Source: Raillietiella orientalis (lineage: Eukaryota). From it: a stretch of 49,362 nucleotides of DNA. Within the stretch, counting starts at the first letter, position 1, and the number at the start of each line of letters is the position of its first letter. Positions 1 through 49,362 of this stretch are shown piece after piece. Both the position numbers and the translations under genes were made by a program. The notes under the pieces were generated by a model. The model saw nothing but the letters and a program-made list of their open reading frames with translations, had not been told where the DNA came from and ran no database searches. The DNA is taken from positions 3,658,001 to 3,707,362 of the forward strand of contig JAYWIR010000018.1 in the NCBI GenBank assembly GCA_036172245.1, in the 5' to 3' direction.

Positions 1-3000
1 GCGGATCACCGATTTCGTCGTTCTAAGCCGTTGCTGATCCGGCGATGGATACCGGTTAGCTCCTCCGTTGTGTCTTCATATAAGTGTCGCCACCCAGCTG
101 CCGACCTGATGAAGTCAGCTGCCTTCCTGATGACACAACATTGCTGTCCAGTATTCTCCAGCACGTCTCGGATCGTGACGATGGCGCGGATGCAACCAAC
201 AGTGGAAATCGTCGCAGCCATCGAAAGTCCTTGTGTCTGGGAGAACCGTCGCAGCACTTCTCGAGCGGTGTCTCCTGGTGACGGGAGAGCTGCTGCTAGC
301 CTCCTCCACAGTTCCTGCAGGGCACCGCAGTCCATAACAAGGTGCGGGAACGACTCTGTCGCTCCGCACCGGGCACAGTAGGGAGAAGCCACTCCACCGG
401 AAACTCGGTGGCGCCGCTCGTTGTAGCGCAATCCCCAGTGCAAGAAAAGCAAAACGTCTTGCTTCCATGCAAGGGGAAACACCGAACCGTCCAAACACCA
501 GATAGGGACTATAAGTTCTTCGGGGGCAACACCAAGAGCTTCTCCCCACCGAAGAAACCCCTTTGGTGTAGCACGAGGAGTGGCGGCATCCGCAAGCTCG
601 CTCGTGGTCCATTCGCCAACTGGTTTTGTTCTTCCTGCAATGGTGCAGGAGAACTCCCACCTTGCCGGCTGGCTACTGTCATCTCGAGCCTCGAGGGCAG
701 ACAGTGCTTCGGCAAGGGGGGTGGCGGCCAAGGAGGAAAGCTTCACCTCGTCCTGCATGACATCTTGGAGTGACCAAGGCTGGAATCGACGCAGGGGGCG
801 AAGATCTTCACGGCTCATTCCTAAGAATGCAGCCCACGAATCAATGGATTCCTGCTTCCAAGCATTATAGTTCATTGGGCGGCAGGTAATCCACGTACTG
901 GCTTCCAATAGGGTGGCGATTTTCCTCAAAGGATAGCCAAATCCCTGTTTCCTGTGGCGCAAGCCAGGCACCAAAGAAAGTAATCCTTCACTGCCTGCAC
1001 ACCTTCTCAGGAGGATGCGCGCAGGCGCACACAGGGGGGAAGTCCATAGCTCGGCACAAAGTGCGAGCATCCAGAACTGCACTTGCAGTCCGATTCTCTC
1101 CATCGTCAGGATGCCAAGCCCAGCATCCCGACGTGGAGCAGTGAGGTCTTTCAGGCGGATCCTGGATCGCGCCGGACCCCAGAGAGCGTTCCTTAGCAGG
1201 CGTTTTGCCCGCTCTTTTACCGCATAGGGGGGTCCAAGACAAAAAAGAGGGGTCAGGGGAGGGGGGCCACGAAGGTGTTCCAAATAGCCGCCCGTTCCGG
1301 CAAGGTGAACTTGCCGTTAATGAACGGGCTGGCGGCCAACTCGGCCTTATGAAGGCAGTCCGACCACGCCTCGGCAGCGCCGAGGTCGCCCAACGGAACG
1401 CCAAGGTACTTGAAGTACCCCGCCGTGGGGATCCCCAGGCGGATCCAGTCGGACTGCCCCTCCAACGACGCACCCACAGGAACGACCACGCTCTTCTCTC
1501 TGTTCACGCTCACGCCCGCTCCCCGACGAATCAGGTCGAAGAAATCTTCGACACTGGACGCCGGGGTGGACATGGGGAGCAGAAGAAGCAGGTCATCTGC
1601 ATAGGCAGACACGGCAGGCGTTCCCGGGAAAGAGCTAGGCAGGTATTCCAGCATCAGCCTGTATGCTCTCAGCACCAACTCAAAGAAGATGCTGAAGAGC
1701 AACGGGCTTAAACTGTCACCCTGCCTGATGCCCCTGCGCACGGGAATACCGTACACGTGGCAGCCGCTAAAACAAATGCAAGTTAGCTCGTGGCGCCAGC
1801 ATGCGCGCAAGTACTTGAGGAGTTGAGCCGGGAGACCCAGGCGTTCCAAGAGCTCCAATAGGAGTGCTTGGTTCACGCAATCGAACGCCTTGTGGAGGTC
1901 GACTGCGACCGCCAAGGCACCCGGCGTACCCTCTTGCCGCTTCTGTCGATACCGTGTGCCTTTAGCAGTGGCATTTGTCACGGATCGACTTTGCTGCGCT
2001 ACGCGCTCCTGCAGCTGCATCCAGGTGCGTGCAAACAGGAGGTTCGCGTGCATGGATCTCCCGGGAACAGCGTAAGTTCTGCTCCGGGCTCACCAGGAAC
2101 GGCGCGATTCTCCCTAGGCGCGCAACCCACATCTTGGGAAACAACTTGACGTCCGAGTTCACCAAAGTGACCAGACGCCAGTTGTTTAAATGGCGTGCGT
2201 CTCCACCTTTCGGAAGGAGACTCACCCTTGCTGAGCGGAAGGAGTTGGGGACATCCCCCGAAAACCCTCATCAGCGACGAGAGGCTATGCACCAGGGGGA
2301 CGAGCTCCCCCACGAAGCACTGATAAAAATCCACAGGCAGCCCATCCTCGCCTGGCGCTTTTCGTCTCTTGAGCTTCGCTATTGCGGAGGAAATTTCCTC
2401 CTCCGTGAAGGACTCGTCGAGACGTGAGCGTTCCTCTTCGCTAACTACGGCAGCAACCTGGGAAAGCAGTATCTCCGAAAAGATAATTTCCGTTGGTGCT
2501 TCCGCGTATAGCGAGGAGTAATAACTTTTTATTATGCGGCGAATACCGGCTGGTGCCGAGCATTCCAGGCCTTTTTAATCGAGCAGGGAAGATGCTCCTG
2601 ACTGCCAGACCTGGCGCTCGGCTCTCGCCCTGTATTCCGCAAGCCGGCTGACATCCGCGCGTCTCGAAAAGGTGCGCGCCTGCAGGAAAGTCCTGCTGTT
2701 GGCGACCCCTTCTCCAAAGCCTAGCGGAAGCCGGTGCAAGGGAAACCGTTCACAGAACTCGCGGACTGAACTCTTCAAATAATCCCAGTCCGCAAGTTCG
2801 CGGATGACGAAGGTCCGGAGGTGCTGACGGAGATGATCCGCCGCCTCCGGATGGCTAAGCCAATCCGCCGGCATCCTCCAGTTCTTTAACGGAGACCCCT
2901 TGCCTGGAAGAAGGAGCTCAAACTCCAACCTGTGATGGTCAGAGAGAGCAAACGACAATCTTCCTCTTCTTCCCACACGAGGGTACAGGTTTTTATCAAG

Positions 3001-3393
3001 AAAGATGTGATCCGGCGACCTTTCCATCTCAGGTACGCCGACCATCAAGTTGAAAGCGCGTACTGACGCGCACATCTCGATGGCCGACGTGCGCTCCCTC
3101 GGGCAGTTCCAATCGTCAGAGAGCAGGTGGACGTTGAAGTCCTCTGCGACGAGGTGCGCCACTTGGGAGCCGAAGTTATTGAGCCAGTGGCATTTCACTT
3201 CCTCGAAGAGCGCAATTCTTTCTTCGAAGTAGCGAGAGCCACTCAGAGCGTAGATGTTTGTTACGACAAGATCGATGGACTCGGACCACTTGACAACAAG
3301 TTGGCCCACGCGTCCGTCGTCGTCAAAACGAACACTACGTACCGCTTCCGCCATTTTTCCTCTTACGAGGAACGCGACGCCGCACGTGTATGG
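1..3393 (-). mobile_element. LINE B1, 3' part (ORF2); 3' UTR lies left of the window
   Basis: Minus-strand ORF pieces give APE (TCGVAFLVRG..VTNIYA..LSDH), RT (VDLHKAFD, GIRQGDSLSPLLF, YADD) and C-terminal CARC..HLVMDC. The closest relative in the window is the ORF2 starting at 40106. Confidence 0.9.
6..3393 (-). pseudogene. B1 ORF2 (APE-RT-CCHC), N-terminus deleted, several frameshifts
   Basis: Split across ORFs 2575-3582, 1962-2225, 1253-2053 and 6-1283; natural stop at 6-8. Confidence 0.9.
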
Positions 3394-3948
3394 GTCCCGG
3401 TATCGGGAGACAGCTTCATACAGGTAGGGAAGAAAGGAAAGAGGAGGATGCTCGTCAAGGAGCAAGAAACCCCTCTTATCCTGGAAGGTGAAGAGCGAGA
3501 AGGCGAGAAGATGGAGGTAGCGCAAAAAGGCGCGGAAGAACAAATAGCCGAAGCCACTCCGGTGTCGCAGGAAACCCTGCAATCTACTGAAGAGTTGGCA
3601 TCACTGGCTAATGAAGTCCTAGAGGTGCAGAGCGGTAACCAGCAAGAGAAAATCTTGCAGAAGATCTGCAATGCACAGCAGAAGGTCAACCAGGTTGTGG
3701 AGGTCACCCAGCGCGAAAAGCTAGAGGAACAGCTTCTCGACGTAAAGGCGAACTTCTGCGCCAAGGTCGAGATAGAGACGCTATCTCGAAAACTGATCGC
3801 GCGGGCCGAACACTCGACGGAGGAGGCGGAAGTAACCGACCTCACCGGGACAGAGAGTGACGCCGGCAGCGAGAAGCCCGCTGCTTCTTCATTGTCTGGA
3901 AGAGCACGCTCTCTCAGACAGAAGAAGCTCAGGAAGGCCAAGAAATAG
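3394..3948 (+). pseudogene. A1 ORF1 C-terminal fragment
   Basis: Matches the C-terminus of A ORF1 (...ARSLRQKKLRKAKK*) at 8962-9588 and in ORF 19050-20981. Confidence 0.9.
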
Positions 3949-3961
3949 GTCTTCCCCTTTT

Positions 3962-6900
3962 ATGGCCTCTTCCCTATCGACCGCCAGGAGGCTGAACATC
4001 GCCTCCTGGAATGTAAACGGTATGGTCGACCAGGGAAAAAGAAAAAGGATTGTGCGGACCATCGCACAACAAGACATAGTATGCCTGCAGGAGACCCACA
4101 AGATGGGTCTCGAGATTAGTCAGCAAATGGAACGGCGATTCAACGGGCAGATTTTCGTCAGCGAGGGAGAACGGAACACGCAGGGTGTGGCGGTCCTAAT
4201 CAAGAACAACTTGGCCCCCACTATTCTGGAAGTGTTCTGTCCCCAACCCGGACGAATCATCGGCGTGCGACTGGCCTGGTCCGCTACTGTTCACCTCATC
4301 CTGGTGAACGTGTACGGGCTGCACAGGCTAAAACATCGTTGTGCGGAGGCGCTGCATGCAGCACTCCGTGAAAAGGTTGCTTCCAAGGACGTCGTGATTG
4401 TTGCTGGCGATCTCAACATATTGAATGAGATCACTCACCCCGAAGACGCCAGAGGAAGAACGGCGTATCGGCGGTTATCCGACGAGTTCGGACTGGTGTG
4501 GCGAACTGAAAGTCACAAGCTGATCGATCACCTCCTGCACAGCACTGAACTTGGAAATCGCATCCAGGGTTTTCAAGACATTATGACCACGGTGTCCGAC
4601 CACCCCCTGGTGCGGTTTTCCCTAAGAACGGAGAATCCTCGGCGGAGGCAAGGCACCAGGGCGGCGCTCATCAGCATGCCCGCCTGGTTCGAAACCCATC
4701 CCGGACATCAGGCTGTCCTGGAGACGATTCTGAAGGCAACAACAATCCGAAGAGTCGCCGACTGGGACAGGCTGAAACACAGGATACACCTGTTTGCAAA
4801 CATGCAGTTCGGAGATAGGCGATTGAGGCAGGAGGCGTACCGGGAGCTGAAAATCAGAGATCGCTCACTCTCAAAGTACTTCGATCAGTACGAGAGTCGG
4901 TACGTCTTCAAGAACATAAGAGGGGAAGTCGGCGTGCTGGAGAAGAGAAATCAGGCAGCAGATATCTTCTGCATCCAGTACGATGGTCAAAAGCGACAGT
5001 CGTCTGAGGACATCGTGGATGCCTTTCAAAGGCATTACACGAAACACTTTAGGCGACAACATCTCTGTCGCTCTAGTCAACAGGCCTTTCTGAGCTACCT
5101 GGAGAAGAGGACCGACGATCGCCAGCGGAACAGACTGGAGGAGGAATTCTCCGAAGACGAGGTGAAGACTGCGTTTGGTCAACTACGCAAGGACGTGGCA
5201 GCGGGCCCTGACAGCGTACCCATCACTCACTATCACCGGTACCTGCATGCCTACCTGCGTTTGTTCCACCAGTTGACCCTCTGCATCCGTGAAGAAGGAA
5301 GACTTCCACAGTCCTTCTACGAGGGTCGGATGAGATTGATGCCAAAAAGAGGCGACCTCACGCAGGTCGCTCAATGGAGGCCAATCTCGATCCTGAACTC
5401 GGATGCCAAGTGGTTGGCGAAGATCTGGTCCAACCGCTTAGGCAAGGTCATATCGAGGCTCATATCTCCGGTACAAACGTGTGCAGTCCCTGGACGTTAC
5501 ATGTCCGACAATGTCAAGTGTGCCCAGGCCACTGTCGGACTCAGCCGATACGTCGGCGAGAATCTGGCGATGGTTACTGACATGGAGAAGGCTTTCGACT
5601 CCATCGACCATGGGATGCTGCTGAAGGTTCTGGAGAAGCTAGGCCTCCGGAACACTTCAGCAACTTCGTGAGGGTGGTACTCCAGAACCAGTACTGCCGT
5701 ATCAAGATCAACGGCCAGGAGACAGCAGCAATCAAGATGGAACGGGGAGTCCGGCAGGGCGACTCGCTAAGTCCGATGCTGTTCGTCATCTATATGGAGG
5801 CGTTGTCGTCCTTTATCGAGAAGAGCGGACGACTAAGCGGGATTACCATCGATAGCCAGCGTCTTACCCATCTGGCATACGCCGATGATCTACTCTTCTT
5901 CATCAAGGGAGAGAAAAATCAGCGTGCGTTTCTGGATGTGGTGGACCTGATGGAACAGGGCTTGGGCTTAAAAATCAATTCCCAGAAGAGCCAGCTTTTG
6001 CCCGTCGGAATCCTGGATCTCTCCACTCTAACGGGTAGTGGATTCCGTACGGTGGACACGGCCAAGTACCTGGGAGTCTACATCGGCGACGGCTCTGCGT
6101 CGAAGCTGCTGTGGAAGGAAATCCTGGGGAAAACGGCCAAGGAAGCAGCCAAGTACACCCGAACGGACCTTGGAATGAAGCGAAAGGCCAACATATGGAA
6201 CGGAGTACTCCTTCCAAAAGTGCTCTTCGGGGCGGCCTTCGCGAGGATGAACAAGGAAACCACGAGGGAGTTCGACAAGCTGCAGAGAAAAACACTGTGG
6301 GGCCACTATCGCCCAAGAGTCCGACTAAAACCCCTGTGTCGTCCCAGGGAAGAAGGCGGTTCCGGGATGAAGTCGCTTGAACACTCCATGGAAATCATGG
6401 ATGCGCGACACATCCTGGACATTGCCACTCACTGGGATGACTGGCCGTATGCGGCGCACAGGGCCTACGCGTTGTTGTTGAACAACTCGAAAGGCCTGAT
6501 GACTGCGCTGCTAGGCCGAGCAGGCGTATGGAAAAAAATCGACCCAACCTGGACGAGGAAGCAACGGCTGGTGCGAAAGCACAAAATCAAGATCGTGCCG
6601 AGAAGTAGGGAACTCTGGCAGGACGAGTTTATCCTGGTGATCCCTTGGATGCTTCCTGTCCCGCCGGATACGAGTAGCTGGATCCACCAGCGGTCCAGAG
6701 TTACCCTTCAACGAATCCAGGAGTGGAAACGTGGAGGGTACCTACATCACACTCGTATACTTAGGTATATAGAGATGATGTTAGGAAGGTTTACCCACAT
6801 GACTCGCGAAGTGTAGTTCAACCACAACGACTTTGCGTGGTTCAGGGTAACCAAAACAAACCTACGAAGACTAATTCAAGAAGAAGACAGTGATATCAGT

Positions 6901-7476
6901 GCCCTCCAGGAAGCCGCCGATCGCCACGGGAGTGACCGGGTCAACCTGTTAGCGATTGGCACGACGCTCTGGAGGAGTGACCTTCCGCCGGGCACCCAGG
7001 ATGACCTCCTGATGTTTTATCATGGAGGAATCCAGAGTGGGTTCGGATTGCAGCACTACACCGGAAGAAGGGAAGATCGAGACTTCACAGCATGTGGAGA
7101 CATCGACACGAGACTTCACGTTTAGACGTGTCCCTTATTGCTGCATGACTGGCTGATCCTGAAAAGGATCATCGGACTCACCACCAGGTCCGTAATGGAG
7201 ATCCTCGCCGGGATGTTTCAGGGGGATGGTAATGTTCCCTGTTACAATCTTATGGTGAGGACGACCATCGCCCTCTTCATCACCGCCACACTTGTGCGGT
7301 GGTGGAAAATGAGGAAAGCCAGAAGAGCCGCACCACCGATGGAGATCCTACAAGGGCTCCTGAAGAGGGAAATCGGCATTAGAAACTGTGGGAAAATCCA
7401 AGCCTGGACGTACCGATTCATCCTGAAGAGGATAGAAGACGACGCCCGGGACCAAACAGTAGGAAACCCACCATGA
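3962..7476 (+). pseudogene. A1 ORF2 (APE-RT-CCHC), disrupted
   Basis: ASWNVNG, CLQET, NVYG, GDLN, SDH (APE); DMEKAFD, GVRQGDSLSP, YADD (RT); CTAC..H..C. Frameshift near 5650; stops at 6814-6816 and near 7122. Confidence 0.92.
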
Positions 7477-7581
7477 GTGCAGAACTTGTGATAACCCAAG
7501 GACTTCATAGTGGTAAAAAAAAAGTGCTAATGGTATGGATGAGATTGTAGTGTGAATGTTTTTATAGAAAAATTTTAGAAA

Positions 7582-7619
7582 AATAAATTTACCCCACCCC
7601 TCGTGGGACTTGGGGAAAA
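7582..7619 (+). terminator. A 3' terminus: AATAAA + GC hairpin + A4
   Basis: aataaa tttacccca cccctcgtggg act tggggaaaa; the same terminus occurs at 12307-12344, 15383-15420(-) and 46832-46868(-). Confidence 0.65.
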
Positions 7620-7631
7620 CTGCCGAGTCGG
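7620..7631 (+). repeat. 12-bp target-site spacer between tandem A1 and A2 (ctgccgagtcgg)
   Basis: Exact reverse complement of the TSD ccgactcggcag that flanks A3 (15371-15382 and 21037-21048). Confidence 0.9.
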
Positions 7632-7800
7632 TGAACTTGCTTCGCGGCTCAAAGTATTGTGCGCTTGACAACTTAACCAGTTAATTGTGCTCGTGTGTGC
7701 CCGGAGAGGGGAAGTTTCCAGACGAAACTACAAAAGAAGCGCCGAGGAGATCGCGGCGGAAGACCTGCAGTGGTCCCGTGCAGCAAGACCAGCTGCCAGG

Positions 7801-9588
7801 ATGCAGGCACCTGGAGGAGGAGTGAAGAGACCGTCGTCCCCCATGGAAGCCATGGAGGTAACGTGCGGCAACGGCGAGGCGGTGGCAGGCATGCCGAGGA
7901 TCGCGCCCGCGGCGGGCTTTGCTGCGCCGGCGGCGGCGATGCCAAGGGTCGTGCCCGCGGCGACGAGGGCGGAGGTCGTGCCCGCGGCGGCGACGCCGAG
8001 GATCGTGCCCGCGGCGGGGAAGGTCGCGCCTGCGGCGGCGATGCCGAGGGTGCCGCCCGCGGCGGCAACGGTGGCGACGTCGAGGGTTGCGCTCGCGGCG
8101 GCGGCGTCCCAGGCAGGACCCGCGGGCGTCCACGCGGTTCAGGGCGAGACGCCATCTTGTTCGGCTGCGGCGGCGCAGCCCTTTTCCTATGCGTCGGTGG
8201 CGGCTGGACAAGCGAGTGTCCACCCACCAAGAAAATTCGGGAAGCCGCTATGCGGTAAAGTCCAAAAGGTGGATCGGCCGATCGTGGAGTTAGGGCCGAA
8301 TGTGAAGCCCATCATTTTCAAGACTGGGCTGATCAAGTTCAATAATATCAGGGAGGTGTATCTGTCCCTCGATAAGACGGATATCAATTTTGATCGCATA
8401 CAGGCGATCATACCAGCAAACAACGGGTTCACAGTCTTCACAGACTGTGAAAATATTAGAGAGCGATTGATCCAGAAGGGGATCAATATACAAGGGAGGA
8501 TGGTTTGTGGTATTGGCGAAATGCCATACACAACCGTCTTTCTGAACGGCATCTCCATCCTCACACCGCAACTAACGGTGTGGAACTTTTTGGAGCAGTA
8601 CGGGGAAGTTCTAGACTTTGAATTCCAGAACTTCTCAGGAAATATATTTTATGGCGAAATGATCGCCAAAATGAAGTTGAAAGAGGCAGCTGTGATCCCT
8701 GGATTAGCCGTTCTTGACGAACAATCCCAGGGAGTGAACGTGCGTTACCGGCAACAACCGATATTCTGCACCGGGTGCAAGTAGTTCGGCAACAGGGCAG
8801 GCGCATGCCCAACGTGTCGTTGTTTCCGCTGCGGCAAAGTAGGACATCAAGTCCGAAACTGCCCGCAGCCGGAGGTTTGCTCCTCCTGCAAGAAACACGA
8901 GCACGCCAAATGGAGCTGTCCGGAGTTTGCAAACTGCAGAAGGATTCGAGGTCTCTCTCCCGTGAGAGAGAGAAACACCAAGGAGGCGGAACAGCCTCAG
9001 AAGGCAGGAAGGCCGAAGAAGGAGAAAGAAGCCGTCCCGGTATCGGAAGACGGCTTCATACAGGTAGGGAAGAAAGGAAAGAGGAGGATGCTCGTCAAGG
9101 AGCAAGAAACCCCTCTTATCCTACAAGGTGAAGAGCAAGAAGGCGAGAAGATGAAGGTAGCGCAGGAAGGCGCGGAAGAAGAAATAGCCGAAGCCACTCC
9201 GGTGTCGCAGGAGGCCCTGCAATCTACGGAGGAGTTGGCACCACTGGCTAATGAAGTTCTAGAGGTGCAGAGCGGTCCCCAGCAAGAGAAAATCTTGCAG
9301 AAGATCTGCAATGCACAGGAGAAGGTCAACCAGGTTGTGAAGGTCACCGAGCGCGAGAAGCTAGAGGGACAGCTTCTCGACATGAAGGCGCACTTCTGCG
9401 CCAAGGTCCAGATAAAAACGCTATCTCGAAAATTGATCGCGCGGGCCGAACACTCGCCGGAGGAGCCGGAAGTGACCGACCTCACCGGAAAGGAGAGTGA
9501 CTCCGGCAGCAAGAAGCCCGCTGCATCTTCGTCGTCTGGAAGAGCACGCTCTCTCAGACAGAAGAAGCTCAGGAAGGCCAAGAAATAG
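7801..9588 (+). pseudogene. A2 ORF1 (Ala/Pro repeats, three CCHC knuckles, acidic coiled-coil-like tail), in-frame stop at 8782-8784
   Basis: ORFs 7687-8784 and 8962-9588 share a frame; CAG>TAG relative to intact A3 ORF1. Confidence 0.88.
7885..8125 (+). repeat. GC-rich coding minisatellite (about 27-bp units, xPAAAxxxV) in A ORF1
   Basis: Repeated gtgcccgcggcg.. units; the equivalent at about 20510-20780(-) has one extra VVPAATTAE unit. Confidence 0.8.
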
Positions 9589-9601
9589 GTCTTCCCCTTT
9601 T

Positions 9602-12200
9602 ATGGCCTCTTCCCTATCGAACACCAAGAGGCTGAACATCGCCTCCTGGAATGTAGACGGTGCTGTCGACCAGGGAAAAAGAAAAAGGATTCTGCGGAAC
9701 ATCGGACAACAAGACATAGAGTTCCTGCAGGAGACCCCAAAGATGGGTCTCGAGATTAGTCAGCAAATTGAACGGCGATTCAACAGGCAGATGTTCGTCA
9801 GCGAGGGAGAACGGAACACGCAGGGTGTGGCGGTACTAATCAAGAACCACTTGGCCCCCACTATTCTGGAAGTGTTGTGTCACCAACCCGGACGAATCAT
9901 CGGCGTGCGACTGGCCTGGTCCGCTACTGTTCACCTCATCCTGGTGAACGTATACGGGCCTCACAGGCTGAAACATCGTTGTGCGGAGGCGCTGCATGCA
10001 GCACTCCGTGAAGAGGTCGCCTCCAAGGACGTCGTGATTGCTGCTGGCGATCTCAACATATTGGATGAGATCACTCATTCCCAAGACGCCAGAGGAAGGA
10101 CGGCGTATCGGCGGCTATCCGACGAGTTCGGACTGGTGTGGCGAACAGCAAGTCACAAGCCGATCGATCACGTCCTCCACAGCACCGAACTAGGGAATCG
10201 CATCCAGGGTTTTCGAGACACATTGACCACTCTGTCCGATCACCCGTTGGTGCGGTTTTCCTTAAGAACGGAGAATCCTCGGAGGAGGCAAGGCACCAAT
10301 GCGGCGCTCTTCAGCATGCCCGCCTGGTTCGAAACCCATCCCGGACATCAGGAGGTCCTGGAGGCGATTCTGAAGGCAACAACAAACCGAAAAGTCGCCG
10401 ACTGGGACAGCCTGAAACACAGGATACACCTGTTTGGAAACATGCAGTTCGGGGACACGAGCTTGAGGCAGGAGGCGTACCGGGAGCTGAACATCCAAGA
10501 TCGCTCACTCTCAAAGTACTTCGATCAGTACGAAAGTCGGTACGTCTTTTAAAGAACATAAAAGGGGAAGTCGGCGTGCTGGATAAGAGAAATCTGGCAA
10601 CAGATATCTTCTGCATCCAGTACGACGGTCAAGTGCGACAGTCGTCCGAAGATATCGTGGATGCCTTTCACATGCATTACACGAATCCCTTCAGGCGACA
10701 ACATGTCTTTTGCTTTAGTCAACAAGCCTTTCTGAGCTATCTCGAGAAGAGGACCGACGACCTCCAGCGGAACAGACTAAACGAGGAATTCTCCGAAGAC
10801 GAGGTGAAGACTGCTTTTGGACAACTGCGTAAGGATGTGGCGGCGGGCCCTGACAGTGTACCTATCACGCACTATCGGCGGTACCTGCATGCCTACGTGC
10901 GTTTGTTTTACCAGTTGACCCTCTGCATCCGCGAAGAAGGAAGACTTCCACAGTCCTTCTACGAGAGTCGGATAAAATTGTTGCCAAAAGGAGGCGACTC
11001 ATGCAGGTTGCTCAATTGAGGCCAATCTCGATCCTGAACTCGGATGCCAAGTGGTTGGCGAAGATCTGGTCCAACCGCTTCGGCAAGTTCATGTCGAGGC
11101 TCATCTCTCCGGTCCAAACGTGTGCAGTCCCTGGACGTCACATGTCGGACAATGTCAAGTGTGCCCAGGCCACCGTCGGACTCAGCCGATACGTCTGCGA
11201 GAACCTGGCGCTGGTGTTCACTGACATGGAGAAGGCTTTCGACTCCATCGACCATGGGTTGCTGCTGAAGGTTCTGGAGAAGCTAGGCCTTCCGGAAGAC
11301 TTCAGCAACTTCGTGAGGGTAGTACTCCAGAACCAGTACTGCCGAATCAAAATCAACGGCCAGGAGACGGCAGCAATTCGGATGGAACTGGGAGTCCGGC
11401 AGGGCGATTCGCTAAGTCCGATGCTGTTCGTCATCTACATGGAGGCGTTGTCGTCCTTCATCGAGAAGAGCGGACGACTGCAAGGCATAACAATCGATGG
11501 CCAGCCTCTTATCCATCTGGCATACGCTGATGATCTACTCTTCTTTATCATGGGAGAGAGAAATCAACGAGCGTTTCTGGATGTGGTAGACCTGATTGAT
11601 CAAGGCCTGGGTCTAAAGATCAACGCCCAGAAAAGCCAGCTCTTGCCCGTTGGAATCCTCGATCTCTCCGCTCTAGCGAAGAGAGGATTCCGAACGGTGG
11701 ACAAGGCCAAGTACCTGGGTGTCTACATTGGCGACGTCTCCGCGTCGAAGCTATTGTGGACCGAGATCCTAGGGAAAACGGCCAAGGAAGCAGCCAAGTA
11801 CACCCGAACGGACCTTGGAATGAAGCGAAAGGCCAACATATGGAACGGAGTACTCCTTTCAAAAGTGGTCTTCGGGGCGGCCTTCGCGAGGATGAACAAG
11901 GACACCACGAGATAGTTCGAAAAGCTGCAACGCAAAACACTGTGGGGCCACTACCGCCCAAGAGTACGTCTCAAACCCCTGTGTCGTCCCAGGGAAGAAG
12001 GCGGTTCCGGGATAAAGTCGCTTGAACACTCCATGGAAATCATGGATACGCGACACTTCCTGGACATGGCCACTCCCTGTTATCTGTTCATAGGGAAATC
12101 GGCATTAGGAATTGCGGAAAAATCCAAGCCTGGACGTTCCGATTCATCCTGAAGAGGATAGAGGACGAGCCCGGGACCAAACATCTGGAAACCCACCATT
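9602..12200 (+). pseudogene. A2 ORF2, frameshifts, stop and about 935-bp deletion near 12076
   Basis: ORFs 9497-10552, 10138-11019 and 11001-11915; sequence jumps from the A1 equivalent of 6430 to 7366. Confidence 0.9.
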
Positions 12201-12344
12201 ATTGCAGAACTTGTGAGAACCCAAGGACTTCATAGTGGTAAAAAAAAAGTTCTAATGGTATGGATGAGATTGTAGTGTGAATGTTTTTATAGAAAAATTT
12301 TAGAAAAATAAATTTACCCCACCCCTCGTGGGACTTGGGGAAAA

Positions 12345-13606
12345 CTATCTTGTTGAGGAGGATGCAGCTGGTTGCTGCGTGTTTTGAGGCAACGCAACGC
12401 TGCTTTCGTTGGATTTTTTCGACGGACCTGCAGACGCCTTCGTGAGTTTATTGACTGAAGCCTCCGAGACGGACAGAGCGCTCAAGGAGACGGTTACCAC
12501 GCAATTTTATTTGGCGTGTCCTCCTTTCGCCTTGTTGCACGGAGCGACTGGTTTTACTGATCCCATTTCGCGAGTAGCGTTTCCGTGATCAGCTACTGGT
12601 ACAGTAACGGTACGCGCGGAGCCCTCTCGCCCTTTTTTGAATGGCTACCCTGCCGCGCGATTGCCCTTTTGGGGCTTTGATGCTGAGGGAGCCAACATTG
12701 AGACTGCGCTCGGGCCTTTTTCATCTTCGGCCTTTCGCGAGTTTCCCTGTTTTTTTTTTTTTTTGAGGATGCGGTTTTCTCTTCTGCGCACTCTTTGGCA
12801 CGCCGGAGTCTAGCAGCCTCCTTTTTTTTCTTTATGTCCGGGCACTTTCTAATTTCGTGCCCGGACTCCTTACAGTAGCGGCACTTCGGGGAAGGGCATT
12901 TTTATCCCTGATGCCCTTCTTTGCCGCATTGCTCGCACGCGCGAGTTTTGCCAACGAACCACAGGGGAACGACCGTGCCGTTGATCTGTAGCGTGGCAGG
13001 CAGCGTGCGGCGGTTAGGAACGGTTACCCTAACCGCAGCAAATCCTGTGTGTACGGAAGGGAATTTCCTGTAGGAACTCTCCTTCCTCCACACCGCATGA
13101 ACGGTTGCGAATTTCGCCAACGCATCCATCAACTGTTTGTCATTGATCTCCGCCTCTACGTCCGAGAGAACAACGACAAAAGACTCGACCATCGCGGAAG
13201 GAAAAACTTTCTTTCCGCGGATGGACAAAGCAGTGCAGAGGAGCCTCTGCACAAGTGCAGCCTGCTTGCATCGGACCTTCACATAGCCCAATGCTGGAAT
13301 AGGCATGAGTGCTACGAGGTCCTCTTCTCGCATTCCCACACGGTAGAGTTCGTCCGCGAACTCCTCCTCAGCGTTATATACCCCACTTACGTTATAGCAG
13401 AGAGCAGGCTTGTAGCCCTGGGCTACATAGGCTTGCATCTCCGCCTGGTCGGGGAGGCATCCTTGTACGGCTGCAGAGGCAGCCACGTCCGCAAAGCTCC
13501 TGGCTGGTGGCGCGGGGCTCGCACACGTTGTCGCCATCACTCCAGCTGCGGAAAGTTCCTGAACCACAGGCTCGAGGTCTTCCACGTTGCGTTGTTCACT
13601 GCTCAT
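12345..13606 (-). pseudogene. B1 ORF1 (MSSEQRNVED...; CEQCGKEGH and CRYCKESGH knuckles), stop at 12902, truncated by A
   Basis: Clear homology to the ORF1 at 14138 (KVRCKQAALVQRLL, KFATVHAVW, TRACEQCGKEGH). Confidence 0.85.
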
Positions 13607-13689
13607 CCTTAGGGATGTGCAGTGGGATGCACAAACACAACCAAACAGCGGAACCACGGAGCGACACGAAATCACGTCCGACTCGTATG
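12345..13689 (-). mobile_element. LINE B1, 5' part (5' UTR + ORF1), interrupted by the A dimer
   Basis: 5' end cgagtcggacgtgatttc resembles the B2 5' end at 38106; ORF1 is homologous to C and B2 ORF1. Pairing it with the ORF2 at 1-3393 is inferred from strand, order and B-type similarity. Confidence 0.8.
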
Positions 13690-14022
13690 AAGGCAAACGT
13701 TAAAATCGCCTGCAGCCAGATGGGCATTCCGCACGCCTGCCTCGGTCAACCAGTCGCGACGGAGGGCAAGGAAAAATTCTTTCCTGGCCCTCCTCTTCGT
13801 CAGGTCCGCTCCGCTCGGGGCGTAAACGTTCGTGACGATCAGGTCAATCGAGACGGACCAACTGAGAGTCAGCTGGCCAACATGACCGTGATCGTCGAAC
13901 CGCACGCCCCGAGCCGCGGCCTCGACGGCTGGATGAAGCAGGTAGGCGACACCGCAACTTTTCGCTCTCCCACACCTGTACCATAGCCGCCCTTCGGAGA
14001 TCCGTTCGATCTCTTGCGCTCG
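13690..14022 (-). mobile_element. LINE D2-type ORF2 APE fragment (D2a) trapped between C1 and B1
   Basis: Encodes AQEIERIS..RCG..GQLTLSWS..TNVYAPSG..AHLAAGDFNV; homologous to 45135-45470. Confidence 0.88.
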
Positions 14023-14137
14023 TACAGTGCACACGTGTTTCCGCGTCTATCCGCGCCAACGATCGGGCAACTTTGTGCCTGCGTTTTCGCTCGCACTTGT
14101 GTGTTCCTGTGCAATCTGCCAAGTAGCATAGTGCAAC

Positions 14138-15382
14138 ATGGCCAGTACACAGGATAGTGTGGAGGAGCAAGCCACTGGATGCACTTCAGCTGCAGTTGAA
14201 GCGGCCGCATCCTCCGTAATGGTTTCCTCGCCCCCGGTGAGGAGTTACGCCGCCGTTACCTCCCAAAGACCAGGACCCTGCGATGCGGAGTTCCAGGCAT
14301 ATGTGTCATCAGGATACATGCCTGCACTCCGTTATAAGGTCAGAGGGCTCCTTAACGGGAAAATCGGTCGTGAGCTCAATGATGAGCTCGTCCGGATCGG
14401 CGTTGGCGAGAAGGAACTCCTTGCCATAATGCCTGCTGGCAGGATGGAATATACGAAGATTCGGTGCAAGAACGCAGCACTTGTGCAGCGCCTTCTCCGT
14501 ACGCCGTTGACCATCAATGGCAAGGAAGTCCTACCTACCGCGATGGACGACTCTTTTGTCGTTCAATTGTGCGACATCGAACTGAAAATCTCCGACCGCG
14601 ATGTTGTAAGCGTGCTGGCGAAGTTCGCCACCGTGCACGTTCTGTGGGGGAGGCCGAACCCTTTGAAGGATTTCTCCTCTGTCCACATAGGACAAGCCTC
14701 CAAGGGGATAACCGTCGCGAACAGGCGTGTTGTGCCTGAGCAGCTGCAGGTCAACGGCACGGTCGTTCACATGTGGTTCATAGGCCAGACTCGCGCGTGC
14801 GAGCAGTGCGGCAAGGAGGGACACCGAATAAAAGAGTGCCCCTCTCCAAAATGCCGCTATTGCAAAGATTCCATGCACGAAATCAAAAAGTGCCCGGTAC
14901 TTGCAAGAAAAAGAGCCGCAGTGGAAATTCGTCGGGTTCAAGAGACCACTGCACGAAAAACCGCAGCGGCAAATAAAAACCGTCGTCCGCAAAAACTCGG
15001 AAAAAACAACGAGCGATCCGCGGATGAAAAGAAAGCATCCCCGCCCGCAACGCCCCGAAAGAAGAAAGTCACGGCGGGGAAGCCAATTCAAAAGGGGCGC
15101 GAGGGTTTGACGCGTGCCGTGCCCTCCCTCGCTGCAGAACTCGCAGGCACCTCTCCGAGCCAGGAACCAGGAAATCTCCGTAACACCCTGGAGGGAAAGG
15201 TAGCAAGACAGGAAGATCGCAACAGTGCGAAGACTTCTTGCCCCGTTCCGTTGTCCCTTCCGAGTTCCGGACAGCCCCACTGCAGCGCAGGCCCCTCTGC
15301 AAAGGCTACGAAAGCCGTAAAAAGCAGCGTCGCGACGAGCAAAAGCACGCTGCATGCAGTCGCCCCATCGCCGACTCGGCAG
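14138..15382 (+). pseudogene. C1 ORF1, N-terminal part (two CCHC knuckles), interrupted by A3
   Basis: CEQCGKEGHRIKEC and CRYCKDSMHEIKKC. Removing A3 and one TSD joins ..SPTRQ to ERSDLPNVKKVTPLPP.. in frame, giving about 634 aa. Confidence 0.9.
15371..15382 (+). repeat. Left TSD of A3 (ccgactcggcag)
   Basis: Perfect 12-bp direct repeat with 21037-21048. Confidence 0.95.
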
Positions 15383-15524
15383 TTTTCCCCAAGTCCCACG
15401 AGGGGTGGGGTAAATTTATTTTTCTAAAATTTTTCTATAAAAACATTCACACTACAATCTCATCCATACCATTAGCACTTTTTTTTACCACTATGAAGTC
15501 CTTGGGTTCTCACAAGTTCTGCAC

Positions 15525-18500
15525 TCATGGTGGGTTTCCTGCTGTTTGGTCCCGGGCGTCGTCTTCAATCCTCTTCAGGATGAATCGGTTCGTCCAGGCT
15601 TGGAGTTTCCCAGAGTTTCTAATGCCGATTTATCTCTTCAGGAGCCCTTGTAGGATCTCCATCGGTGGTGCGGCTCTTCTGGCTTTCCTCATTTTCCACC
15701 ACCGCAAGTGTATGGCGGTGAAGAAGAGGGCGATGGTCGTCCTCACCATGGGATTGTAACAGGGAACATTACCATTCCCCTGAAACATCCCGGCGAAGAT
15801 CTCCATTACGGATCTGTTCGTAAGTCCGATGATCCTTTTCAGGATCAGCCAGTCATGCAGCAATGTGGGACACGTCAAGACGTGAAGTCTCGTGTCGATG
15901 TCTCCACATGCTGTGCAGTCTCGATCTTCCCTTCTTCCGGTGTAGTGCTGCAATCGGGACCCACTCTGGATTCCTCCATGATAAAACATCAGGAGGTCAT
16001 CCTGGGTGCCCGGCGGAAGGCCACTCCTCCACAGTGTCGTGCCAATCGCTAGCAGCTTGATCCGGTCACTCCCGTAGCGATCGGCGGCTTTCTGGAGGGC
16101 ACTGATATCACTGTCTTCTTCTTGAATTAGTCTTCGGAGGTTTCTTTTGGTTACCCTGGACCATGCAAAGTCGTTGTGGTTGAACCACACTTCGCGAGTC
16201 ATGTTGGTAAACCTTCCTAACATCATCTCTATATACCTAAGTATACGAGTGTGATGTAGGTACCCTCCTCGTTTCCACTCCTGGATTCGTTGAAGGGTAA
16301 CTCTGGACCGCTGGTGGATCCAGCTACTCGTGTCCGGCGGGACAGGAAGCATCCAAGGGATCACCAGGATAAACTCGTCCTGCCAGAGTTCCCTACTTCT
16401 CGGCACGATCTTGATTTTGTGCTTTCGCACCAGCCGTTGCTTCCTCGTCCAGGTTGGGTCGATTTTTTTCCATTCGCCTGCTCGGCCTAGCAGCGCAGTC
16501 ATCAGGCCTTTCGAGTTGTTCAACAACAACGCGTAGGCCCTGTGCGCCGCATACGGCCAGTCATCCCAGTGAGTGGCAATGTCCAGGATGTGTCGCGTAT
16601 CCATGATTTCTATGGAGTGTGCAAGCGACTTCATCCCGGAACCGCCTTCTTCCCTGGGACGACACAGGGGTTTTAGTCGGACTCTTGGGCGATAGTGGCC
16701 CCACAGTGTTTTTCTCTGCAGCTTGTCGAACTCCCTCGTGGTTTCCTTGTTCATCCTCGCGAAGGCCGCCCCGAAGAGCACTTTTGGAAGGAGTACTCCG
16801 TTCCATATGTTGGCCTTTCGCTTCATTCCAAGGTCCGTTCGGGTGTACTTGGCTGCTTCCTTGGCCGTTTTCCCTAGGATCTCGGTCCACAATAGCTTCG
16901 ACGCGGAGACGTCGCCAATGTAGACACCCAGGTACTTGGCCTTGTCCACCGTTCGGAATCCTCTCCCCGCTAGAGTGGAGAGATCGAGGATTCCAACGGG
17001 CAAGAGCTGGCTTTTCTGGGCGTTGATCTTTAGACCCAGGCCTTGATCCATCAGGTCTACCACATCCAGAAACGCTCGTTGATTTCTCTCTCCCTTGATA
17101 AAGAAGAGTAGATCATCAGCGTATGCCAGATGGGTAAGACGCTGGCCTTGCCATCGATTGTTATGCCTTGCAGTCGTCCGCTCTTCTCGATAAAAAACGA
17201 CAACGCCTCCATGTAGATGACGAACAGCATCGGACTTAGCGAATCGCCCTGCCGGACTCCCAGTTCCATTCGGATTGCTGCCGTCTCCTGGCCGTTGATT
17301 TTGATTCGGCATTACTGGTTCTGGAGTACCACCCTCACAAAGTTGCTGAAGTGTTCCGGAAGGCCAAGCTTCTCCAGAACCTTCAGCAGCATCCAATGGT
17401 CGATGGAGTCGAAAGCCTTCTCCATGTCAGTGAACACCAGCGCCAGGTTCTCGCCGACGTATCGGCTGATTCCGACGGTGGCCTGGGCACACTTGACACT
17501 GTCCGACATGTGACGTCCAGGGACTGTGCACGTTTGGACCGGAGAGATGAGCCTCGACATGACCTTGCCTAAGCGGTTGGACCAGATCTTCGCCAACCAC
17601 TTGGCATCCGATTTGAGGATCGAGATTGGCCTCCATTGAGCGACCTGCGTGAGGTCGCCTCCTTTTGGCAACAATTTCATCCGACTCTCGTAGAAGGACT
17701 GTGGAAGTCTTCCTTCTTCGCGGATTCAGAGGGTCAACTGGTGAAACAAACGCAGGTAGGCATGCAGGTACCGCTGATAGTGAGTGATGGGTTCGCTGTC
17801 AAGGCACGCTGCCACATCCTTGCGCAGTTGTCCAAACGCAGTCTTCACCTCGTCTTCGGAGAATTCCTTCTTTAGTCTGTTACGCTGGAGGTCGTCGGTC
17901 CTCTTCTCGAGATAGCTCAGAAAGGCTTGTTGACTAGAGCGACAGAGATGTTGTCGCCTGAAGGGATTCCTGTAATGCCTGTGAAAGACATCCACGATGT
18001 CCTCAGACGGCTGTCGCTTTTGACCGTCGTACTGGATGCAGAAGATATCTGTTGCCAGATTTCTCTTCTCCAGCACGCCGACTTTTCCTTTTATGTTCTT
18101 GAAGACGTACCGACTTTCGTACTTATCGAAGTACTTTGAAAGTGAGCGATCTTGGATGTTCTGCTCTTTGTTTGCCTCCTGCCTCAAGCTCGTGTCCCCG
18201 AACTGCATGTTTGCAAACAGGTGTATCCTGTGTTTCAGGCTGTCCTTTTCGGTTTGTTGTTGCCTTCAGAATCGCCTCCAGGACCTCCTGATGTCCGGGA
18301 TGGGTTTCGAACCAAACGACATGCTGATGAGCGCCGCCCTGGTGCCTTGCCTTTGTCGAGGATTCTCCGTTCTTAGGGAAAACCGCACCAGGGGGTGATC
18401 GGACACCGTAGTCATAGTGTCGCGAAACCCCTGGATGCGGTCCCCAAGTTCGGTGCTGTGCAGGACGTGATCGATTGGCTTGTGGCTTGCTGTTCGCCAG

Positions 18501-19036
18501 ACCAGTCCGAACTCCTCGGATAGCCGTCGATACGCCGTCCTTCCTCTGGCGTCTTCCGAATGAATGATCTCATCCAAGATGTTGAGATCGCCAGCAACTA
18601 TCACGACGTCCTTAGGGGCGACCTTTTGCCGGAGTGTTGCATGCAGCGCCTCCGCACAACGATGTTTTATCCTGTGCGGCCCGTACACGTTCACCAGGAT
18701 AAGGTGAACAGTCGCGGACCAGGCCAGTCGCACGCCGATGATTCGTCCGGGTTGGGGACAGAACACTTCCAGAATAGTGGGGGCTAAGTTGTTCTTTATT
18801 AGCACCGCCACACCCTTCGTGTTCCGTTCTCCTTCGTTGACGAACATCTGCCCGTTGAATCGCTGTTCTATTCGCTGGCTTATCTCGAGACCCATCCTGT
18901 GGGTCTCCTGCAGGCACACGATGTCTTGTTGTGCGATGGTCCGCACAATCCTTCTTCTTTTTCCCTGGTCGACCACACCGTTTACGTTCCAGGAGGCGAT
19001 GTTTATCCTCCTGGCGGTCGATAGGGAAGAGGCCAT
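15525..19036 (-). pseudogene. A3 ORF2 (APE-RT-CCHC), multiple small indels and stops
   Basis: ORFs 18266-19141, 17726-18208, 17312-17680, 17057-17269 and 15630-17396. Confidence 0.9.
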
Positions 19037-19049
19037 AAAAGGGGAAGAC

Positions 19050-20864
19050 CTATTTTTTGGCCTTCCTGAGCTTCTTCTGTCTGAGAGAGCGTGCTCTTCC
19101 AGACAATGAAGAAGCAGCGGGCTTCTCGCTGCCGGCGTCACTCTCCGTACCTGTGAGGTCGGTTACTTCCGCCTCCTCCGTCGAGTGTTCCGCCTGCGCG
19201 ATCAATTTTCGAGATAGCGCCTCTATCTCGACCTTGGCGCAGAAGTTCGCCTTCACGTCGAGAAGCTGTTTTTCTAACTTCTCGCGTTCAGCGACCTCCA
19301 CCACCTGGTTGATGTTCTCTTGTGCAGTGCAGATCTTCTGCAAGATTTTCTCTTGCTGAGGACCGCTCTGCACCTCCATGATCTCCTCCGCTAGTGTTGC
19401 CAACTCCTCCGTAGTCTGCAGAGCCTCCTGCGACACTTTAGTGGCTTCCTGTCTCTCTTCCTTCGCGCCTTCCTGCGCTACCTCCATCTTCTCGCCTTCC
19501 TGCTCTGCTGCTTCCAGGATTTGAGGAGTTCCTTGCTCCTTGACGAGCATCCTCCTCTTTCCCTTCTTTCCCACTTCTATGAAGCCGTCCGCCGACACCG
19601 GGACAGCTTCTTTCACTTTTTTCTGCCTTCCTGCCTTCTGAGGCTGTTCGGCCTCCTTGATGTTTCTCTCTCTTACGGGAGAGAGACCTCGAATCCTTCT
19701 GCAGTTTTCAAACTCCGGACAGCTCCATTTCGCATGTCCATGTTTATTGCAGAAGGAGCACACCTCCGGCTGCGGGCAGTTTCGGACTTGATGTCCTACT
19801 TTGCCGCAGCGGAAACAACGACACGTTGGGCAAGAGCCGGCCCTGTGACCGAACTGCTTGCACCCGGTGCAGAATACCGGTTGTTGCCGGTAACGCACAT
19901 TCACTCCCTGGGATTGTTCGTCAATAACGGCCAATCCAGGGATCACCGCTCCCTCCCTCAACTTCATCTTGGCGATCATGTCGCCAGAAAATATGTTTCC
20001 AGAGAACTTCTGGAAATCAAGGTCCAGAACTTCCCCAAACTGCTCCAAGTAATTCCACACCGCTAGTTGCGGTGTGAGGATGGAGATGCCGTTCAAAAAG
20101 ACGGTTGTGTATGGCATCTCGCCAATACCACAAACCATCCGTCCTTGTATATTGATCCCCTTCTGGATCAATCGCTCTCTAATGTTTTCACAGTCTGTAA
20201 AGACTGTGAACCCGTTGTTTGATGGAATGATCGCCTGAATGCGATCAAAGTCTATGTCCGTCTTGTCGAGGGACAAATAGACCTCCCTGATGTTATTAAA
20301 TTTTATTAGCCCCGTCTTGAAGATAATGGGCTTCACGTTGGGGCCTATTTCAACTATTGGTCGGTCCACTTTTAGTACTTTTCCGCTAAGCGGCTTACCG
20401 AATTTCCTAGGTGGGTGGACACTCGCCTGTCCAGCCGCCACCGACGCATAAGAAAAGGGCTGCGACGCCGCAGCCGAACAAGATGGCGTCGCTCCCTGCA
20501 CCGCGTGGTCGCCCGCGGGTCCCGCCTGGGACGCCACCGCCGCGGGCGCAAACCTCGACGTTGCCGCCGTTACCGCCGCGGGCGGCACCCTCGGCATCGC
20601 CGCCGCAGGCGCGACCTTCCCCGCCGCGGGCACGATCCTCGGCGTCGCCGCCGCGGGCACGACCTCCGCCGTCGTCGCCGCGGGCACGACCTCCGCCGTC
20701 GTCGCCGCGGGCACGACCCTTGGCATCGCCGCCGCCGGCGCAGCAAAGCCCGCCGCGGGCGCGATCCTCGGCATGCCTGCCACCGCCTCGCCGTTGCCGC
20801 ACGTTACCTCCATGGCTTCCATGGGGGACGACGGTCTCTCCACTCCTCTTCTAGGTGCCTGCAT
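19050..20864 (-). CDS. A3 ORF1 gag-like nucleic-acid-binding protein, intact (about 604 aa from the first ATG)
   Basis: Open frame with CTGCKQFGHRAGSC, CFRCGKVGHQVRNC and CSFCNKHGHAKWSC knuckles; the start codon choice is uncertain. Confidence 0.85.
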   Translation of the reverse strand: MQAPRRGVERPSSPMEAMEVTCGNGEAVAGMPRIAPAAGFAAPAAAMPRVVPAATTAEVVPAATTAEVVPAAATPRIVPAAGKVAPAAAMPRVPPAAVTAATSRFAPAAVASQAGPAGDHAVQGATPSCSAAASQPFSYASVAAGQASVHPPRKFGKPLSGKVLKVDRPIVEIGPNVKPIIFKTGLIKFNNIREVYLSLDKTDIDFDRIQAIIPSNNGFTVFTDCENIRERLIQKGINIQGRMVCGIGEMPYTTVFLNGISILTPQLAVWNYLEQFGEVLDLDFQKFSGNIFSGDMIAKMKLREGAVIPGLAVIDEQSQGVNVRYRQQPVFCTGCKQFGHRAGSCPTCRCFRCGKVGHQVRNCPQPEVCSFCNKHGHAKWSCPEFENCRRIRGLSPVRERNIKEAEQPQKAGRQKKVKEAVPVSADGFIEVGKKGKRRMLVKEQGTPQILEAAEQEGEKMEVAQEGAKEERQEATKVSQEALQTTEELATLAEEIMEVQSGPQQEKILQKICTAQENINQVVEVAEREKLEKQLLDVKANFCAKVEIEALSRKLIAQAEHSTEEAEVTDLTGTESDAGSEKPAASSLSGRARSLRQKKLRKAKK

Positions 20865-21036
20865 CCTAGCAGCTGGTCTTGCTGCACGGGACCACTGCAG
20901 GTCTTTTGCCGCGATCTCCTCGCCGCTTCTTTTTTTTTGTTTCTTCTGGAAAACTTCCTTTTTCCGGGCACACACGAGCACAATGAACTGATTAAGTTGT
21001 CAAGCGCACAATACTTCGAGCCGCGGAGCAAGTTCA

Positions 21037-21048
21037 CCGACTCGGCAG
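21037..21048 (+). repeat. Right TSD of A3 (ccgactcggcag)
   Basis: Direct repeat of 15371-15382. Confidence 0.95.
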
Positions 21049-21708
21049 GAGCGGAGCGATCTCCCGAATGTCAAGAAGGTGACTCCGTTGCCGCCTTTTA
21101 AAGGCGTAGCGAAAGCAACGCCCCCAGAGAACGCAGCGAAAATCCCAGAGGTTTCCGCAACTACTGTCGCGGAAGCTTCCGAAAATCGCGAAGGCGAATG
21201 GAAGGTTGTGGAGAGGAGGAAAGAAAAATCTCCAAAGAAAGCTCCGCAACCTCCATCCCTGAGCTCTTCCAAAGGAAAAAGCAGTCGCGCGAATACGAAA
21301 ACACGCGCGGCTTGTGACTCTTCCAAGGAAAAAGCCAACGCCTTCAACGCGTGCAAGTCTGCTTCTGTGACCGCCGAGAAGACCATTCCGGTGCAATCGG
21401 ACGGATGCAAGCGCACGTCGATCGTGCGAGCATCAGACTTCGCAAAGGAGTCCGATAACGCAGCGGAACGACGCGTAACTCGCGCGGGAGCGAGCGCCCG
21501 CAGGGCTGAAGCCCTGAGGCGTGACACACTCGCCGCGGAACGGCGAGTGCTCACCCCGGAACCCACAGGTTCTGCACCCGGGGAGGAGCACCCGATTACG
21601 TGCAGCACAGTTGAGGCCGGTGGCGACCGCGCCCTCCAGCCCGTCGTGCTGCTTACTGCCCGCTCGCCGGGTGAGGCGAGCACCACGGCCTCGCTTTCCC
21701 AGCCGTGA
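21049..21708 (+). pseudogene. C1 ORF1, C-terminal part
   Basis: In frame with 14138-15382; ends in TGA overlapping the ORF2 ATG; tail (CST..GGDR.LQP.VLL) matches B2 ORF1. Confidence 0.88.
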
Positions 21709-24700
21709 TGAGGGCAATCGCGTCTTCTCGTCGTGTTGCCGTAACGTCTTGGAACGTCAACGGGCTCCAACACGAGGAGAAGAGGCGACTAGTGGCTGAC
21801 GCTCTGCGGGCCTTCGACTTGACGCTCCTGCAGGAGATTCACAGCATCTCCGGAGAGCAGGCTGCCGAAATCGAACGGCGCGCGGGCGGAACGCTAGTTT
21901 ATAGGTGCGGCGTTGCACGTACGTGCGGCGTCGCTTTCCTCGTGCGAGGAACTTTGGCGGGAGCGGTGCGCAGCGTTCGTTTCGACACGGAAGGCCGAGT
22001 GGGACAGCTTGTACTCAAGTGGTCCGACTCGATCGACCTTGTCGTAACCAACGTGTACGCGCCGAGCGGTGCTGGACGATGGGCCGAAAGGATTGAGTTC
22101 TTCGGTACACTTCAAAGCCAGTGGCTCACTCGATCTAACCCTACTGTGGCCCATCTCATTGCGGGGGACTTTAACGTCCACCTGCTTTCCGAGAATAGAT
22201 CCCACAAAAGGGAAAAGTTGCTAGCGGAAGAGATGTGCGCGTCCGTGCACGCGTGCAACTTGTTCGCTAGCGACCCTGTTATGGCAGCAACGCCGGACCA
22301 CGTATACCTTGATGAACACTTGCTCTGTCGAGTGGGTCGGAGAGGTCCCGTGCCGTCCGTGCTTTCCGACCACAACAGGCTCGAGTTCGAGTTGCTCCCG
22401 CCAGGCAAGGGGCCTCCAAACTGTTTTTGGAGGATGCCGGCAGACTGGCTAAGCCACTTGGAGGCGGCTGAGCATCTTCGCCAGTACCTCCTCGGCTTTG
22501 CCATAAGTGAGCTCGAGGACTGGGACGATCTGAAAAGATCGGTCCGCGAGTTCTGCTGCCGGTTTCCCTTGCACCAGCTTCCGCGCGGCTTCGGAGAGGG
22601 CGTAGACAACAGCAGAGATTTTCTGCAGGCCCGCTCCTTTTCCAGGCGCGCGGACGTTGGTCGATTATCCGAGTACAAGGCCAAGGCCGAGCGCCAGGTC
22701 TGGCAGTCAGGGGCGACAGTTCTGCTCGACGACCAGGACCGGGAATGCTCGGCTCCAGCCGACGTGCGACGGATAGTCAGGCGCTATTACTCTTCTCTGT
22801 CTGCAGAGGCACCGACGGAACGCAGCCTCTCCCGGCTGCTTCTGCCGATTGATGCACCTGTTGTAGACGAGGAGGAACGCGCGCGTCTTGATGAGCCCTT
22901 CACGGCAGAGGAAATTTCCTCGGCCATCTCGGGGCTCAAGAGACGAAAAGCGCCAGGCGAAGATGGGCTCCCCGCGGAATTCTTTCAGTGTTTTGCGGCG
23001 GAGCTCATCCCTCTGGTGCTCCAGCTATCGTCGCTGATGCGAGACTCGCGCGATGTCCCCGCCTCGTTTCGCTCAGCGAAGGTGCGTCTACTGCCGAAAG
23101 GCGGAGATTTGCGCCAACTGAACAACTGGCGTCCGATCACATTAGTGAATTCGGACGTCAAGTTGTTCTCGAAACTTTGGGTGGCGCGGATGCGTAGGAT
23201 CGCGGAATCCTTGGTAAGTCCGGAGCAGACGAACGCTGTTCCTGGGCGGTCCATGGACGCGAATCTCTTGTTCATCCGCACATGGCTGCAATTGCAGCAT
23301 CGTGTGGCGGTGGATCGTCGTGCGGAAGCGACGCCTTCGATCTCTCACCGACGGAGGCGCGGGACGCAAAGGGAGACACCGGGAGCCTTGGCGGTTGCAG
23401 TCGATCTGCACAAAGCTTTCGATTGCGTGAACCAAAAGCTTCTTCTTGAGCTTTTGGAACGTCTGGGTCTTCCGGCATCCCTGTTGGCGTACTTGCGCTC
23501 CTGCTGGCGCCACGCGATTACATCCATTGTTTTCAGTGGCTGTCGCGTGTACGGCGTGCCGGTACGACGAGGAATGAGGCAGGGTGACAGCTTAAGCCCG
23601 CTGCTCTTCAGCATCTATTTTGAATTGGTGCTGGAGGCTTACAGGCTGACGCTAGCCAACCTGCCGAGCTCCTGTCCAGGTACGCCCGCCGTGGCAGCCT
23701 ATGCCGACGACCTGCTTCTCCTGTTGCCCATGTCCACCCCGACAGCGTCGCTTGAAGATTTCTTTGAGTTGATCCGTCGTGGTGCGGGCGTGAGCGTTAA
23801 CAGGAGTAAGTGTATGGTTGTTCCGGTTGGTGCGACGTGGGAGGGGCAGTCCGACTGGATCGACCTGGGGATCCCCACGGGCAGGTACCTCAGGTACCTT
23901 GGCGTGCCGTTGGGCGACTTCTGCGTCTCAGAAGCGTGGTCGGACTGCCTTCGGAAGGCAGAGCGTGCACTTGGCCCGTTTTCAGGAGGCGAGTTCGTCT
24001 TGCCGGAACGGGCCTGCATCTGGAACACCTTCGTTGCCCCCCTCCTCCGCCCCCTGTTTTTTGTTTGTCCACCCCCCAGGAAGTCAAAGTCTGGGCGCAG
24101 CGCCTTCTACGCAAAGCGTTGTGGGGCGCTGCAAGATCCCGTGTTAGACTTAAAGACTTGGTGGCGCCGCGTCAGGATGCAGGCTTGGGCATCCTCGACT
24201 TAAACAGCATCGAACTGCAGGTGCAGTTTCGCATGCTGCGGCTCTGTGCCAAGCTGTGGTGTACACCGTGGTGCTTACCCGCACGCCTTATACTGAGGCG
24301 CTGCACGGGAAGCGAGGGACTGCTTTCGTTGCTACCCCACTTTCGGCACACCAGAATAGGGTTTGGCTTCCCGCTGAGGCAGCTGTCCTCACTGCTGGAA
24401 GCCCGAAGCTGGATCTCCTGCCGCCCCATGAACATTAATGCATGGCGGCAGGAATCTTTTTCATCGTGGGCAGCTTCCGAAGGAACGCGCCCGGAAGATC
24501 TTCGACGCCTGCGACTTCTCCTCAGTCATCAAATGGACGAAGTCATGCAGGACAAGAAGTTGTCGGATCGTCTGGCCGCCACACCATCCGCCGTAGCGCT
24601 GTCTGCCCTCAGGGCAAGCAACGACGGTTGCCTACCGGCGGAATGGGAGTTCTCCTGCAAAATAGCGGGAGTCAGTAAGCTCCTCGGCAGCTGGACGACA

Positions 24701-25279
24701 AAGGAGCTGGTGCAAGCCGCCACACCTCGGAATCGGGCAAAGGGACTGCTTCGGTGGAGCGAACATTTAAGTGTGCCCCCCGGAGAGATAGTGGTTCCCC
24801 CCGTTTGTTTGGACAGCTCCGTGTTCCCCCTTAAGTGGAAACAAGATGTGCTGCTCTTTTTACATTGTGCATTTCACTGTAATAGGCAGCGAAGCATCGT
24901 TTCAGGGGGAGCTGCTTTGCCAAACTGTTTAAGGTGCGGAGAGATCGAGTCTTTTCCGCACCTTTTGTTGGACTGCGGTGACCTCCGGGAACTGTGGCGA
25001 AGGCTCACTTCGGCCATCATGCCACAAGGAGGCACTGCCATTGATGTGCTGCGGCGCTTCTTCAGCAGAAATGGACTTTCGGTTGGCGCGATTGTCGCAA
25101 CTATGTGTTGCGTTCGCGCCATCGTGAAGGCCCGCTACGCCCTGGAGTTGTCATCGCAGCGAAGGGAGGCTCACCTGCTTGCAGCTCAATTCATGGAGAA
25201 GGCTTCAAGGTGGTCTCATCTTCGTGACAAGGTGAATGAGGACATCACCGGCATACATCGCCGGTTTACACACCTTTGA
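21708..25279 (+). pseudogene. C1 ORF2 (APE-RT-CCHC), apparently a single frameshift near 24075
   Basis: ORFs 21705-24203 and 23810-25279; SWNVNG, QEIH, GDFN, SDH, DLHKAFD, QGDSLSP, YADD, CLRC..HLLLDC. Confidence 0.92.
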
Positions 25280-25604
25280 GAACGGCGTAATCCGGTGACC
25301 CCTGCGACCTCTCGCCCACCCATACCCCGTCCCCGTTCGCTCGGTAAAATTTCCGGTGCCCATGCTTTTATCCCCGTGTCTTCCAGAGCGATCCCAAAGA
25401 CCCTTATCCCGTCCTCCTTATTCATTGTTTTTATTTTATTTTGGTTTCTTTGTGTTTCCCGCCCCCCACACCGTTCACAAAACTGTTACTCTGGCCTGCG
25501 TGCCAGCAATATTCTCTTCATTCTTGTTCAGTCGTCGGTTGGGAGTTTGGTTCCCAACTGGTTTATTTTGTATAATTGCTTTTTTTTTTGGTTATGCTAT
25601 ATGG

Positions 25605-25634
25605 AATAAACGCCCCGGCGTGACCGGGTGAGAA
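25605..25634 (+). terminator. C 3' terminus: AATAAA + cccgg/ccggg hairpin
   Basis: aataaa cg c cccgg cgtga ccggg tg agaa; no poly(A). Confidence 0.65.
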
Positions 25635-27280
25635 ATCTCCCGGGCTTGATCTGCGGAGATCACGTGGATCTCCTGCAGCAGCACCAGGTCGAAGGATGCC
25701 AGGGTGGCGGCCACGTCACGCCTCTTGCCGTCGTCGCTTAGCCCGTTCACGTTCCAACAGGCGATCAGCAGACGACGGCGAGAGGCGATTCCCGGCATTA
25801 TGGCTGGGAAAGTGGCGTGGCGGCACCTGCCGCGGGGCAGGTGTAGGAAAGGTCCATCGGTACGAGGACCATCGGAACGAGGACGGAGGCCTCTTCAGGC
25901 GCCTGGGGTAGCTGTTCGGCCTCCATCCTCACCATCCCCTCCGAGTCCGAGCGTGGAATTCTCTCGGGCGACGGGTCCCGGGAGTTTCTCATGCTCATGG
26001 CACCCTCGCTACCGGAAGCCATCTCTTCCCCTTCGTCGGAAGAGACGATCTTCCGGGGCATTGTGGACTTTCGTCCTGCCTTTTTGCGGGGTGCCGCGGA
26101 GATGGATGCTGTGTTTCCGGCCTTCACCTCGGGGTCGAAAGTGGCCGCAGTAGCTTTTAATTTTTTCGCGGTTCAGAGCGGTTTCGCTCCGTTTCGCCAC
26201 GTTCTTTCCCTTCTAATGAGAGTTTTTCTTGGGATCGACCTCTTGACCCTCGCCCTTGACCTTTTCGGCGTTTTTCGCCGGGGTTTCGGGGCTGGCCTTC
26301 GCCTTGGTGGCGGAAGTGACCTCCTTAGCAGCAGCACGAGCTGCCAGCTTTTTCCTCTTTTTAGCCGCGCGCTTTCTCGCGTTTTTCGCGGACACGACGC
26401 GGACTGTGTTTTGGGGGCACACCAGACGGGTGTGCCCCGCTTGTTTGCATTGCTGGCACTGCACGCTCGGACACCTCATTTTAAGGTGACCAAAGCTGCT
26501 GCAGCAGCTGCAAAACTTGAGTTTACCCACGCACCACACGTCAACGGATTCACCGTTGACGGTGAGTTTGTGGGGAAACTCACATCCCTCGCGAACCCTC
26601 ACTCGCGCTGCACCGAGGCCGCCAAGCAATTCGTCGTAATCGACAAAAGGAGTAGGCTTTCCCCACAGCGCGTGGACAGTTGCGAATTTTTCCAATTCGT
26701 TCCGGACGGCCTCCTTCGTCATCCGGAACGTGATACCGTTCAGGTGAATGATCACCGACCGGTCTTTTGTAATTGGGAGAAGCCTCCGGCTGCCCATAAT
26801 TACGGGGGTTCGCAGAAGTCTCTGCGCAAGAGTTGCCTCCTTGCAGATAACTTCCACAAATTGATCCCCGCTTCTGACGGACATAGCCAGAAGCTCCTCT
26901 TTCTGTACGCCGAGAACGCGCATCGCCTGTGAGAAGGCGCGCGCGTTCTCGGGAGAATATAGACCGCCTACCTTATATAGAAGGGGTGGGTTATACCCCT
27001 CCTCCAGGTAAGCGCGCATTTCCGCCATAGCCGCTGGCGTAGGTGCCGCAACCACGGCGTTCCAAGCCCTGAGTAGGGCCGGGGGCGCATCCGTGCTGGC
27101 GGGAGCCTCCACTGATGCGGGAGCCCCCACCTCCATCTGCTCCAAGGGCAATAAGGTCATCGCCCCCGGATCCTCACCGGTGGTGGTATCAGGCATTTCT
27201 GCCTAATCCTCCACCCACACCACGCACAAGCACCAACGGAAATGGAACTCAGCAGCAACGAAATAACACGTCCCCTCGAC
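25635..27280 (-). mobile_element. LINE D1 copy a (D1a): 5' UTR, ORF1 and first about 55 codons of ORF2, cut by C1
   Basis: Near-identical to 30928-32833. Confidence 0.92.
25798..27196 (-). pseudogene. D1a ORF1 (stop at 26213, about 245-bp deletion near 26147)
   Basis: Compared with intact ORF 31091-32749. Confidence 0.9.
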
Positions 27281-27295
27281 GCTCCGGAATCTCCA
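27281..27295 (+). repeat. Probable target-site spacer between tandem D1 copies (gctccggaatctcca)
   Basis: Repeated at 32834-32848, where it reads in frame as L-R-N-L-Q into E ORF2 DWDLFK; the left edge is uncertain. Confidence 0.72.
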
Positions 27296-27665
27296 TTGAA
27301 ACCCGGGTGCGCCGGGACGTTTATTCTAACGAATAAACTTATGCAATCTGTGACTGGACCAGTAGTCCAGCCACGCCCTGGAAAGATATAGCCTGCCGGG
27401 CTACCGGTGCGCAGACCGGCGCGGTCGACCTCGGCAGCAGAAAGGAGGGGGAACGAAACAAAAAGAAAACAAAAAAATAAACAAAAATCAGGGAGGGAGC
27501 GGGAAGGGATCACAGTCTGCTGGGAGGGCCCGTCATCCTCTGGAGGATGCCGGCAAGCTGTTTCTGCTTGTGTGGTTCCAGATGGGGCCATCGCGTCGCC
27601 ATCCTGAGAAAACGGGCAGCATACACGTTGGCATCCCTGTCGCTGGATCCTCCCGTCGCTTTGCT

Positions 27666-30600
27666 TCATGCCACGACGATCCCGCGTAGGCAGCACAGGG
27701 CTGCAAGCGAGGCCGCTGGAGGTAGGGCGTCACGGACGAAGAGGGGGCGCAAAGCGTCTCTGGGGTTGCCTCCGGGGATCCCCAGGGCTGCGGCAAAGCG
27801 TTCCCACAAGGGACGGAGGGCAACACAATCCACTAACAGGTGGGGGAGGTATTCCCTCTCCCCGCACCTGACACAATTAGGGTTGACACCCCCCCGCGTC
27901 CAGTGGTGTCGGCGGGCGTTGCAAGGAAGCCCCCAATGCAACACCATCAGTGCCGACTGTTGCCACTTCATGGGGAGGGTGCGCGAGTCCATGAGCACCG
28001 GAGGCCATTCGAGATGTTCCTCTGGAACATCCAGTAGCTCTCCCCAGCGCAAAAGTCCATTTGGGGTGGTCCTCGGGGTCGCAGCGTTGGTGAGCTGACC
28101 CGTTCTCCAATCCCCGATCTTCTTTGCCCTGCTGGCGATCTTCACAGTTACCTCCCATTGTGCCGCGACGTCGCTGCCCAGATGTTCCCGTAGGGTAGGC
28201 AGTACCGCAGCAAGGGAGGTTCTTTGTGCCCACGCTCTCCTTCGGGGATTCTCGATGATTTCTCGGAGCGTGCGGCGGGCATGCGGCCCGAACAGAGCTA
28301 TTCGCTCGTGTTGCGAGCTCTGCTCCTGAATCATCGCCCACGTGCGGACGGTTTCCTGCAACCAGGCAGGACCGTTCGCGGGGCGTACGAGGATCCGCGC
28401 CGAGTTGTTCTTCACGAGCTTGGCCGCCCTCCGAAGTTGAAGTCCGCAGTGGCAGATGGGGCTTCGGAGTGCAAAGTAGGACGAGAGTCCCGCATTGCCG
28501 GTGGCCCGCTCGACGAGGAGACGTGCAGGGAGGCACCAAGGGGTGCACCAATTTCCTGCCATAAAGGCAACAACTCGGAACTGGAGCTGTAGCTCCAGCC
28601 GCTCCAACGTCAGGAGGCCCAGACCACCATCCCGACGAAGAGCGCACAAGTCCGAAAGACGGACTCGGGGCCTCACTCTGCCCCAAAGGGCGATCCTCAG
28701 GAGGTCCTTCGTCCTCTTCTTTGACTCCGCTGAGGGGGGGCAAACAAAAAGCAAGGGGCGAAGGAGGGGGGCCGCAAACGCGTTCCACGCCGCGGCCCGT
28801 TCCTGCAGGTAGAACCTGCCGTCCTGGAACGGGCCGATCGCCGCCTGAGCCTTCTGAAGGCAGCCGGACCACGCTTCCGCAGGGGAGTACTCCCCCAACG
28901 GCACACCAAGGTACTTGAAGTACCTCACCGTGGGGATCCCCAAACGGACCCAGTCCTGCGGCCCTGCCCACGCCGCTCCGACTGGCATTACGGACGACTT
29001 CGCCCTGTTCACCGTCAGTCCTGTTCCACGACTCAGCAGGTCGAAGAAGTCCTCGACCGCCGAGGCCGGGGTGGACATAGGCAGCAGCAGCAGAAGATCG
29101 TCCGCGTACGCCGAAACCGCAGGCGTACCGGGGCAATCGCACGGCAGGTGCGCAAGAGTCTCCCTATACGCTCTCAGCACCAATTCGAAAAAGGCGCTAA
29201 AGAGCAGGGGGCTCAGGCTGTCTCCCTGCCGTATGCCGCGTCGCACCGGTACTCCGTGCACGGTTTGCCCGCTGAAAAGAACATTAATGAGCGCGTCGCG
29301 CCAGCTGGAGCGCTGGTAGGCCAACAAAGAGGCCGGGAAGCCCAAGCGTTCCAGAAGCTCCAGCAGGAGATTCTGGTCGACGCTGTCGAATGCTTTACGC
29401 AAGTCGACAGCGACCGCAAGGGCTCCCTTCCCCACCCAACCGTTCCGTCTCCCGCCAACGGACGCACCGGAATTCCGGCTGCTCAATAAGCCCCTTCCTT
29501 GTTGGAGCTCTAACCATGTGGAAGCGTGGAACAGGTTCGCCTCCGTGCTCCGCCCGGGAACAGCATAAGTCTGTTCCGGGCTGATGAAGATGTTGGCGAC
29601 CCGTCCCAGGCGCTCTGCCCACATCTTGGCTATCAACTTGGCGTCCGCATTCACTATTGTGATGGGACGCCAGTTGTTCATGCTCCTTAGGTCTCCTCCC
29701 TTCGGGAGGAGCCGCACCTTTGCTGAACGAAACGAGGTGGGAACGTCACCTGTTTCACGGATCAGCAAGGTGAGTTGCTGTACCAGGGGGGTAAGCTCAG
29801 CCGCGAAAGTTTGGTAAAACTCCGCGGGCAGGCCGTCCTCCCCTGGAGCCTTCCGCCTCTTGAGCTTTCCGATGGCCGAGAGGATCTCGTCCATCGTGAA
29901 AGGCTCGTCGAGGCTTCTTTTCTCCTCCTCCCCGATCGCTGGAGCACCTTCCTGAAGCAGAAGTCGTGAGACGTCCCGCTCCGGAGGCGCCCTGGCGTAC
30001 AGGGAGGAGTAAAATTTTCTTACTATCCCGCGTTTCTGAGCGGGAACCGAGTGCTCCCGGCCCTGGTCGTCCAGCAAGCTGGCCGATCCGGATTGCCAGG
30101 CTTCCCTCTCGGCTCCCGCTCGGTACTCTGCTAACCTGCGCATGTCGGGGGTTCTCGCGTAACGTCGGGCCTGAAGATAGCACCTTTCGTTACGCGGCCC
30201 CTCCCCAAAACCCGCAGGTAGGCGATGCAGGGGGAACTGGTCGCAGAACTCCTGGACCGACCGCTTGAAGCGGTCCCAGTCCTGAAGTGTCTGCATCCAG
30301 AAGCTCCGAATAAACGCGCGGAGGTGCTCCGCCGCGTCGGGAAACTTCAGCCAGTCCCCTGGCAGACGCCACGCTGACGAGGGGGGGCCCTTGTCGCGCG
30401 GACGCACTTCGAACATGATCCGACCATGGTCCGACAGCTCGGATGGTACCTTGCCGCGCCTGCTTACCCGAGAGCATAGGTGCTGATCAAGGTACACGTG
30501 ATCGATGCTGCTTTCCATGGCCGTGTCCCCGGCCAACAAGTTGCGCGTGTTCATTTCTGCGCACAACTCGTTGACGCGGTCGTTCAGTGTATCCGGCGCA

Positions 30601-31091
30601 CCTGAAAGCAGGCGCAGGTTGAAATCACCTGCGATCAGGTGCGCTTTGCGAACTCCTGCATCGGTCAGCCAGTGGCGTCTCAGGGCAAGGTAGAATTCCC
30701 TTCTTGCCTTCGCCTTCAACGCGTTATTTCCGCTAGGAGCGTATAGGTTGGTGACGACCAGGTCGATAGAGTCGGACCAGCTGAGAGTCAGCTGACCGAC
30801 GCGACCTGCGTCATCGAACCGAACGTCCTTTATTGCGGTCTCGATGGCTGGCCGAAGCAGGAAGGCGACACCGCTTGATATCGCGGTGCCGCAACGCCAC
30901 AACAGCCGCCCACCCGAGATCCGTTCGATCTCCCGGGCTTGATCTGCGGAGATCACGTGGATCTCCTGCAGCAGCACCAGGTCGAAGGATGCCAGGGTGG
31001 CGGCCACGTCACGCCTCTTGCCGTCGTCGCTTAGCCCGTTCACGTTCCAACAGGCGATCAGAAGATGACGGCGAGAGGCCGTTCCCGGCAT
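27666..31091 (-). CDS. D1b ORF2 APE-RT-CCHC (1141 aa); TGG>TGA removes the last about 52 aa (natural stop 27510)
   Basis: CWNVNG, QEIH, NLYAP, GDFN, IDH, SDH, DLRKAFD, QGDSLSP, YADD, CVRC..HLLVDC. Homologs continue ..GIV(A/T)AWS.. Confidence 0.93.
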   Translation of the reverse strand: MPGTASRRHLLIACWNVNGLSDDGKRRDVAATLASFDLVLLQEIHVISADQAREIERISGGRLLWRCGTAISSGVAFLLRPAIETAIKDVRFDDAGRVGQLTLSWSDSIDLVVTNLYAPSGNNALKAKARREFYLALRRHWLTDAGVRKAHLIAGDFNLRLLSGAPDTLNDRVNELCAEMNTRNLLAGDTAMESSIDHVYLDQHLCSRVSRRGKVPSELSDHGRIMFEVRPRDKGPPSSAWRLPGDWLKFPDAAEHLRAFIRSFWMQTLQDWDRFKRSVQEFCDQFPLHRLPAGFGEGPRNERCYLQARRYARTPDMRRLAEYRAGAEREAWQSGSASLLDDQGREHSVPAQKRGIVRKFYSSLYARAPPERDVSRLLLQEGAPAIGEEEKRSLDEPFTMDEILSAIGKLKRRKAPGEDGLPAEFYQTFAAELTPLVQQLTLLIRETGDVPTSFRSAKVRLLPKGGDLRSMNNWRPITIVNADAKLIAKMWAERLGRVANIFISPEQTYAVPGRSTEANLFHASTWLELQQGRGLLSSRNSGASVGGRRNGWVGKGALAVAVDLRKAFDSVDQNLLLELLERLGFPASLLAYQRSSWRDALINVLFSGQTVHGVPVRRGIRQGDSLSPLLFSAFFELVLRAYRETLAHLPCDCPGTPAVSAYADDLLLLLPMSTPASAVEDFFDLLSRGTGLTVNRAKSSVMPVGAAWAGPQDWVRLGIPTVRYFKYLGVPLGEYSPAEAWSGCLQKAQAAIGPFQDGRFYLQERAAAWNAFAAPLLRPLLFVCPPSAESKKRTKDLLRIALWGRVRPRVRLSDLCALRRDGGLGLLTLERLELQLQFRVVAFMAGNWCTPWCLPARLLVERATGNAGLSSYFALRSPICHCGLQLRRAAKLVKNNSARILVRPANGPAWLQETVRTWAMIQEQSSQHERIALFGPHARRTLREIIENPRRRAWAQRTSLAAVLPTLREHLGSDVAAQWEVTVKIASRAKKIGDWRTGQLTNAATPRTTPNGLLRWGELLDVPEEHLEWPPVLMDSRTLPMKWQQSALMVLHWGLPCNARRHHWTRGGVNPNCVRCGEREYLPHLLVDCVALRPLWERFAAALGIPGGNPRDALRPLFVRDALPPAASLAALCCLRGIVVA

Positions 31092-32749
31092 TATGGCTGG
31101 GAAAGTGGCGTCGCGGCACCTGCCGCGGGGCAGGTGTACGAAAGGTCCATCGGTACGAGGACCATCGGAACGAGGACGGAGGCCTCTTCAGGCGCCTGGG
31201 GTACCTGTTCGGCCTCCATCCTCACCATCCCCTCCGTGTCCGAGCGTGGAATTCTCTCGGGCGACGGGTCCCGGGAGTTTCCCACGCTCATGGCACCCTC
31301 GCTACCGGAAGCCATCTCTTCCCCTGCGTCGGGGGAGACGATCTTCCGGGGCATTGTGGACTTTCGTCCTGCCTTTTTGCGGGGTGCCGCGGAGATGGAT
31401 GCTGTTTTTCCGGCCTTCACCTCGGGGTCGGAAGTGGCCGACTCCTGAGGGGATGCCGGACGCCTGACGGCCTTCTTGCCAGCCTTGGGGGCAACCGGCT
31501 GCAGCGAGGCAGCCAGCTCCTCCGCGGCGCGCTCGAAGGCGACGTCATCGAGCGTGGGCTCGATGACGGACGCCGCCGCCTCGCTCCCCTCCTTGTTGAC
31601 TTTGTCAACGGAGGGCTGAGCAGGGGCAGCAGCGAGTTCTTTAGCGCCGCATCCGTCGATGGCGGGAATCCGCTCTACAACGACGCAGCAGCTTTTAATT
31701 TTTTCGCGGCGCAGGGCGGTTTCGCTCCGTTTCGCCACGTTCTTTCCCTTCTTATGGGAGTTTTTCTTGGGGTCGACCTTCTGCCACCCTGGCTCTTGAC
31801 CCTCGCCCTCGACCTTTTCGGCGTTTTTCGCCGAAGTCTCGGGGCTGGCCTTCGCCTTGGTGACGGAGGTGACCTCCTTAGCAGCAGCACGAGCTGCCAG
31901 CTTCTTCCTTTTTTTAGCCGCGCGCTTTCTCGCGTTTTTCGCGGACACGACGCGGACTGTGTTTTGGGGGCACACCAGACGGGTGTGCCCCGCTTGTTTG
32001 CAGTGCTGGCACTGCACGCTCGGACACCTCATTTTAAGGTGACCACAGCTGCTGCAGCAGCTGCAAAACTTGAGTTTACCCACGCACCACACGTCAACGG
32101 ATTCACCGTTGACGGTGAGTTTGTGGGGAAACTCACATCCCTCGCGAACCGTCACTCGCGCTGCACCCAGGCCGTCAAGCACCCCGTCGTAATCGACAAA
32201 AGGAGTAGGCTTTCCCCACAGCGCGTGGACAGTTGCAAACTTTTCTAATTCGTTCCGGACGACCTCCTTCGTCATCCGGAACGTGATACCGGTCAGGTGA
32301 ATGATCACCGACCGGTCTTCAGTAATGGGGAGAAGCCTCCGGCTGCCCATACTTATGGGGGTTCGCAGAAGTCTCTGCGCAAGAGTTGCCTCCTTGCAGA
32401 TAACTTCCACAAATTGACCCTTGCTTCTGACGGACATAGCCAGAAGCTCCTCTTTTTGTACACCGAGAGCGCGCATCGCCTGCGAAAAGGCGCGCGCGTT
32501 CTCGGGAGAATATAAACCGCCTACCTTATATAGAAGGGGTGGGTTATACCCCTCCTCCAGGTAAGCGCGCATTTCCGCCATAGCCGCTGGCGTAGGTGCC
32601 GCAGCCACGGCGTTCCAAGCCCTGGGTAGGGCCGGGGGCGCATCCGTGCTGGCGGGAGCCTCCACTGATGCGGGAGCCCCCACCTCCATCTCCTCCGGGG
32701 GCAATGAGGTCATCACTCCCGGATCCTCACCGGTGGTGGTATCAGGCAT
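31091..32749 (-). CDS. D1b ORF1 gag-like protein, 552 aa, intact
   Basis: CSCCSSCGHLKMRC and CQHCKQAGHTRLVC knuckles; the stop overlaps the ORF2 ATG. Confidence 0.9.
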   Translation of the reverse strand: MPDTTTGEDPGVMTSLPPEEMEVGAPASVEAPASTDAPPALPRAWNAVAAAPTPAAMAEMRAYLEEGYNPPLLYKVGGLYSPENARAFSQAMRALGVQKEELLAMSVRSKGQFVEVICKEATLAQRLLRTPISMGSRRLLPITEDRSVIIHLTGITFRMTKEVVRNELEKFATVHALWGKPTPFVDYDGVLDGLGAARVTVREGCEFPHKLTVNGESVDVWCVGKLKFCSCCSSCGHLKMRCPSVQCQHCKQAGHTRLVCPQNTVRVVSAKNARKRAAKKRKKLAARAAAKEVTSVTKAKASPETSAKNAEKVEGEGQEPGWQKVDPKKNSHKKGKNVAKRSETALRREKIKSCCVVVERIPAIDGCGAKELAAAPAQPSVDKVNKEGSEAAASVIEPTLDDVAFERAAEELAASLQPVAPKAGKKAVRRPASPQESATSDPEVKAGKTASISAAPRKKAGRKSTMPRKIVSPDAGEEMASGSEGAMSVGNSRDPSPERIPRSDTEGMVRMEAEQVPQAPEEASVLVPMVLVPMDLSYTCPAAGAATPLSQP

Positions 32750-32833
32750 TGCTGCCTAATCCTCCACCCACACCACGCACAAGCACCAACGGAAATGGAA
32801 CTCAGGAGCAACGAAAAGACACGTCCGCTCGAC

Positions 32834-35800
32834 GCTCCGGAATCTCCAAGACTGGGACCTTTTTAAGGAATCGGTCCGCGAGTTCTGTGAGCAGTTCCCC
32901 CTGGATCGCCTGCCCATCGGATTCGGCGAGGGTGCTCGCAACCATCGGGCCTATTTACAGGCTCGCAGGTACGTGAGAACCCCAAATGTCCGTCGCCTGG
33001 CCGAGAACCGCGCCGGGGCCGAACGCCAGGCCTGGCAATCGGGGTCGGCCAGCTTGCTGGACGACCAGGGCCGGGAATGTTCGTCCCCGGCGTCGGTACG
33101 GCATCTCGGGCGGAGTTATTATTCCTCCCTTTACGCCAGGGCGCCCCCGGATCAAGATGCCTCTCAACTCTTGCTTCCGGATGGTGCCGTGGCAATAGGG
33201 GAGGAGGAGTCGTTAAGCCTCGATGAGCCTTTTACCACCAGCGAAATTTTCGCCGGTATCAAAAGGCTCAAAAGGCGGAAAGCTCCAGGGGAAGACGTCT
33301 TGCCTGCGGAGTTCTATCAGAGCTTCGCGGAAGAGCTGGCACCCCTGCTGCTTCAGCTGACAAGGCTGATCCTAGACGAATTCGATGTTCCCGCCTCGTT
33401 TCGGTCTGCCAGAGTGAGGCTCCTTCCGAAAGGGGCAGACCTTAGGAATTTGAACAACTGGAGTCCGATCACGATTATGAATACGGACGCCAAGTTGGTT
33501 GCCAGGCTATGGGCTTCGCGTGTGGGGCAGGTGGCAGAATCCATAATTAGCCCGGAGCAGAAATATGCTGCCCCCGGGCGAAGTATGGATGCCAACCTCT
33601 TCTTTGCGAGCACATGGATGCACGCGCAGAGGTGTCAAAAGAACGGGAAAGGAAAAATCGGCAACCCCACTTTGGGGCCGCCAGCAGGACAGGGAATGGA
33701 AACTTGGGCGGGGAAGGGGGCCTCAGCGCTCGCAGTCGATCTTCATAAGGCGTTCGACTGTGTTGACCAAGGGCTTTTGTTGAAGCTCCTGGGTCGCATG
33801 GGCTTCTCACCCTCCTCTATTACCTACCTGCGCTCTTGCTGGCGGAATGCGATAATTTCCGTCTCTTACAACAGTCAGAAGGCGCATGGCGTGCCGCTGC
33901 GGCGGGGCATCAGGCAGGGAGATAGACTGAGTTCCCTGCTCTTCAGAACCTACTTTGAGTTGGTGCTGAGAGCCTACAGGGTGACTTTGGCCTCCTTGCC
34001 GAGCTCGTGTCCCGGCACGCCTGCTGTAGCAGCCTATGCCGAAGACCTTCTGCTCCTGTTACCTATGTCCACCCGGGCGAAGGCGGTCAAAGACTTCTTG
34101 GATCTGATCAGCCGTGGGACCGGACTGCAGGTCGAGAGGGCTAAGTCGTCGGTGGAGCCAGTAAGTGCGGCGTGGGCAGGGCAGCAGGACTGGGTCCGTC
34201 TGGGGATCCACACGGCGAGGTGCTTCAAGTACCTTGATGTGCCGTTGGGTGACTACTCCCCTGCGGAGGCGTGCTCCAGCTGTCTTCAAAAAGTTGAGAC
34301 GGCGATCGGCCCGTTCCTGGAAGGCAAGTTTCGCTTGCCGGAACGGGCCGCGGTTTGGAACGCTTTTGCGGTCCCCATCCTCCGCTTCTTGCTTTTTTTT
34401 TGCCCCGCCCCCAGAGAATGCAAAAAGAGGACAAAGGACCTCCTCTGCAGAGCCCTTTGGGGCAATGGGAGGCCCCGAGTCCCTCTGAAGGACTTGTGCG
34501 CTTCGCGTCGGGAAGGCGGCCTTGGCCTCCTGACGCTGGAGCGCGTGGAAATCCAGCTGCGGTGGCGAACCCTCGCCATCGCAGCGGAGATGTGGAGCAC
34601 TTCTTGGTGCGTTCCGGTCCGCCTCCTCGCGAGGCGTTTGTCCCGATGCGAAGGACTCGCGTCGTTTCTTCTGTGCAGTGGCCGGAAGATACGAAAATGC
34701 GGCCTTATGCTCGGACGCATAGCAACCCTGGCAAAGACGAACGGTTGGATGGTTTGTGGCCCCGCCAACTACTCCGCCTGGTTGGAGGAGTCTGCTGGCA
34801 CATGGGCTAAGCAGAACCAGAGTAGTGAAAACAATATGAACTGCCTGCGAATCGGCCCAAACGCCAACCGCACCCTGCGGGAAATTCTGGAATTTCCCCG
34901 GAGTCGCAGGTGGGCGCTGACGACCCCCCTTGCTACGGCGATGCCCTACCTCCTGAGGGCGCTTCAGGATCGCCAGAAGCCGAGGTGGCAAGTCACCTGC
35001 CAGATCGCAGGCAGGGAGAAGATGTTAAGCGGCTGGACCACAGGAGAACTGGCGGACGCCACGAACCCGAGCGTCCAGCCGCGTGGATTACTGAGATGGG
35101 GTGAGCTGCACGCCATCCCTACGGATGTGCTGAAGTGGCCCTTGGTACTGAAGGAATCCAGGATCCTGCCCCTTAAGTGGCAAGAGTCGGCGTTGCTACT
35201 GCTGCACTGGGGTTTACTCTGCAACGCACGCCGCTTCCACTGGACAAGGGGAACTGTGGATCCTGAGTGTGCCAGGTGCGGGGAGCGGGAATCGCTCTCC
35301 CACCTTATTGTGGACTGTGCTGCCATCCGACCCCTCGGGGAACGGTTCGGGGCGACCCTCGGGCTCCCTACGGACAGCACTTTCAGAGACGTTCTTCGGC
35401 CCCTCTTCGTGAAGGACGCACTGCAGCCAGCCGCAGCCATCGCAGCCTTGTGCTGTGTCCGTGGCATCGTGGCGGCATGGAGCGACGCCAATAACGAAGG
35501 AGTGGGTCCACACTCGAGGGATGTCATCCCATACGCCCAACGCTTCATGCGAAGAGCTTTTGGTTGGCCCCAACTGGGGAATATACGGACGGATCTCAAG
35601 GGCTTCCTTCAACGGATGGGCACTCCTCACAGCGTTTAGTGATCCCTTCCGTGCCCACCAACTCCTTTTTGTCTGTTTATTTTTTATTTTTCTTTTTGTT
35701 TTATCCCCATCCCCCTTTGCTACTGAGGAACGCTACGCTGGGATGCGTTTCGGCGTCCTGGCAGGTCCAGTGTATATGGCCGTGAGCGGGGCCTTGTACC

Positions 35801-35850
35801 GCGGATGTAGAGTTTTAACAATAAACGCCCTGGGCGTACCCGGGTGTTAA
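32834..35850 (+). mobile_element. LINE E copy 1 (E1), 3' part downstream of the D1 insertion
   Basis: ORF2 from LQDWD to its stop, D-like 3' UTR, aataaacgccctgggcgtacccgggtgttaa terminus. Confidence 0.9.
32835..35639 (+). pseudogene. E1 ORF2 (RT-CCHC), open but lacking APE; catalytic YADD reads YAED
   Basis: ORF 32973-35639 extends upstream in frame to the D1 junction; DLHKAFD, QGDRLSS, YAED, CARC..HLIVDC. Confidence 0.9.
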
Positions 35851-35867
35851 ACTCTAAGGCCAGTTGG
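35851..35867 (+). repeat. Putative target-site spacer between E1 and E2 (actctaaggccagttgg)
   Basis: Lies between a LINE 3' end and a LINE 5' end, like the A and D1 spacers; it occurs only once, so this is inferred. Confidence 0.45.
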
Positions 35868-35952
35868 AACACGTGTTTTTCCTTCACTCCTCAAAGAGTA
35901 GTAGGAAAGCGCTTTCTTGTGTGTGGTGTTTTGTGTACATCGTCGGTGTCCA

Positions 35953-37638
35953 ATGGCCACGACGCCAAAGGAAACCGCGATGGAGGTGGGAGTGGGGGAG
36001 GCTAGTTCGCCCCCACAGCCTACTGGAGCAGGGGCAGCCGCCCTGGAATCATCTCCGGCCACGCCGAGGACATGGAGCGCAATGGTGGCCGCGCCCAGCG
36101 CAGAAGCCATGACGGAGATGGCCGCATACAAGGCCTCCGGGTACAAGCAATCGCTTGTCTACCAGGTAGGCAACTTGTTCGACGGCCGGACAGCGCGCGC
36201 CTTCAGCAAAGCGTTGAAGGACGCGAATGTTACTGAGAAGGATCTGAACGTCCTCTCCGTCCTCAGCGGCGGGCAGCGGGTCGAGGTGGTCTTCAATGAT
36301 GTCACCCTGGCTCACCGCCTAATCCATGCGCCGCTGAACGTAGACGGCCGCAAGATAATGCCAGTATCAATGGACCGCTCCGTGGTGGTCCACATGACTG
36401 GCATCAACAGCCGCATGACGCGGTCCGCTGTTGGTGAGGAACTGCGAAAGTACGGTGTGGTGCACGCACTCTGGCCGAAACCCTCCATTTTGGACGGTTT
36501 CGTGAGCCTTTTTGGTGAGCAGGCTGCAGCGCAGGTCGCCGTAAGTAAGAATTGTGGGCTTCCCTACAAACTACAGGTGGCGCGAGAAATCGTCGACCTG
36601 TGGTATGTAGGAAAGCCCCGGTATAGCGGGCATTTTGATACCGTGGGACACCTACGTAAAAGGTGTCCCAATATACAATGCCATTTGTGCGGGGAGCGGG
36701 GCCACGTTCGGCGCGTGTGCCCCAAACGCCTCACCCCGGTTCTCCCTGCTGCGAAAAAAGCGCAGGGGAAACGCGCTTCAAAGGTCTCTAGACCTAAAGT
36801 GGAAAAGGGCCAGCACAAGCTGCCAACACCTCAACCTCCGGCGCGTAAGCCGGAGGATAAACCTTCTGAAACGGTGGTAGGCGAAGAAGGATGGCAGCTA
36901 GTAGAGGCCAGAAAGCCAAAGAAACTCCCACCCGCGGAGAGCAAAAAGCGCAAGACGGCCGGTAAGCCGAAAAAACCCGGTCCGCGCTCGAAAACTCTGC
37001 GCGAGTGCACGGTGGCACTGGAACGAATCGTCGTTCCCGAGGTTGCCACCCGGAGCGTCGATCCTCCCCTTGCCGTTTCCGCTGCGCCCGAGGCTCGCGA
37101 CAGCGAACCCTCTGTTTACACAGAGGGTGAGCCGCGCGACATAGCGGCGGTCGAAGCCGCGGACGCCGCGTTCGCGCAGGCGGAGGAGGAGCTCGCGGTC
37201 ACGCTGGCCGAGCGTGAGAACCCCTCGCGCAAGGCCGTGCGAAGGCCGGCTCCGGCGAAGAAGGCCCCCACAGGTGAGTTAGACCTGGGGGCCGGAAGTA
37301 CATCCTCCTCCTCGGAGGCACCACCCAGGAAGTCGGGACTCAAGTCCCAGAAGCCCAGGATGCGCCTCCCCTCCACCAGCGAGGAGGAGAAGACGGAAGC
37401 GGTCGCCAGCGTGGGAAATTCGGAGGAGGAATTCCCACGCTCGGAAGCCGTCGATCCGGCCACCCCCATGGAGGAGGGTGAACAGGTAGGCGCGACCCTA
37501 CCTGTGGGTGACCCGCTCAACGTACAGTTTCCTATGGAGGAGGGGGACCAGGTGCCTTCAGCACCTGACCCTCCTCCTCCACCTAGCGTCCCGCCCCAGC
37601 AGGTGGCGGACGCCGCATCGCAATCTTCCCAGGATTAA
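35953..37638 (+). CDS. E2 ORF1 gag-like protein (about 561 aa), first knuckle degenerate
   Basis: Homologous to D1 ORF1 (AMTEMAAY, DRSVVVH, VHALW); CHLCGERGHVRRVC. Confidence 0.85.
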   Translation: MATTPKETAMEVGVGEASSPPQPTGAGAAALESSPATPRTWSAMVAAPSAEAMTEMAAYKASGYKQSLVYQVGNLFDGRTARAFSKALKDANVTEKDLNVLSVLSGGQRVEVVFNDVTLAHRLIHAPLNVDGRKIMPVSMDRSVVVHMTGINSRMTRSAVGEELRKYGVVHALWPKPSILDGFVSLFGEQAAAQVAVSKNCGLPYKLQVAREIVDLWYVGKPRYSGHFDTVGHLRKRCPNIQCHLCGERGHVRRVCPKRLTPVLPAAKKAQGKRASKVSRPKVEKGQHKLPTPQPPARKPEDKPSETVVGEEGWQLVEARKPKKLPPAESKKRKTAGKPKKPGPRSKTLRECTVALERIVVPEVATRSVDPPLAVSAAPEARDSEPSVYTEGEPRDIAAVEAADAAFAQAEEELAVTLAERENPSRKAVRRPAPAKKAPTGELDLGAGSTSSSSEAPPRKSGLKSQKPRMRLPSTSEEEKTEAVASVGNSEEEFPRSEAVDPATPMEEGEQVGATLPVGDPLNVQFPMEEGDQVPSAPDPPPPPSVPPQQVADAASQSSQD

Positions 37639-38105
37639 CACCTGGGCTCGCCAGTCGACGTCGGATTCGCGCCGTCTGTTGGAATGTCAACGGGCTGCGC
37701 GACGACGGTAACAGGCGAGATACAGCCGACACCCTGCGGGAGATCGACCTGGCCCTGTTCCAGGAGATCCACGTGATCACCGCGGCAGACGTCCAGGAGA
37801 TCGAGACGATCGCGGGGGGTCGACTGTATTGGCAATGCGGCATCCGAAACACCCGCGGGGTCGCGTTCTTCGTGAAGCCGGCCATCGACGCGGCCGTGAA
37901 GGGCGTGCGCTTCGATGACGACTGTCGGGTCGGTCAGCTGACTCTCGGCTGGTCCGACTCGATCGATCTGATCGTCACGAATGTGTACGCCCCAACCGGT
38001 CAAAAGGGATACAGCAACCGTACCAGGCTGCTTGAATCCCTGAAGCGCGACTGGCTGGCGAACACGAGCGTGTGGAAGGCTCACCTGATAGCGGGAGATT
38101 TGAAT
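37638..38105 (+). pseudogene. E2 ORF2 APE N-terminus (ACA at the ATG position), truncated at GDLN
   Basis: (T)PGLASRRRIRAVCWNVNG..FQEIH..TNVYAP..AHLIAGDLN. Confidence 0.85.
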
Positions 38106-38184
38106 CGAGTGCGGACGTGATTTTCTTCGCTCTCGTCTCCGTGCTTTCATCCGCTTCATCTTGGCGTCGTACATTTTGACGACG

Positions 38185-40106
38185 ATGTCGACGCAATTCG
38201 AAGATACTGAAGTTGGAGGAACAGCATCCGGATCTGCAATCGCGGAACCGACGGCTGCCTCCACTTCGTCTTGCTCGCCAGTGGAGAGGAGTTTTGCTGA
38301 CGTTGCTGGCACAGCAGCCGTCAAAAGGAAACCACTCTACGAGTCGGAGTTGCGGCATACGTAGCCCAAGGCTATAGACCTGTTCTCCGGTATAAGGTGA
38401 GTGGTTTTCTTTCAGCGCGCGACGGGAATCAGTTCAACGATGAACTGACCCGTGTTGGCGTGCGGCAGGACGACCTTCTCGCCATTATGTCCGTAAAAGA
38501 CATGAGCTATTTCAAGGTGCGTTGCAAAGACGCTGCACTTGTGCAACGCTTGCTGCGCACCCCGTTGTCGATCCGTGTCCAGAAGGTCTTCCCGGCCGCC
38601 ATGGACGACTCATTTGTGGCGGAGATTTTCGACATCGAGTCGGAAATCTCCGATATTGATATTCGGAATGCGTTGGCGAAATTCGCCACGGTCCATGCGC
38701 TGTGAAGGGTGCGTAGCAACCTCAAGGACTTCCCGTTCATACACAACGGAGTCGCTGGAGTCCGGCTTACAATGCCGGACCGCCGTCTGCTGCCCACCAA
38801 ACTACAGGTGAAAGACACGGTCGTTCACCTGTGGTTGGTGGGCAAAGTAAGAACGTGCGAGCAATGCGGGAAGGAGGGGCATTGTTTGGATAAATGCCCC
38901 TCTGGAAAATGCCGTTATTGCAAACTATCCGGGCACCAATTGAAAAATTGCCCGGATCTTTTGCGAAAAAAGGCAGCCGCGGAGCTTCATTTTAAAAAAC
39001 AAAGCGCGGATAAAAAGAAAAAATCTGCGAAAAACCTGGAGACCCCACGGCAGAAATTCCGAAAAAACGCGAGGCGGAATGTCGCCCCAAAGCAGCAGGA
39101 AACCTCGCACGCGAAGCCCTGCGTGCCCCTTCTCGCGGCAGGGGAGCCGGAAAAGAAAGGGTGCGGGGAATCCGGGGCAATGGTAAGTCCCCCTAGGCGC
39201 AATAGCTGTCCTTCGCAAGCACGCCCGGCTCTTTCGGAGTTCGAGCAACCGGCGGGGACGTCAATGGACAACGGCGGTAAGGACACTTCCAGTACCGTCA
39301 GATTTATTCCTTCACCTCCTGCAGTGGCTGAGAAGCACAAATCGGGTAAGAAGGGTTGTGCCGTGTCGACTTCGAAAGTCGGCAAAAAAAAATCCGCGTC
39401 GCGATCCAACACCGCGAAAGCGGGGAAAAATCTCACGCCGTCGCAATCGGAGAGGAAGCTCTCGACTGGCGCGGATGCCATGCCAACGAAGCGATTAAAA
39501 TCCCTTCCGAAGGCAGCGTCCATGACAAGCGTGTCGAAGCCATCCAAAGTGCTCCCGTCCAAAGACGCGGATGGCTTCAAAGATGGCAATGGAGCACAAT
39601 CTCCATTTACGGCGCCACGCGAAGTGAGGAACCGTAATGAAGTAAAGAAGACTTCAGCAAAGGTCCCTCGTGCAACTGAGCGTGAGCACGCTGAAAACGC
39701 GCGCGCCGGGAAAGCAGCCGTCACCAAAAGCGATGCTCTGGAGAAGGAAAAAGGCAACAGGACAGCTGTCAATCCAGCAGAACCTGTCACTACTTCGCGG
39801 AAGGCCCAAAACCGATCGAACATGCGCCGGTCAGACTCCGAAATGGATGCCGTTCCGATCACCGAGACGAGGACAACTCGTTCGAAAGCGTGTGCGCGCC
39901 GATCAAAAGTAGGCAGCCAGGCAACTGTAGCCGCGAAGCCACGCGAAGTCTCCACGAAACCCGACGGGATTAAGCCTGGCGTGGAGGCATTACATGCATG
40001 CAGCACGACAGAGGACGGTGGCGACCGTCCCCTCCAGCCAATCGTGCTGCTCGCCGTCTGCTCGCCGGATAAAGCGAGCAAAAAGCTGCCACCTTCCCAG
40101 CAGTAA
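38185..40106 (+). pseudogene. B2 ORF1 (frameshift near 38340, stop at 38703)
   Basis: CEQCGKEGHCLDKC and CRYCKLSGHQLKNC knuckles; homologous to B1 and C ORF1. Confidence 0.87.
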
Positions 40107-41824
40107 TGCGGGGAATCGCGTCTTCTCGTCGTCTGTCCGTAACGTGTTGGAACGTGAACGGACTGCAGAACGACGAGAAGAGGCGATTAGTAGCCAACGC
40201 CCTGCGCCCCTTCGAGCTCGCGCTCCTGCAGGAGATTCACGTAATCTCCGACGAGCAGGCAGCCGAAATCGAGGAGCGCGCAGGCGGAACGCTACATTGG
40301 CGGTGCGGCGACGCACACACGTGCTGTGTCGCGTTCCTCGTAAGAGGAAAAATGGCGGAAGCGGTGCGTAGTGTTCGTTTCGATGACGACGGACGGATAG
40401 GCCAGCTTGTCATCAAGTGGTCCGAGTCCATCGATCTCGTCGTAACGAACGTCTACGCGCCGAGTGGTTCTTGCTACCTCGAAGAAAGAGAAGCTTTCTT
40501 TGGTGTGGTGCAGAGCAACTGGCTCAACAACTCCGGCTTCCAAGTGGCGCGCCTCGTCGCTGGGGACTTCAACGTCCGCCTGCTCTCCGACGATTGGAGC
40601 CGCCCGAGGGAGCGCGCGCTGCCCATCGAGATGTGCGCGTCCGTGCACGCCGCCAACTTGATGGTCAGCGAACTTGGATTGGAAAGATCGCTCGCTCACG
40701 TTTTCCTCGATAAAAACCTGCATTCGCGTGTGGGTAGGAGAGGAAGATTTTTGACTAGGCTTTCTGACCACCACAGGTTGGAGTTTGAGATCCTTCCGCC
40801 AGGGAGGGGGCCTCCGTTGCCAAATTGGAGGATGAAGGCAGATTGGCTTAGCAACCGGAGGCTGCGGAGCATCTATGTGGATACCTCCGAGGCTTTGCCA
40901 TTCAAGAACTTGCGGACTGGGACGATCTCAAAAGATCTGTCCGCGAGTTCTGCTGCCAATTTCTTTTGCACCGGCTTCCACGCGGTTTCGGAGAGGGCGT
41001 GGCCAACAGTAGAGACTTTCTGCAGGCCCGAACATTTTCGAGACGCGCGGATGTCGGGCGTCTCGCAGAGTACATGGCGAGGGCCGAGCGCTAGGTCTAG
41101 CAGTCCGGAGCAGCATGCCTGTTGGACTACAAGGGCCAGGAATGTTCGGCCCCAGCCGAAGTACGCCGCGTTGTGAGACGCTACTACTCCTCGCTGTACG
41201 CGGAATCCTCGACGGAGGATATTCTCTCTGAGATACTCCTGTCTCAGGATGCTCGTGTTGTCGGCGAGGAGGAACGCGAACGTCTAAACGAGCCCTTCAC
41301 GGCGGATGAATTTTCGTCCGCCATCGCTGGGCTGAAGAGACGAAAGGCGCCAGGCGAGGATGGGCTCCTTGCAGTGTTTTATCAGTGCTTTGGAGTGGAG
41401 CCTATTCCCTTGATGCTGAAACTCGCGACGCTGATGAGTGAATCCGGGAATGTCCCGGATTCCTTCCGCTCAGCGAAGGTGCGTCTCCTGCCGAAAAGCG
41501 GAGACTTGCGTCAACTTAACCACTGGCGTCCGATCACCTTGATGAACTGGGACGTCAAGTTGTTTTCCAAGCTGTGGGTCGCGCGGTTGGGAAGTATCGC
41601 GGAATCTGTGGTGAGCTCGGAACAAACCTACGCGGTTCCGGGACGATGCATGGAGGCGAACATCCTTTTCGCGCGTACATCGATGCAGCTGCAGGAAGTT
41701 GTGGCGCAGCAAAGCCAGACTGCTGCAAAAGTCACTTCCGCAAGCAAGAAGAACAGGCGCCGACGGCAGGAGGGAACTCCAGGTGCCTTGGCGGTCGCCG
41801 TCGATCTCCCCAAGGCGTTCGATT
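40106..41824 (+). pseudogene. B2 ORF2 APE + RT N-terminal part, frameshift and stops
   Basis: ORFs 40106-41176 and 41122-41862, ending AVDLPKAFD at the junction. Confidence 0.9.
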
Positions 41825-44800
41825 TTCACCCGGAATTCGCCGGGGCGTTTATTGTAAAATAAACATTTACAAAGACGTGCGGTGGCTGGACCATTGCTCC
41901 AGCCACGCACGAAGAAACACAGAGCCTGCCGGGTCACCGGTTCGTAGACCGGGACCGTCCATCACGGCAGCAGGTGGAAGGGGGAAAAACAAAAAAAACA
42001 AAACAAAAAAGAAAAGAAAAGTTGGGAAAGTGAGAGAAGGGATCACAGTTGCTGGTGGGGCCGTTGCATTCTTTGCAGGATGCCGGCAAGCTCCTTCTGT
42101 ATTCCTGGATCCAGGTGGGGCCATCGGGACTCCCTCCTCAGGAACTGGGAGGACGGCTGGATGGCACCCTGGTCGCGTTGTCCTCCCGTAGCCTTGCTCC
42201 AAGCGGTGACGATCCCGCGTGGGCAGCACAAAGCTGCTAACGAGGCCGCTGGCCGAAGGGCGTCAGCAACGAAGAGGGCTTTCAGTGCGTCCCTGGGGTT
42301 ATCGCAGGGTATTCCGATGGCCGCGGCAAAGCGAAACCAAAGGGGCCGAAGGGCAACACAATCCACTAGCAGGTGGGGGAGGGAATCCCGTTCCCCATAC
42401 CTGACGCAATTGGGGTCCACCGCTCCCCAAATCCAGTAATGTCGGCGGGCGTTGCAGGGGAGTCCCCAGTGCTGCAACAGGAGAGCCGACTCCTGCCATT
42501 TTAAGGGGAGGGCGGAAGTGTTCATGAGCACCGGGGGCCACTTCAGATGTTCAATGGGAACATCGAGCAGCGCGCCCCAGCGCAGAAGTCCATTTGGAGG
42601 CGTACTCGAGGTCGCAGCGTCTGTTAACTGGCCCGTCTTCCACTCTCCTATCTTCTTCTCCTTTCCGGAGATTGTTACTGTAACCACCCACTTCGCCGCA
42701 ACATCGCTGTCCAGATCTTCCATCAGGGAGGGCAGCGCAGCAGCGAGGGGGGTGCTTCTTGCCCACGCTCTCTTCTTTGGATCCTCCAGGATCTCGCGGA
42801 GCGTGCAACTTCTGTAACCCCCAAACAGGAACCTTCGTTCCTGTTGAGAGCGCTGCATGCCTTACTGTCCCCACGTTCGAACGGTTTACTGCAACCAGGC
42901 ACTACCGTTCAACGGGCGACAGGTGAGCAATCCGGGGTTTTTCCGATACAGCGCAGCCCATCTCCGTAGCTGGAGTCCTCATCGGTTGACGCGGCGACGG
43001 AGTGCAAGAAACGACGTCAGTCCCGTCTTGCCGTTGGCTTGCTGGAGGAGACGTGCAGGGACGCACCAACAGGTGCACCACAACTCTGGAACGAGTGCCG
43101 ACAAGCGGAACTGGAGCTGAAGCTCCAGCCGCTCCAGCGTCAGGATTCCCAGACCACCATCCCGACGAGGAGCGCACAAGTCCTTCAAGCGGTCTCGGGC
43201 CCTACCGTTGCCCCAAAGGGCGACACGGAGGAGGTCCTTTGTATACTTTTTAATTCTCTCTGTGGGGGGGCGAACAAAAAGCAGGAAACGGAGGAGAGGA
43301 GCCGCGAACGTGTTCCAAACCGTGGCCCGTTCAGGCAGGAAGAACCTGCCGCCTCGGAACGGGCTGATCGCCGTCTCTACTTTTTGGAGGCAGCCGGACC
43401 ACGCTTCCGCATGGGAGTAGTCCCCCAACGGCACCCCAAGGTACTTGGAGTAAATCACCGTGGGGATCCCCAAACGGACATAGTCCTGCTGCCCTGCCCA
43501 CGCCGCATCAACTGGCATCACGGACGACTTCGCCCTGTTCACCGTAAGACCGGTTCCCCGATGCAGCAGGTCGAAGAACTCCTCGGCCGCCGCAGCCGGG
43601 GTGGACATAGGAAGCAGCAGCAGAAGGTCGTCCGCGTATGCTGAAACGGCCGGCGTACCGGCACAGTCGTGCGGCAGGTGCGCCAGATTTCCCCTGTACG
43701 CTCTCAGTAACCACTCAAAGTAGGTACTGAAGAGCAAGGGGCTCAGGCTGTCTCCCTGCCGGATCCCACGCCGCACCGGCACGCCGTGCACGGTATGCCC
43801 GCTGAAAGTAACATTGATGAGCGCGTCGGGCCAGCAGGAGCGCAGATAGGTTACTAATAAGGCCGGGAAGCCAAAGCGTTCCAGAAGCTCCAGAAGGAGA
43901 TTCTGGTCGACGCAATCGAATGCTTTCCGCAAGTCAATTGCGACCGAAAGGGCTCCCTCCCCCACCCGACCATCCAAGCCCTTGCCGGCGCACGCACCGG
44001 AATTCCGGTTGCGCACCAAGCTTCTTTCTTGTCGGAGATCTACCCAGGTGCAAGCGTGGAACAGGTTCGCCTCCATGCTTCGCCCGGGAACAGCATATGT
44101 CTGTTCCGGGCTGACGAAGATGTTGGCAACCCGTCCCAGACGCTCTGCCTAAACCTTTGCTAGCAACTTGGCGTCCGGATTCACTAGTGTGATGGGACGC
44201 CAGTTGTTTATGCTCCTCAGATCTCCTCCCGTAGGGAGGAGCCGCACCTTTGCCGAACGAAACGAGACGGGAACGTCGCATGTTTCGCGTATCAGCAAGG
44301 TGAGTTGCTGTACCAGGTGGGTAAGCTCTGCCGCGAAGGTTTGATAAAACTCCGCGGGCAGGCCGGCCTCCCCTGGAGCCTTTCGCCTCTTGAGCTTTCC
44401 GATGGCCGAGAGTATCTCGTCCATCGTGAAAGGCTCGTCGAGGGTATTTCTCTGCTCCTCCCCGATCGCTGGAGCGCCTTCCGGAAGCAGGAGTCGTGAG
44501 ACATTCCTCTCCGGAGGTGCCCTGGCATACTGGGAGGAGTAGTAACTCCGCAGCAGGCCGCGGATTTTGGCAGGTGCCGAGTGCTCCTGGCCCTGATCGT
44601 CCAGCAAGCTGGCCGATCCGGACTGCCAGGCTTGCCTCTCGGCTCCCGCTTTGTATTCCGCCAGCCTGCGGATGTCGGGGGTCCTGGCGTAACGACGGGC
44701 CTGCAGGTAGGCTCGTTCGTTACGGACCCCGGTCCCAATAACCGTAGGTAGGCGCTGGAGAGGGAACTGGTCGCAGAACTCCTGTACCGACCGCTTGAAG

Positions 44801-45470
44801 CGGTCACAATCCTGGAGTGTCCGCAGTCTGAAGCTCCGTATGAACGTGCGGAGATGTTCCGCCGCGTCCAAGAACTACAGCCAGTCCCCTGGGAGACGCC
44901 ACGCTGACGAGGGGGGCCCCTGTCGCGCGGATGGATCTCGAGGACTAGCAAGCGATGGTCGGACAGCTCGCACGGTAACTTGCCGCGCCTGCCCACGCTA
45001 GGGCACCCGTGCTCGTCAAGAAACACGTGGTCAATGCTTTCTTCCATCCCCGGTGCATTGGCCAACAAATTACAGGTGTGCACCGCCATGCACACCTCGT
45101 TGACCAGGTCACGCTCGGGATTCTGCCCATCTGGTTTCAGGCGAACGTTCAAATCGCCTGCAACCAGATGGGCATTCCGCATGCCTGCTTCGGTCAGCCA
45201 GTATCGCCGGAGGGCAAGGAAAAACTCTTTCCTCGCCCTCCTGTTCATCAGGTCCTTGCCGCTCGGTGCGTACACGTTCGTGACAATCAGATCGATCGAG
45301 TCGGACCACCTGAGAGTCAGCTGGCCGACACGACCGTTATCGTCGAACCGCACGCCCCGAGCCGCGGCCTCGACGGCTGGCCGAAGCAGGTAGGCGACAC
45401 CGCAACTTTTCGCTCTCTCACACCTGTACCATAGCCGCCCTCCGGAGATCGGTTCGATCTCCTGCGCTCG
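41825..45470 (-). mobile_element. LINE D2 copy b (D2b), ORF2 and 3' UTR, cut at its 5' side by C2
   Basis: 3' terminus aataaacgccccggcgaattccgggtgaaaa at 41823-41853(-); ORF2 and UTR are related to D1. Confidence 0.9.
42043..45470 (-). pseudogene. D2b ORF2 (APE-RT-CCHC), frameshifts and stops
   Basis: ORFs 44292-45482, 44149-44871, 42979-44076 and 42043-42858. Confidence 0.9.
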
Positions 45471-46830
45471 TACAGTGCACACGTGTTTCCGCGTCTATCC
45501 GCGCCAACGATCGGGCAACTTTGTGCCTGCGTTTTTGCTCGCACTTGTGTGTTCCTGTGCAATCTGCCAAGTAGCATAGTGCAACATGGCCAGTACACAG
45601 GATAGTGTGGAGGAGCAAGCCACTGGATGCACTTCAGCTGCACTTGAAGTGGCCGCATCCTCCGTAATGGTTTCCTCGCCCCCGGTGAGGAGTTACGCCG
45701 TCGTTACCTCCCAAAGACCAGGACCCTGCGATGCGGAGTTCCAGGCATATGTGTCATCAGGATACATGCCTGCACTCCGTTATAAGGTCAGTGGGCCACT
45801 TAACGGGAGAATCGGTCGTGAGCTCAATGATGAGCTCGTCCGGATAGGCGTTCGCGAGGAGGAACTCCTTGCCATAATGCCTGCTGGCAGGATGGAATAT
45901 ACGAAGATTCGGTGCAAGAACGCAGCACTTGTGCAGCGCCTTCTCCGTACGCCGTTGACCATCAAAGGCAAGGAAGTCCTACCTACCGCGATGGACGACT
46001 CTTTTGTCGTTCAATTGTGCGACATCGAACCGGAAATCTCCGACCGCGATGTCGTAAGTGTGCTGGCGAAGTTCGCCACCGTGCACGCTCTGTGGAGGAG
46101 GCCAAATCCTCTAAAGGATTTCCCCTCTGTCCACATTGGACAAGCCTCCGCGAGGATCACCGTCGCGAACAGGCGTGTTGTGCCTGAGCAGCTGCAGGTG
46201 AACGGCACGGTCGTTCACCTGTGGTTCATAGGCCAGACTCGCGCGTGCGAGCAGTGCGGCAAGGATGGGCACCGAATTAAAGAGTGCCCCTCTCCAAGAT
46301 GCCGCTATTGCAAAGATTCCGGGCACGAAATCAAGAAGTGCCCGGTACTTGCAAGAAAAAGAGCCGCAGCGGAAATTCGTCGGGTTCAAGAGACCACTGC
46401 ACGAAAAGCCGCAGCGGCAAATAAAAAACGTCGTCCGCAAAAACTCGAAAAAAACCACGAGCGATCCGCGGATAAAAAGAAAGCATCCCCGCCCGCAACG
46501 CCCCGAAAGGGGAAAGTCACGGCGGGGAAGCCAATTAAAAAGGGGCGCGAGGGTTTGACGCGTGCCGTGCCTTCCCTCTCTGCCGAACTCGCAGGCACCT
46601 TTCCGAACCTGGAACCAGGAAATCTCCGTAACACCCTGGAGGGAAAGGTAGGAAAACAGGAAGATCGCAACAGTGCGAAGACTTCTTGCCCCGTTCCGTT
46701 GTCCCTTCCGAGTTCCGGACAGCCCCACTGCAGCGCAGGCCCCACTGCAAAGGCTACGAAAGCCGTAAAAAGCAGCGTCGCAACGAGCAAAAGCACGCTG
46801 CATGCAGTCGCCCCATCGCCGACTCGGCAG
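45471..46830 (+). mobile_element. LINE C copy 2 (C2), 5' UTR + ORF1 up to the A insertion
   Basis: Near-identical to 14023-15382. Confidence 0.92.
45586..46830 (+). pseudogene. C2 ORF1, N-terminal part, interrupted by A4
   Basis: ORF 45586-46875 reads through into the antisense A 3' UTR. Confidence 0.9.
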
Positions 46831-46831
46831 G

Positions 46832-49362
46832 TTTCCCCAAGTCCCACGAGGGGTGGGGTAAATTTATTTTTCTAAAATTTTTCTATAAAAACATTCACAC
46901 TACAATCTCATCCATACCATTAGCACTTTTTTTTACCACTATGAAGTCCTTGGGTTCTCACAAGTTCTGCACTCATGGTGGGTTTCCTACTGTTTGGTCC
47001 CGGGCGTCGTCTTCTATCCTCTTCAGGATGAATCGGTACGTCCAGGCTTGGATTTTCCCACAGTTTCTAATGCCGATTTCCCTCTTCAGGAGCCCTTGTA
47101 GGATCTCCATCGGTGGTGCGGCTCTTCTGGCTTTCCTCATTTTCCACCACCGCACAAGTATGGCGGTGATGAAGAGGGCGATGGTCGTCCTCACCATGGG
47201 ATTGTAACAGGGAACATTACCATCCCCCTGAAACATCCCGGCGAGGATCTCCATTACGGATCTGTTCGTAAGTCCGATGATCCTTTTCAGGATCAGCCAG
47301 TCATGCAGCAATGTGGGACACGTCAAGACGTGAAGTCTCGTGTCGATGTCTCCACATGCTGCGCAGTCTCGGTCTTCCCGTCTTCCTGTGAAGTGCTGCA
47401 ATCGGGACCCACTCTGGATTCCTCCGTGATAAAACATCAGGAGGTCATCCTGGGTGCCCGGCGGAAGGTCACTCCTCCAGAGCGTCGTGCCGATCGCTAA
47501 CAGGTTGAACCGTTCACTCCCGTAGCGTTCGGTGGCTTCCTGGAGGGCACTGGTGTCACGGTCGTTTTCTTGGATAAGCCTTCGGAGGTTTGTTCTGGTT
47601 ACCCTCGACCATGCGAAGTCGTTGTGGTTGAACCACACTTCGCGGGTCCTGTGGGTAAACCTTCCTAACATCATCTCTGTATACCGAAGTATACGTGTTT
47701 GATGTAGGTAGCCTCCTCGCCTCCACTCCTGGATTTGCAGTAGGGTAACTCTGGACCGCTGGTAGATCCAGCTTCTCGTGTCCGGCGGGACAGGAAGCAA
47801 CCAAGGGATCACCAGGATGGACTCGTCCTGCCAGAGTTCCCTGCTTCGCGGCACGATCTTGATTTGGTGCTTCCGCACCAGCCGTTGCTTCCTCCTCCAG
47901 GTCGGGTCGATTGTTATCCATTCCCCTACTTTGCCTAGCAGCGCAGTCATCAGGCCTTTCGAGTTGTTAAGCAACAACGCGTAGGCCCTGTGCGCCGCAT
48001 ACGGCCAGTCATCCCAGTAAGTGGCAATGTCCAGGATGTGTCGCGTATCCATGATTTCCATGGAATGTGCAAGCGACTTCATCCCGGAACCGCCTTCTTC
48101 CCTGGGACGACACAGGGGTTTCAGTCTTACTCTTGGGCGATAGTGGCCCCAGAGTGTTTTTCTTTGCAGCTTGTCGAACTCCCTAGTAGTGTCCTTGTTC
48201 ATCCTAGCGGAGACCGCCCCGAAGAGCACTTTTGGAAAAAGTACTCCGTTCCATATATTGGCCTTTCGCTTCATTCCAAGGTCCGTTCGGGTGTACTTGG
48301 CTGCTTCCTTGGCCGTTTTCCCTAGGATCTCGGTCCACAATAGCTTCGACGAGGAGACGTCGCCAATGTAGACACCCAGGTACATGGCCTTGTCCACCGT
48401 TCGGAATCCTCTCCCCGCTAGAGTGGAGAGATCGAAGATTTCAACGGGCAAAAGCTGGCTTTTCTGGGCGTTGATCTTTAGACCCAGGCCTTGATCCATC
48501 AGGTCTACCACATCCAGAAACGCTCGTTGATTTCTCTCTCTTGATAAAGAAGAGTAGATCATCAGCGTATGCCAGATGGGTAAGACGCTGGCCATCGATT
48601 ATTATGCCTTGCAGTCGTCCGCTCTTCTCGATAGAGGACGACAACGCCTCCATGTAGATGACGAACATCATCGGACTTTGCGAATCGCCCTGCCGGACTC
48701 CCCGTTCCATCCGGATTGCTGCCGTCTCCTGGCCGTTGATTTCGATTCGGCAGTACTGGTTTTGGAGTACCGCCCTCACGAAGTTGCTGAAGTGTTCCGG
48801 AAGGCCTAGCTTCTCCTGAAACTTCAGCAGCATCCCATGGTCGATGGAGTCGAAGGCCTTCTACATGTCAGTGAACACCAGCGCCAGGTTCTCGCCGACG
48901 TATCGGCTGAGTCCGACGGTGGCCTAAGCACACTTGACATTGTCCGACATGTAACGTCCAGGGATTGCACACGTTTGGACCGGAGAGATGAGCCTCAACA
49001 TGACCTTGCCTAAGCGGTTGGACCAGATCTTCGCCAACCACTTGGCATCCGAGTTCAGGATCGAGATTGGCCTCCATTGAGCGACCTGCGTGAGGTCGCC
49101 TCCTTTTGGCAACAATCTCATCCGACTCTCGTAGAAGGACTGTGGAAGTCTTCCTTCTTCTCGGATGCAGAGGGTCAACTGGTGGAACAAACGCAGGTAG
49201 GCATGCAAGTACTGCTGATAGTGAGTGATGGGTACGCTGTCAGGGCCCGCTGCCACGTCCTTGCGTAGTTGACCAAACGCAGTCTTTACCTTGTCTTCGG
49301 AGAATTCCTCCTCCAGTCTGTTCCGCTGGAGGTCGTCGGTCCTCTTCTCGAGATAGCTCAAG
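46832..49362 (-). mobile_element. LINE A copy 4 (A4), 3' part; continues beyond the window
   Basis: A 3' terminus plus ORF2 pieces 46973-48595, 48441-48833 and 48924-49361. Confidence 0.92.
46973..49362 (-). pseudogene. A4 ORF2 RT-CCHC part, disrupted
   Basis: YADD and CAAC..H..C motifs; stops near 48868 and 48924, frameshift near 48540. Confidence 0.9.

Follow-up and report, generated by a model that had tools for sequence, protein, structure and literature searches.

LINE families that probably target defined sequences within one another in a nested 49-kb stretch of DNA

The window (the whole 49-kb stretch of DNA analysed here) consists wall to wall of L1-type LINE copies, and the pattern of its junctions makes it rather probable that LINE lineages insert at defined sequences inside other LINE lineages, by target-primed reverse transcription. 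Independent copies share a target base in three cases: family A in B(−) versus C, family C in D2', D2 and a D1-type flank, and D1 and D' at one 17-mer. For A, C and the D1-type elements, sequence-specific LINE-into-LINE targeting is likely; the full multi-family web, sampled thinly by one 49-kb window with 2–4 copies per family, is plausible.

A Pfam scan, self-BLAST (34 HSP rows) and tblastn together assigned 100% of the window to LINEs, which comprise one distant family, A, and a set of related ones, B/C/D/Y/Z (Table 1). Pfam was run on 46 of the 56 stop-to-stop ORFs of at least 200 aa (the remaining 10 overlap others), and all matches, found in 19 of the 46, were to RVT_1, Exo_endo_phos or zf-CCHC. 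Exo_endo_phos and RVT_1 lie within one ORF in D1, C1 and A1, which is the layout of an L1-superfamily ORF2. The zf-CCHC domain was found in ORF1, upstream of ORF2, in A2, A3, C1, C2 and Z, and tblastn detected ORF1 homology among families. Among solved structures, the D1 ORF2 was matched best by human L1 ORF2p (E = 7.6e-49; R2 at about 1e-12 to 1e-14). None of the LINE 3' ends examined carries a poly(A) tail, a feature that is typical of L1 but not strictly defining. Family A ends in ...GGGGAAAACT, and the B/C/D/Y group ends in a conserved AATAAACG-hairpin followed by 2–4 A's; the hairpin is of 5 bp and shows no covariation (fold prediction), and ends of this hairpin, non-poly(A) kind fit the 'stringent' type of 3' end. 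Protein searches returned no relative above 31% identity (top matches at 22–31% or unnamed), and the best named algal match, a Coccomyxa L1 ORF2, was weak, with 28% identity over 42% of the query. We read the window as a nest of L1-superfamily LINEs, and we infer that it is possibly a Zepp-like cluster of the centromere type.

Table 1 LINE copies and spacers in the window.
Element	Positions	Strand	Extent and junctions	Further features
B'	1..3393	−	B/C-type; ORF2 from APE residue ~104 to C-terminus; abuts truncated A1 5' end	Matches D1 ORF2 aa 104–1172 (tblastn); 77.6% nt identity to B(+) 40310–41824
A1	3394..7619	+	5'-truncated family A	92% identity to A3 19604–15368
A1–A2 spacer	7620..7634	+	15 nt, between A1 3' and A2 5' ends	CTGCCGAGTCGGTGA
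A2	7635..12346	+	Full-length 5' end; 3' end joins B(−) ORF1	~920-bp internal loss; 12–14 nt filler at 12079–12092
B(−)	12347..13689	−	5' UTR and decayed ORF1, B/C-type; cut by A2 at ORF1 linker	5' terminus CGAGTCGGACGTG
D2'	13690..14022	−	D2-type APE fragment, residues ~84–194; between B(−) 5' and C1 5' ends	90.3% identity to D2, 73% to D1
C1 left part	14023..15382	+	5' UTR and ORF1 to codon 417; ends in target copy 15368–15382	
A3	15383..21033	−	Full-length family A, 5651 bp; antisense in C1 ORF1	
C1 right part	21034..25634	+	Target copy 21034–21048, remaining ORF1, ORF2, 3' UTR with hairpin	
D'	25635..27278	−	D1-type 5' part: 5' terminus, ORF1, ORF2 to residue 87; cut by C1 3' end	ORF1 lacks 81 codons; 97% and 94% identity to D1 (self-BLAST)
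D1–D' spacer	27279..27295	−	17 nt, between D1 3' and D' 5' ends	TGGAGATTCCGGAGCGT (D sense)
D1	27296..32831	−	Full-length, 5536 bp	Open ORF1 of 554 aa; open ORF2 of 1173 aa (APE and RT)
Y	32832..35851	+	ORF2 from just before LQDWD through 3' hairpin; hosts the D1/D' tandem	
Y–Z spacer	35852..35859	+	8 nt, between Y 3' and Z 5' ends	CTCTAAGG
Z	35860..38105	+	5' terminus, ORF1, APE up to GDLN; cut by B(+) 5' end	
B(+)	38106..41822	+	ORF1, APE, RT up to KAFD; cut by D2 3' end	5' terminus CGAGTGCGGACGTG
D2	41823..45470	−	D-type, APE residue ~84 to 3' hairpin; cut by C2 5' end	78% identity to D1
C2	45471..46830	+	Second C copy; cut by A4 at same ORF1 base	95.8% identity to C1
A4	46831..49362	−	Family A copy running off the window	

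All junction coordinates given in a preliminary description of this DNA agree with ours within a few bases. The A 3' ends lie at 7619, 12346, 15382 and 46830, the C ends at 14022/14023, 25634/25635 and 45470/45471, and the B-type 5' ends at ~13689 and 38105/38106; D1 has its 5' end at 32831 and D2 its 3' end at 41822–41824. That description placed every junction apart from the tandem spacers inside an ORF. Such a location is expected and carries no weight as evidence because ~92% of the element is ORF (5087/5536 bp in D1). The spacers, for their part, are also target copies, of 15 nt in A and of 17 nt in D. A consensus shared among the target sites was sought and rejected, in line with the earlier statement that there is none. 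Recurrence at a single, family-specific base held for A, C and D1/D', whereas the B junctions are only near-coincident and D2 is represented once. Also counting against sequence-specific targeting is the Y–Z spacer, of only 8 nt. Orientation is constant within each family, as is the length of the target duplication (A 15 nt, C 14–15 nt, D1-type 17 nt; 1–2 cases each), and the head-to-tail tandems A1–A2 and D1–D' each carry exactly one target copy between units.

The recurrence of family A beyond chance is strong. Its four 3' ends are identical up to their last bases, and those that lie in hosts enter the host ORF1, always antisense. The hosts B(−) and C are ~68% identical in ORF1 overall and 56% around the site, and their flanks match at 50 of 90 positions at offset 0, against at most 45% at 24 other offsets. 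Since the flanks align at offset 0 only, the A copies in B(−) and in C are two independent insertions at the same homologous base, as the preliminary description had proposed for A in B/C ORF1. A3 is flanked by a 15-nt duplication (15368–15382 and 21034–21048, 14/15 identical), and the C ORF1 frame is open across the A3 empty site. The accompanying idea that conserved codons serve as the target had to be given up for A: the site is a low-complexity, poorly conserved ORF1 linker, at which the targets in B(−) and C have 9/16 bases in common in the duplicated stretch, and this low agreement counts against A targeting. The 15-mer at the A3 5' end recurs unchanged as the A1–A2 spacer, which matches the C-host target at 14/15 positions; at the A2 and A3 5' ends this 15-mer reads T where both C hosts read C at the 3' copy. 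The spacer differs from the B(−) flank that adjoins the A2 3' end, so it may be carried by the element rather than duplicated from the target, and the A1–A2 dimer may be a single event; RNA template-jumping is a possible origin of this tandem.

Family C occupies one APE site in three D-type flanks, antisense, with an overlap of 14–15 nt at the target. At its 5' end, C borders on D2-type flanks in two copies (D2' and D2); at the 3' end of C1 the flank is D1-type and agrees with the intact D1 site at 14/14 positions. The single site thus recurs as had been described, although it lies ~10 codons past QEIH (after ...DQAREI) and not directly behind it. The C1 'duplication' is imperfect, with 5/15 bases different between its left side, where the flank is D2-type, and its right side, where it is D1-type, and this mismatch requires recombination, conversion or an assembly switch.

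Chimeric C1 flanks would also suit a homology-driven spread, in which an occupied host copy converts empty homologues, by ectopic recombination or through host-ended cDNA, without a sequence-specific nuclease. C1 and C2 are similar enough for conversion, and the T versus C difference in the 15-mer at the A2 and A3 5' ends fits host-like sequence carried by the element. We nevertheless regard such spread as quite unlikely. The 56% identity between B(−) and C around the A site is too low for homologous recombination, and B(−) is an occupied host that shares no flanking homology with the other occupied copies. The clean 15-nt duplication around A3 is typical of endonuclease-staggered cuts, and the D2'/D2 flanks diverge more (9.7%) than the C inserts (4.2%), the opposite of a co-converted tract.

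D1 and D' form a tandem whose units flank 17 nt copied from the Y host site. The same 17-mer precedes D1 and D' alike; it equals Y host sequence at 32832–32848, next to the LQDWD codons, and extends the Y reading frame (TLRN-LQDWD). Because the spacer is host Y sequence, template-jumping of RNA was rejected as the only source of this tandem. The earlier placement of D1 at LQDWD in a LINE 'E' is right as to the site, and the host is Y in our naming; the D1 ORF1 region (31094–32755) belongs to D1, and an 'E' made of that region as a separate element was ruled out (self-BLAST, tblastn and junctions). D2 uses a different site from D1/D'. Its junction falls, as described, within the KAFD codons of the B(+) RT, in this one case. 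The reported entry of B at GD[F/L]N of the APE domain is upheld in that the same terminus adjoins GDFN and GDLN, but the two junctions are only near-coincident (8–13 nt apart), and the two 'B' copies are only ~68% identical in ORF1 (self-BLAST).

A continuous 4.2-kb match of 94.3% identity (13691–17919 versus 45139–49360) spans two junctions, and the preliminary description had allowed that all recurrences might trace to one duplicated ancestral block. Divergence along the match is uneven (D 9.7%, C 4.2%, A 5.8%; D versus C, Fisher p=1.7e-4); A3 and A4 do not group as sisters: of the informative sites among A copies, 10 group A2 with A3 and A1 with A4, 3 group A1 with A3 and A2 with A4, and 1 groups A1 with A2 and A3 with A4. 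The block is therefore probably not one duplication, which disfavours that origin of the recurrences, although gene conversion in a repeat nest could blur divergence tests.

The same match is among the points in favour of a regional account without sequence specificity, under which LINEs are attracted to, or survive only in, one chromatin domain (for example, a centromere-type cluster) and junctions recur through duplication, unequal crossing-over and gene conversion. The exclusively LINE content of the window agrees with it, unequal exchange between flanking 15–17-nt repeats could make the tandems, and the C1 flank mismatch shows that recombination or conversion occurred; Zepp clusters, too, are described as nested self-insertions, one per chromosome, in the available parts of two accounts (PMC8226300, PMC3446292). 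We consider this account unlikely. B(−) and C carry A on the same homologous base; divergence between these two hosts is much too great for duplicates, whereas the A copies are 91–95% alike. The A-side flanks of B(−) and C are less similar than ORF1 as a whole, so no converted tract came with A. The uneven divergence of the block and the non-sister relationship of A3 and A4 also speak against it, and A1, being 5'-truncated, is not a simple unequal-exchange copy.

Under sequence-specific insertion, the reading that we favour, the apurinic-type endonuclease of each lineage would recognise its own target. The junctions show that family A lands antisense at one base of the B/C-type ORF1 linker, duplicating 15 nt of the target, that C lands, also antisense, at a single APE site in D-type elements with 14–15 nt of overlap, and that D1-type elements land antisense just before the Y LQDWD codons with a 17-nt duplication. 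The target of B-type elements, entered in sense orientation, may be the APE GDxN region, and that of D2 the RT KAFD codons. Re-use of a regenerated upstream target would yield tandem spacers of one copy, and the 15/17-mers may also ride at the RNA 5' end, aiding precise 5' joints. We infer that each insertion would break its host element, and the terms 'host-neutral' and 'inactivates its host' in the preliminary description may be kept at the same strength. It is possible, and we suggest it only tentatively, that the families form a self-contained 'food chain' in which each endonuclease evolved to cut a particular sequence in a rival LINE and the cluster grows only into itself; its links would be A into B/C ORF1, C and B into the D/Z endonuclease gene, and D into Y/B ORF2.

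Site-specific LINEs are known to find safe landing sites in multicopy host genes, telomeres, microsatellites or a DNA transposon, and Zepp-type LINEs form piles by entering copies of themselves. Self-nesting telomeric LINEs, such as Cnl1 of Cryptococcus, form arrays through insertion into earlier copies; unlike the window, these are single-family, telomeric systems without defined coding-site targets in other families. Tx1L of Xenopus reportedly inserts in the Tx1D transposon. The window resembles the Tx1 clade in having an APE-type LINE at one site inside another transposable element, but Tx1L is a single LINE family with a DNA-transposon target, whereas here LINE coding regions are the targets and are chained (A into B/C, C into D, B into D/Z, D into Y/B). 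Sequence derived from the target and located at the RNA 5' end helps R1 and R2 to make precise full-length 5' ends. R1 and R2 combine single-base specificity and constant junctions with re-use of a multicopy target (cf. the available parts of PMC1919474 and PMC5035012). Their target, however, is a host gene array, the R2 nuclease is restriction-like, and neither shows a LINE-into-LINE hierarchy. Tx1 and R1 are the APE clades with known target specificity, and 'transposons' are among the targets listed in the available part of one source (PMC4640811).

As far as the available parts of the sources go, Zepp and ZeppL of green algae form dense nested L1-type clusters and head-to-tail arrays, with new copies entering resident ones (PMC3446292, PMC8226300). 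Nesting of L1-type copies and head-to-tail arrays are common to Zepp (Chlorella/Coccomyxa), ZeppL and the window, as is high GC (>55% in the window, 61% in Zepp; PMC3446292, PMC8226300). In the same accounts Zepp/ZeppL are self-targeting, belong to one family (at most two per species) and form arrays of 5'-truncated 3' ends, whereas the window holds at least six diverged lineages with family-specific target bases, and 9 of its 10 visible 5' ends are full length. Though nested, the window is not dominated by the 5'-truncated 3' ends of one family. The protein searches gave no close sequence relation to Zepp/ZeppL, the Coccomyxa L1 ORF2 being the best named algal match.

Nesting of the Zepp kind and site specificity of the Tx1/R1 kind are known; new would be several LINE families targeting one another, which is likely for A, C and the D1-type. 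In the literature searched, which left subscription papers and supplements outside, we found no description of a multi-family, site-specific LINE-into-LINE network and, in the available parts of the sources, no explanation for the confinement of Zepp-type piles. If true, a network in which every LINE lineage reads a fixed sequence of some other lineage would give a simple explanation of this confinement and would offer a mechanism, based on sequence, for the centromere-like LINE islands that green algae have at one cluster per chromosome. Such a network would also represent transposon-on-transposon parasitism across several families, imply fast diversification of APE target specificity among close relatives, and supply a natural collection of endonucleases with their targets, useful for research on LINE target choice or for its re-use.

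Independent data were drawn from a metagenome scan and from the contig sets X1–X3 (X1 being Logan contigs), which were compared with 12001–32000 at 85% likeness; these contigs are short, and the comparison is not a junction census. In the metagenome scan the family A 3' end had 0 matches, and the 16-mer AATAAACGCCCCGGCG occurred at 118 loci, none resembling the window (blastn, tblastn); these loci are an unrelated repeat or chance matches. Run X1 contained 29% of the words of 27301–37300, and two runs of the same study contained next to none. An assembly artefact, in which similar repeats were mis-joined to create junctions or tandems, is very improbable. The repeat content of the region is high, a switch of assembly path within C or A3 could account for C1 flanks of two D subtypes, and only 54 of the 545 X1 contigs placed on the stretch are ≥99% alike to it, so that the path as a whole is without independent confirmation. 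Mis-joins, however, fall in homologous sequence, not at precise termini of unrelated families with target duplications, and one X1 contig crosses the C/A junction at 15382. Among the alignments listed, contig loose ends (for example, at 28737 and 30575) resemble subfamily divergence, not junctions. One contig of X1–X3 starts exactly at 14022, and another joins 14025 to 25656, which corresponds to a D copy without C.

The 49,362-bp window (54–62% GC) contained only LINE sequence, as judged by a Pfam scan of its ORFs, self-BLAST and tblastn using ORFs from the window as queries. Of 56 stop-to-stop ORFs at least 200 amino acids long, 46 were scanned against Pfam, and 19 of the 46 gave matches, all to RVT_1, Exo_endo_phos or zf-CCHC domains. 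Self-BLAST and tblastn separated two groups of LINEs. Family A has four copies that are 91–95% alike, and its ORF2, which carries the apurinic-type endonuclease (APE) and reverse transcriptase (RT) domains, is ~28–30% identical to that of the other lineages. The related group (B′, B(−), B(+), C1/C2, D1/D′/D2/D2′, Y and Z, where letters are families and suffixes single copies) has 66–78% mutual DNA identity, a common 5′ terminus, CGAG(T)GCGGACGTG (in C, ACAGTGCACACGTG), and a 3′ end of AATAAACGCCCCGGCG..CCGGGTG with a few A's after it. The best match to D1 among solved structures was human L1 ORF2p (E 7.6e-49). No protein more than 31% identical to these LINEs was found in the large protein collections searched, so that they could not be placed in a clade.

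In place of poly(A), the B, C, D and Y elements end in AATAAACG, a hairpin (CCCGG/CCGGG) and a short A-rich tail. The 5-bp hairpin is unchanged in all four copies and shows no covariation; this 3′ end may serve as the element that the RT of a 'stringent' LINE recognises.

LINE elements and shared features of the window
Feature	Position	Strand
B′	1–3393	−
A1, 5′-truncated	3394–7619	+
15-mer between A1 and A2	7620–7634	
A2	7635–12346	+
B(−)	12347–13689	−
D2′	13690–14022	−
C1, first part	14023–15382	+
A3	15383–21033	−
C1, continuation	21034–25634	+
D′	25635–27278	−
17-mer between D′ and D1	27279–27295	
D1	27296–32831	−
Y (E in the preliminary description)	32832–35851	+
8-mer between Y and Z	35852–35859	
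Z	35860–38105	+
B(+)	38106–41822	+
D2	41823–45470	−
C2	45471–46830	+
A4	46831 to window end	−
A ORF1 tandem repeats, in A2	7891–8070	+
A ORF1 tandem repeats, in A3	20573–20739	−
B/C/D/Y shared 3′ end	25595–25634	
B/C/D/Y shared 3′ end	27296–27335	−
B/C/D/Y shared 3′ end	41823–41862	−
B/C/D/Y shared 3′ end	35812–35851	

The LINE-into-LINE junctions reported in the preliminary description were borne out by the junction map and by recurrent insertion sites, and the coordinates it gave agree with the element map to within a few bases. The clearest recurrence was that of family A. Its four copies share an identical 3′ end through ...GGGGAAAACT, after which each enters ORF1 of the host (the interrupted resident LINE) in antisense. 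A3 is a clean insertion, flanked by a 15-bp duplication (15368–15382 and 21034–21048, 14/15 identical) whose single mismatch is a CpG transition; with A3 taken out, the open frame of C ORF1 extends for ~215 further codons. The A hosts B(−) and C are ~68% identical in ORF1 by self-BLAST. Their 90-nt flanks up to the A junction match at 50 of 90 positions at offset 0 and at no more than 45%, mostly ~25%, at the 24 other offsets tried, which indicates that the A insertions in these hosts share one homologous base. By our own arithmetic, the chance of such a coincidence is ~1 in 10,000 for random insertion into a ~5.7-kb host in either orientation. Hosts this different cannot be products of a recent duplication, whereas the A copies are 91–95% alike.

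Exactly one 15-mer, CTGCCGAGTCGGTGA, separates the A1 and A2 units; it is not matched by the B(−) flank beside the A2 3′ end, and the 15-mer at the 5′ ends of A2 and A3 has a T at the position where both C hosts have a C. The 15-mer may therefore form part of the 5′ end of the A RNA, where a target-like sequence would aid precise 5′ joining, and the A1–A2 tandem may have arisen as a dimer in one event. In addition, A2 has lost ~920 bp internally (the ORF2 C-terminus and 3′ UTR) and has 12–14 nt of filler at the joint (12079–12092), which may reflect either the fusion of two A copies or an internal deletion.

Two C copies have their 5′ end joined to D2-type APE sequence, and both junctions (14022/14023 and 45470/45471) fall at the same base. 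This is the APE location in D that had been proposed, with the site itself lying directly after ...DQAREI, ~10 codons past the QEIH named earlier. At its 3′ end, C1 adjoins a flank (25635 onward) that is 97% identical to D1 and whose first 14 bases are identical to the uninterrupted site in D1. The left and right flanks of C1 overlap by 14–15 nt in host coordinates, as in a target duplication, and differ at 5 of 15 bases, which indicates that they derive from two different D hosts. Such chimeric flanks could reflect recombination between two C copies that had both inserted at this site, conversion of D′ by the adjacent D1, or an assembly switch; two of these three explanations imply another independent C insertion at this site. 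The C target adjoins an inverted repeat, GAGATC-N5-GATCTC (D1 30905–30945; 13990–14022; 45440–45470).

A continuous 94.3% BLAST match (13691–17919 versus 45139–49360) spans two junctions, and the preliminary description had raised the possibility that all recurrences trace to one duplicated ancestral block. Had a single block been duplicated, divergence should be equal along the match and A3 should pair with A4; neither was observed. Divergence was 9.7% in the D segment (32/331 mismatches), 4.2% in C (56/1346) and 5.8% in A (146/2530), with Fisher tests giving p = 1.7e-4 for D versus C, 0.010 for D versus A and 0.033 for C versus A. Informative sites among the four A copies split as A2A3/A1A4 10, A1A3/A2A4 3 and A1A2/A3A4 1, which argues that A3 and A4 are not sister copies. 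Since gene conversion could blur the divergence test, independent insertions are favoured rather than proven.

On the minus strand, D1 and D′ are arranged head to tail. A 17-mer, TGGAGATTCCGGAGCGT, separates the two units and occurs a second time immediately upstream of D1, where it extends the reading frame of Y (TLRN-LQDWD), giving two D1-type units at the Y site; unequal exchange between the 17-mers is another possible origin of the pair. D2, which shares 78% identity with D1, terminates within the codons for KAFD in the RT of B(+), a single case at a site that differs from that of D1. Two B-type copies, ~68% alike in ORF1 and both in sense orientation with a full 5′ terminus, adjoin APE GDFN (in D2′) and GDLN (in Z) at positions 8–13 nt apart, which is suggestive of a common site at GDxN. 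Between the Y 3′ end and a full Z 5′ end lie 8 nt.

All 11 non-tandem junctions lie inside ORFs, as had been described, but this location is expected because ~92% of D1 is ORF, and it carries no evidential weight. No common consensus was found among the target sites compared, in agreement with the earlier reading. Conserved codons had been likened to homing-endonuclease targets that are hard to escape. Of five sites, GDxN and KAFD are catalytic motifs and AREI and LQDWD are conserved within the group, but the A site falls in a low-complexity linker of ORF1 that is poorly conserved (B(−) and C agree at 9/16 positions; the unoccupied B(+) version is still more diverged), and this site is not a conserved motif. 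With conservation so mixed, the idea would hold in part at best.

Taken by family, sequence-specific targeting of other LINEs is likely for A, probable for C and the D1-type, suggestive for the B-types and a candidate reading for D2; for the proposed web as a whole, the balance tilts modestly in favour. The sources consulted (PMC8226300, PMC3446292, PMC11005252, PMC4640811 and two bioRxiv preprints) describe Zepp/ZeppL as clusters of nested copies, PMC8226300 and PMC3446292 among them, with two ZeppL families per species at most; the likeness of the window to these algal clusters is no more than an analogy. APE-type site specificity is reported in PMC4640811 for two clades, Tx1 and R1, whose known targets include 'transposons'. 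A multi-family, site-specific LINE-into-LINE network was not found in the literature searched (main texts outside subscription journals).

Two metagenome scans returned nothing related to the window, and one public sequencing run has 29% of the sampled window words. Its contigs, aligned to 12001–32000, yielded no junction census. Their summed depth was 43–93 over family A (15336–20004), several-fold above the 7–41 over C and D elsewhere in 12001–32000, and near zero (0.3–1.3) over B(−); contig depth is an unreliable proxy for copy number, and the difference gives no more than a hint that A outnumbers the other families. The N-terminal part of A ORF1 contains GC-rich tandem repeats (27/48-nt units, 3–5 units, 73–88% matches) that encode a repeated peptide stretch and differ in unit number between A2 and A3. 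D1 appears intact: its 5′ terminus is full, ORF1 (554 aa) and ORF2 (1173 aa) are both open and the 3′ hairpin is present. It may be a recently active copy. Its ORF2 overlaps ORF1 by 94 nt in a different frame, and D′ ORF1 lacks an in-frame 243-bp (81-codon) stretch present in D1 (31441–31683 versus 26146/26147).

Follow-up and report, generated by a model that had tools for sequence, protein, structure and literature searches.

We suggest that the family A elements in this DNA are target-specific LINEs, which would insert by target-primed reverse transcription at a site in the ORF1 tail of other LINEs, those of B/C type; we put the probability of this reading at about 0.6. The case for target specificity comprises two independent host events and one tandem junction in a single 49-kb window, the window being the whole stretch of 49,362 nucleotides that was analysed. 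Each of the three independent A 3' junctions in the window lies either at the ORF1 site (two junctions) or at the same 12-mer (one), and none lies at an unrelated site. The initial annotation had named A 3' flanks unrelated to B/C ORF1, or falling at varied ORF1 positions, as the observation that would speak against targeting, and neither was seen among these three junctions in the window.

Nested LINE sequence makes up nearly the whole 49 kb on the element map, and the window therefore holds a cluster of nested LINE copies, with Exo_endo_phos, RVT_1 and CCHC zinc-knuckle ORF1 domains (Pfam) on both strands and a GC content of 52-62%. Self-comparison and translated comparison of the window resolved two LINE groups, namely family A and a host group whose members are B1, B2, C/C2, Da/Db, E, F/G and H. 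The ORF2s of the host group are 42-73% identical to one another in amino acids, and the ORF2 of family A is 25-34% identical to those of the host group; to judge from these comparisons, family A appears to be a lineage separate from the B/C/D/E/F group in which it sits. Protein relatives outside the window are remote, at 22-36% identity (4 matches for a piece of the A ORF2 and 75 for a D-type ORF2). One outside match, named Coccomyxa LINE-1 ORF2 by its source, is 27-28% identical to all of the window families and is no closer to them than are fish or fungal LINEs. No relatives of family A were found in metagenome or prokaryote-genome collections: the exact 26-nt pattern of the A 3' end had 0 matches in metagenome contigs and 0 in genome contigs, and none of the 176 pattern matches of the A RT protein to metagenome contigs was confirmed by tblastn.

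Family A itself is an APE-type non-LTR retrotransposon, since its ORF2 carries APE and RT domains (Exo_endo_phos at E values of 5e-15 to 6e-18 and RVT_1 at 2e-29 in the copies), it lacks terminal repeats, it has a TSD and one of its copies is 5'-truncated. A terminal-repeat check of A3 found neither LTRs nor TIRs, the 12-nt TSD being its sole terminal repeat. The copies end in ...CCCCACCCCTCGTGGGACTTGGGGAAAA, which is a small terminal hairpin followed by four A, with C in place of the last A in A4. The ends of the copies had been described as near-identical, and closely alike they are, but at 93-94.5% they are not identical. All copies of family A in the window are degenerate, and A2 has also lost A positions of about 4484-5418 to an internal deletion (Table 1). 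The N-terminal part of the A ORF1 contains imperfect tandem repeats, GC-rich and coding, at 7875-8074 and 20513-20790, with a repeat spacing of 21-33 nt, mostly 27. The 3' ends of the host-group LINEs share the form AATAAACG-CCCGGCG...CCGGGT plus a few A (25600-25634, 27296-27340, 35815-35851 and 41828-41870), a short GC hairpin thus standing in place of a poly(A) tail; the terminal hairpin of A differs from it.

Table 1. Family A copies, their host elements and the junction features, in coordinates of the window.
Feature	Position	Strand	Description
B1 3' part (ORF2)	1..3393	-	Begins, in C coordinates, about 870 nt downstream of the site
A1	3394..7619	+	Truncated 5' end (about A position 1446) abuts the B1 3' part; followed head-to-tail by A2
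12-mer between A1 3' end and A2 5' end	7620..7631	+	CTGCCGAGTCGG; identical to the A3 TSD in C
A2	7632..12344	+	Full-length 5' end; 3' end GGGGAAAA at 12344
B1 5' part	12345..13690	-	5' UTR and degenerate ORF1
B1 ORF1-tail flank at A2 3' end	12345..12406	-	TSD-equivalent 12345-12356; 14-nt block 12393-12406
C 5' part	14014..15382	+	ORF1 residues 1-417 (14132-15382) open; 14-nt block 15321-15334
TSD copy at A3 3' junction	15371..15382	+	CCGACTCGGCAG in C sense
A3	15383..21036	-	Full-length family A element, 5,654 nt; degenerate; ORF1 with CCHC knuckle, APE, RT
Second TSD copy, A3 5' junction	21037..21048	+	Exact 12-nt repeat
C 3' part	21049..25634	+	ORF1 resumes in frame (220 aa, stop at 21708) and is followed by ORF2
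B2 ORF1	39390..39452	+	12/14 version of the block and uninterrupted, diverged equivalent site
C2 5' part	45462..46830	+	Segmental duplicate of C, 94.8%
A4	46831..49362	-	Duplicate of the A3 locus, runs off the window; end reads GGGGAAAC

A3 is a clean antisense insertion with a 12-nt TSD into a then-intact C ORF1, since the 12-nt repeat is exact and the reading frame of C is open for 417 aa before the element and continues in frame for 220 aa after it. Measured from anchor to anchor, C minus one copy of the 12-mer spans 218 aa, and the uninterrupted B2 spans 655 nt, or 218.3 codons. C is itself bounded by a 5-nt TSD, ATCTC, at 14009-14013 and 25635-25639. Two contigs of one public run, which contained 0.15 of the words, bridge the A3 junctions (one the C/A junction and one the 5' junction), and among the 9 joints listed for contigs of that run on 14100-23000 (with 6 of 81 loose ends) none skips A3. 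No empty C allele was thus seen, a result that speaks neither for nor against empty sites. The insertion site lies in the basic, Ser/Pro-rich tail of ORF1 after the zinc knuckles, a region in which tblastn no longer aligns B1, B2 and C. In B1 the 3' part resumes ~870 nt further on, so the other side of the site has been deleted there.

The 3' end of A2 meets B1 at 12344/12345, with the B1 flank starting at 12345, and the 3' end of A3 meets C at 15382/15383, directly after the ...CGGCAG of C that ends at 15382; at both places A lies antisense to the host ORF1. We aligned the B1 and C flanks gap-free, anchored on these junctions. Six of the 12 junction-adjacent bases match, as do 26/48 in the stretch between the junction and a 14-nt block, 13/14 in the block itself (49-62 nt from the junction) and 39/62 overall. 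Over 450 nt the two tails are 46.7% identical, with further 12/14 blocks at -291 to -293, -311 and -335, and with an 8-nt length difference between about -335 and -399. The initial annotation had these sequences and coordinates right, both for the junctions and for the block (12393-12406 and 15321-15334), and its account of a gap-free alignment, with the junction 48 nt past the block and only 6/12 matches in the TSD-equivalent, holds as well, the last figure being the chance level.

Two controls bear on the register of this alignment. When the 450-nt tails were shifted against each other, 0 of 600 non-zero offsets gave a 14-mer with at least 12/14 matches, the best shifted register being 11/14, at 16 of the 600 offsets. 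When the whole window was scanned on both strands, only 2 of 98,602 positions reached 39/62 to the B1 flank, one being that flank and the other the C flank anchored on its junction; the C2 duplicate scored 38 and the next best segment 32. The inner stretches do not by themselves exceed chance, the 26/48 score being reached at 6 of 98,630 positions, 3 of them unrelated, and the 6/12 score at 4,782 of 98,702, so it is the 14-nt block and the blocks further out that carry the register. Given the junction-anchored match, the offset control and the whole-window control, the B1 and C junctions fall at the same aligned nucleotide, at the boundary between two codons in the frame of C. The very end of the Db ORF1 (31102-31115) also matches the 14-nt block at 12/14 positions, and the block with at most 2 mismatches has 5 matches in the window against 1.0 expected.

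The third junction is that between A1 and A2, at 7619/7620, where the two copies are separated by a single 12-mer. The window has four exact copies of this 12-mer, all immediately adjoining an A end, and the sequence of B1 itself at the corresponding place is CTATCTTGTTGA. The spacer is thus of C type although the pair lies in B1, where a simple TSD model at the B1 site predicts otherwise, and we conclude that the 12-mer came with A. It could possibly have done so at the 5' end of the A2 RNA, if the transcript started in the upstream TSD of a donor seated in a site of C type; as a 3' tail left on the A1 template by read-through and gained by a template jump; or by conversion from another tandem. 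The tandem in turn may have arisen through a second A insertion at the 12-mer borne on the A2 5' end, or through a jump of the reverse transcriptase to a second A RNA carrying the 12-mer. Three head-to-tail junctions in which a LINE 3' end abuts a full-length 5' end are present in the window (A1-A2 at 7619/7620, Db-Da at 27295/27296 and E-H at about 35851/35852), and they are compatible with template jumping as well as with repeated insertion into a target that is regenerated.

The travelling 12-mer raises the alternative that placement is governed by nucleic-acid pairing, such that A RNA carries a target-derived 12-mer at its 5' or 3' end, anneals at ORF1 sites or nicks and makes tandems by template jumps. 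The C-type 12-mer at the A2 5' end inside B1 must indeed have travelled with A RNA or DNA, the three head-to-tail junctions would fit template jumping, and co-transcribed target sequence is described in PMC4494074 as strengthening the target-specific integration of other LINEs. We nevertheless think this explanation doubtful: only 6/12 positions of the B1 flank match the 12-mer, and the 36 nt that follow are about 55% alike, so that a C-derived guide could not anneal in B1, and there is no extra 12-mer at the A2 3' junction.

Whether a shared position reflects targeting by A depends on how many insertions took place, and when. The region 13691-17919 is 94.3% identical to 45139-49360 across the G/F fragment, the C ORF1 and A, so the C2/A4 junction (46830/46831) is a segmental duplicate of the C/A3 junction, and the number of independent host events in the window is two rather than three. 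The first duplicate carries B1, together with the A1-A2 pair that B1 contains, at 13690/13691; the second duplicate is uninterrupted there. Within the conserved ORF1 domain the identity between B1 and C is 69.5%, against about 47-54% close to the site, and their ORF1s share 49% of amino acids over 291 aa. The copies of family A are pairwise 90.8-94.0% identical, against 47-69% for their hosts, which makes the A insertions far younger than the B1/C split. We read the B1 and C insertions as separate, later and non-random events, and to that extent the earlier proposal of independent targeted events is supported, both by these copy and host identities and by the shared aligned nucleotide.

A second near-same-site case, in lineage B, parallels the family A pattern in the same nest and supports it. 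The 5' end of B1 (13690) adjoins G and that of B2 (about 38105) adjoins H, G and H being two different D-like LINEs; both 5' ends are full-length, and both elements are in sense orientation. Comparison of 13684-13700 and 38097-38110 with 45132-45150 places the two 5' ends at the GDFN codons of the endonuclease (APE) gene, with 9 nt between them when the hosts are aligned. B1-into-G and B2-into-H are independent events, since the site is empty and uninterrupted in F, whose identity to G is 94%, and G and H are only about 75% alike; the lineage B case is built on 5' junctions, the 3' junctions lying outside the window.

A single ancient insertion of A in the ancestor of B1 and C, followed by inheritance of the junction and by gene conversion that later made the A copies alike, would explain why position and orientation are identical in the two hosts, and A2 and A3, as inverted repeats only 3 kb apart, are well placed for conversion. 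We regard it as most improbable. The identity of the A copies (91-94%) drops abruptly at the junction to that of the hosts (47-69%), and an ORF1 broken by 5.6 kb would not propagate as two lineages; the C ORF1, moreover, is still open on both sides. B2, of the same host group, is empty, and the parallel insertion of B1 into G is demonstrably young, with F empty.

Copying of A at the DNA level from an occupied to an empty paralogous ORF1, by ectopic conversion or recombination in a homing-like manner and without retrotransposition, would suit a dense repeat nest with a segmental duplication, an internally deleted A2 and an A1 whose 5' side is truncated and deleted. The flank beside A2, however, is of B1 type and ~50% off C, with no conversion tract from a C donor visible, and the clean 12-nt TSD of A3 is typical of target-primed reverse transcription. 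Host identities of 47-69% are also far too low for homologous recombination, and we give this route very little credence. That two random nested insertions coincided by chance, in a LINE-only region where any insertion must hit some LINE, is a next to negligible possibility: from element length, the odds of matching both nucleotide and orientation within ~5.6 kb are put near 1 in 10,000, and a third A 3' end lies exactly before the same 12-mer.

If family A is indeed target-specific, the feature that it recognises would have to tolerate about 50% divergence on the retained side of the site. Such tolerance suggests that part of the feature is probably located on the side that B1 has lost, that the feature is a short degenerate motif around the nick, or both. 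On the far side of the site C has GAGCGGAGCG and B2 has GAGAGGAAGC, and in B1 that side (about 870 nt) is missing. The initial annotation had offered the distal 14-nt block, the deleted other side and structure as candidates for the recognised element, and we could support neither the block nor a shared structure. At the tandem junction 7619/7620 the 12-mer is followed by A 5' UTR and the block is absent at 49-62 nt downstream, which, if A1 was a separate insertion, would speak against the block as a required element; B2 keeps 12/14 of it (39390-39403) yet is empty, although the B2 site itself is diverged. That the B2 site is empty and diverged had been claimed from the start, and the ORF1 is uninterrupted near 39449-39452, so not every B/C-type tail has been hit. 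As for structure, the DNA fold z-scores of the 62-nt flanks in host sense are weak (-2.26 for B1, -1.69 for C and -0.82 for B2, with +0.70 for the A2 5' flank), and the predicted stems of the B1, C and B2 flanks stand in different registers.

Two further ideas about the B1 flank were tried and rejected. The 12-mer of B1 is not a hypermutated version of the C 12-mer, for the 23 differences in 62 nt, classified by eye, comprise 11 transitions and 12 transversions, which is ordinary saturation. Nor did A carry the B1 flank along by 3' transduction, the sequence at 1-3393 being a B-type ORF2 (77.6% identical to B2 and 66% to F) and not a continuation of G.

We propose the following course for an insertion of family A, in outline. 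There would be one preferred site in the disordered C-terminal ORF1 tail of B/C-type LINEs, always entered antisense to the host. The host-sense strand at the A 3' junction ends in ...CAG in C and in ...TAG in B1, and a putative A endonuclease would nick this strand at the junction (CAG^GAG in C). Reverse transcription would then be primed on the 3' end of the A RNA, with its terminal hairpin and AAAA, presumably without base pairing to the primer, since the primer ends in AG and the A RNA in AAAA. A second nick would follow 12 nt away.

The homing of LINEs into other transposons is already known, and it is the tolerance of host divergence that is unusual here. Among the Tx1-clade target-specific LINEs described in PMC4494074, Tx1 is found in the Tx1D transposon, Tx1-Mar in Mariner-N4_AMi, Tx1-8_Crp and Tx1-4_AMi in LTR retrotransposons, and Tx1-9_AMi about 300 bp into Harbinger families. 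Family A resembles the Tx1 elements of that account in being an APE-type LINE that occupies a fixed position within other transposable elements belonging to related target families. The likeness is one of insertion behaviour, and the best outside proteins are only 22-36% identical. It differs from them in entering, antisense, the coding tail of the ORF1 of a different LINE lineage, and in the divergence of about 50% between its two targets at the site, compared with the about 90% identity given for the Harbinger targets. A limited literature search found no report of a LINE homing into the ORF1 of another LINE.

The layout of the cluster recalls the Zepp and ZeppL elements, L1-type LINEs reported to form nested clusters in green algae by targeting existing copies (PMC8226300, PMC3446292, PMC9940879). 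Common to both are an island of tens of kilobases, raised GC, and nested, often 5'-truncated, head-to-tail LINEs that insert into copies; the likeness is one of cluster layout, the Coccomyxa LINE-1-like protein being only 27-28% identical to the window families. The passages on Zepp in these sources (PMC8226300, PMC3446292, PMC9940879) describe no fixed nucleotide target, whereas the window has at least two distinct lineages, one of which hits the other at a fixed codon. With the rDNA-specific LINEs of R1/R2 type (PMC1919474, PMC5035012), family A shares a precise 3' junction at one site that needs no poly(A)/T-rich priming, and possibly a role for co-transcribed target sequence. The target of family A is a fast-evolving transposon gene, however, and not a conserved multicopy RNA gene. 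R2, moreover, has a restriction-like endonuclease, whereas family A has an APE domain.

Site-specific LINEs serve as models of safe-haven choice by retrotransposons, and they are candidates for tools that integrate DNA at chosen targets. If our reading of family A is correct, a LINE that homes to a fixed position in the gene of another LINE despite sequence divergence would represent a new class of target, and it could explain at the nucleotide level how LINE-only islands, such as the proposed centromeres of green algae, grow by nested insertion. More tentatively, and with rather little confidence, we raise the idea that the whole island is a self-targeting community of LINEs, in which each lineage homes to a fixed codon of another (A to the ORF1 tail and B to the GDFN codons) through recognition of something other than the flanks. 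Such a community would imply a read-out beyond the flanking sequence, for instance of the far side, of DNA shape or of an RNA guide, and would supply a concrete mechanism by which Zepp-like, possibly centromeric, LINE-only clusters build themselves.

Two minor features of the nest may be added. The element into which C is set, antisense and within its N-terminal endonuclease region, is D-like; its right part (Da) is 94-97% identical to Db and its left part (G) only 73%, which suggests that the D-like element holding C may be a mosaic or a recombinant. The motif GGAGATC occurs 27 times in the window against 8.9 expected, a count inflated by repeat copies, and it is found near several of the insertion junctions.

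Follow-up and report, generated by a model that had tools for sequence, protein, structure and literature searches.

In this study, we analysed a 49-kb stretch of DNA (the window, ending at position 49362), nearly all of which, on a map built from alignments and domain searches, consists of nested LINEs of related families, and we found that one of these LINEs, C1, lies between two different lineages of its target family. The flanks of C1 trace to different target copies, the left one to a D2-type element (D2a) and the right one to a D1-type element (D1a). The best explanation, which we hold tentatively and with somewhat less than even confidence, is a homologous exchange between a C copy in a D2 element and another in a D1 element, both of which occupied the same site. 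The more interesting result is the setting in which this mismatch is found, a homing hierarchy in which C and C' elements appear to home to D elements, A elements to the ORF1 tail of C, and D1 elements to a D3 site; the mismatched flanks themselves most likely reflect the kind of event that is common where repeats are densely nested.

The LINE families in the window are 65-78% identical to one another and are present mostly as full-length copies, none of them with a poly(A) tail. C1 (14023-25634, plus strand) is an L1-like LINE that lies antisense within the endonuclease-coding part of the D-family LINEs and is split by an inverted 5.7-kb LINE, A3. Its 5' part (14023..15382, plus strand) comprises the 5' UTR and ORF1, with an ATG at 14138, a CCHC knuckle and 415 codons without a stop, and extends up to A3 (15383..21036, minus strand), a full-length A-family LINE that is inserted antisense in ORF1 and bounded by a perfect 12-nt repeat (12/12; 15371-15382 and 21037-21048). 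The 3' part (21037..25634, plus strand) holds the end of ORF1, then ORF2 with its APE and reverse transcriptase domains and with a frame break within 23810-24203, and finally a 3' UTR that ends in ...AATAAACGCCCCGGCGTGACCGGGTGAGAA without poly(A). Pfam profiles detected Exo_endo_phos and RVT_1 domains in C1 (21675-24203; 9.4e-12 and 6.6e-22, respectively), in the full-length D1-type element D1b (27666-31187; 2.7e-15 and 4.9e-23) and in pieces of A3. A zf-CCHC domain was found in ORF1 of C1 (21.6 bits, with a cut-off of 20.8) as well as in ORF1 of A3 and D4, and the profile search gave no Pfam match for ORF1 of D1b. In ORF2 of D1b a zf-RVT domain scored 17.2 bits, which is below the cut-off of 27.5; the closest database relatives do have this domain (PF13966). 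The element 3' ends examined lack a poly(A) tail and have the form AATAAACG-CCCGG..CCGGG-T followed by five letters (GAGAA, TTCAA, GAAAA or GTTAA), and the 3' end of A is GGGGAAAA. Based on this anatomy, C is predicted to be an autonomous L1-like LINE, with a CCHC knuckle in ORF1, APE and reverse transcriptase domains in ORF2, and a hairpin at its 3' end. The 16-nt 3'-end motif was also present at 120 loci in genomes of unrelated bacteria; we took these to be fortuitous and left them out of the analysis.

The database relatives of these elements are distant. ORF2 of D1b reaches a best protein identity of 22-31% to anything in the databases, with a Coccomyxa 'LINE-1 ORF2' (E 1.2e-21, 28% identity) among its named relatives and fish relatives that carry zf-RVT among its best matches, and a protein atlas search returned only clusters of reverse transcriptase and APE proteins to which no taxa were attached. 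With identities this low, the window LINEs are at most candidate members of the Tx1 clade. C1 and C3 are 66-67% identical in ORF1 and 74% in ORF2. The codon changes between ORF1 of C1 and C2 comprise 15 synonymous and 35 non-synonymous ones and no stops, a count that had no discriminating value.

Homing of C is supported by its junctions. Three of these, each in a separate D copy (D2a, D2b and D1a), fall on one site and are all in the same register, which agrees with the claim of an earlier note on this DNA that C enters the same site in the endonuclease gene of D1 and D2, and on these alignments site-specific homing of C into that gene is a supported reading. The D2b element (41823..45470, minus strand) is the 3' part of a D2-type LINE that runs up to the C site, where it meets the 5' part of C2 (45471..46830, plus strand), which is followed by an inverted A4 that runs off the window end at 49362; C2 thus contributes 1.36 kb of C, cut off inside the nested A4, and C1 is the only complete C copy in the window. 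D1a (25635..27295, minus strand) is a D1-type LINE of which the portion between the 5' end and the C site is present, and its last 14 nt (27282-27295) form a repeat that it has in common with D1b. The latter (27296..32848, minus strand) is a full-length D1 LINE that is bounded by this perfect 14-nt repeat (14/14; 27282-27295 and 32835-32848) and in which the C site is unoccupied at 30928-30941. A second fixed site is used by the C' subfamily, with two junctions at the GDFN codons, one in D2a (C4) and one in D4 (C3); the D2a-C4 junction (13690/13691) and the D4-C3 junction (38104/38105) correspond to one and the same point in D, give or take about 10 nt. The 5' part of C4 (12345..13690, minus strand), which is about 69% identical to C1, has its 5' end directly against D2a past the GDFN codons. 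We considered that C4 might be 5'-truncated at a random breakpoint and rejected this, since its 5' end aligns with that of C3 and both abut D past GDFN. D2a (13691..14022, minus strand), a piece of the APE coding region of a D2-type LINE with the open frame RAQEIERISEG...AGDFN, spans only 332 bp between C4 and C1 because C4 is a second, independent insertion in it. Both sites are next to a catalytic motif of the D endonuclease, QEIH in the case of C and GDFN in the case of C'. A elements, in turn, are inserted at the same position in C1, C2 and C4; for C4 the flank is identical at 37/60 positions in register, compared with at most 28 at 399 other offsets.

At C1 the two copies of the target differ in type. 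The 14-mer on the left (14009-14022) is ATCTCTTGCGCTCG, which matches that of D2b (45457-45470, ATCTCCTGCGCTCG) at 13/14 positions and that of D1b at 10/14, and the one on the right (25635-25648) is ATCTCCCGGGCTTG, the same 14-mer as in D1b at 30928-30941 (14/14). Left and right copies are identical at 10/14 positions, and those of D2b and D1b at 11/14. These 14-mers and the longer flanks bear out what had been noted earlier, namely that C1 has a D2-type 5' flank and a D1-type 3' flank, that the homologous copies of about 14 nt differ at four positions, that C2 has a D2-type 14-mer next to it and that D1b keeps an empty site; for the target, described there as lying just after QEIH, this means that the 14-mer starts five codons (V I S A D) past the H codon. 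Over its whole length, the left flank (13691-14022) differs from D2b (45139-45470) at 32/332 positions, which corresponds to about 90% identity, and is 72-74% identical to D1b. The right flank (25635-27295) is 94-100% identical to D1b (97.1% over 25635-26147 and 94.0% over 26146-27295), with no difference in the first 134 nt and about 3.5% beyond (P ~0.008). Since D1b and D2b are only 71-74% identical all along and right up to the C site, the switch in type at C1 is abrupt. To the right of C1, typing against D2 is possible for the first ~21 nt, that is the 14-mer and 7 letters from one public contig, as the window contains no D2-type 5' part. A second mismatched repeat in the window is present at A2.

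D1b is uninterrupted through the C site, and in D coordinates the end of the left flank of C1 and the start of its right flank overlap by 14 nt. By our estimate, fewer than 1% of pairs of unrelated breakpoints in an element of 5.5 kb would be this close together. The overlap would represent the target duplication of C, whose copies are identical at 10/14 positions at C1, the sole C with both ends in the window. As the repeats around intact insertions from this superfamily are perfect and similar in length (12/12 for A3 and 14/14 for D1b), a 14-bp duplication is what one would expect, and four lineage-diagnostic mismatches within it are not. The 5' end of C1 is at 14023 or 14026, an ambiguity that arises because the letters TAC are also present in the public contig with the empty site. 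A longer duplication of about 30 nt, with D2 homology reaching the CACGTG at 14032-14037, was rejected, both because the public empty-site contig has the D1 length between the 14-mer and CACGTG and because the 5' ends of C3, C4 and D1 all show homology to 14023-14050. Also rejected was a C element with a target-like 3' tail, given that the stretch to which the RNA anneals during target-primed reverse transcription remains part of the target and that the entire 1.66-kb right flank is D1-type.

The two D2 loci were hit separately. D2a and D2b diverge by 9.6%, compared with 4.2% for C1 and C2 (56/1345 differences over 14023-15367; Fisher p = 1.7e-4), and A3 and A4, which diverge by 5.7%, are grouped by only 1/15 informative sites, which indicates that they are not sister copies. 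This uneven divergence and the non-sister A elements argue for separate insertions in D2a and D2b, and led us to reject the idea that segmental duplication gave rise to the C1 and C2 loci. Between D2a and D2b, 6/132 positions differ next to C and 26/200 further out (Fisher p = 0.013). Copies of A are mosaics, A1 and A3 being 98.5% identical over ~400 nt and 89-95% nearby, and thus exchange among copies does happen in this region.

We suggest the following course of events for C1. The C endonuclease would nick the D-family endonuclease gene on its antisense strand, at a single defined position, and target-primed reverse transcription would then insert C with a 14-bp target duplication, breaking ORF2 of D. 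C would have entered this site separately in a D2-type copy (D2a) and a D1-type copy (D1a), after which the two co-oriented C copies, or the A copies nested in them, at least 95% alike, would have been joined by homologous exchange, either an unequal crossover or single-strand annealing, with deletion of the intervening DNA. The outcome would be one hybrid C1 with a D2 copy of the duplication on its left and a D1 copy on its right. In favour of this, a public contig with an uninterrupted D2a-type site has D2-type letters for 7 nt past the 14-mer, and the right flank of C1 has D1 letters there. A comparison of C1 itself with public contigs favours the exchange weakly. The public run set X1 holds one-third of the sampled words in short contigs, 111 of which matched; among the matches listed the longest is 864 nt and none spans C1. 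In eight listed of the 111, C1 is 96-97% identical in the ORF1 region and 98.3-99.6% in the ORF2 region, and the lower value for ORF1 is what a hybrid might give, although it could instead reflect an ordinary difference in rate, as the same trend is seen between C1 and C3. Contig ends near 14021/14022 are possible graph branch points and were left out of the evidence, as were places that no contig covers. In metagenome scans, neither the C 3' end nor the D2-type site had a match (0 each).

An error of assembly would produce the same flanks if the assembler had crossed from a C in D2 to another C, or a nested A, in D1 inside the 11.6-kb repeat; the hybrid would then be present in silico alone. 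C1 and A3 together do form a multi-copy stretch of 11.6 kb, the C1 3' part has public contigs that match it at 98-99.6% identity, and four homopolymer runs (20929, 24071, 25461 and 25579) each lack one letter relative to public contigs, which we read as the mark of a noisy long-read assembly; the run near 24071 is a C-run within the frame-broken part of C1 ORF2. Nested Zepp-like LINE clusters were misassembled in earlier Chlamydomonas releases (PMC9940879). However, the window copies are 4-10% divergent, normally enough for long-read assemblers to keep them apart, none of our tests revealed a break, and the structure is coherent on both sides, with C4 at the canonical site in D2a and with D1a and D1b linked by the perfect 14-nt repeat, so that we regard a chimera as unlikely. 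Gene conversion is to our minds a quite unlikely origin. Here, C1 would have inserted once into a D element with a naturally D1-like 5' part, and a tract from D1b or another D1 would have overwritten the right copy and its neighbourhood and stopped at the C1 boundary, where homology ends. The 134 nt beside C1 that are identical to D1b, 5.3 kb away, before the rise to ~3.5% look more like a conversion tract than like a crossover inside C, and similar high-identity tracts are found in A copies. In addition, the public contig with the uninterrupted D2a-type site continues, past its 7 D2-type letters, into sequence at least 95% like the right flank of C1, and D2 lineages whose 5' part resembles D1 may exist. 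This would nevertheless require D elements with a likeness to D1 of 72-74% on the left and ~96% on the right, the change falling precisely where C is inserted, and the right side of the contig may be no longer than a few tens of nt and belongs to the LQEIH-coding sequence, which is strongly conserved and identical in D4 too.

It is also conceivable, though improbable, that a single retrotransposition bridged two cut D copies, being primed on D1a and having its cDNA end joined to the top strand of D2a, with the DNA between D1a and D2a deleted or rearranged; in that case C1 would be one element and no hybrid. L1 insertions can come with target deletions and rearrangements, both C1 junctions are canonical and 14 nt apart in D coordinates, and many target copies are close together in the nest. 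Against this, the lower identity of the ORF1 part of C1 to public contigs leans weakly to a hybrid. As for the preferred exchange, the mismatch in the A2 repeat counts against it, since a systematic mechanism and not a rare exchange may lie behind both. The earlier note had offered as an alternative that a flank was carried along, in which case the C RNA would start in the D2 sequence upstream of its source copy, and the copied leader would be resolved by homology with the target. In agreement with this, the part of D2a and D2b near C, with its 6/132 as against 26/200 differences, is about as similar as C itself (4.2%), and co-transcription with the target is known to sharpen R2 integration (PMC4494074). 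However, the far 200 nt are likewise D2-type, so that the mismatch with the right flank persists, no duplicated D leader was seen, and D2a is a resident D2 element bearing its own, independent C4 insertion, all of which makes this the least likely account, with very little probability. Exchange between two C copies, which the earlier note had put forward, remains the explanation that we tentatively prefer.

Several known systems resemble the one described here. Zepp and ZeppL of green algae are L1-type LINEs that insert into existing copies and form dense clusters, and Zepp arrays are described as mostly 5'-truncated 3' ends of one family (PMC8226300); Zepp-like clusters are hard to assemble (PMC9940879). 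The window LINEs are likewise clustered and inserted into existing copies, and a Coccomyxa sequence is a distant match, but there are several families here, each with a fixed site in another family, mostly full-length and lacking poly(A). Target-specific LINEs of the Tx1 clade include Tx1L in Tx1D, Tx1-Mar in Mariner-N4 and Tx1-8_Crp in LTR elements (PMC4494074). Like these, the elements in the window are of the APE type and home to one sequence in another transposon family; unlike these, they target coding sites of autonomous LINEs of the same superfamily, and do so in a hierarchy.

The R1 and R2 LINEs of rDNA combine strict site specificity with a short target duplication of fixed length, re-use of the site and no reliance on poly(A) (for R2, see also PMC4494074). 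The window elements share with them the site specificity, the short target overlap, the absence of poly(A) and the re-use of sites. In contrast to R1 and R2, whose target is a multicopy RNA gene of the host, the target here is the endonuclease gene of a mobile element, and R2 has a restriction-like endonuclease whereas the window elements have an APE domain. Target-site duplications that do not match are a mark of exchange between copies of LTR elements, L1 and Alu. In those cases the flanks are unrelated, whereas the flanks of C1 are homologous and in register, because C is site-specific, and the mismatch lies in lineage-diagnostic letters.

Mismatched flanks are a textbook footprint of either exchange between repeat copies or assembly error and are of modest interest alone. 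We consider the homing hierarchy to be worth more, as each of at least three LINE families in these 49 kb occupies a fixed coding site of another family, and this covers more than one target subfamily. It offers a testable case of LINE-on-LINE homing, in which an endonuclease would be specific for the endonuclease gene and ORF1 of a rival, and we propose it as a route for the growth of nested LINE arrays of the Zepp type, with head-to-tail tandems arising when a target that has been regenerated is used again. Recombinants are also readily recognized among site-specific elements, as their flanks are in register and diagnostic letters reveal the exchange. Finally, an endonuclease of this kind would cut many clustered targets, so that the D2 and D1 flanks of C1 could stem from one bridging event that rearranged the array. 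The combined proposition, that LINEs in a homing hierarchy parasitize each other's genes and that C1 acquired its flanks through a single retrotransposition bridging two cut D copies, is one to which we give little credence; if true, it would make homing LINEs direct drivers of structural change in repeat-built, possibly centromeric regions.

Nearly the whole of the 49-kb window is occupied by nested non-LTR retrotransposons of one superfamily, as mapped by self-comparison and by Pfam scans of the long frames. Each element has an ORF1 and an ORF2, the latter coding for an APE-type endonuclease and a reverse transcriptase according to the Pfam scans, which also found a CCHC knuckle in ORF1 of C1, A3 and D4 and gave no match for ORF1 of D1b. 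Identity between the families is 65–78 %. For D1b ORF2 the databases hold distant relatives: of the 8000 candidates scored, 75 proteins passed E ≤ 1e-3, with a best E of 5.6e-43, identities of 22–31 % and named matches from fish, Coccomyxa ('LINE-1 ORF2') and fungi. The LINE C1 (14023–15382 and 21037–25634, + strand) is split by A3 (15383–21036, −) and lies between D2a on its left (13691–14022, −) and D1a on its right (25635–27295, −). To the right follow the full-length D1b (27296–32848, −), D3 (32849 to about 35850, +), D4 (about 35850–38104, +), C3 (38105 to about 41822, +), D2b (41823–45470, −), C2 (45471–46830, +) and A4 (46831 to the window end, −), and to the left C4 (156–3387 and 12345–13690, −), which is split by A1 (3394–7619, +) and A2 (7632–12344, +). 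Relative to D1b, the ORF1 region of D1a is missing a stretch of 245 nt and another of 15 nt (26145 versus 31439–31683). The C and D 3′ ends that fall within the window, four in number (25605–25634, 27296–27325, 35820–35850 and 41823–41853), have in common AATAAACG, a short GC hairpin, CCCGG..CCGGG, and five further letters, with no poly(A), while the 5′ ends share the motif CGAG..GGACGTG..TTTC; hairpin and motif were read from the sequence only.

It had been claimed in the earlier note that the flanks of C1 belong to different D lineages, and this observation is confirmed, with the four 14-mers found at their exact positions. The left 14-mer (14009–14022) is D2-type, agreeing with D2b (45457–45470) at 13/14 positions and with D1b (30928–30941) at 10/14, and the right one (25635–25648) is D1-type, matching D1b at 14/14. 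The wider flanks are of the same types: D2a has 32 differences from D2b in 332 positions and shares 72–73 % identity with D1b, and D1a is 97.1 % and, farther along, 94.0 % identical to D1b. As D1b and D2b are 71–74 % identical all the way to the C site, the change of type at C1 is abrupt. The site was correctly placed just after QEIH, the 14-mer beginning five codons past it in the D frame (LLQEIHVISAD|QARE), and D1b does keep the empty site, being uninterrupted there, as is D4. In one contig of the public sequencing run X1, 14025 and 25656 are linked through four other letters; read against the window, this contig represents a D2a-type site without interruption, equal in length to that of D1. 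Its D2-type letters extend 7 nt past the 14-mer, where the right flank of C1 has D1 letters, and the 'TAC' at 14023–14025 may belong to D2 rather than to C, so that the overlap is 14–17 nt.

Other insertions in the window serve as controls. A3 has a perfect 12-nt repeat on both sides (15371–15382 and 21037–21048) and D1b a perfect 14-nt repeat (27282–27295 and 32835–32848), the latter homologous to D3/D2b sequence and thus target-derived. D1b sits in the regenerated site upstream of D1a, which accounts for the head-to-tail arrangement of the two. Head-to-tail pairs are seen for A1–A2 (7600–7640), D1b–D1a (27270–27330) and D3–D4 (35839–35870), where the 3′ end of the upstream element adjoins a short repeat at the 5′ end of the downstream element, as would follow from renewed use of a regenerated target site. 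For C, a duplication of 14 bp is in keeping with the superfamily. A single insertion into a single D copy does not agree with the four mismatches, of which three are at D1/D2-diagnostic positions.

Recombination between C copies is the best explanation we can offer for this mismatch, although it is held tentatively and is unproven. Two co-oriented C copies at the same site, one in a D2 and one in a D1 copy, would have undergone an exchange in which each parental locus contributed its own duplication copy. This predicts exactly the observed register and lineage letters and is the simplest explanation. Sequence exchange among copies does occur in the region, since the A copies are mosaic: identity between A1 and A3 is 98.5 % in a stretch of about 400 nt (A coordinates about 4400–4800) and 89–95 % next to it, and the copy closest to A3 changes along the length of A3. 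An X1 contig covering 14022–14885 has the C2 letter at at least 32 of the 36 positions at which C1 and C2 differ (3 of the contig's 35 differences not being among those listed). Identity of C1 to X1 contigs is 96–97 % in the ORF1 region and 98.3–99.6 % in the ORF2 region (8 of 111 contigs), a weak hint at a hybrid C1 that is not decisive, since in comparisons of subfamilies, too, ORF1 diverges faster.

Several other explanations have to be set against an exchange between C copies. The first 134 nt of D1a equal D1b exactly, with about 3.5 % differences beyond (P ~0.008), which suggests a conversion tract at the right flank. On the left, the earlier note had considered a flank carried along, and a co-moved or converted D2 leader is hinted at by the distribution of differences between D2a and D2b, 6 in the near 132 nt versus 26 in the far 200 (p = 0.013); however, D2a is a resident copy whose far part is still D2-type, so that the left/right mismatch remains. 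There may also be a D2 lineage with a naturally D1-like 5′ part, as the window is without a D2 5′ part and the X1 empty-site contig continues into sequence at least 95 % like the right flank of C1 (length not given), but this stretch codes for the conserved LQEIH region, which is identical in D4 too.

The same endonuclease could also have cut two D copies, with a single C insertion bridging them, and identical flanks would then be expected. The mismatch may, finally, reflect a chimeric assembly join inside the 11.6-kb repeat. In four homopolymer runs (20929, 24071, 25461 and 25579) the window has one letter fewer than X1 contigs do, which we read as a sign of a noisy long-read assembly; the run at about 24071 falls within the stretch of the C1 ORF2 frame break, and this break may therefore be a consensus error.

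The proposal that C inserted at the same site in D1 and D2 is supported, indicating that C homes to a single site of D in both subfamilies. The D2a–C4 junction (13690/13691) lies directly past the D endonuclease's GDFN codons, and the D4–C3 junction (38104/38105), likewise in sense orientation, falls at the same D position to within about 10 nt; from these junctions onward the 5′ ends of C3 and C4 align. Identity is about 77 % between C3 and C4 and 67–71 % between these and C1; by their shared junction and aligned 5′ ends they form a second homing family, C′. D2a is thus a resident copy of D2 that received two insertions, leaving only 332 bp between C4 and C1. At 41822/41823 the 3′ end of D2b adjoins the reverse-transcriptase region of C3 in antisense, the one case in which a D element was seen inserted into C′.

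Collinearity of the C1 and C2 loci extends from 13691/45139 up to the window end, and their divergence is 9.6 % in D2 (32/332), 4.2 % in C (56/1345) and 5.7 % in A (146/2552), that of D2 versus C being uneven (Fisher p = 1.7e-4). The 15 sites that are informative for the four A copies group A3+A4 once, A1+A3 four times and A1+A4 ten times; A3 and A4 are not sister copies. A plain segmental duplication was rejected on account of the uneven divergence and the non-sister A3 and A4. C and A each inserted repeatedly at their own same site. The target of A is a single site in the tail of C ORF1, entered in antisense in C1, in C2 and also in the distant C4 (12-mers at 15371–15382, 21037–21048, 46819–46830, 7620–7631 and 12345–12356); at the homologous site of C4, 37/60 flank positions agree in register versus at most 28 at 399 other offsets. 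A second mismatched repeat is seen at A2, where the 5′-end 12-mer is C1-type and the 3′ flank C4-type (6/12). This 12-mer includes CGAGTCGG, which is also present in the C4 5′ end, so that it may be part of A itself.

Nested, self-targeting L1 LINEs are described for Zepp/ZeppL (PMC8226300), and LINEs of the Tx1 clade home to other transposons (PMC4494074). In contrast to both, the LINEs in the window form a cross-family hierarchy with fixed coding-site targets, and two of these target sites adjoin catalytic motifs of the target's endonuclease. The flank mismatch of C1 is either an artefact or an event of an ordinary kind. What merits follow-up is the homing hierarchy.

Follow-up and report, generated by a model that had tools for sequence, protein, structure and literature searches.

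Insertion of two LINE sublineages at the GD(F/L)N codons of sister-LINE endonucleases in a nested retrotransposon locus of Raillietiella orientalis

When LINEs accumulate inside one another, does a newcomer choose where in an older element it lands? Target choice in APE-type LINEs is mostly either loose, as in L1 (TTTT/AA), or exact, as in Tx1 and R1 in multicopy genes. A stretch of 49,362 bp from R. orientalis (assembly GCA_036172245.1, contig JAYWIR010000018.1, positions 3,658,001 to 3,707,362 of the forward strand; hereafter the window) raises the question in concrete form, as two elements of one family, B, begin at or just beyond the codons for a single motif, GD(F/L)N, in the APE of two other LINEs.

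A window composed of LINEs

The window (GC 0.54-0.62) is made up wholly of non-LTR retrotransposons of one broad kind according to a tblastn map, and neither Rfam families nor tRNAs were found within its 49,362 bp. We built the element map (Table 1) from self-comparison, six-frame ORFs, tblastn with reference ORFs and inspection of every joint. The elements are APE-type (L1-group) non-LTR retrotransposons, with an ORF2 that carries APE and reverse transcriptase (RT) domains together with a weak zf-RVT match (Pfam), an ORF1 of the CCHC type, and target duplications. The ORF2 of C1 matches Exo_endo_phos (2.7e-15) and RVT_1 (4.9e-23); Exo_endo_phos is also present in B2's own ORF2 and in E2 (37587-38120), the latter giving a tblastn match to C1 ORF2 aa 25-190. 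A zf-CCHC match was found in three of the four ORF1 queries scanned (E2, B3 and A3; 21.1-21.6 bits against a curated cut-off of 20.8), the fourth, a partial B2 ORF1 query (38706-40103), matching no Pfam family. The closest solved structures for ORF2 are human L1 ORF2p (E 7.6e-49) and the L1 endonuclease (L1-EN), and a protein atlas search returned LINE-like clusters.

Table 1. Elements, host fragments and hairpins in the window (positions count from the first base of the window)
Feature	Positions	Strand	Content
X2	3396 to ~1	-	ORF2 stop at ~position 7-9
A1	3394-7621	+	
A2	7622-12346	+	
B1	13690-12347	-	full 5' end, 5'UTR and ORF1 (~419 codons); truncated by A2 3' end
D2a	14019-13691	-	host APE fragment, ORF2 aa ~86-196, terminating GDFNVCL (GDFN codons 13710-13699)
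B3	14020-15380	+	5'UTR and ORF1, 5' portion of a third B-type element
A3	21036-15381	-	full-length A-family LINE, antisense inside B3/X1
X1 (element)	21047-25635	+	remaining ORF1, ORF2 and 3'UTR of B3's element; adjoins C2 antisense
C2	27295-25636	-	5'UTR, ORF1 and ORF2 aa 1-~88
C1	32848-27296	-	full length, intact
F	32849-35851	+	
E2	35852-38105	+	host LINE: 5'UTR, ORF1 and ORF2 aa 1-190, GDLN codons last (38094-38105)
B2	38106-41822	+	full 5' end, 5'UTR, ORF1 and ORF2 to aa ~601; truncated by D1 3' end
D1	45485-41823	-	ORF2 aa ~86-end and 3'UTR of host H, second duplication copy
B3'	from ~45470	+	
A4	up to window end	-	
D1 empty site	45124-45174	-	intact AHLVAGDLNVRLKPDG codons, 13+7 bp hairpin, GDLNV codons in loop
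C1 homologous hairpin	30596-30644	-	around GDFNL, 10+7 bp, -18.6 kcal/mol, z -4.6

Sixteen fragments make up the nest, nine of which keep a full 5' end. The 3' ends of the X1 element, C1, F and D1 are free of any poly(A) or simple-repeat tail; the C, D, F and B types instead end in a conserved terminus, AATAAACGCCCCGGCG..CCGGGTG plus 2-4 A, with a small CCCGG/CCGGG hairpin (25605-25635, 27296-27330, 35820-35851 and 41823-41860). In the X1 element this terminus closes as ...CCGGGTGAGAAA, last base 25635, and family A ends in GGGGAAAACT. The D1 3' end lies antisense in the reverse transcriptase of B2, directly after the codons for ..AVDLPKAFD (41812-41823), a highly conserved motif that we take to be RT motif A.

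Family B belongs to the same kind of element as its hosts. Its 5' terminus reads CGAGT, an optional G, then CGGACGTGATTT, and a 5'UTR start of the form CGAG(T)CGGACGTG...GCTCC is common to the B type, C1, C2, E2 and B3, each beside an unrelated flank; the terminus is homologous, more distantly, to that of family A as well. Because the same terminus occurs in several elements with unrelated flanks, the B 5' termini are true full-length element ends. B2 runs through ORF1 into its own APE and RT (40073-41822), and B is a complete sister LINE rather than a separate kind of element. Pairwise ORF1 identities of about 66-69% among B1, B2 and B3 (about 67-68% for B1 and B2), and of 71-78% among the ORF2 parts of X2, B2 and the X1 element, indicate three sublineages; X2 is probably the continuation of B1 after a deletion tied to A1/A2. 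A metagenome scan for the B 5' terminus returned 114 loci, none with blastn or tblastn similarity to the window; all are therefore chance 17-mers.

Junctions at the GD(F/L)N codons

At the first of the two junctions the APE frame of E2 reads ...KAHLIAGDLN and stops with its GDLN codons, GGAGATTTGAAT; B2 opens with CGAGTGCGGACGTGATTTT at the very next base, 0 nt after the N codon, in sense orientation. We compared public runs X1-X3 with window positions 25250-45249 at a likeness of 85. Public runs X2 and X3 held next to nothing of this region except a low-complexity stretch (35665-35715), and public run X1 yielded a contig of 3755 nt (131 differences, 96.5% identical) that spans 38077-41822 and includes 29 nt of E2. 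The E2|B2 junction is not an assembly artefact, since this contig crosses the same joint. At the second junction D2a ends in ...NAHLAAGDFNVCL; the first letters of B1 are TCATA, then CGAGTCGGACGTGATTT (found exactly at 13685-13669), and they come 8 nt after the N codon of GDFN, again in sense. The two 5' junctions lie 8 nt apart in APE coordinates in hosts that are 75% identical (D2a against E2), and the target sequences of B1 and B2 differ in their arms (GCAGGCGATTTTAAC vs GCGGGAGATTTGAAT). The initial annotation had B2 directly after the GDLN of E2, B1 just after the GDFN of D2a, both in sense within the host APE, and two distinct B lineages within about 10 nt of one motif in different hosts; the junctions, and the identities of lineages and hosts given above, agree with it.

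A segmental duplication dates the arrival of B1. Positions 13691-17919 and 45139-49360 are 94% identical and share a piece of host APE, the 5' end of B3 head-to-head with it and part of an A element, which we interpret as a locus that was duplicated when nesting had already begun. In the second copy nothing interrupts D1 at the B1 site (GDLNVRLKPDG... continues to its 3' end at 41823), and the similarity of the first copy to D1 stops at 13691, where B1 begins. Because the paralog D1 runs through the site and the copies are 94% identical, B1 is a genuine insertion later than the duplication; the insertions of B3 and A3, both nested in the shared stretch, came earlier.

This history bears on the idea that no endonuclease-driven insertion took place at all, and that reverse transcriptase, on reaching the 5' end of B RNA, instead jumped to the accessible hairpin loop in the RNA of another LINE, or that B cDNA was captured at a break in the palindrome, long palindromes being known to be fragile. 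No further part of E2 is seen within the window, and the window holds three head-to-tail joints in which a 3' end abuts a full 5' end (A1>A2 at 7621/7622, C1>C2 at 27296/27295 and F>E2 at 35851/35852) and which would fit end-to-end template jumps. These joints fit equally well, however, with repeated hits on a target rebuilt by its own duplication. The partner upstream of B1 was genomic DNA that already existed: since D2a shares the nested B3 and A3 with its B1-less paralog D1, a template-switch chimera onto host RNA is excluded for B1, which thus departs from chimeric retrocopies of the U6-L1 type, where no earlier copy of the host exists. The contig described below speaks against switching or capture as well, since the host appears to resume in it with a duplication of 16 nt, as staggered nicks would leave. 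For B2 this origin survives as an alternative that we judge improbable.

Both B elements lose their 3' ends to the limits of the window or to later insertions: B2 is cut at 41822 by D1, and the 3'UTR of X2 lies just outside. The one 3' junction at the GD(F/L)N site comes from another contig of public run X1 (depth 5.5), in which a B-type 3' end (last base 25635) is followed by ten letters, AATTTTAACG, and then by 21 nt. The tool placed the 21 nt at 45153-45173 plus, the antisense strand of a near-palindrome in which strand placement is ambiguous. Joined to 9 of the 10 letters, the 21 nt give a 30-mer that fits D1 in sense (45154-45125) with 3 mismatches, where no such match is expected by chance, and the contig's ATTTTAACG also stands unchanged in D2a (13706-13698). 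Most simply, this would be a B-type 3' end after which host APE resumes at (GD)FN in sense, a strand assignment that we infer from a short contig: the 10 and 21 nt add up to 31 nt, the word size, the contig stops at a branch of the assembly graph, and its B-type side is known by the end coordinate 25635 only. It may be the 3' junction of B1 itself or come from another D-like host.

If the contig belongs to B1, the target duplication would be the 16 nt ATTTTAACGTTTGCCT (13706-13691), with 2 mismatches to the contig, and by analogy the same first nick in E2 would give B2 an 8-nt duplication, ATTTGAAT. Duplications of 16 and 8 nt from one first nick would account for the 8-nt offset between the two 5' junctions. 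The initial annotation had expected a B 3' junction to resume host APE near GDFN and had suggested that duplication length might explain the 5' offset; the contig, resuming in sense at ATTTTAACG, accords with the former, and the two candidate lengths fit the latter. A contig of the same run also spans 25284-25664 (the 3' end of the X1 element into C2), and other joints of the run, such as 25662 with 37950, could be read no further than as paralog cross-mapping. The sample of insertions at GD(F/L)N thus consists of two 5' junctions and one 3' junction, representing at most three events and perhaps two.

Other landing sites and the part of chance

A third B-type element behaves differently. B3 and the X1 element are the two halves of one full-length element split by A3, which is flanked by an exact 10-bp repeat, GCCGAGTCGG (15371-15380 and 21037-21046); only with one copy of this 10-mer kept does the ORF1 frame of B3 extend into the open frame 20992-21708, where it reaches an ORF1 stop that overlaps the ORF2 start. 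Once reunited, the element is seen to interrupt a host APE in antisense orientation at ...ADQAREI|ERISGG, which is near aa 88 of ORF2 and away from GDFN. Its flanks are C2, ending in ..GCCCGGGAGAT (~aa 88), and D, beginning GCGCAGGAGAT CGAAC.. (~aa 86), and we read their 11-bp overlap, with 2-3 mismatches, as the likely target duplication. C2 probably represents the 5' half of host H, which B3/X1 interrupts. The two host halves differ in their likeness to C1 (94-97% for C2 and 73-78% for D), which suggests either that the C2 half was homogenised with the adjacent C1 by gene conversion or that the host is a mosaic. With an exact 10 bp at A3 and 11 bp at B3/X1, ordinary target-primed reverse transcription with duplications of about 10 bp operates in the window.

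B3/X1 shows that family B is not always in sense, contrary to the statement on its orientation in the initial annotation, and it limits the targeting of GDFN proposed there: for this sublineage the 3' flank is C2 at about aa 88, the very outcome that was to count against the proposal, and strict targeting is not supported. With one of its three elements antisense elsewhere in an APE, the B group lacks strict site specificity. Nor are insertions into LINEs of this window confined to GDFN, as public run X1 contains further antisense LINE 3' ends elsewhere, one in the APE after ..IAGG (joint 37819-27301) and one in ORF2 near aa 326 (joint 35846-30208).

Could family B nevertheless be a strictly sequence-specific LINE of the Tx1/R1/R2 kind, with the GD(F/L)N site of other LINEs as its sole target? 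Two sublineages entered two hosts in the same orientation, possibly from the same first nick, and transposons figure among the listed targets of target-specific non-LTR elements (PMC4640811). The antisense B3/X1, with its clear 11-bp duplication at aa ~88, argues against such specificity, as do 5' junctions that lie 8 nt apart in targets with different arms and a 3' junction known from a single case. We consider strict specificity highly improbable, the least probable of the explanations weighed here.

Chance deserves more weight. In a nest composed of LINEs alone every insertion necessarily lands in a LINE, and two insertions free to fall anywhere might end up 8 nt from one another on homologous coordinates. 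We modelled six independent LINE-interior insertions in the window (B1, B2, B3/X1, H(D1) into B2, A3 into B3 and A2 into B1) on a 5.5-kb target with two strands. Some pair within 11 nt and in the same orientation is expected among the six with P = 0.031, a value to be read in light of the B pair having been noticed post hoc. Coincidence also draws support from the composition of the window, which is LINE throughout and free of RNA genes and tRNAs, from the third B-type element at another site and on the other strand, and from the want of a nick-site consensus: the nicked-strand contexts of the four readable insertions show no clear one. A general preference for A/T-rich sites was considered and dropped, the other readable targets being GC-rich; A/T runs of at least 6 are rare (about 2.5 per kb). 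A GGAGATT microhomology linking the GD codons to the C-type 5' end was likewise dropped as a cause, given that the 5' ends of B1 and B3 are without this stretch.

A second coincidence among the same six events weighs on the other side. The 3' ends of A2 and A3 adjoin the same homologous base of the B1 and B3 ORF1, both antisense, in an ungapped alignment whose last 60 columns are 62% identical. These were separate events, because B1 arrived after the duplication that already carried A3 and because the similarity values differ (90.6% for A2 and A3, 69% for the B1 and B3 ORF1). Two disjoint coincident pairs, the B pair and A2/A3, have P = 1.25e-4 under the model, and family A looks target-selective. 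The three head-to-tail joints lean in this direction too, insofar as a target duplication can restore a preferred site, although template jumps from end to end would yield them as well. Also contrary to chance are the shared orientation and full length of B1 and B2, the independence of their lineages and hosts, the further LINE end at the same codons in the contig of public run X1, and the position of the site within the fourth strongest hairpin of the window. On balance we regard coincidence as unlikely, though the most serious of the rival accounts.

Several features of the A family lie beside this argument. The repeat GCCGAGTCGG together with the next C forms an 11-nt palindrome, and the same 10-mer is also found between the A1 3' end and the body of A2 (7621-7631). 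A2 is without about 930 bp found in A1 (12079-12092 vs 6434-7366). Its 3' part may derive from another A copy joined by recombination, which would explain why no matching repeat flanks the A2 3' end (12346/12347).

A hairpin at the landing site and the place of family B among LINEs

The codons at which B1 and B2 landed belong to a long inverted repeat in host lineages seen intact. In the D1 empty site the hairpin covers the codons for AHLVAGD-LNV-RLKPDG with one mismatch and holds GATTTGAACG in its loop; folded as DNA it reaches -24.5 kcal/mol (z -7.1; 0 of 200 shuffles as good) and ranks fourth among 9861 sliding 60-nt windows. In the homologous hairpin of C1, three base pairs have both partners replaced relative to D1. 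What is left in D2a is the left arm, the loop and 6 of the 7 inner right-arm bases; in E2 a left arm like that of C1 survives, on the strength of which we assume a hairpin in this host of B2, the position of the right arm lying beyond B2. The APE codons of the B type itself, GGGGACTTCAAC (GGGGAC TTC AAC GTC), form a short stem only, B-type sequences do not form the outer stem, and the hairpin is a feature of C1 and D1 only. A covariation test on five APE sequences gave no significant signal: the double-change count was matched or exceeded in 142 of 500 shuffles, the covariation score in 42 of 500.

These GC-rich elements are full of strong hairpins (about 100 windows of -15 kcal/mol or lower over the 49 kb), several of which recur in different families at homologous positions; for these reasons the association between insertion and hairpin is a lead and not a result. 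Recurrent hairpins of -17 to -24 kcal/mol (DNA) occur across families at homologous coding positions, for example in ORF1 at ..KLQVxGxxVxLW.. (38786-38845 in B2, 46166-46225 in B3', 26521-26580 in C2 and 32071-32130 in C1) and at 29856/44386 and 28786/34296/43306. LINE coding sequences here seem unusually rich in conserved palindromes.

We favour, as somewhat more probable than not, an account in which ordinary target-primed reverse transcription used a regional hot spot, the A/T-rich loop of the GD(F/L)N palindrome. B1 and B2 would be full-length copies of two L1-like sublineages, each of which entered an older sister LINE in the orientation of the host. The point of entry would be a hot spot rather than a strictly defined site, the A/T-rich GATTT(T/G)AA(C/T) that encodes D-F/L-N, which in the host lineages seen intact (D1 and C1) forms the loop of a long GC-rich inverted repeat. 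To judge from the one 3' junction, the antisense strand would be nicked at the left edge of ATTT.., after which B RNA would be reverse-transcribed to its 5' end, a step to which the family 5' terminus on both copies attests. The sense strand would then be cut 16 nt downstream in H, as the contig suggests, and 8 nt downstream in E2, by analogy, and loss of the host endonuclease would be a by-product. The nuclease of the element might prefer the boundary between loop and stem, or the palindrome might merely make the DNA accessible. An A/T-rich loop within a GC-rich palindrome is a likelier cause of the landing than the catalytic role of GDFN, for which nothing in the junction data shows any importance.

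How does such a hot spot compare with known systems? Target-specific non-LTR elements come chiefly from early-branching clades and from two clades that bear an APE, Tx1 and R1, and their targets include transposons (PMC4640811). Elements of the Tx1 and R1 clades, such as Keno in U2 genes, resemble family B in using multicopy targets, sometimes standing in tandem at the target (PMC4640811). They differ from it in using one exact nucleotide position, whereas the B 5' junctions are 8 nt apart and the third copy lies elsewhere, and in their targets, unlike which that of family B is the coding sequence of a sister LINE. Among the elements of this group, Tx1L sits in the DNA transposon Tx1D. In the strict class all copies occupy one position in one orientation; of the three B-type elements, two lie in sense at GD(F/L)N and one lies antisense at aa ~88, so the case in the window works like target-selective LINEs but is not a member of the strict class.

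The self-nesting clusters of Zepp and ZeppL (green algae, L1 clade), as far as partial descriptions of them go, offer a likeness at the level of the array, and no kinship is implied: new copies lie inside existing copies in a region of LINEs only, and the window is 100% LINE, nested, with three head-to-tail joints. Zepp arrays consist mostly of 3' ends after 5' truncation, in contrast to the many full 5' ends and several diverged families of the window, and a motif-level landing site is not reported in those descriptions, whereas landing points in the window repeat at homologous bases. The human L1 endonuclease has the same fold, and not only sequence but also local DNA structure guides its choice of target (PMC1950540). 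The window elements have no poly(A) tail, unlike human L1, and end in ...CCGGGTG(A/T)nAAA after a small hairpin. The L1 endonuclease has the consensus TTTT/AA. The nick that we infer in the window, AAAAT^CGCC, contrasts with the TTTT^AA of L1, and by an L1-like rule the TTTTAA of GDFN would lead to antisense insertions, whereas B1 and B2 lie in sense.

A wider reading would make the LINE families a hierarchy of parasites on one another, each with a favoured landing point in the coding sequence of another family; we offer it as speculation that is more probably wrong than right. If it were true, the B1 and B2 lineages would land in the conserved palindrome loop at GD(F/L)N of C/D/E-type APE, family A would use a single base close to where B-type ORF1 ends, tandem head-to-tail joints would arise as target duplications rebuild the site, and hairpins in coding sequence would serve as landing pads. 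The B type would escape by synonymous changes (GAC TTC vs GAT TTT) that remove loop and arms.

A keyword search of open-access texts found no description of a repeated landing point in sister-LINE coding sequence tied to a hairpin, and such a landing point would, if true, be new. Should the pattern be due to chance, the window would still provide a well-resolved history of nested LINEs with datable events around a segmental duplication. Should the preference be real, a LINE that favours a structured, conserved stretch of sister-LINE coding sequence would be a middle case between loose and exact target choice, with a refuge gained at no expense to the cell and competitors disabled. It would also build LINE-only regions, like those that serve as centromeres in some algae, and would connect a DNA hairpin with L1-type endonuclease nicking in a way that can be tested.

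Follow-up and report, generated by a model that had tools for sequence, protein, structure and literature searches.

Clusters of LINEs inserted into one another have been described in green algae. According to PMC3446292, Zepp forms nested clusters of 1.5-42 kb with 61% GC, and ZeppL clusters are located at putative centromeres in the account of PMC8226300. Like these elements of Coccomyxa, Chlorella and Chlamydomonas, the window analysed here (the whole stretch of DNA, 49,362 nt) is GC-rich and contains L1-type LINEs inside one another over tens of kb. It differs in that Zepp is one family, whereas at least three clades (A, B and D) and many interleaved lineages are present in the window, whose copies end in a conserved 3′ hairpin motif and a short tail, with no visible poly(A).

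A second point of comparison is Tx1L of Xenopus, described in PMC1950540 and PMC6719617 as a sequence-specific LINE of the L1 superclade that inserts in the DNA transposon Tx1D. The likeness is that of an APE-type LINE whose endonuclease picks a site inside another mobile element, and the distant matches of our elements included RT proteins of Xenopus (25-28% identity). However, the specificity of Tx1L is proven by biochemistry and many copies, whereas the hosts in the window are coding regions of other LINEs.

The order of activity of LINE families can be addressed by genome-wide defragmentation and TinT, in which families are time-ordered by who interrupts whom (PMC1914374, PMC3014933). Such a chronology needs genome-wide counts, whereas the window offers one D-in-B and four B-in-D events. 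Families active at overlapping times are expected to interrupt each other in both directions. Template jumping, in which the enzyme reaches the 5′ end of its RNA and resumes at the 3′ end of a second RNA, was recognised in work on the R2 RT. The window holds three exact joints of a 3′ tail to the first base of the next element (A1 to A2, D1 to D1′ and E to F), which look like such products. Since D1 and E have kept an intact ORF2, whereas old insertions are present in the elements downstream of them, the better fit is with separate insertions that came later and landed at 5′ termini, and not with a joint event.

Element classes and lineages in the window

The window is entirely made of 15 LINE pieces, with a nesting depth of up to five. 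The best preserved is D1 (27296-32848, minus strand), a D-clade LINE of full length whose ORF2 (27669-31187) is intact and encodes 1173 aa; in this ORF2, Exo_endo_phos (2.7e-15, residues 47-254) is followed by RVT_1 (4.9e-23, residues 495-763). Both domains were also found in A1 and in the ORF2 of B3. The closest solved match of the D1 RT was human L1 ORF2p (7.6e-49), with R2 proteins at ∼1e-12 to 1e-14. Judging from domain order and this solved-structure match, the elements are classified as APE-type non-LTR retrotransposons, L1-like in character. A zf-CCHC match was obtained in the ORF1 of A2, A3, B3 and C4, and the B alignment contains a conserved C-x2-C-x4-H-x4-C block.

The 3′ motif AATAAACGYCCYGG(N4-8)CCGGGT was found four times in the window, for 0 expected (100 shuffles). 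B and D copies end with AATAAACG-CCCGG-loop-CCGGGT followed by 5-7 nt, and A copies with ...GGGGAAAACT; poly(A) or A-rich 3′ tails were absent at the copy ends inspected in the window. Such termini appear closer to the 3′ stem-loop of “stringent” LINEs. In the stem of the hairpin (5 bp), 0 compensatory changes were found among the four sequences, so that its support comes from conservation and not from covariation. No Rfam family matched in the window.

Over the 900 nt upstream of the KAFD codons, B1, B2 and B3 are 72-75% identical. In the same identity matrix and tree, D1 and D2 share 85%, E stands at 67-69%, B versus D at 60-63%, and A copies at 91-94%. Codon differences among B1, B2 and B3 affect 42-45% of third positions and 15-21% of positions 1 and 2, a bias which means that they are separate lineages, diverged while active. 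B and D are sister clades, and within each of them several lineages of the genome parted long ago.

The joint between B2 and D2

B2 (38106-41823, plus strand) is a B-clade LINE alignable with B1 and B3, and comprises a complete 5′ end, an ORF1 (38706-40103), an endonuclease and the start of an RT. Its domain matches are Exo_endo_phos at 7.2e-08 and RVT_1 at 4.8e-05, the latter under the curated cut-off because the RT is truncated. Compared to B3, its ORF2 has 1 frameshift and 2 stops. D2 (41824-45461, minus strand), a D-clade LINE that runs from its 3′ terminus to mid-endonuclease, lies antisense in B2 and has, relative to the ORF2 of D1, 1 frameshift and 7 in-frame stops.

By direct reading, the plus strand at 41800-41823 is gtcgatctccccaaggcgttcgat, then ttttcacccggaattcgccggggcgtttatt. 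The last B2 codons (41812-41823) encode K-A-F-D of the RT, and the following base, 41824, is the start of the complete D2 3′ terminus in antisense, as the original prediction had it. B2 is 77.6% identical to B1 (minus strand) over 40310-41824, equivalent to 3396-1879, where the alignment ends. On the other side, D2 is 78.3% identical to D1 over ∼3650 nt from 41828 on, in identical orientation (27301-30939 on the D1 side), and no homology was found between the two sides of the joint. On the minus strand, the D2 3′ motif occupies 41828-41853 and leads into a GAAA(A) tail (41824-41827) which, as GAAAA, ends at 41823/41824; one or two T/A bases can be assigned to either B2 or D2. As the length of this tail is like that of the other three termini (GAGAAA, TTCAA and GTTAAAC), D2 has kept its entire 3′ end at the joint. 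The near-identical empty site predicted in B1 also exists: its KAFD codons (AVAVDLHKAFDCVN, 1891-1880, minus strand) are uninterrupted.

We conclude that the joint is a genuine insertion of one dead LINE into the RT gene of another. B2 is without its 3′ half, an impossible product of target-primed insertion, and the 3′ terminus of D2 is complete at the joint; D2 is therefore younger than B2. Probably, the joint results from an ordinary target-primed insertion of D2 in an older B2, as one layer of a deep nest. The L1-like D2, of the D clade and now dead, would have entered the RT coding region of B2 in antisense orientation; the B2 sense strand would have been nicked directly after ...GGCGTTCGA(T), and the complete stem-loop terminus of D2 would have been joined at that nick.

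Wider searches were also made. A 253-aa B2 ORF reading across the joint had no protein-database match at E≤1e-10, and no further copies of the B2/D2 joint were recovered in the protein-database search; the best relatives of the D1 ORF2 there share 22-35% identity. None of the contigs listed in a search named X1 (contigs only, share of words with the window 0.22) bridged 41823/41824. An atlas search returned generic APE+RT clusters alone, without taxa. A metagenome scan with the 3′ motif gave 34 loci, discarded as chance hairpins (∼36 expected by rough arithmetic), and no RT or window similarity was detected at these loci by tblastn or blastn.

Order of the nest and overlapping activity

On the right-hand side, the outermost layer is F (35853-38105, plus strand), a D-like LINE with a 5′ end, an ORF1 and an endonuclease up to the GDLN codons, which hosts B2 in the same orientation. 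Its domain matches are Exo_endo_phos and zf-CCHC, the latter in ORF1 at E 3.2e-4 with no stretch passing alone. Its endonuclease is 58% identical to D1 at the amino acid level, and 49-50% to B2 and B3. D2, inside B2, is cut at 45461/45462 by C4 (45462-46828, plus strand), a 5′ part of the B3 lineage which lies antisense in the D2 endonuclease at EIE(R/P)I codons and matches B3 14014-15380 at 1310 of 1367 positions (95.8%). Finally, A4 (46829-49362, minus strand), an A-family LINE 94.2% identical to A3, lies antisense in the ORF1 of C4 and continues past the window edge. The layers are, from outer to inner, F > B2 > D2 > C4 > A4. The D-like F was struck by B2, B2 by D2, D2 by C4 of the B3 lineage and C4 by A4, and the closing halves of the nest, presumably with the other half of B2, lie beyond the right window end.

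On the left side, one D copy contains B1 and B3, with one A copy within each. B1 is found in two parts on the minus strand, an ORF2 part (1-3396), which has 2 frameshifts and 5 stops and in which the KAFD site (1880-1891) is uninterrupted, and a 5′ part (12347-13690) made of the 5′ UTR and ORF1, cut by A2. The two parts probably form a single element, with which their orientation and order agree. Between them, A1 (5′-truncated, to 7621) and A2 (7622-12346) occupy 3394-12346 on the plus strand, head to tail and antisense inside the B1 ORF1, and ∼830 nt of B sequence are missing beside the truncated A1. The 5′ end of B1, at 13690, adjoins a 323-nt fragment of D2-type endonuclease (13691-14013, minus strand), which confirms the placement of B1 inside a D2-type APE. 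This fragment belongs to Dx, a paralogue of D2, and extends from the EIERI to the GDFNVC codons in a frame open for 107 codons. It is identical to D2 45139-45461 at 292 of 323 positions (90.4%), compared to 73.1% for D1, and flanks both B1 and B3.

B3 (14014-25635, plus strand) is a B-clade LINE split in two pieces (14014-15380 and 21047-25635) by A3 (15381-21046, minus strand); joined across A3, these pieces are colinear with the uninterrupted B2. The flanks of B3 rebuild a single D endonuclease site, including a target-site duplication of 4-5 bp, (A)TCTC, and the D1-type empty site is restored exactly. The right flank is D1′ (25636-27295, minus strand), the 5′ part of a D element 95-97% identical to D1, whose complete 5′ terminus is joined to the 3′ tail of D1. 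D1 itself has its KAFD site and both B-clade sites empty. Beyond it, E (32849-35852, plus strand), a 5′-truncated D-clade LINE, adjoins the D1 5′ terminus by its first base and has its 3′ tail joined to the first base of F. Compared to D1, E has zero stops and zero frameshifts. ORF intactness was considered as a measure of age and set aside as weak, because long spurious antisense ORFs abound in this GC-rich DNA.

D2 is thus interrupted by C4, and its paralogue Dx by B3 and by B1, the joints of C4 with D2 and of B3 with Dx falling at the same nucleotide. Since D2-type copies are cut by B-clade copies and B2 is cut by D2, the periods of activity of the two clades overlapped, and this part of the original prediction holds at the clade level. 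As for the idea that the lineages disable each other, the interrupted copies may have been dead before they were hit. The further claim, that a cycle replaces simple age layering, was not supported. A cycle (B2 > D2 > C4) appears at the clade level alone, and requires B1, B2 and B3 to be lumped, yet these are 72-75% alike with a third-codon bias. At the lineage level, the interruption graph of the window (F<B2<D2; Dx<B1,B3; D2<C4; B<A) is acyclic and compatible with plain age layering. As B and D are sister clades with several lineages each, the alternating layers reflect different lineages that were active in succession or in overlapping periods in a LINE-rich region.

Target sites and alternative readings

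Nests of LINEs within LINEs are nothing unusual, and the one seen here is no proof of two lineages aiming at each other. The idea that D2 targets the KAFD codons was not supported: one D2-lineage 3′ junction is visible, as Dx, the other D2-type copy, extends off the window, and an insertion is present at 1 of the window's 10 KAFD codon sites (1 of 6 if B and D copies alone are counted). Near-identical sites are empty in B1, B3, E and D2 itself. The D-clade 3′ junctions in the window are those of D2 in the B2 RT, D1 at the first base of D1′ and E at the first base of F. The X1 search added two, each seen in one contig at a likeness threshold of 80: in the first, a D1-type 3′ end meets an F-like endonuclease near 37819; in the second, an E-type 3′ end meets D1 antisense near 30208. 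Most other X1 “joints” were rejected as cross-mapping among the D1, D2 and E paralogues, and these two were used as they link non-equivalent places. Given that D1 and E are lineages distinct from D2 (85% and 67%), their sites are no strict refutation of a D2-specific target. We infer that the position of D2 at KAFD is incidental or weakly motif-guided, and not an evolved specificity.

True reciprocal targeting, with a D2-lineage endonuclease specific for ∼CGTTCGAT in the B-clade KAFD codons and B-clade endonucleases specific for the D-clade endonuclease gene, is in our opinion unlikely. It draws on the 8-mer CGTTCGAT, which is common to the host flanks directly at two non-homologous joints, that of the D2 3′ end in B2 (KAFD, sense strand) and that of the B3 5′ end in Dx (EIERI, antisense strand). 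Read as the D2 3′ flank, the antisense of the B-clade KAFD is TCGAACGCC.... The 8-mer has 5 occurrences in the window versus 1.5 expected. When six 12-nt host flanks were simulated, in a test devised post hoc, an 8-mer was shared by chance in 1.9% of 20000 trials (P ∼0.02), and in 29% in a looser simulation. However, 3 of the 5 exact CGTTCGAT sites and 9 of the 10 KAFD sites are empty, and D2 and B3 prime from opposite strands relative to the 8-mer, which one nick specificity does not explain. Nor was a nick motif shared by all B/D junctions found, the primer strands ending in ...CGA, ...AGA, ...CCA and ...AGA.

Recurrence also speaks for reciprocal targeting. The four B-clade 5′ joints that can be seen are all located within a D-like endonuclease and use two sites (GDxN, 2 of 4 occupied; EIERI, 2 of 4), and CGTTCG also occurs at the GDxN site in its D2-type form (45142-45147). 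The 3′ ends of A fall in a single alignment column of the B-clade ORF1 in B1, B3 and C4, where hosts are ∼69% alike and guests ∼91%. Same-site insertion in the window thus concerns 2-4 copies of A and 2-4 of B, compared to one copy for D2. The arrangements Dx/B3/A3 and D2/C4/A4 may, however, derive from a single event through segmental duplication, and the independent B-in-D events would then be fewer. That conserved coding motifs of each clade serve the other as safe landing sites is a doubtful view, although transposon-targeting LINEs are known, as reported for Tx1L into Tx1D (PMC1950540, PMC6719617).

The recurrent sites of A and B make site preference a property of this guild, which D2 might share. 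A guild of co-resident L1-like lineages, with endonucleases tuned to short motifs in each other's coding sequences, has little probability in our estimate. The targets it would assign are equally tentative and improbable: the B-clade ORF1 for A, CGTTCG-bearing D-clade endonuclease codons in either orientation for B, and the 8-mer in the B-clade KAFD for D2. If true, rival copies would be safe havens, LINE-only clusters would grow themselves, and reciprocal targeting would be one edge of the network.

With ordinary insertion of D2 as the preferred reading, the window is a well-resolved case of nested LINEs, useful mainly for repeat-cluster annotation. If the A-in-B ORF1 and B-in-D endonuclease insertions recur genome-wide, they would point to LINEs with a specialisation for coding sequence that belongs to other LINEs. 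Such a specialisation would bear on the growth of LINE-only clusters, for instance of the algal centromere type, and on the evolution of APE endonuclease specificity among sister lineages in one genome.

It is very improbable that the joint is a deletion endpoint, an ectopic repeat recombination, a piece of segmental duplication or a misassembly. In favour of such origins, the region contains a duplication and perhaps recombination: 13691-17919 matches 45139-49360 at 94.3%, and the flanks of B3 are unequal in their likeness to D1 (97% vs 73%). An X1 contig of 3755 nt covers 38077-41822 at 96.5% identity and ends 7 nt beyond the joint without bridging it (an ending with no bearing either way). 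Against them, the endpoint of a deletion or crossover must have coincided with the last base of a complete D2 3′ tail, between sides without homology. The same arrangement, a complete terminus against a cut host, is repeated at every layer of the nest.

Insertion of D2 into the RT codons of B2

It had been predicted that D2, a copy of the D clade of LINEs, interrupts the B-clade copy B2 at the reverse transcriptase (RT) codons KAFD, and this proved correct. On the + strand, positions 41800–41823 read ...GCC GTC GAT CTC CCC AAG GCG TTC GAT, followed by TTTTCACCCGGAATTCGCCGGGGCGTTTATT. To the left of the joint lies the RT reading frame of B2 (38106–41823, +; ...AVAVDLPKAFD): in self-alignment, B2 matches its minus-strand paralogue B1 at 77.6% over 40310–41824, where the alignment ends, and the same point in B1 is uninterrupted, reading on as ...KAFDCVNQALL. 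To the right lies the reverse complement of the 3′ terminus of D2 (41824–45461, −), whose self-alignment with D1 (78.3%) starts at 41828. The window contains four 3′ termini of B/D type, each with AATAAACGYCCYGG(N4-8)CCGGGT plus 5–7 nt (4 occurrences, against 0 expected from 100 shuffles), and the tails after this motif are GAAAA, GAGAAA, TTCAA and GTTAAAC. Because motif and tail at the joint agree with the other termini, the D2 terminus is complete there, while the whole 3′ half of B2 is absent. Target-primed reverse transcription gives complete 3′ ends, and therefore D2 inserted into B2, not the reverse. One or two T/A bases at 41823–41824 can be assigned to either element; the joint at 41823/41824 is an ordinary insertion junction within a LINE nest.

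No contig bridging this joint was found among the listed contigs of X1, the one public sequencing run with DNA related to the window, which was covered as contigs only. An X1 contig of 3755 nt, 96.5% identical to the end of F (the D-like host of B2) and B2 (38077–41822), stops 7 nt beyond the KAFD joint, and another of 864 nt, 99.7% identical to C4, a B-clade copy of the B3 lineage (45470–46333), begins at the C4 5′ terminus. In both cases the contig boundary falls at an element terminus, as it would if these termini adjoined a variety of neighbours in the genome concerned. Close copies of the window elements were absent from the protein database, and a metagenome scan gave chance matches alone.

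Order of the nested elements

Elements were mapped by self-alignment and terminus mapping. In a Pfam scan of 137 stop-to-stop ORFs, all long ORFs with a match were LINE-derived (Exo_endo_phos and RVT_1 in ORF2, zf-CCHC in ORF1), and no Rfam family was found in the window. The intact ORF2 of D1 (1173 aa) has human L1 ORF2p as its best solved-structure match (7.6e-49; R2 proteins, 1e-12 to 1e-14), and its nearest database relatives are merely 22–35% identical. Many long stop-free frames run antisense to the real LINE ORFs, for instance 399 aa opposite B2 ORF1 (38990–40186, −); because such frames are a by-product of the 54–62% G+C, the length of an ORF says little in this window about coding or youth.

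Judged by its joints, the right half of the window is a five-deep nest, F > B2 > D2 > C4 > A4, with F at 35853–38105 (+), C4 at 45462–46828 (+) and A4 from 46829 to the window end (−); its closing halves would be found past position 49362. The complete 5′ end of B2 directly follows the F endonuclease codons GDLN, in host orientation, and the C4/D2 joint falls at the same nucleotide of the D endonuclease as that of B3. The left half is Dx > {B1 > A2/A1; B3 > A3}, where Dx is a D2-type host copy interrupted by B1 (13690>12347 and 3396>1, −) and B3 (14014–15380 and 21047–25635, +), and the A copies are A1 (3394–7621, +), A2 (7622–12346, +) and A3 (15381–21046, −). The complete 5′ end of B1 directly follows codons GDFNVC of Dx-frag, the endonuclease remnant of Dx (13691–14013, −), again in host orientation, and this joint and that of B2 with F are ~10 nt apart in site position. 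A B element does lie within a D2-type endonuclease at 13689, as the original prediction had it, and stronger evidence than was then at hand is that D2 itself is cut by the B-clade copy C4. The 5′ part and the ORF2 part of B1 are probably one element, with ~830 nt missing beside the 5′-truncated A1.

The pieces of B3, across the A3 insertion, are colinear with uninterrupted B2, and joining its flanks restores one continuous site in the D endonuclease (antisense ...GATCCGTTCGA[TCTC]CCGGGCTTG) with exactly the sequence of the unoccupied D1 site. Since the flanks rebuild a D1-type empty site, a 4–5 bp target-site duplication follows. The flanks (13691–14013 and 25636–27295) fit one D element with such a duplication; the right one is 95–97% like D1, and the left one 73% like D1 and 90% like D2. 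To account for this mismatch, the D copy may be chimeric, gene conversion by the neighbouring D1 may have taken place, or two same-site B3-type copies may have recombined.

Three exact head-to-tail joints without spacer were also observed, in which a 3′ tail runs straight into base 1 of a complete 5′ end: A1>A2 (7621/7622), D1>D1′ (27296/27295; D1 at 27296–32848, D1′ at 25636–27295, both −) and E>F (35852/35853; E at 32849–35852, +). ORF2 is intact in the upstream partners, D1 and E; the downstream partners carry old insertions. Such joints could be due to a template jump or to insertion at 5′ termini. The B, D and F 5′ termini at 38106, 13685, 14014, 27295, 32848 and 35853 have a common (A)CGTG(T/A)TTT core within the first ~35 nt, some of them with CACGTG; the core may be an internal promoter element.

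The window is a new instance of a nested LINE cluster. It resembles, as L1-type LINE nests, the Zepp and ZeppL clusters described for green algae (PMC3446292, PMC8226300), but involves several clades and has a hairpin motif at the 3′ ends instead of poly(A). LINEs that take another transposon as their target are also on record, as with Tx1L, which enters Tx1D (PMC1950540, PMC6719617).

Insertion-site preference

The proposal that D2 targets KAFD is not supported. KAFD is encoded at ten sites in the window, four of them in A copies, three in B copies and three in D/E copies. Only the B2 site is occupied; B1, B3, E and D2 itself each carry a near-identical sequence with no insertion. D-clade 3′ junctions number three in the window, each at a different place: D2 in the RT of B2, D1 exactly at the first base of D1′ and E exactly at the first base of F. 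In X1 (likeness threshold of 80, one contig per joint), a D1-type 3′ end is joined to an F-like endonuclease near 37819, and an E-type 3′ end is linked with antisense D1 sequence near 30208. As D1 and E are other lineages than D2, these sites weaken a D2-specific target without strictly refuting it.

For the A and B lineages, and perhaps for D2, a side lead is a preference for set positions within the coding sequence of other LINEs. In B1, B3 and C4, the A-family 3′ end falls at one and the same column of the B-clade ORF1 alignment, antisense in every case; the equivalent site of B2 is empty. There the hosts B1 and B3 are ~69% alike and the guests A2 and A3 ~91% alike, hence at least two independent A insertions. 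The four visible B-clade 5′ joints are all within a D-like endonuclease: sites at codons GDxN (GDFNVC/GDLN) are occupied in Dx and F and empty in D1 and D2 (2/4), and those at EIERI are occupied in Dx and D2 and empty in D1 and F (2/4).

A 4.2-kb repeat (13691–17919 and 45139–49360, 94.3%) extends across three elements, a D endonuclease piece, a B 5′ part and A. Dx/B3/A3 and D2/C4/A4 may be one nest copied by segmental duplication, but the identities of the parts are unequal (292/323, 90.4%; 1310/1367, 95.8%; 2386/2532, 94.2%; first versus second, P = 0.0002 by Fisher's test), and on these alignments the balance leans towards insertions having recurred at a single nucleotide. A copies begin with the 10-nt sequence GCCGAGTCGG (7622–7631, 21037–21046), which also directly follows the 3′ ends of A3 and A4 in B3/C4 ORF1, antisense (15371–15380, 46819–46828), and is absent from the A2 3′ flank in B1. 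It could represent either a target-site duplication of 10 bp or a 5′ end whose sequence matches the element's own target.

Guidance of D2 and B3 insertion by a common 8-mer is a lead only: CGTTCGAT is contained in the host flanks of both the D2 3′ joint (AAGGCGTTCGAT) and the B3 5′ joint (CCGTTCGATCTC), in differing contexts (KAFD sense and EIERI antisense, respectively), and 2 of its 5 occurrences in the window (1.5 expected) are at these joints. When six 12-nt host flanks were drawn at random 20000 times, 1.9% of the draws gave a common 8-mer, but the figure was 29% in 5000 draws with wider windows including the element side; the test was post hoc, devised after the match was noticed, and D2 and B3 prime from opposite strands of the motif.

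Lineages, decay and order of activity

Over the 900 nt upstream of KAFD, identity is 72–75% among B1, B2 and B3, 85% between D1 and D2, 67–69% between E and D1 or D2, 60–63% between B and D, and 91–94% among A copies. B copies differ at 42–45% of third codon positions versus 15–21% of first and second ones, with a like bias in D1/D2 and D1/E; the copies therefore represent lineages that diverged under selection rather than one family in decay.

At the lineage level, F is interrupted by B2, B2 by D2, D2-type copies by B1 and by B3/C4, and B1, B3 and C4 by A. This graph contains no cycle and fits plain age layering. In interruption-based chronologies, two-way interruptions are normally read as overlapping activity. 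The predicted overlap in B and D activity, with mutual interruption at the clade level, can thus be kept, but not the cycle that was to replace age layering. Both clades do show active members across the same long span, as expected of sister clades in one genome.

Relative to D1, D2 has 1 frameshift and 7 stops; B2 has 1 and 2 over 1.8 kb, and B1 2 and 5, counts that fit old events. D1 and E have no frameshift and no stop. D1 carries an uninterrupted 1173-aa ORF2 (27669–31187, −) and a 554-aa upstream ORF, and E (32849–35852, +) is stop-free across 879 aligned codons. The two stand head to head at 32848/32849 and, by the state of their reading frames, are candidate recently active copies.
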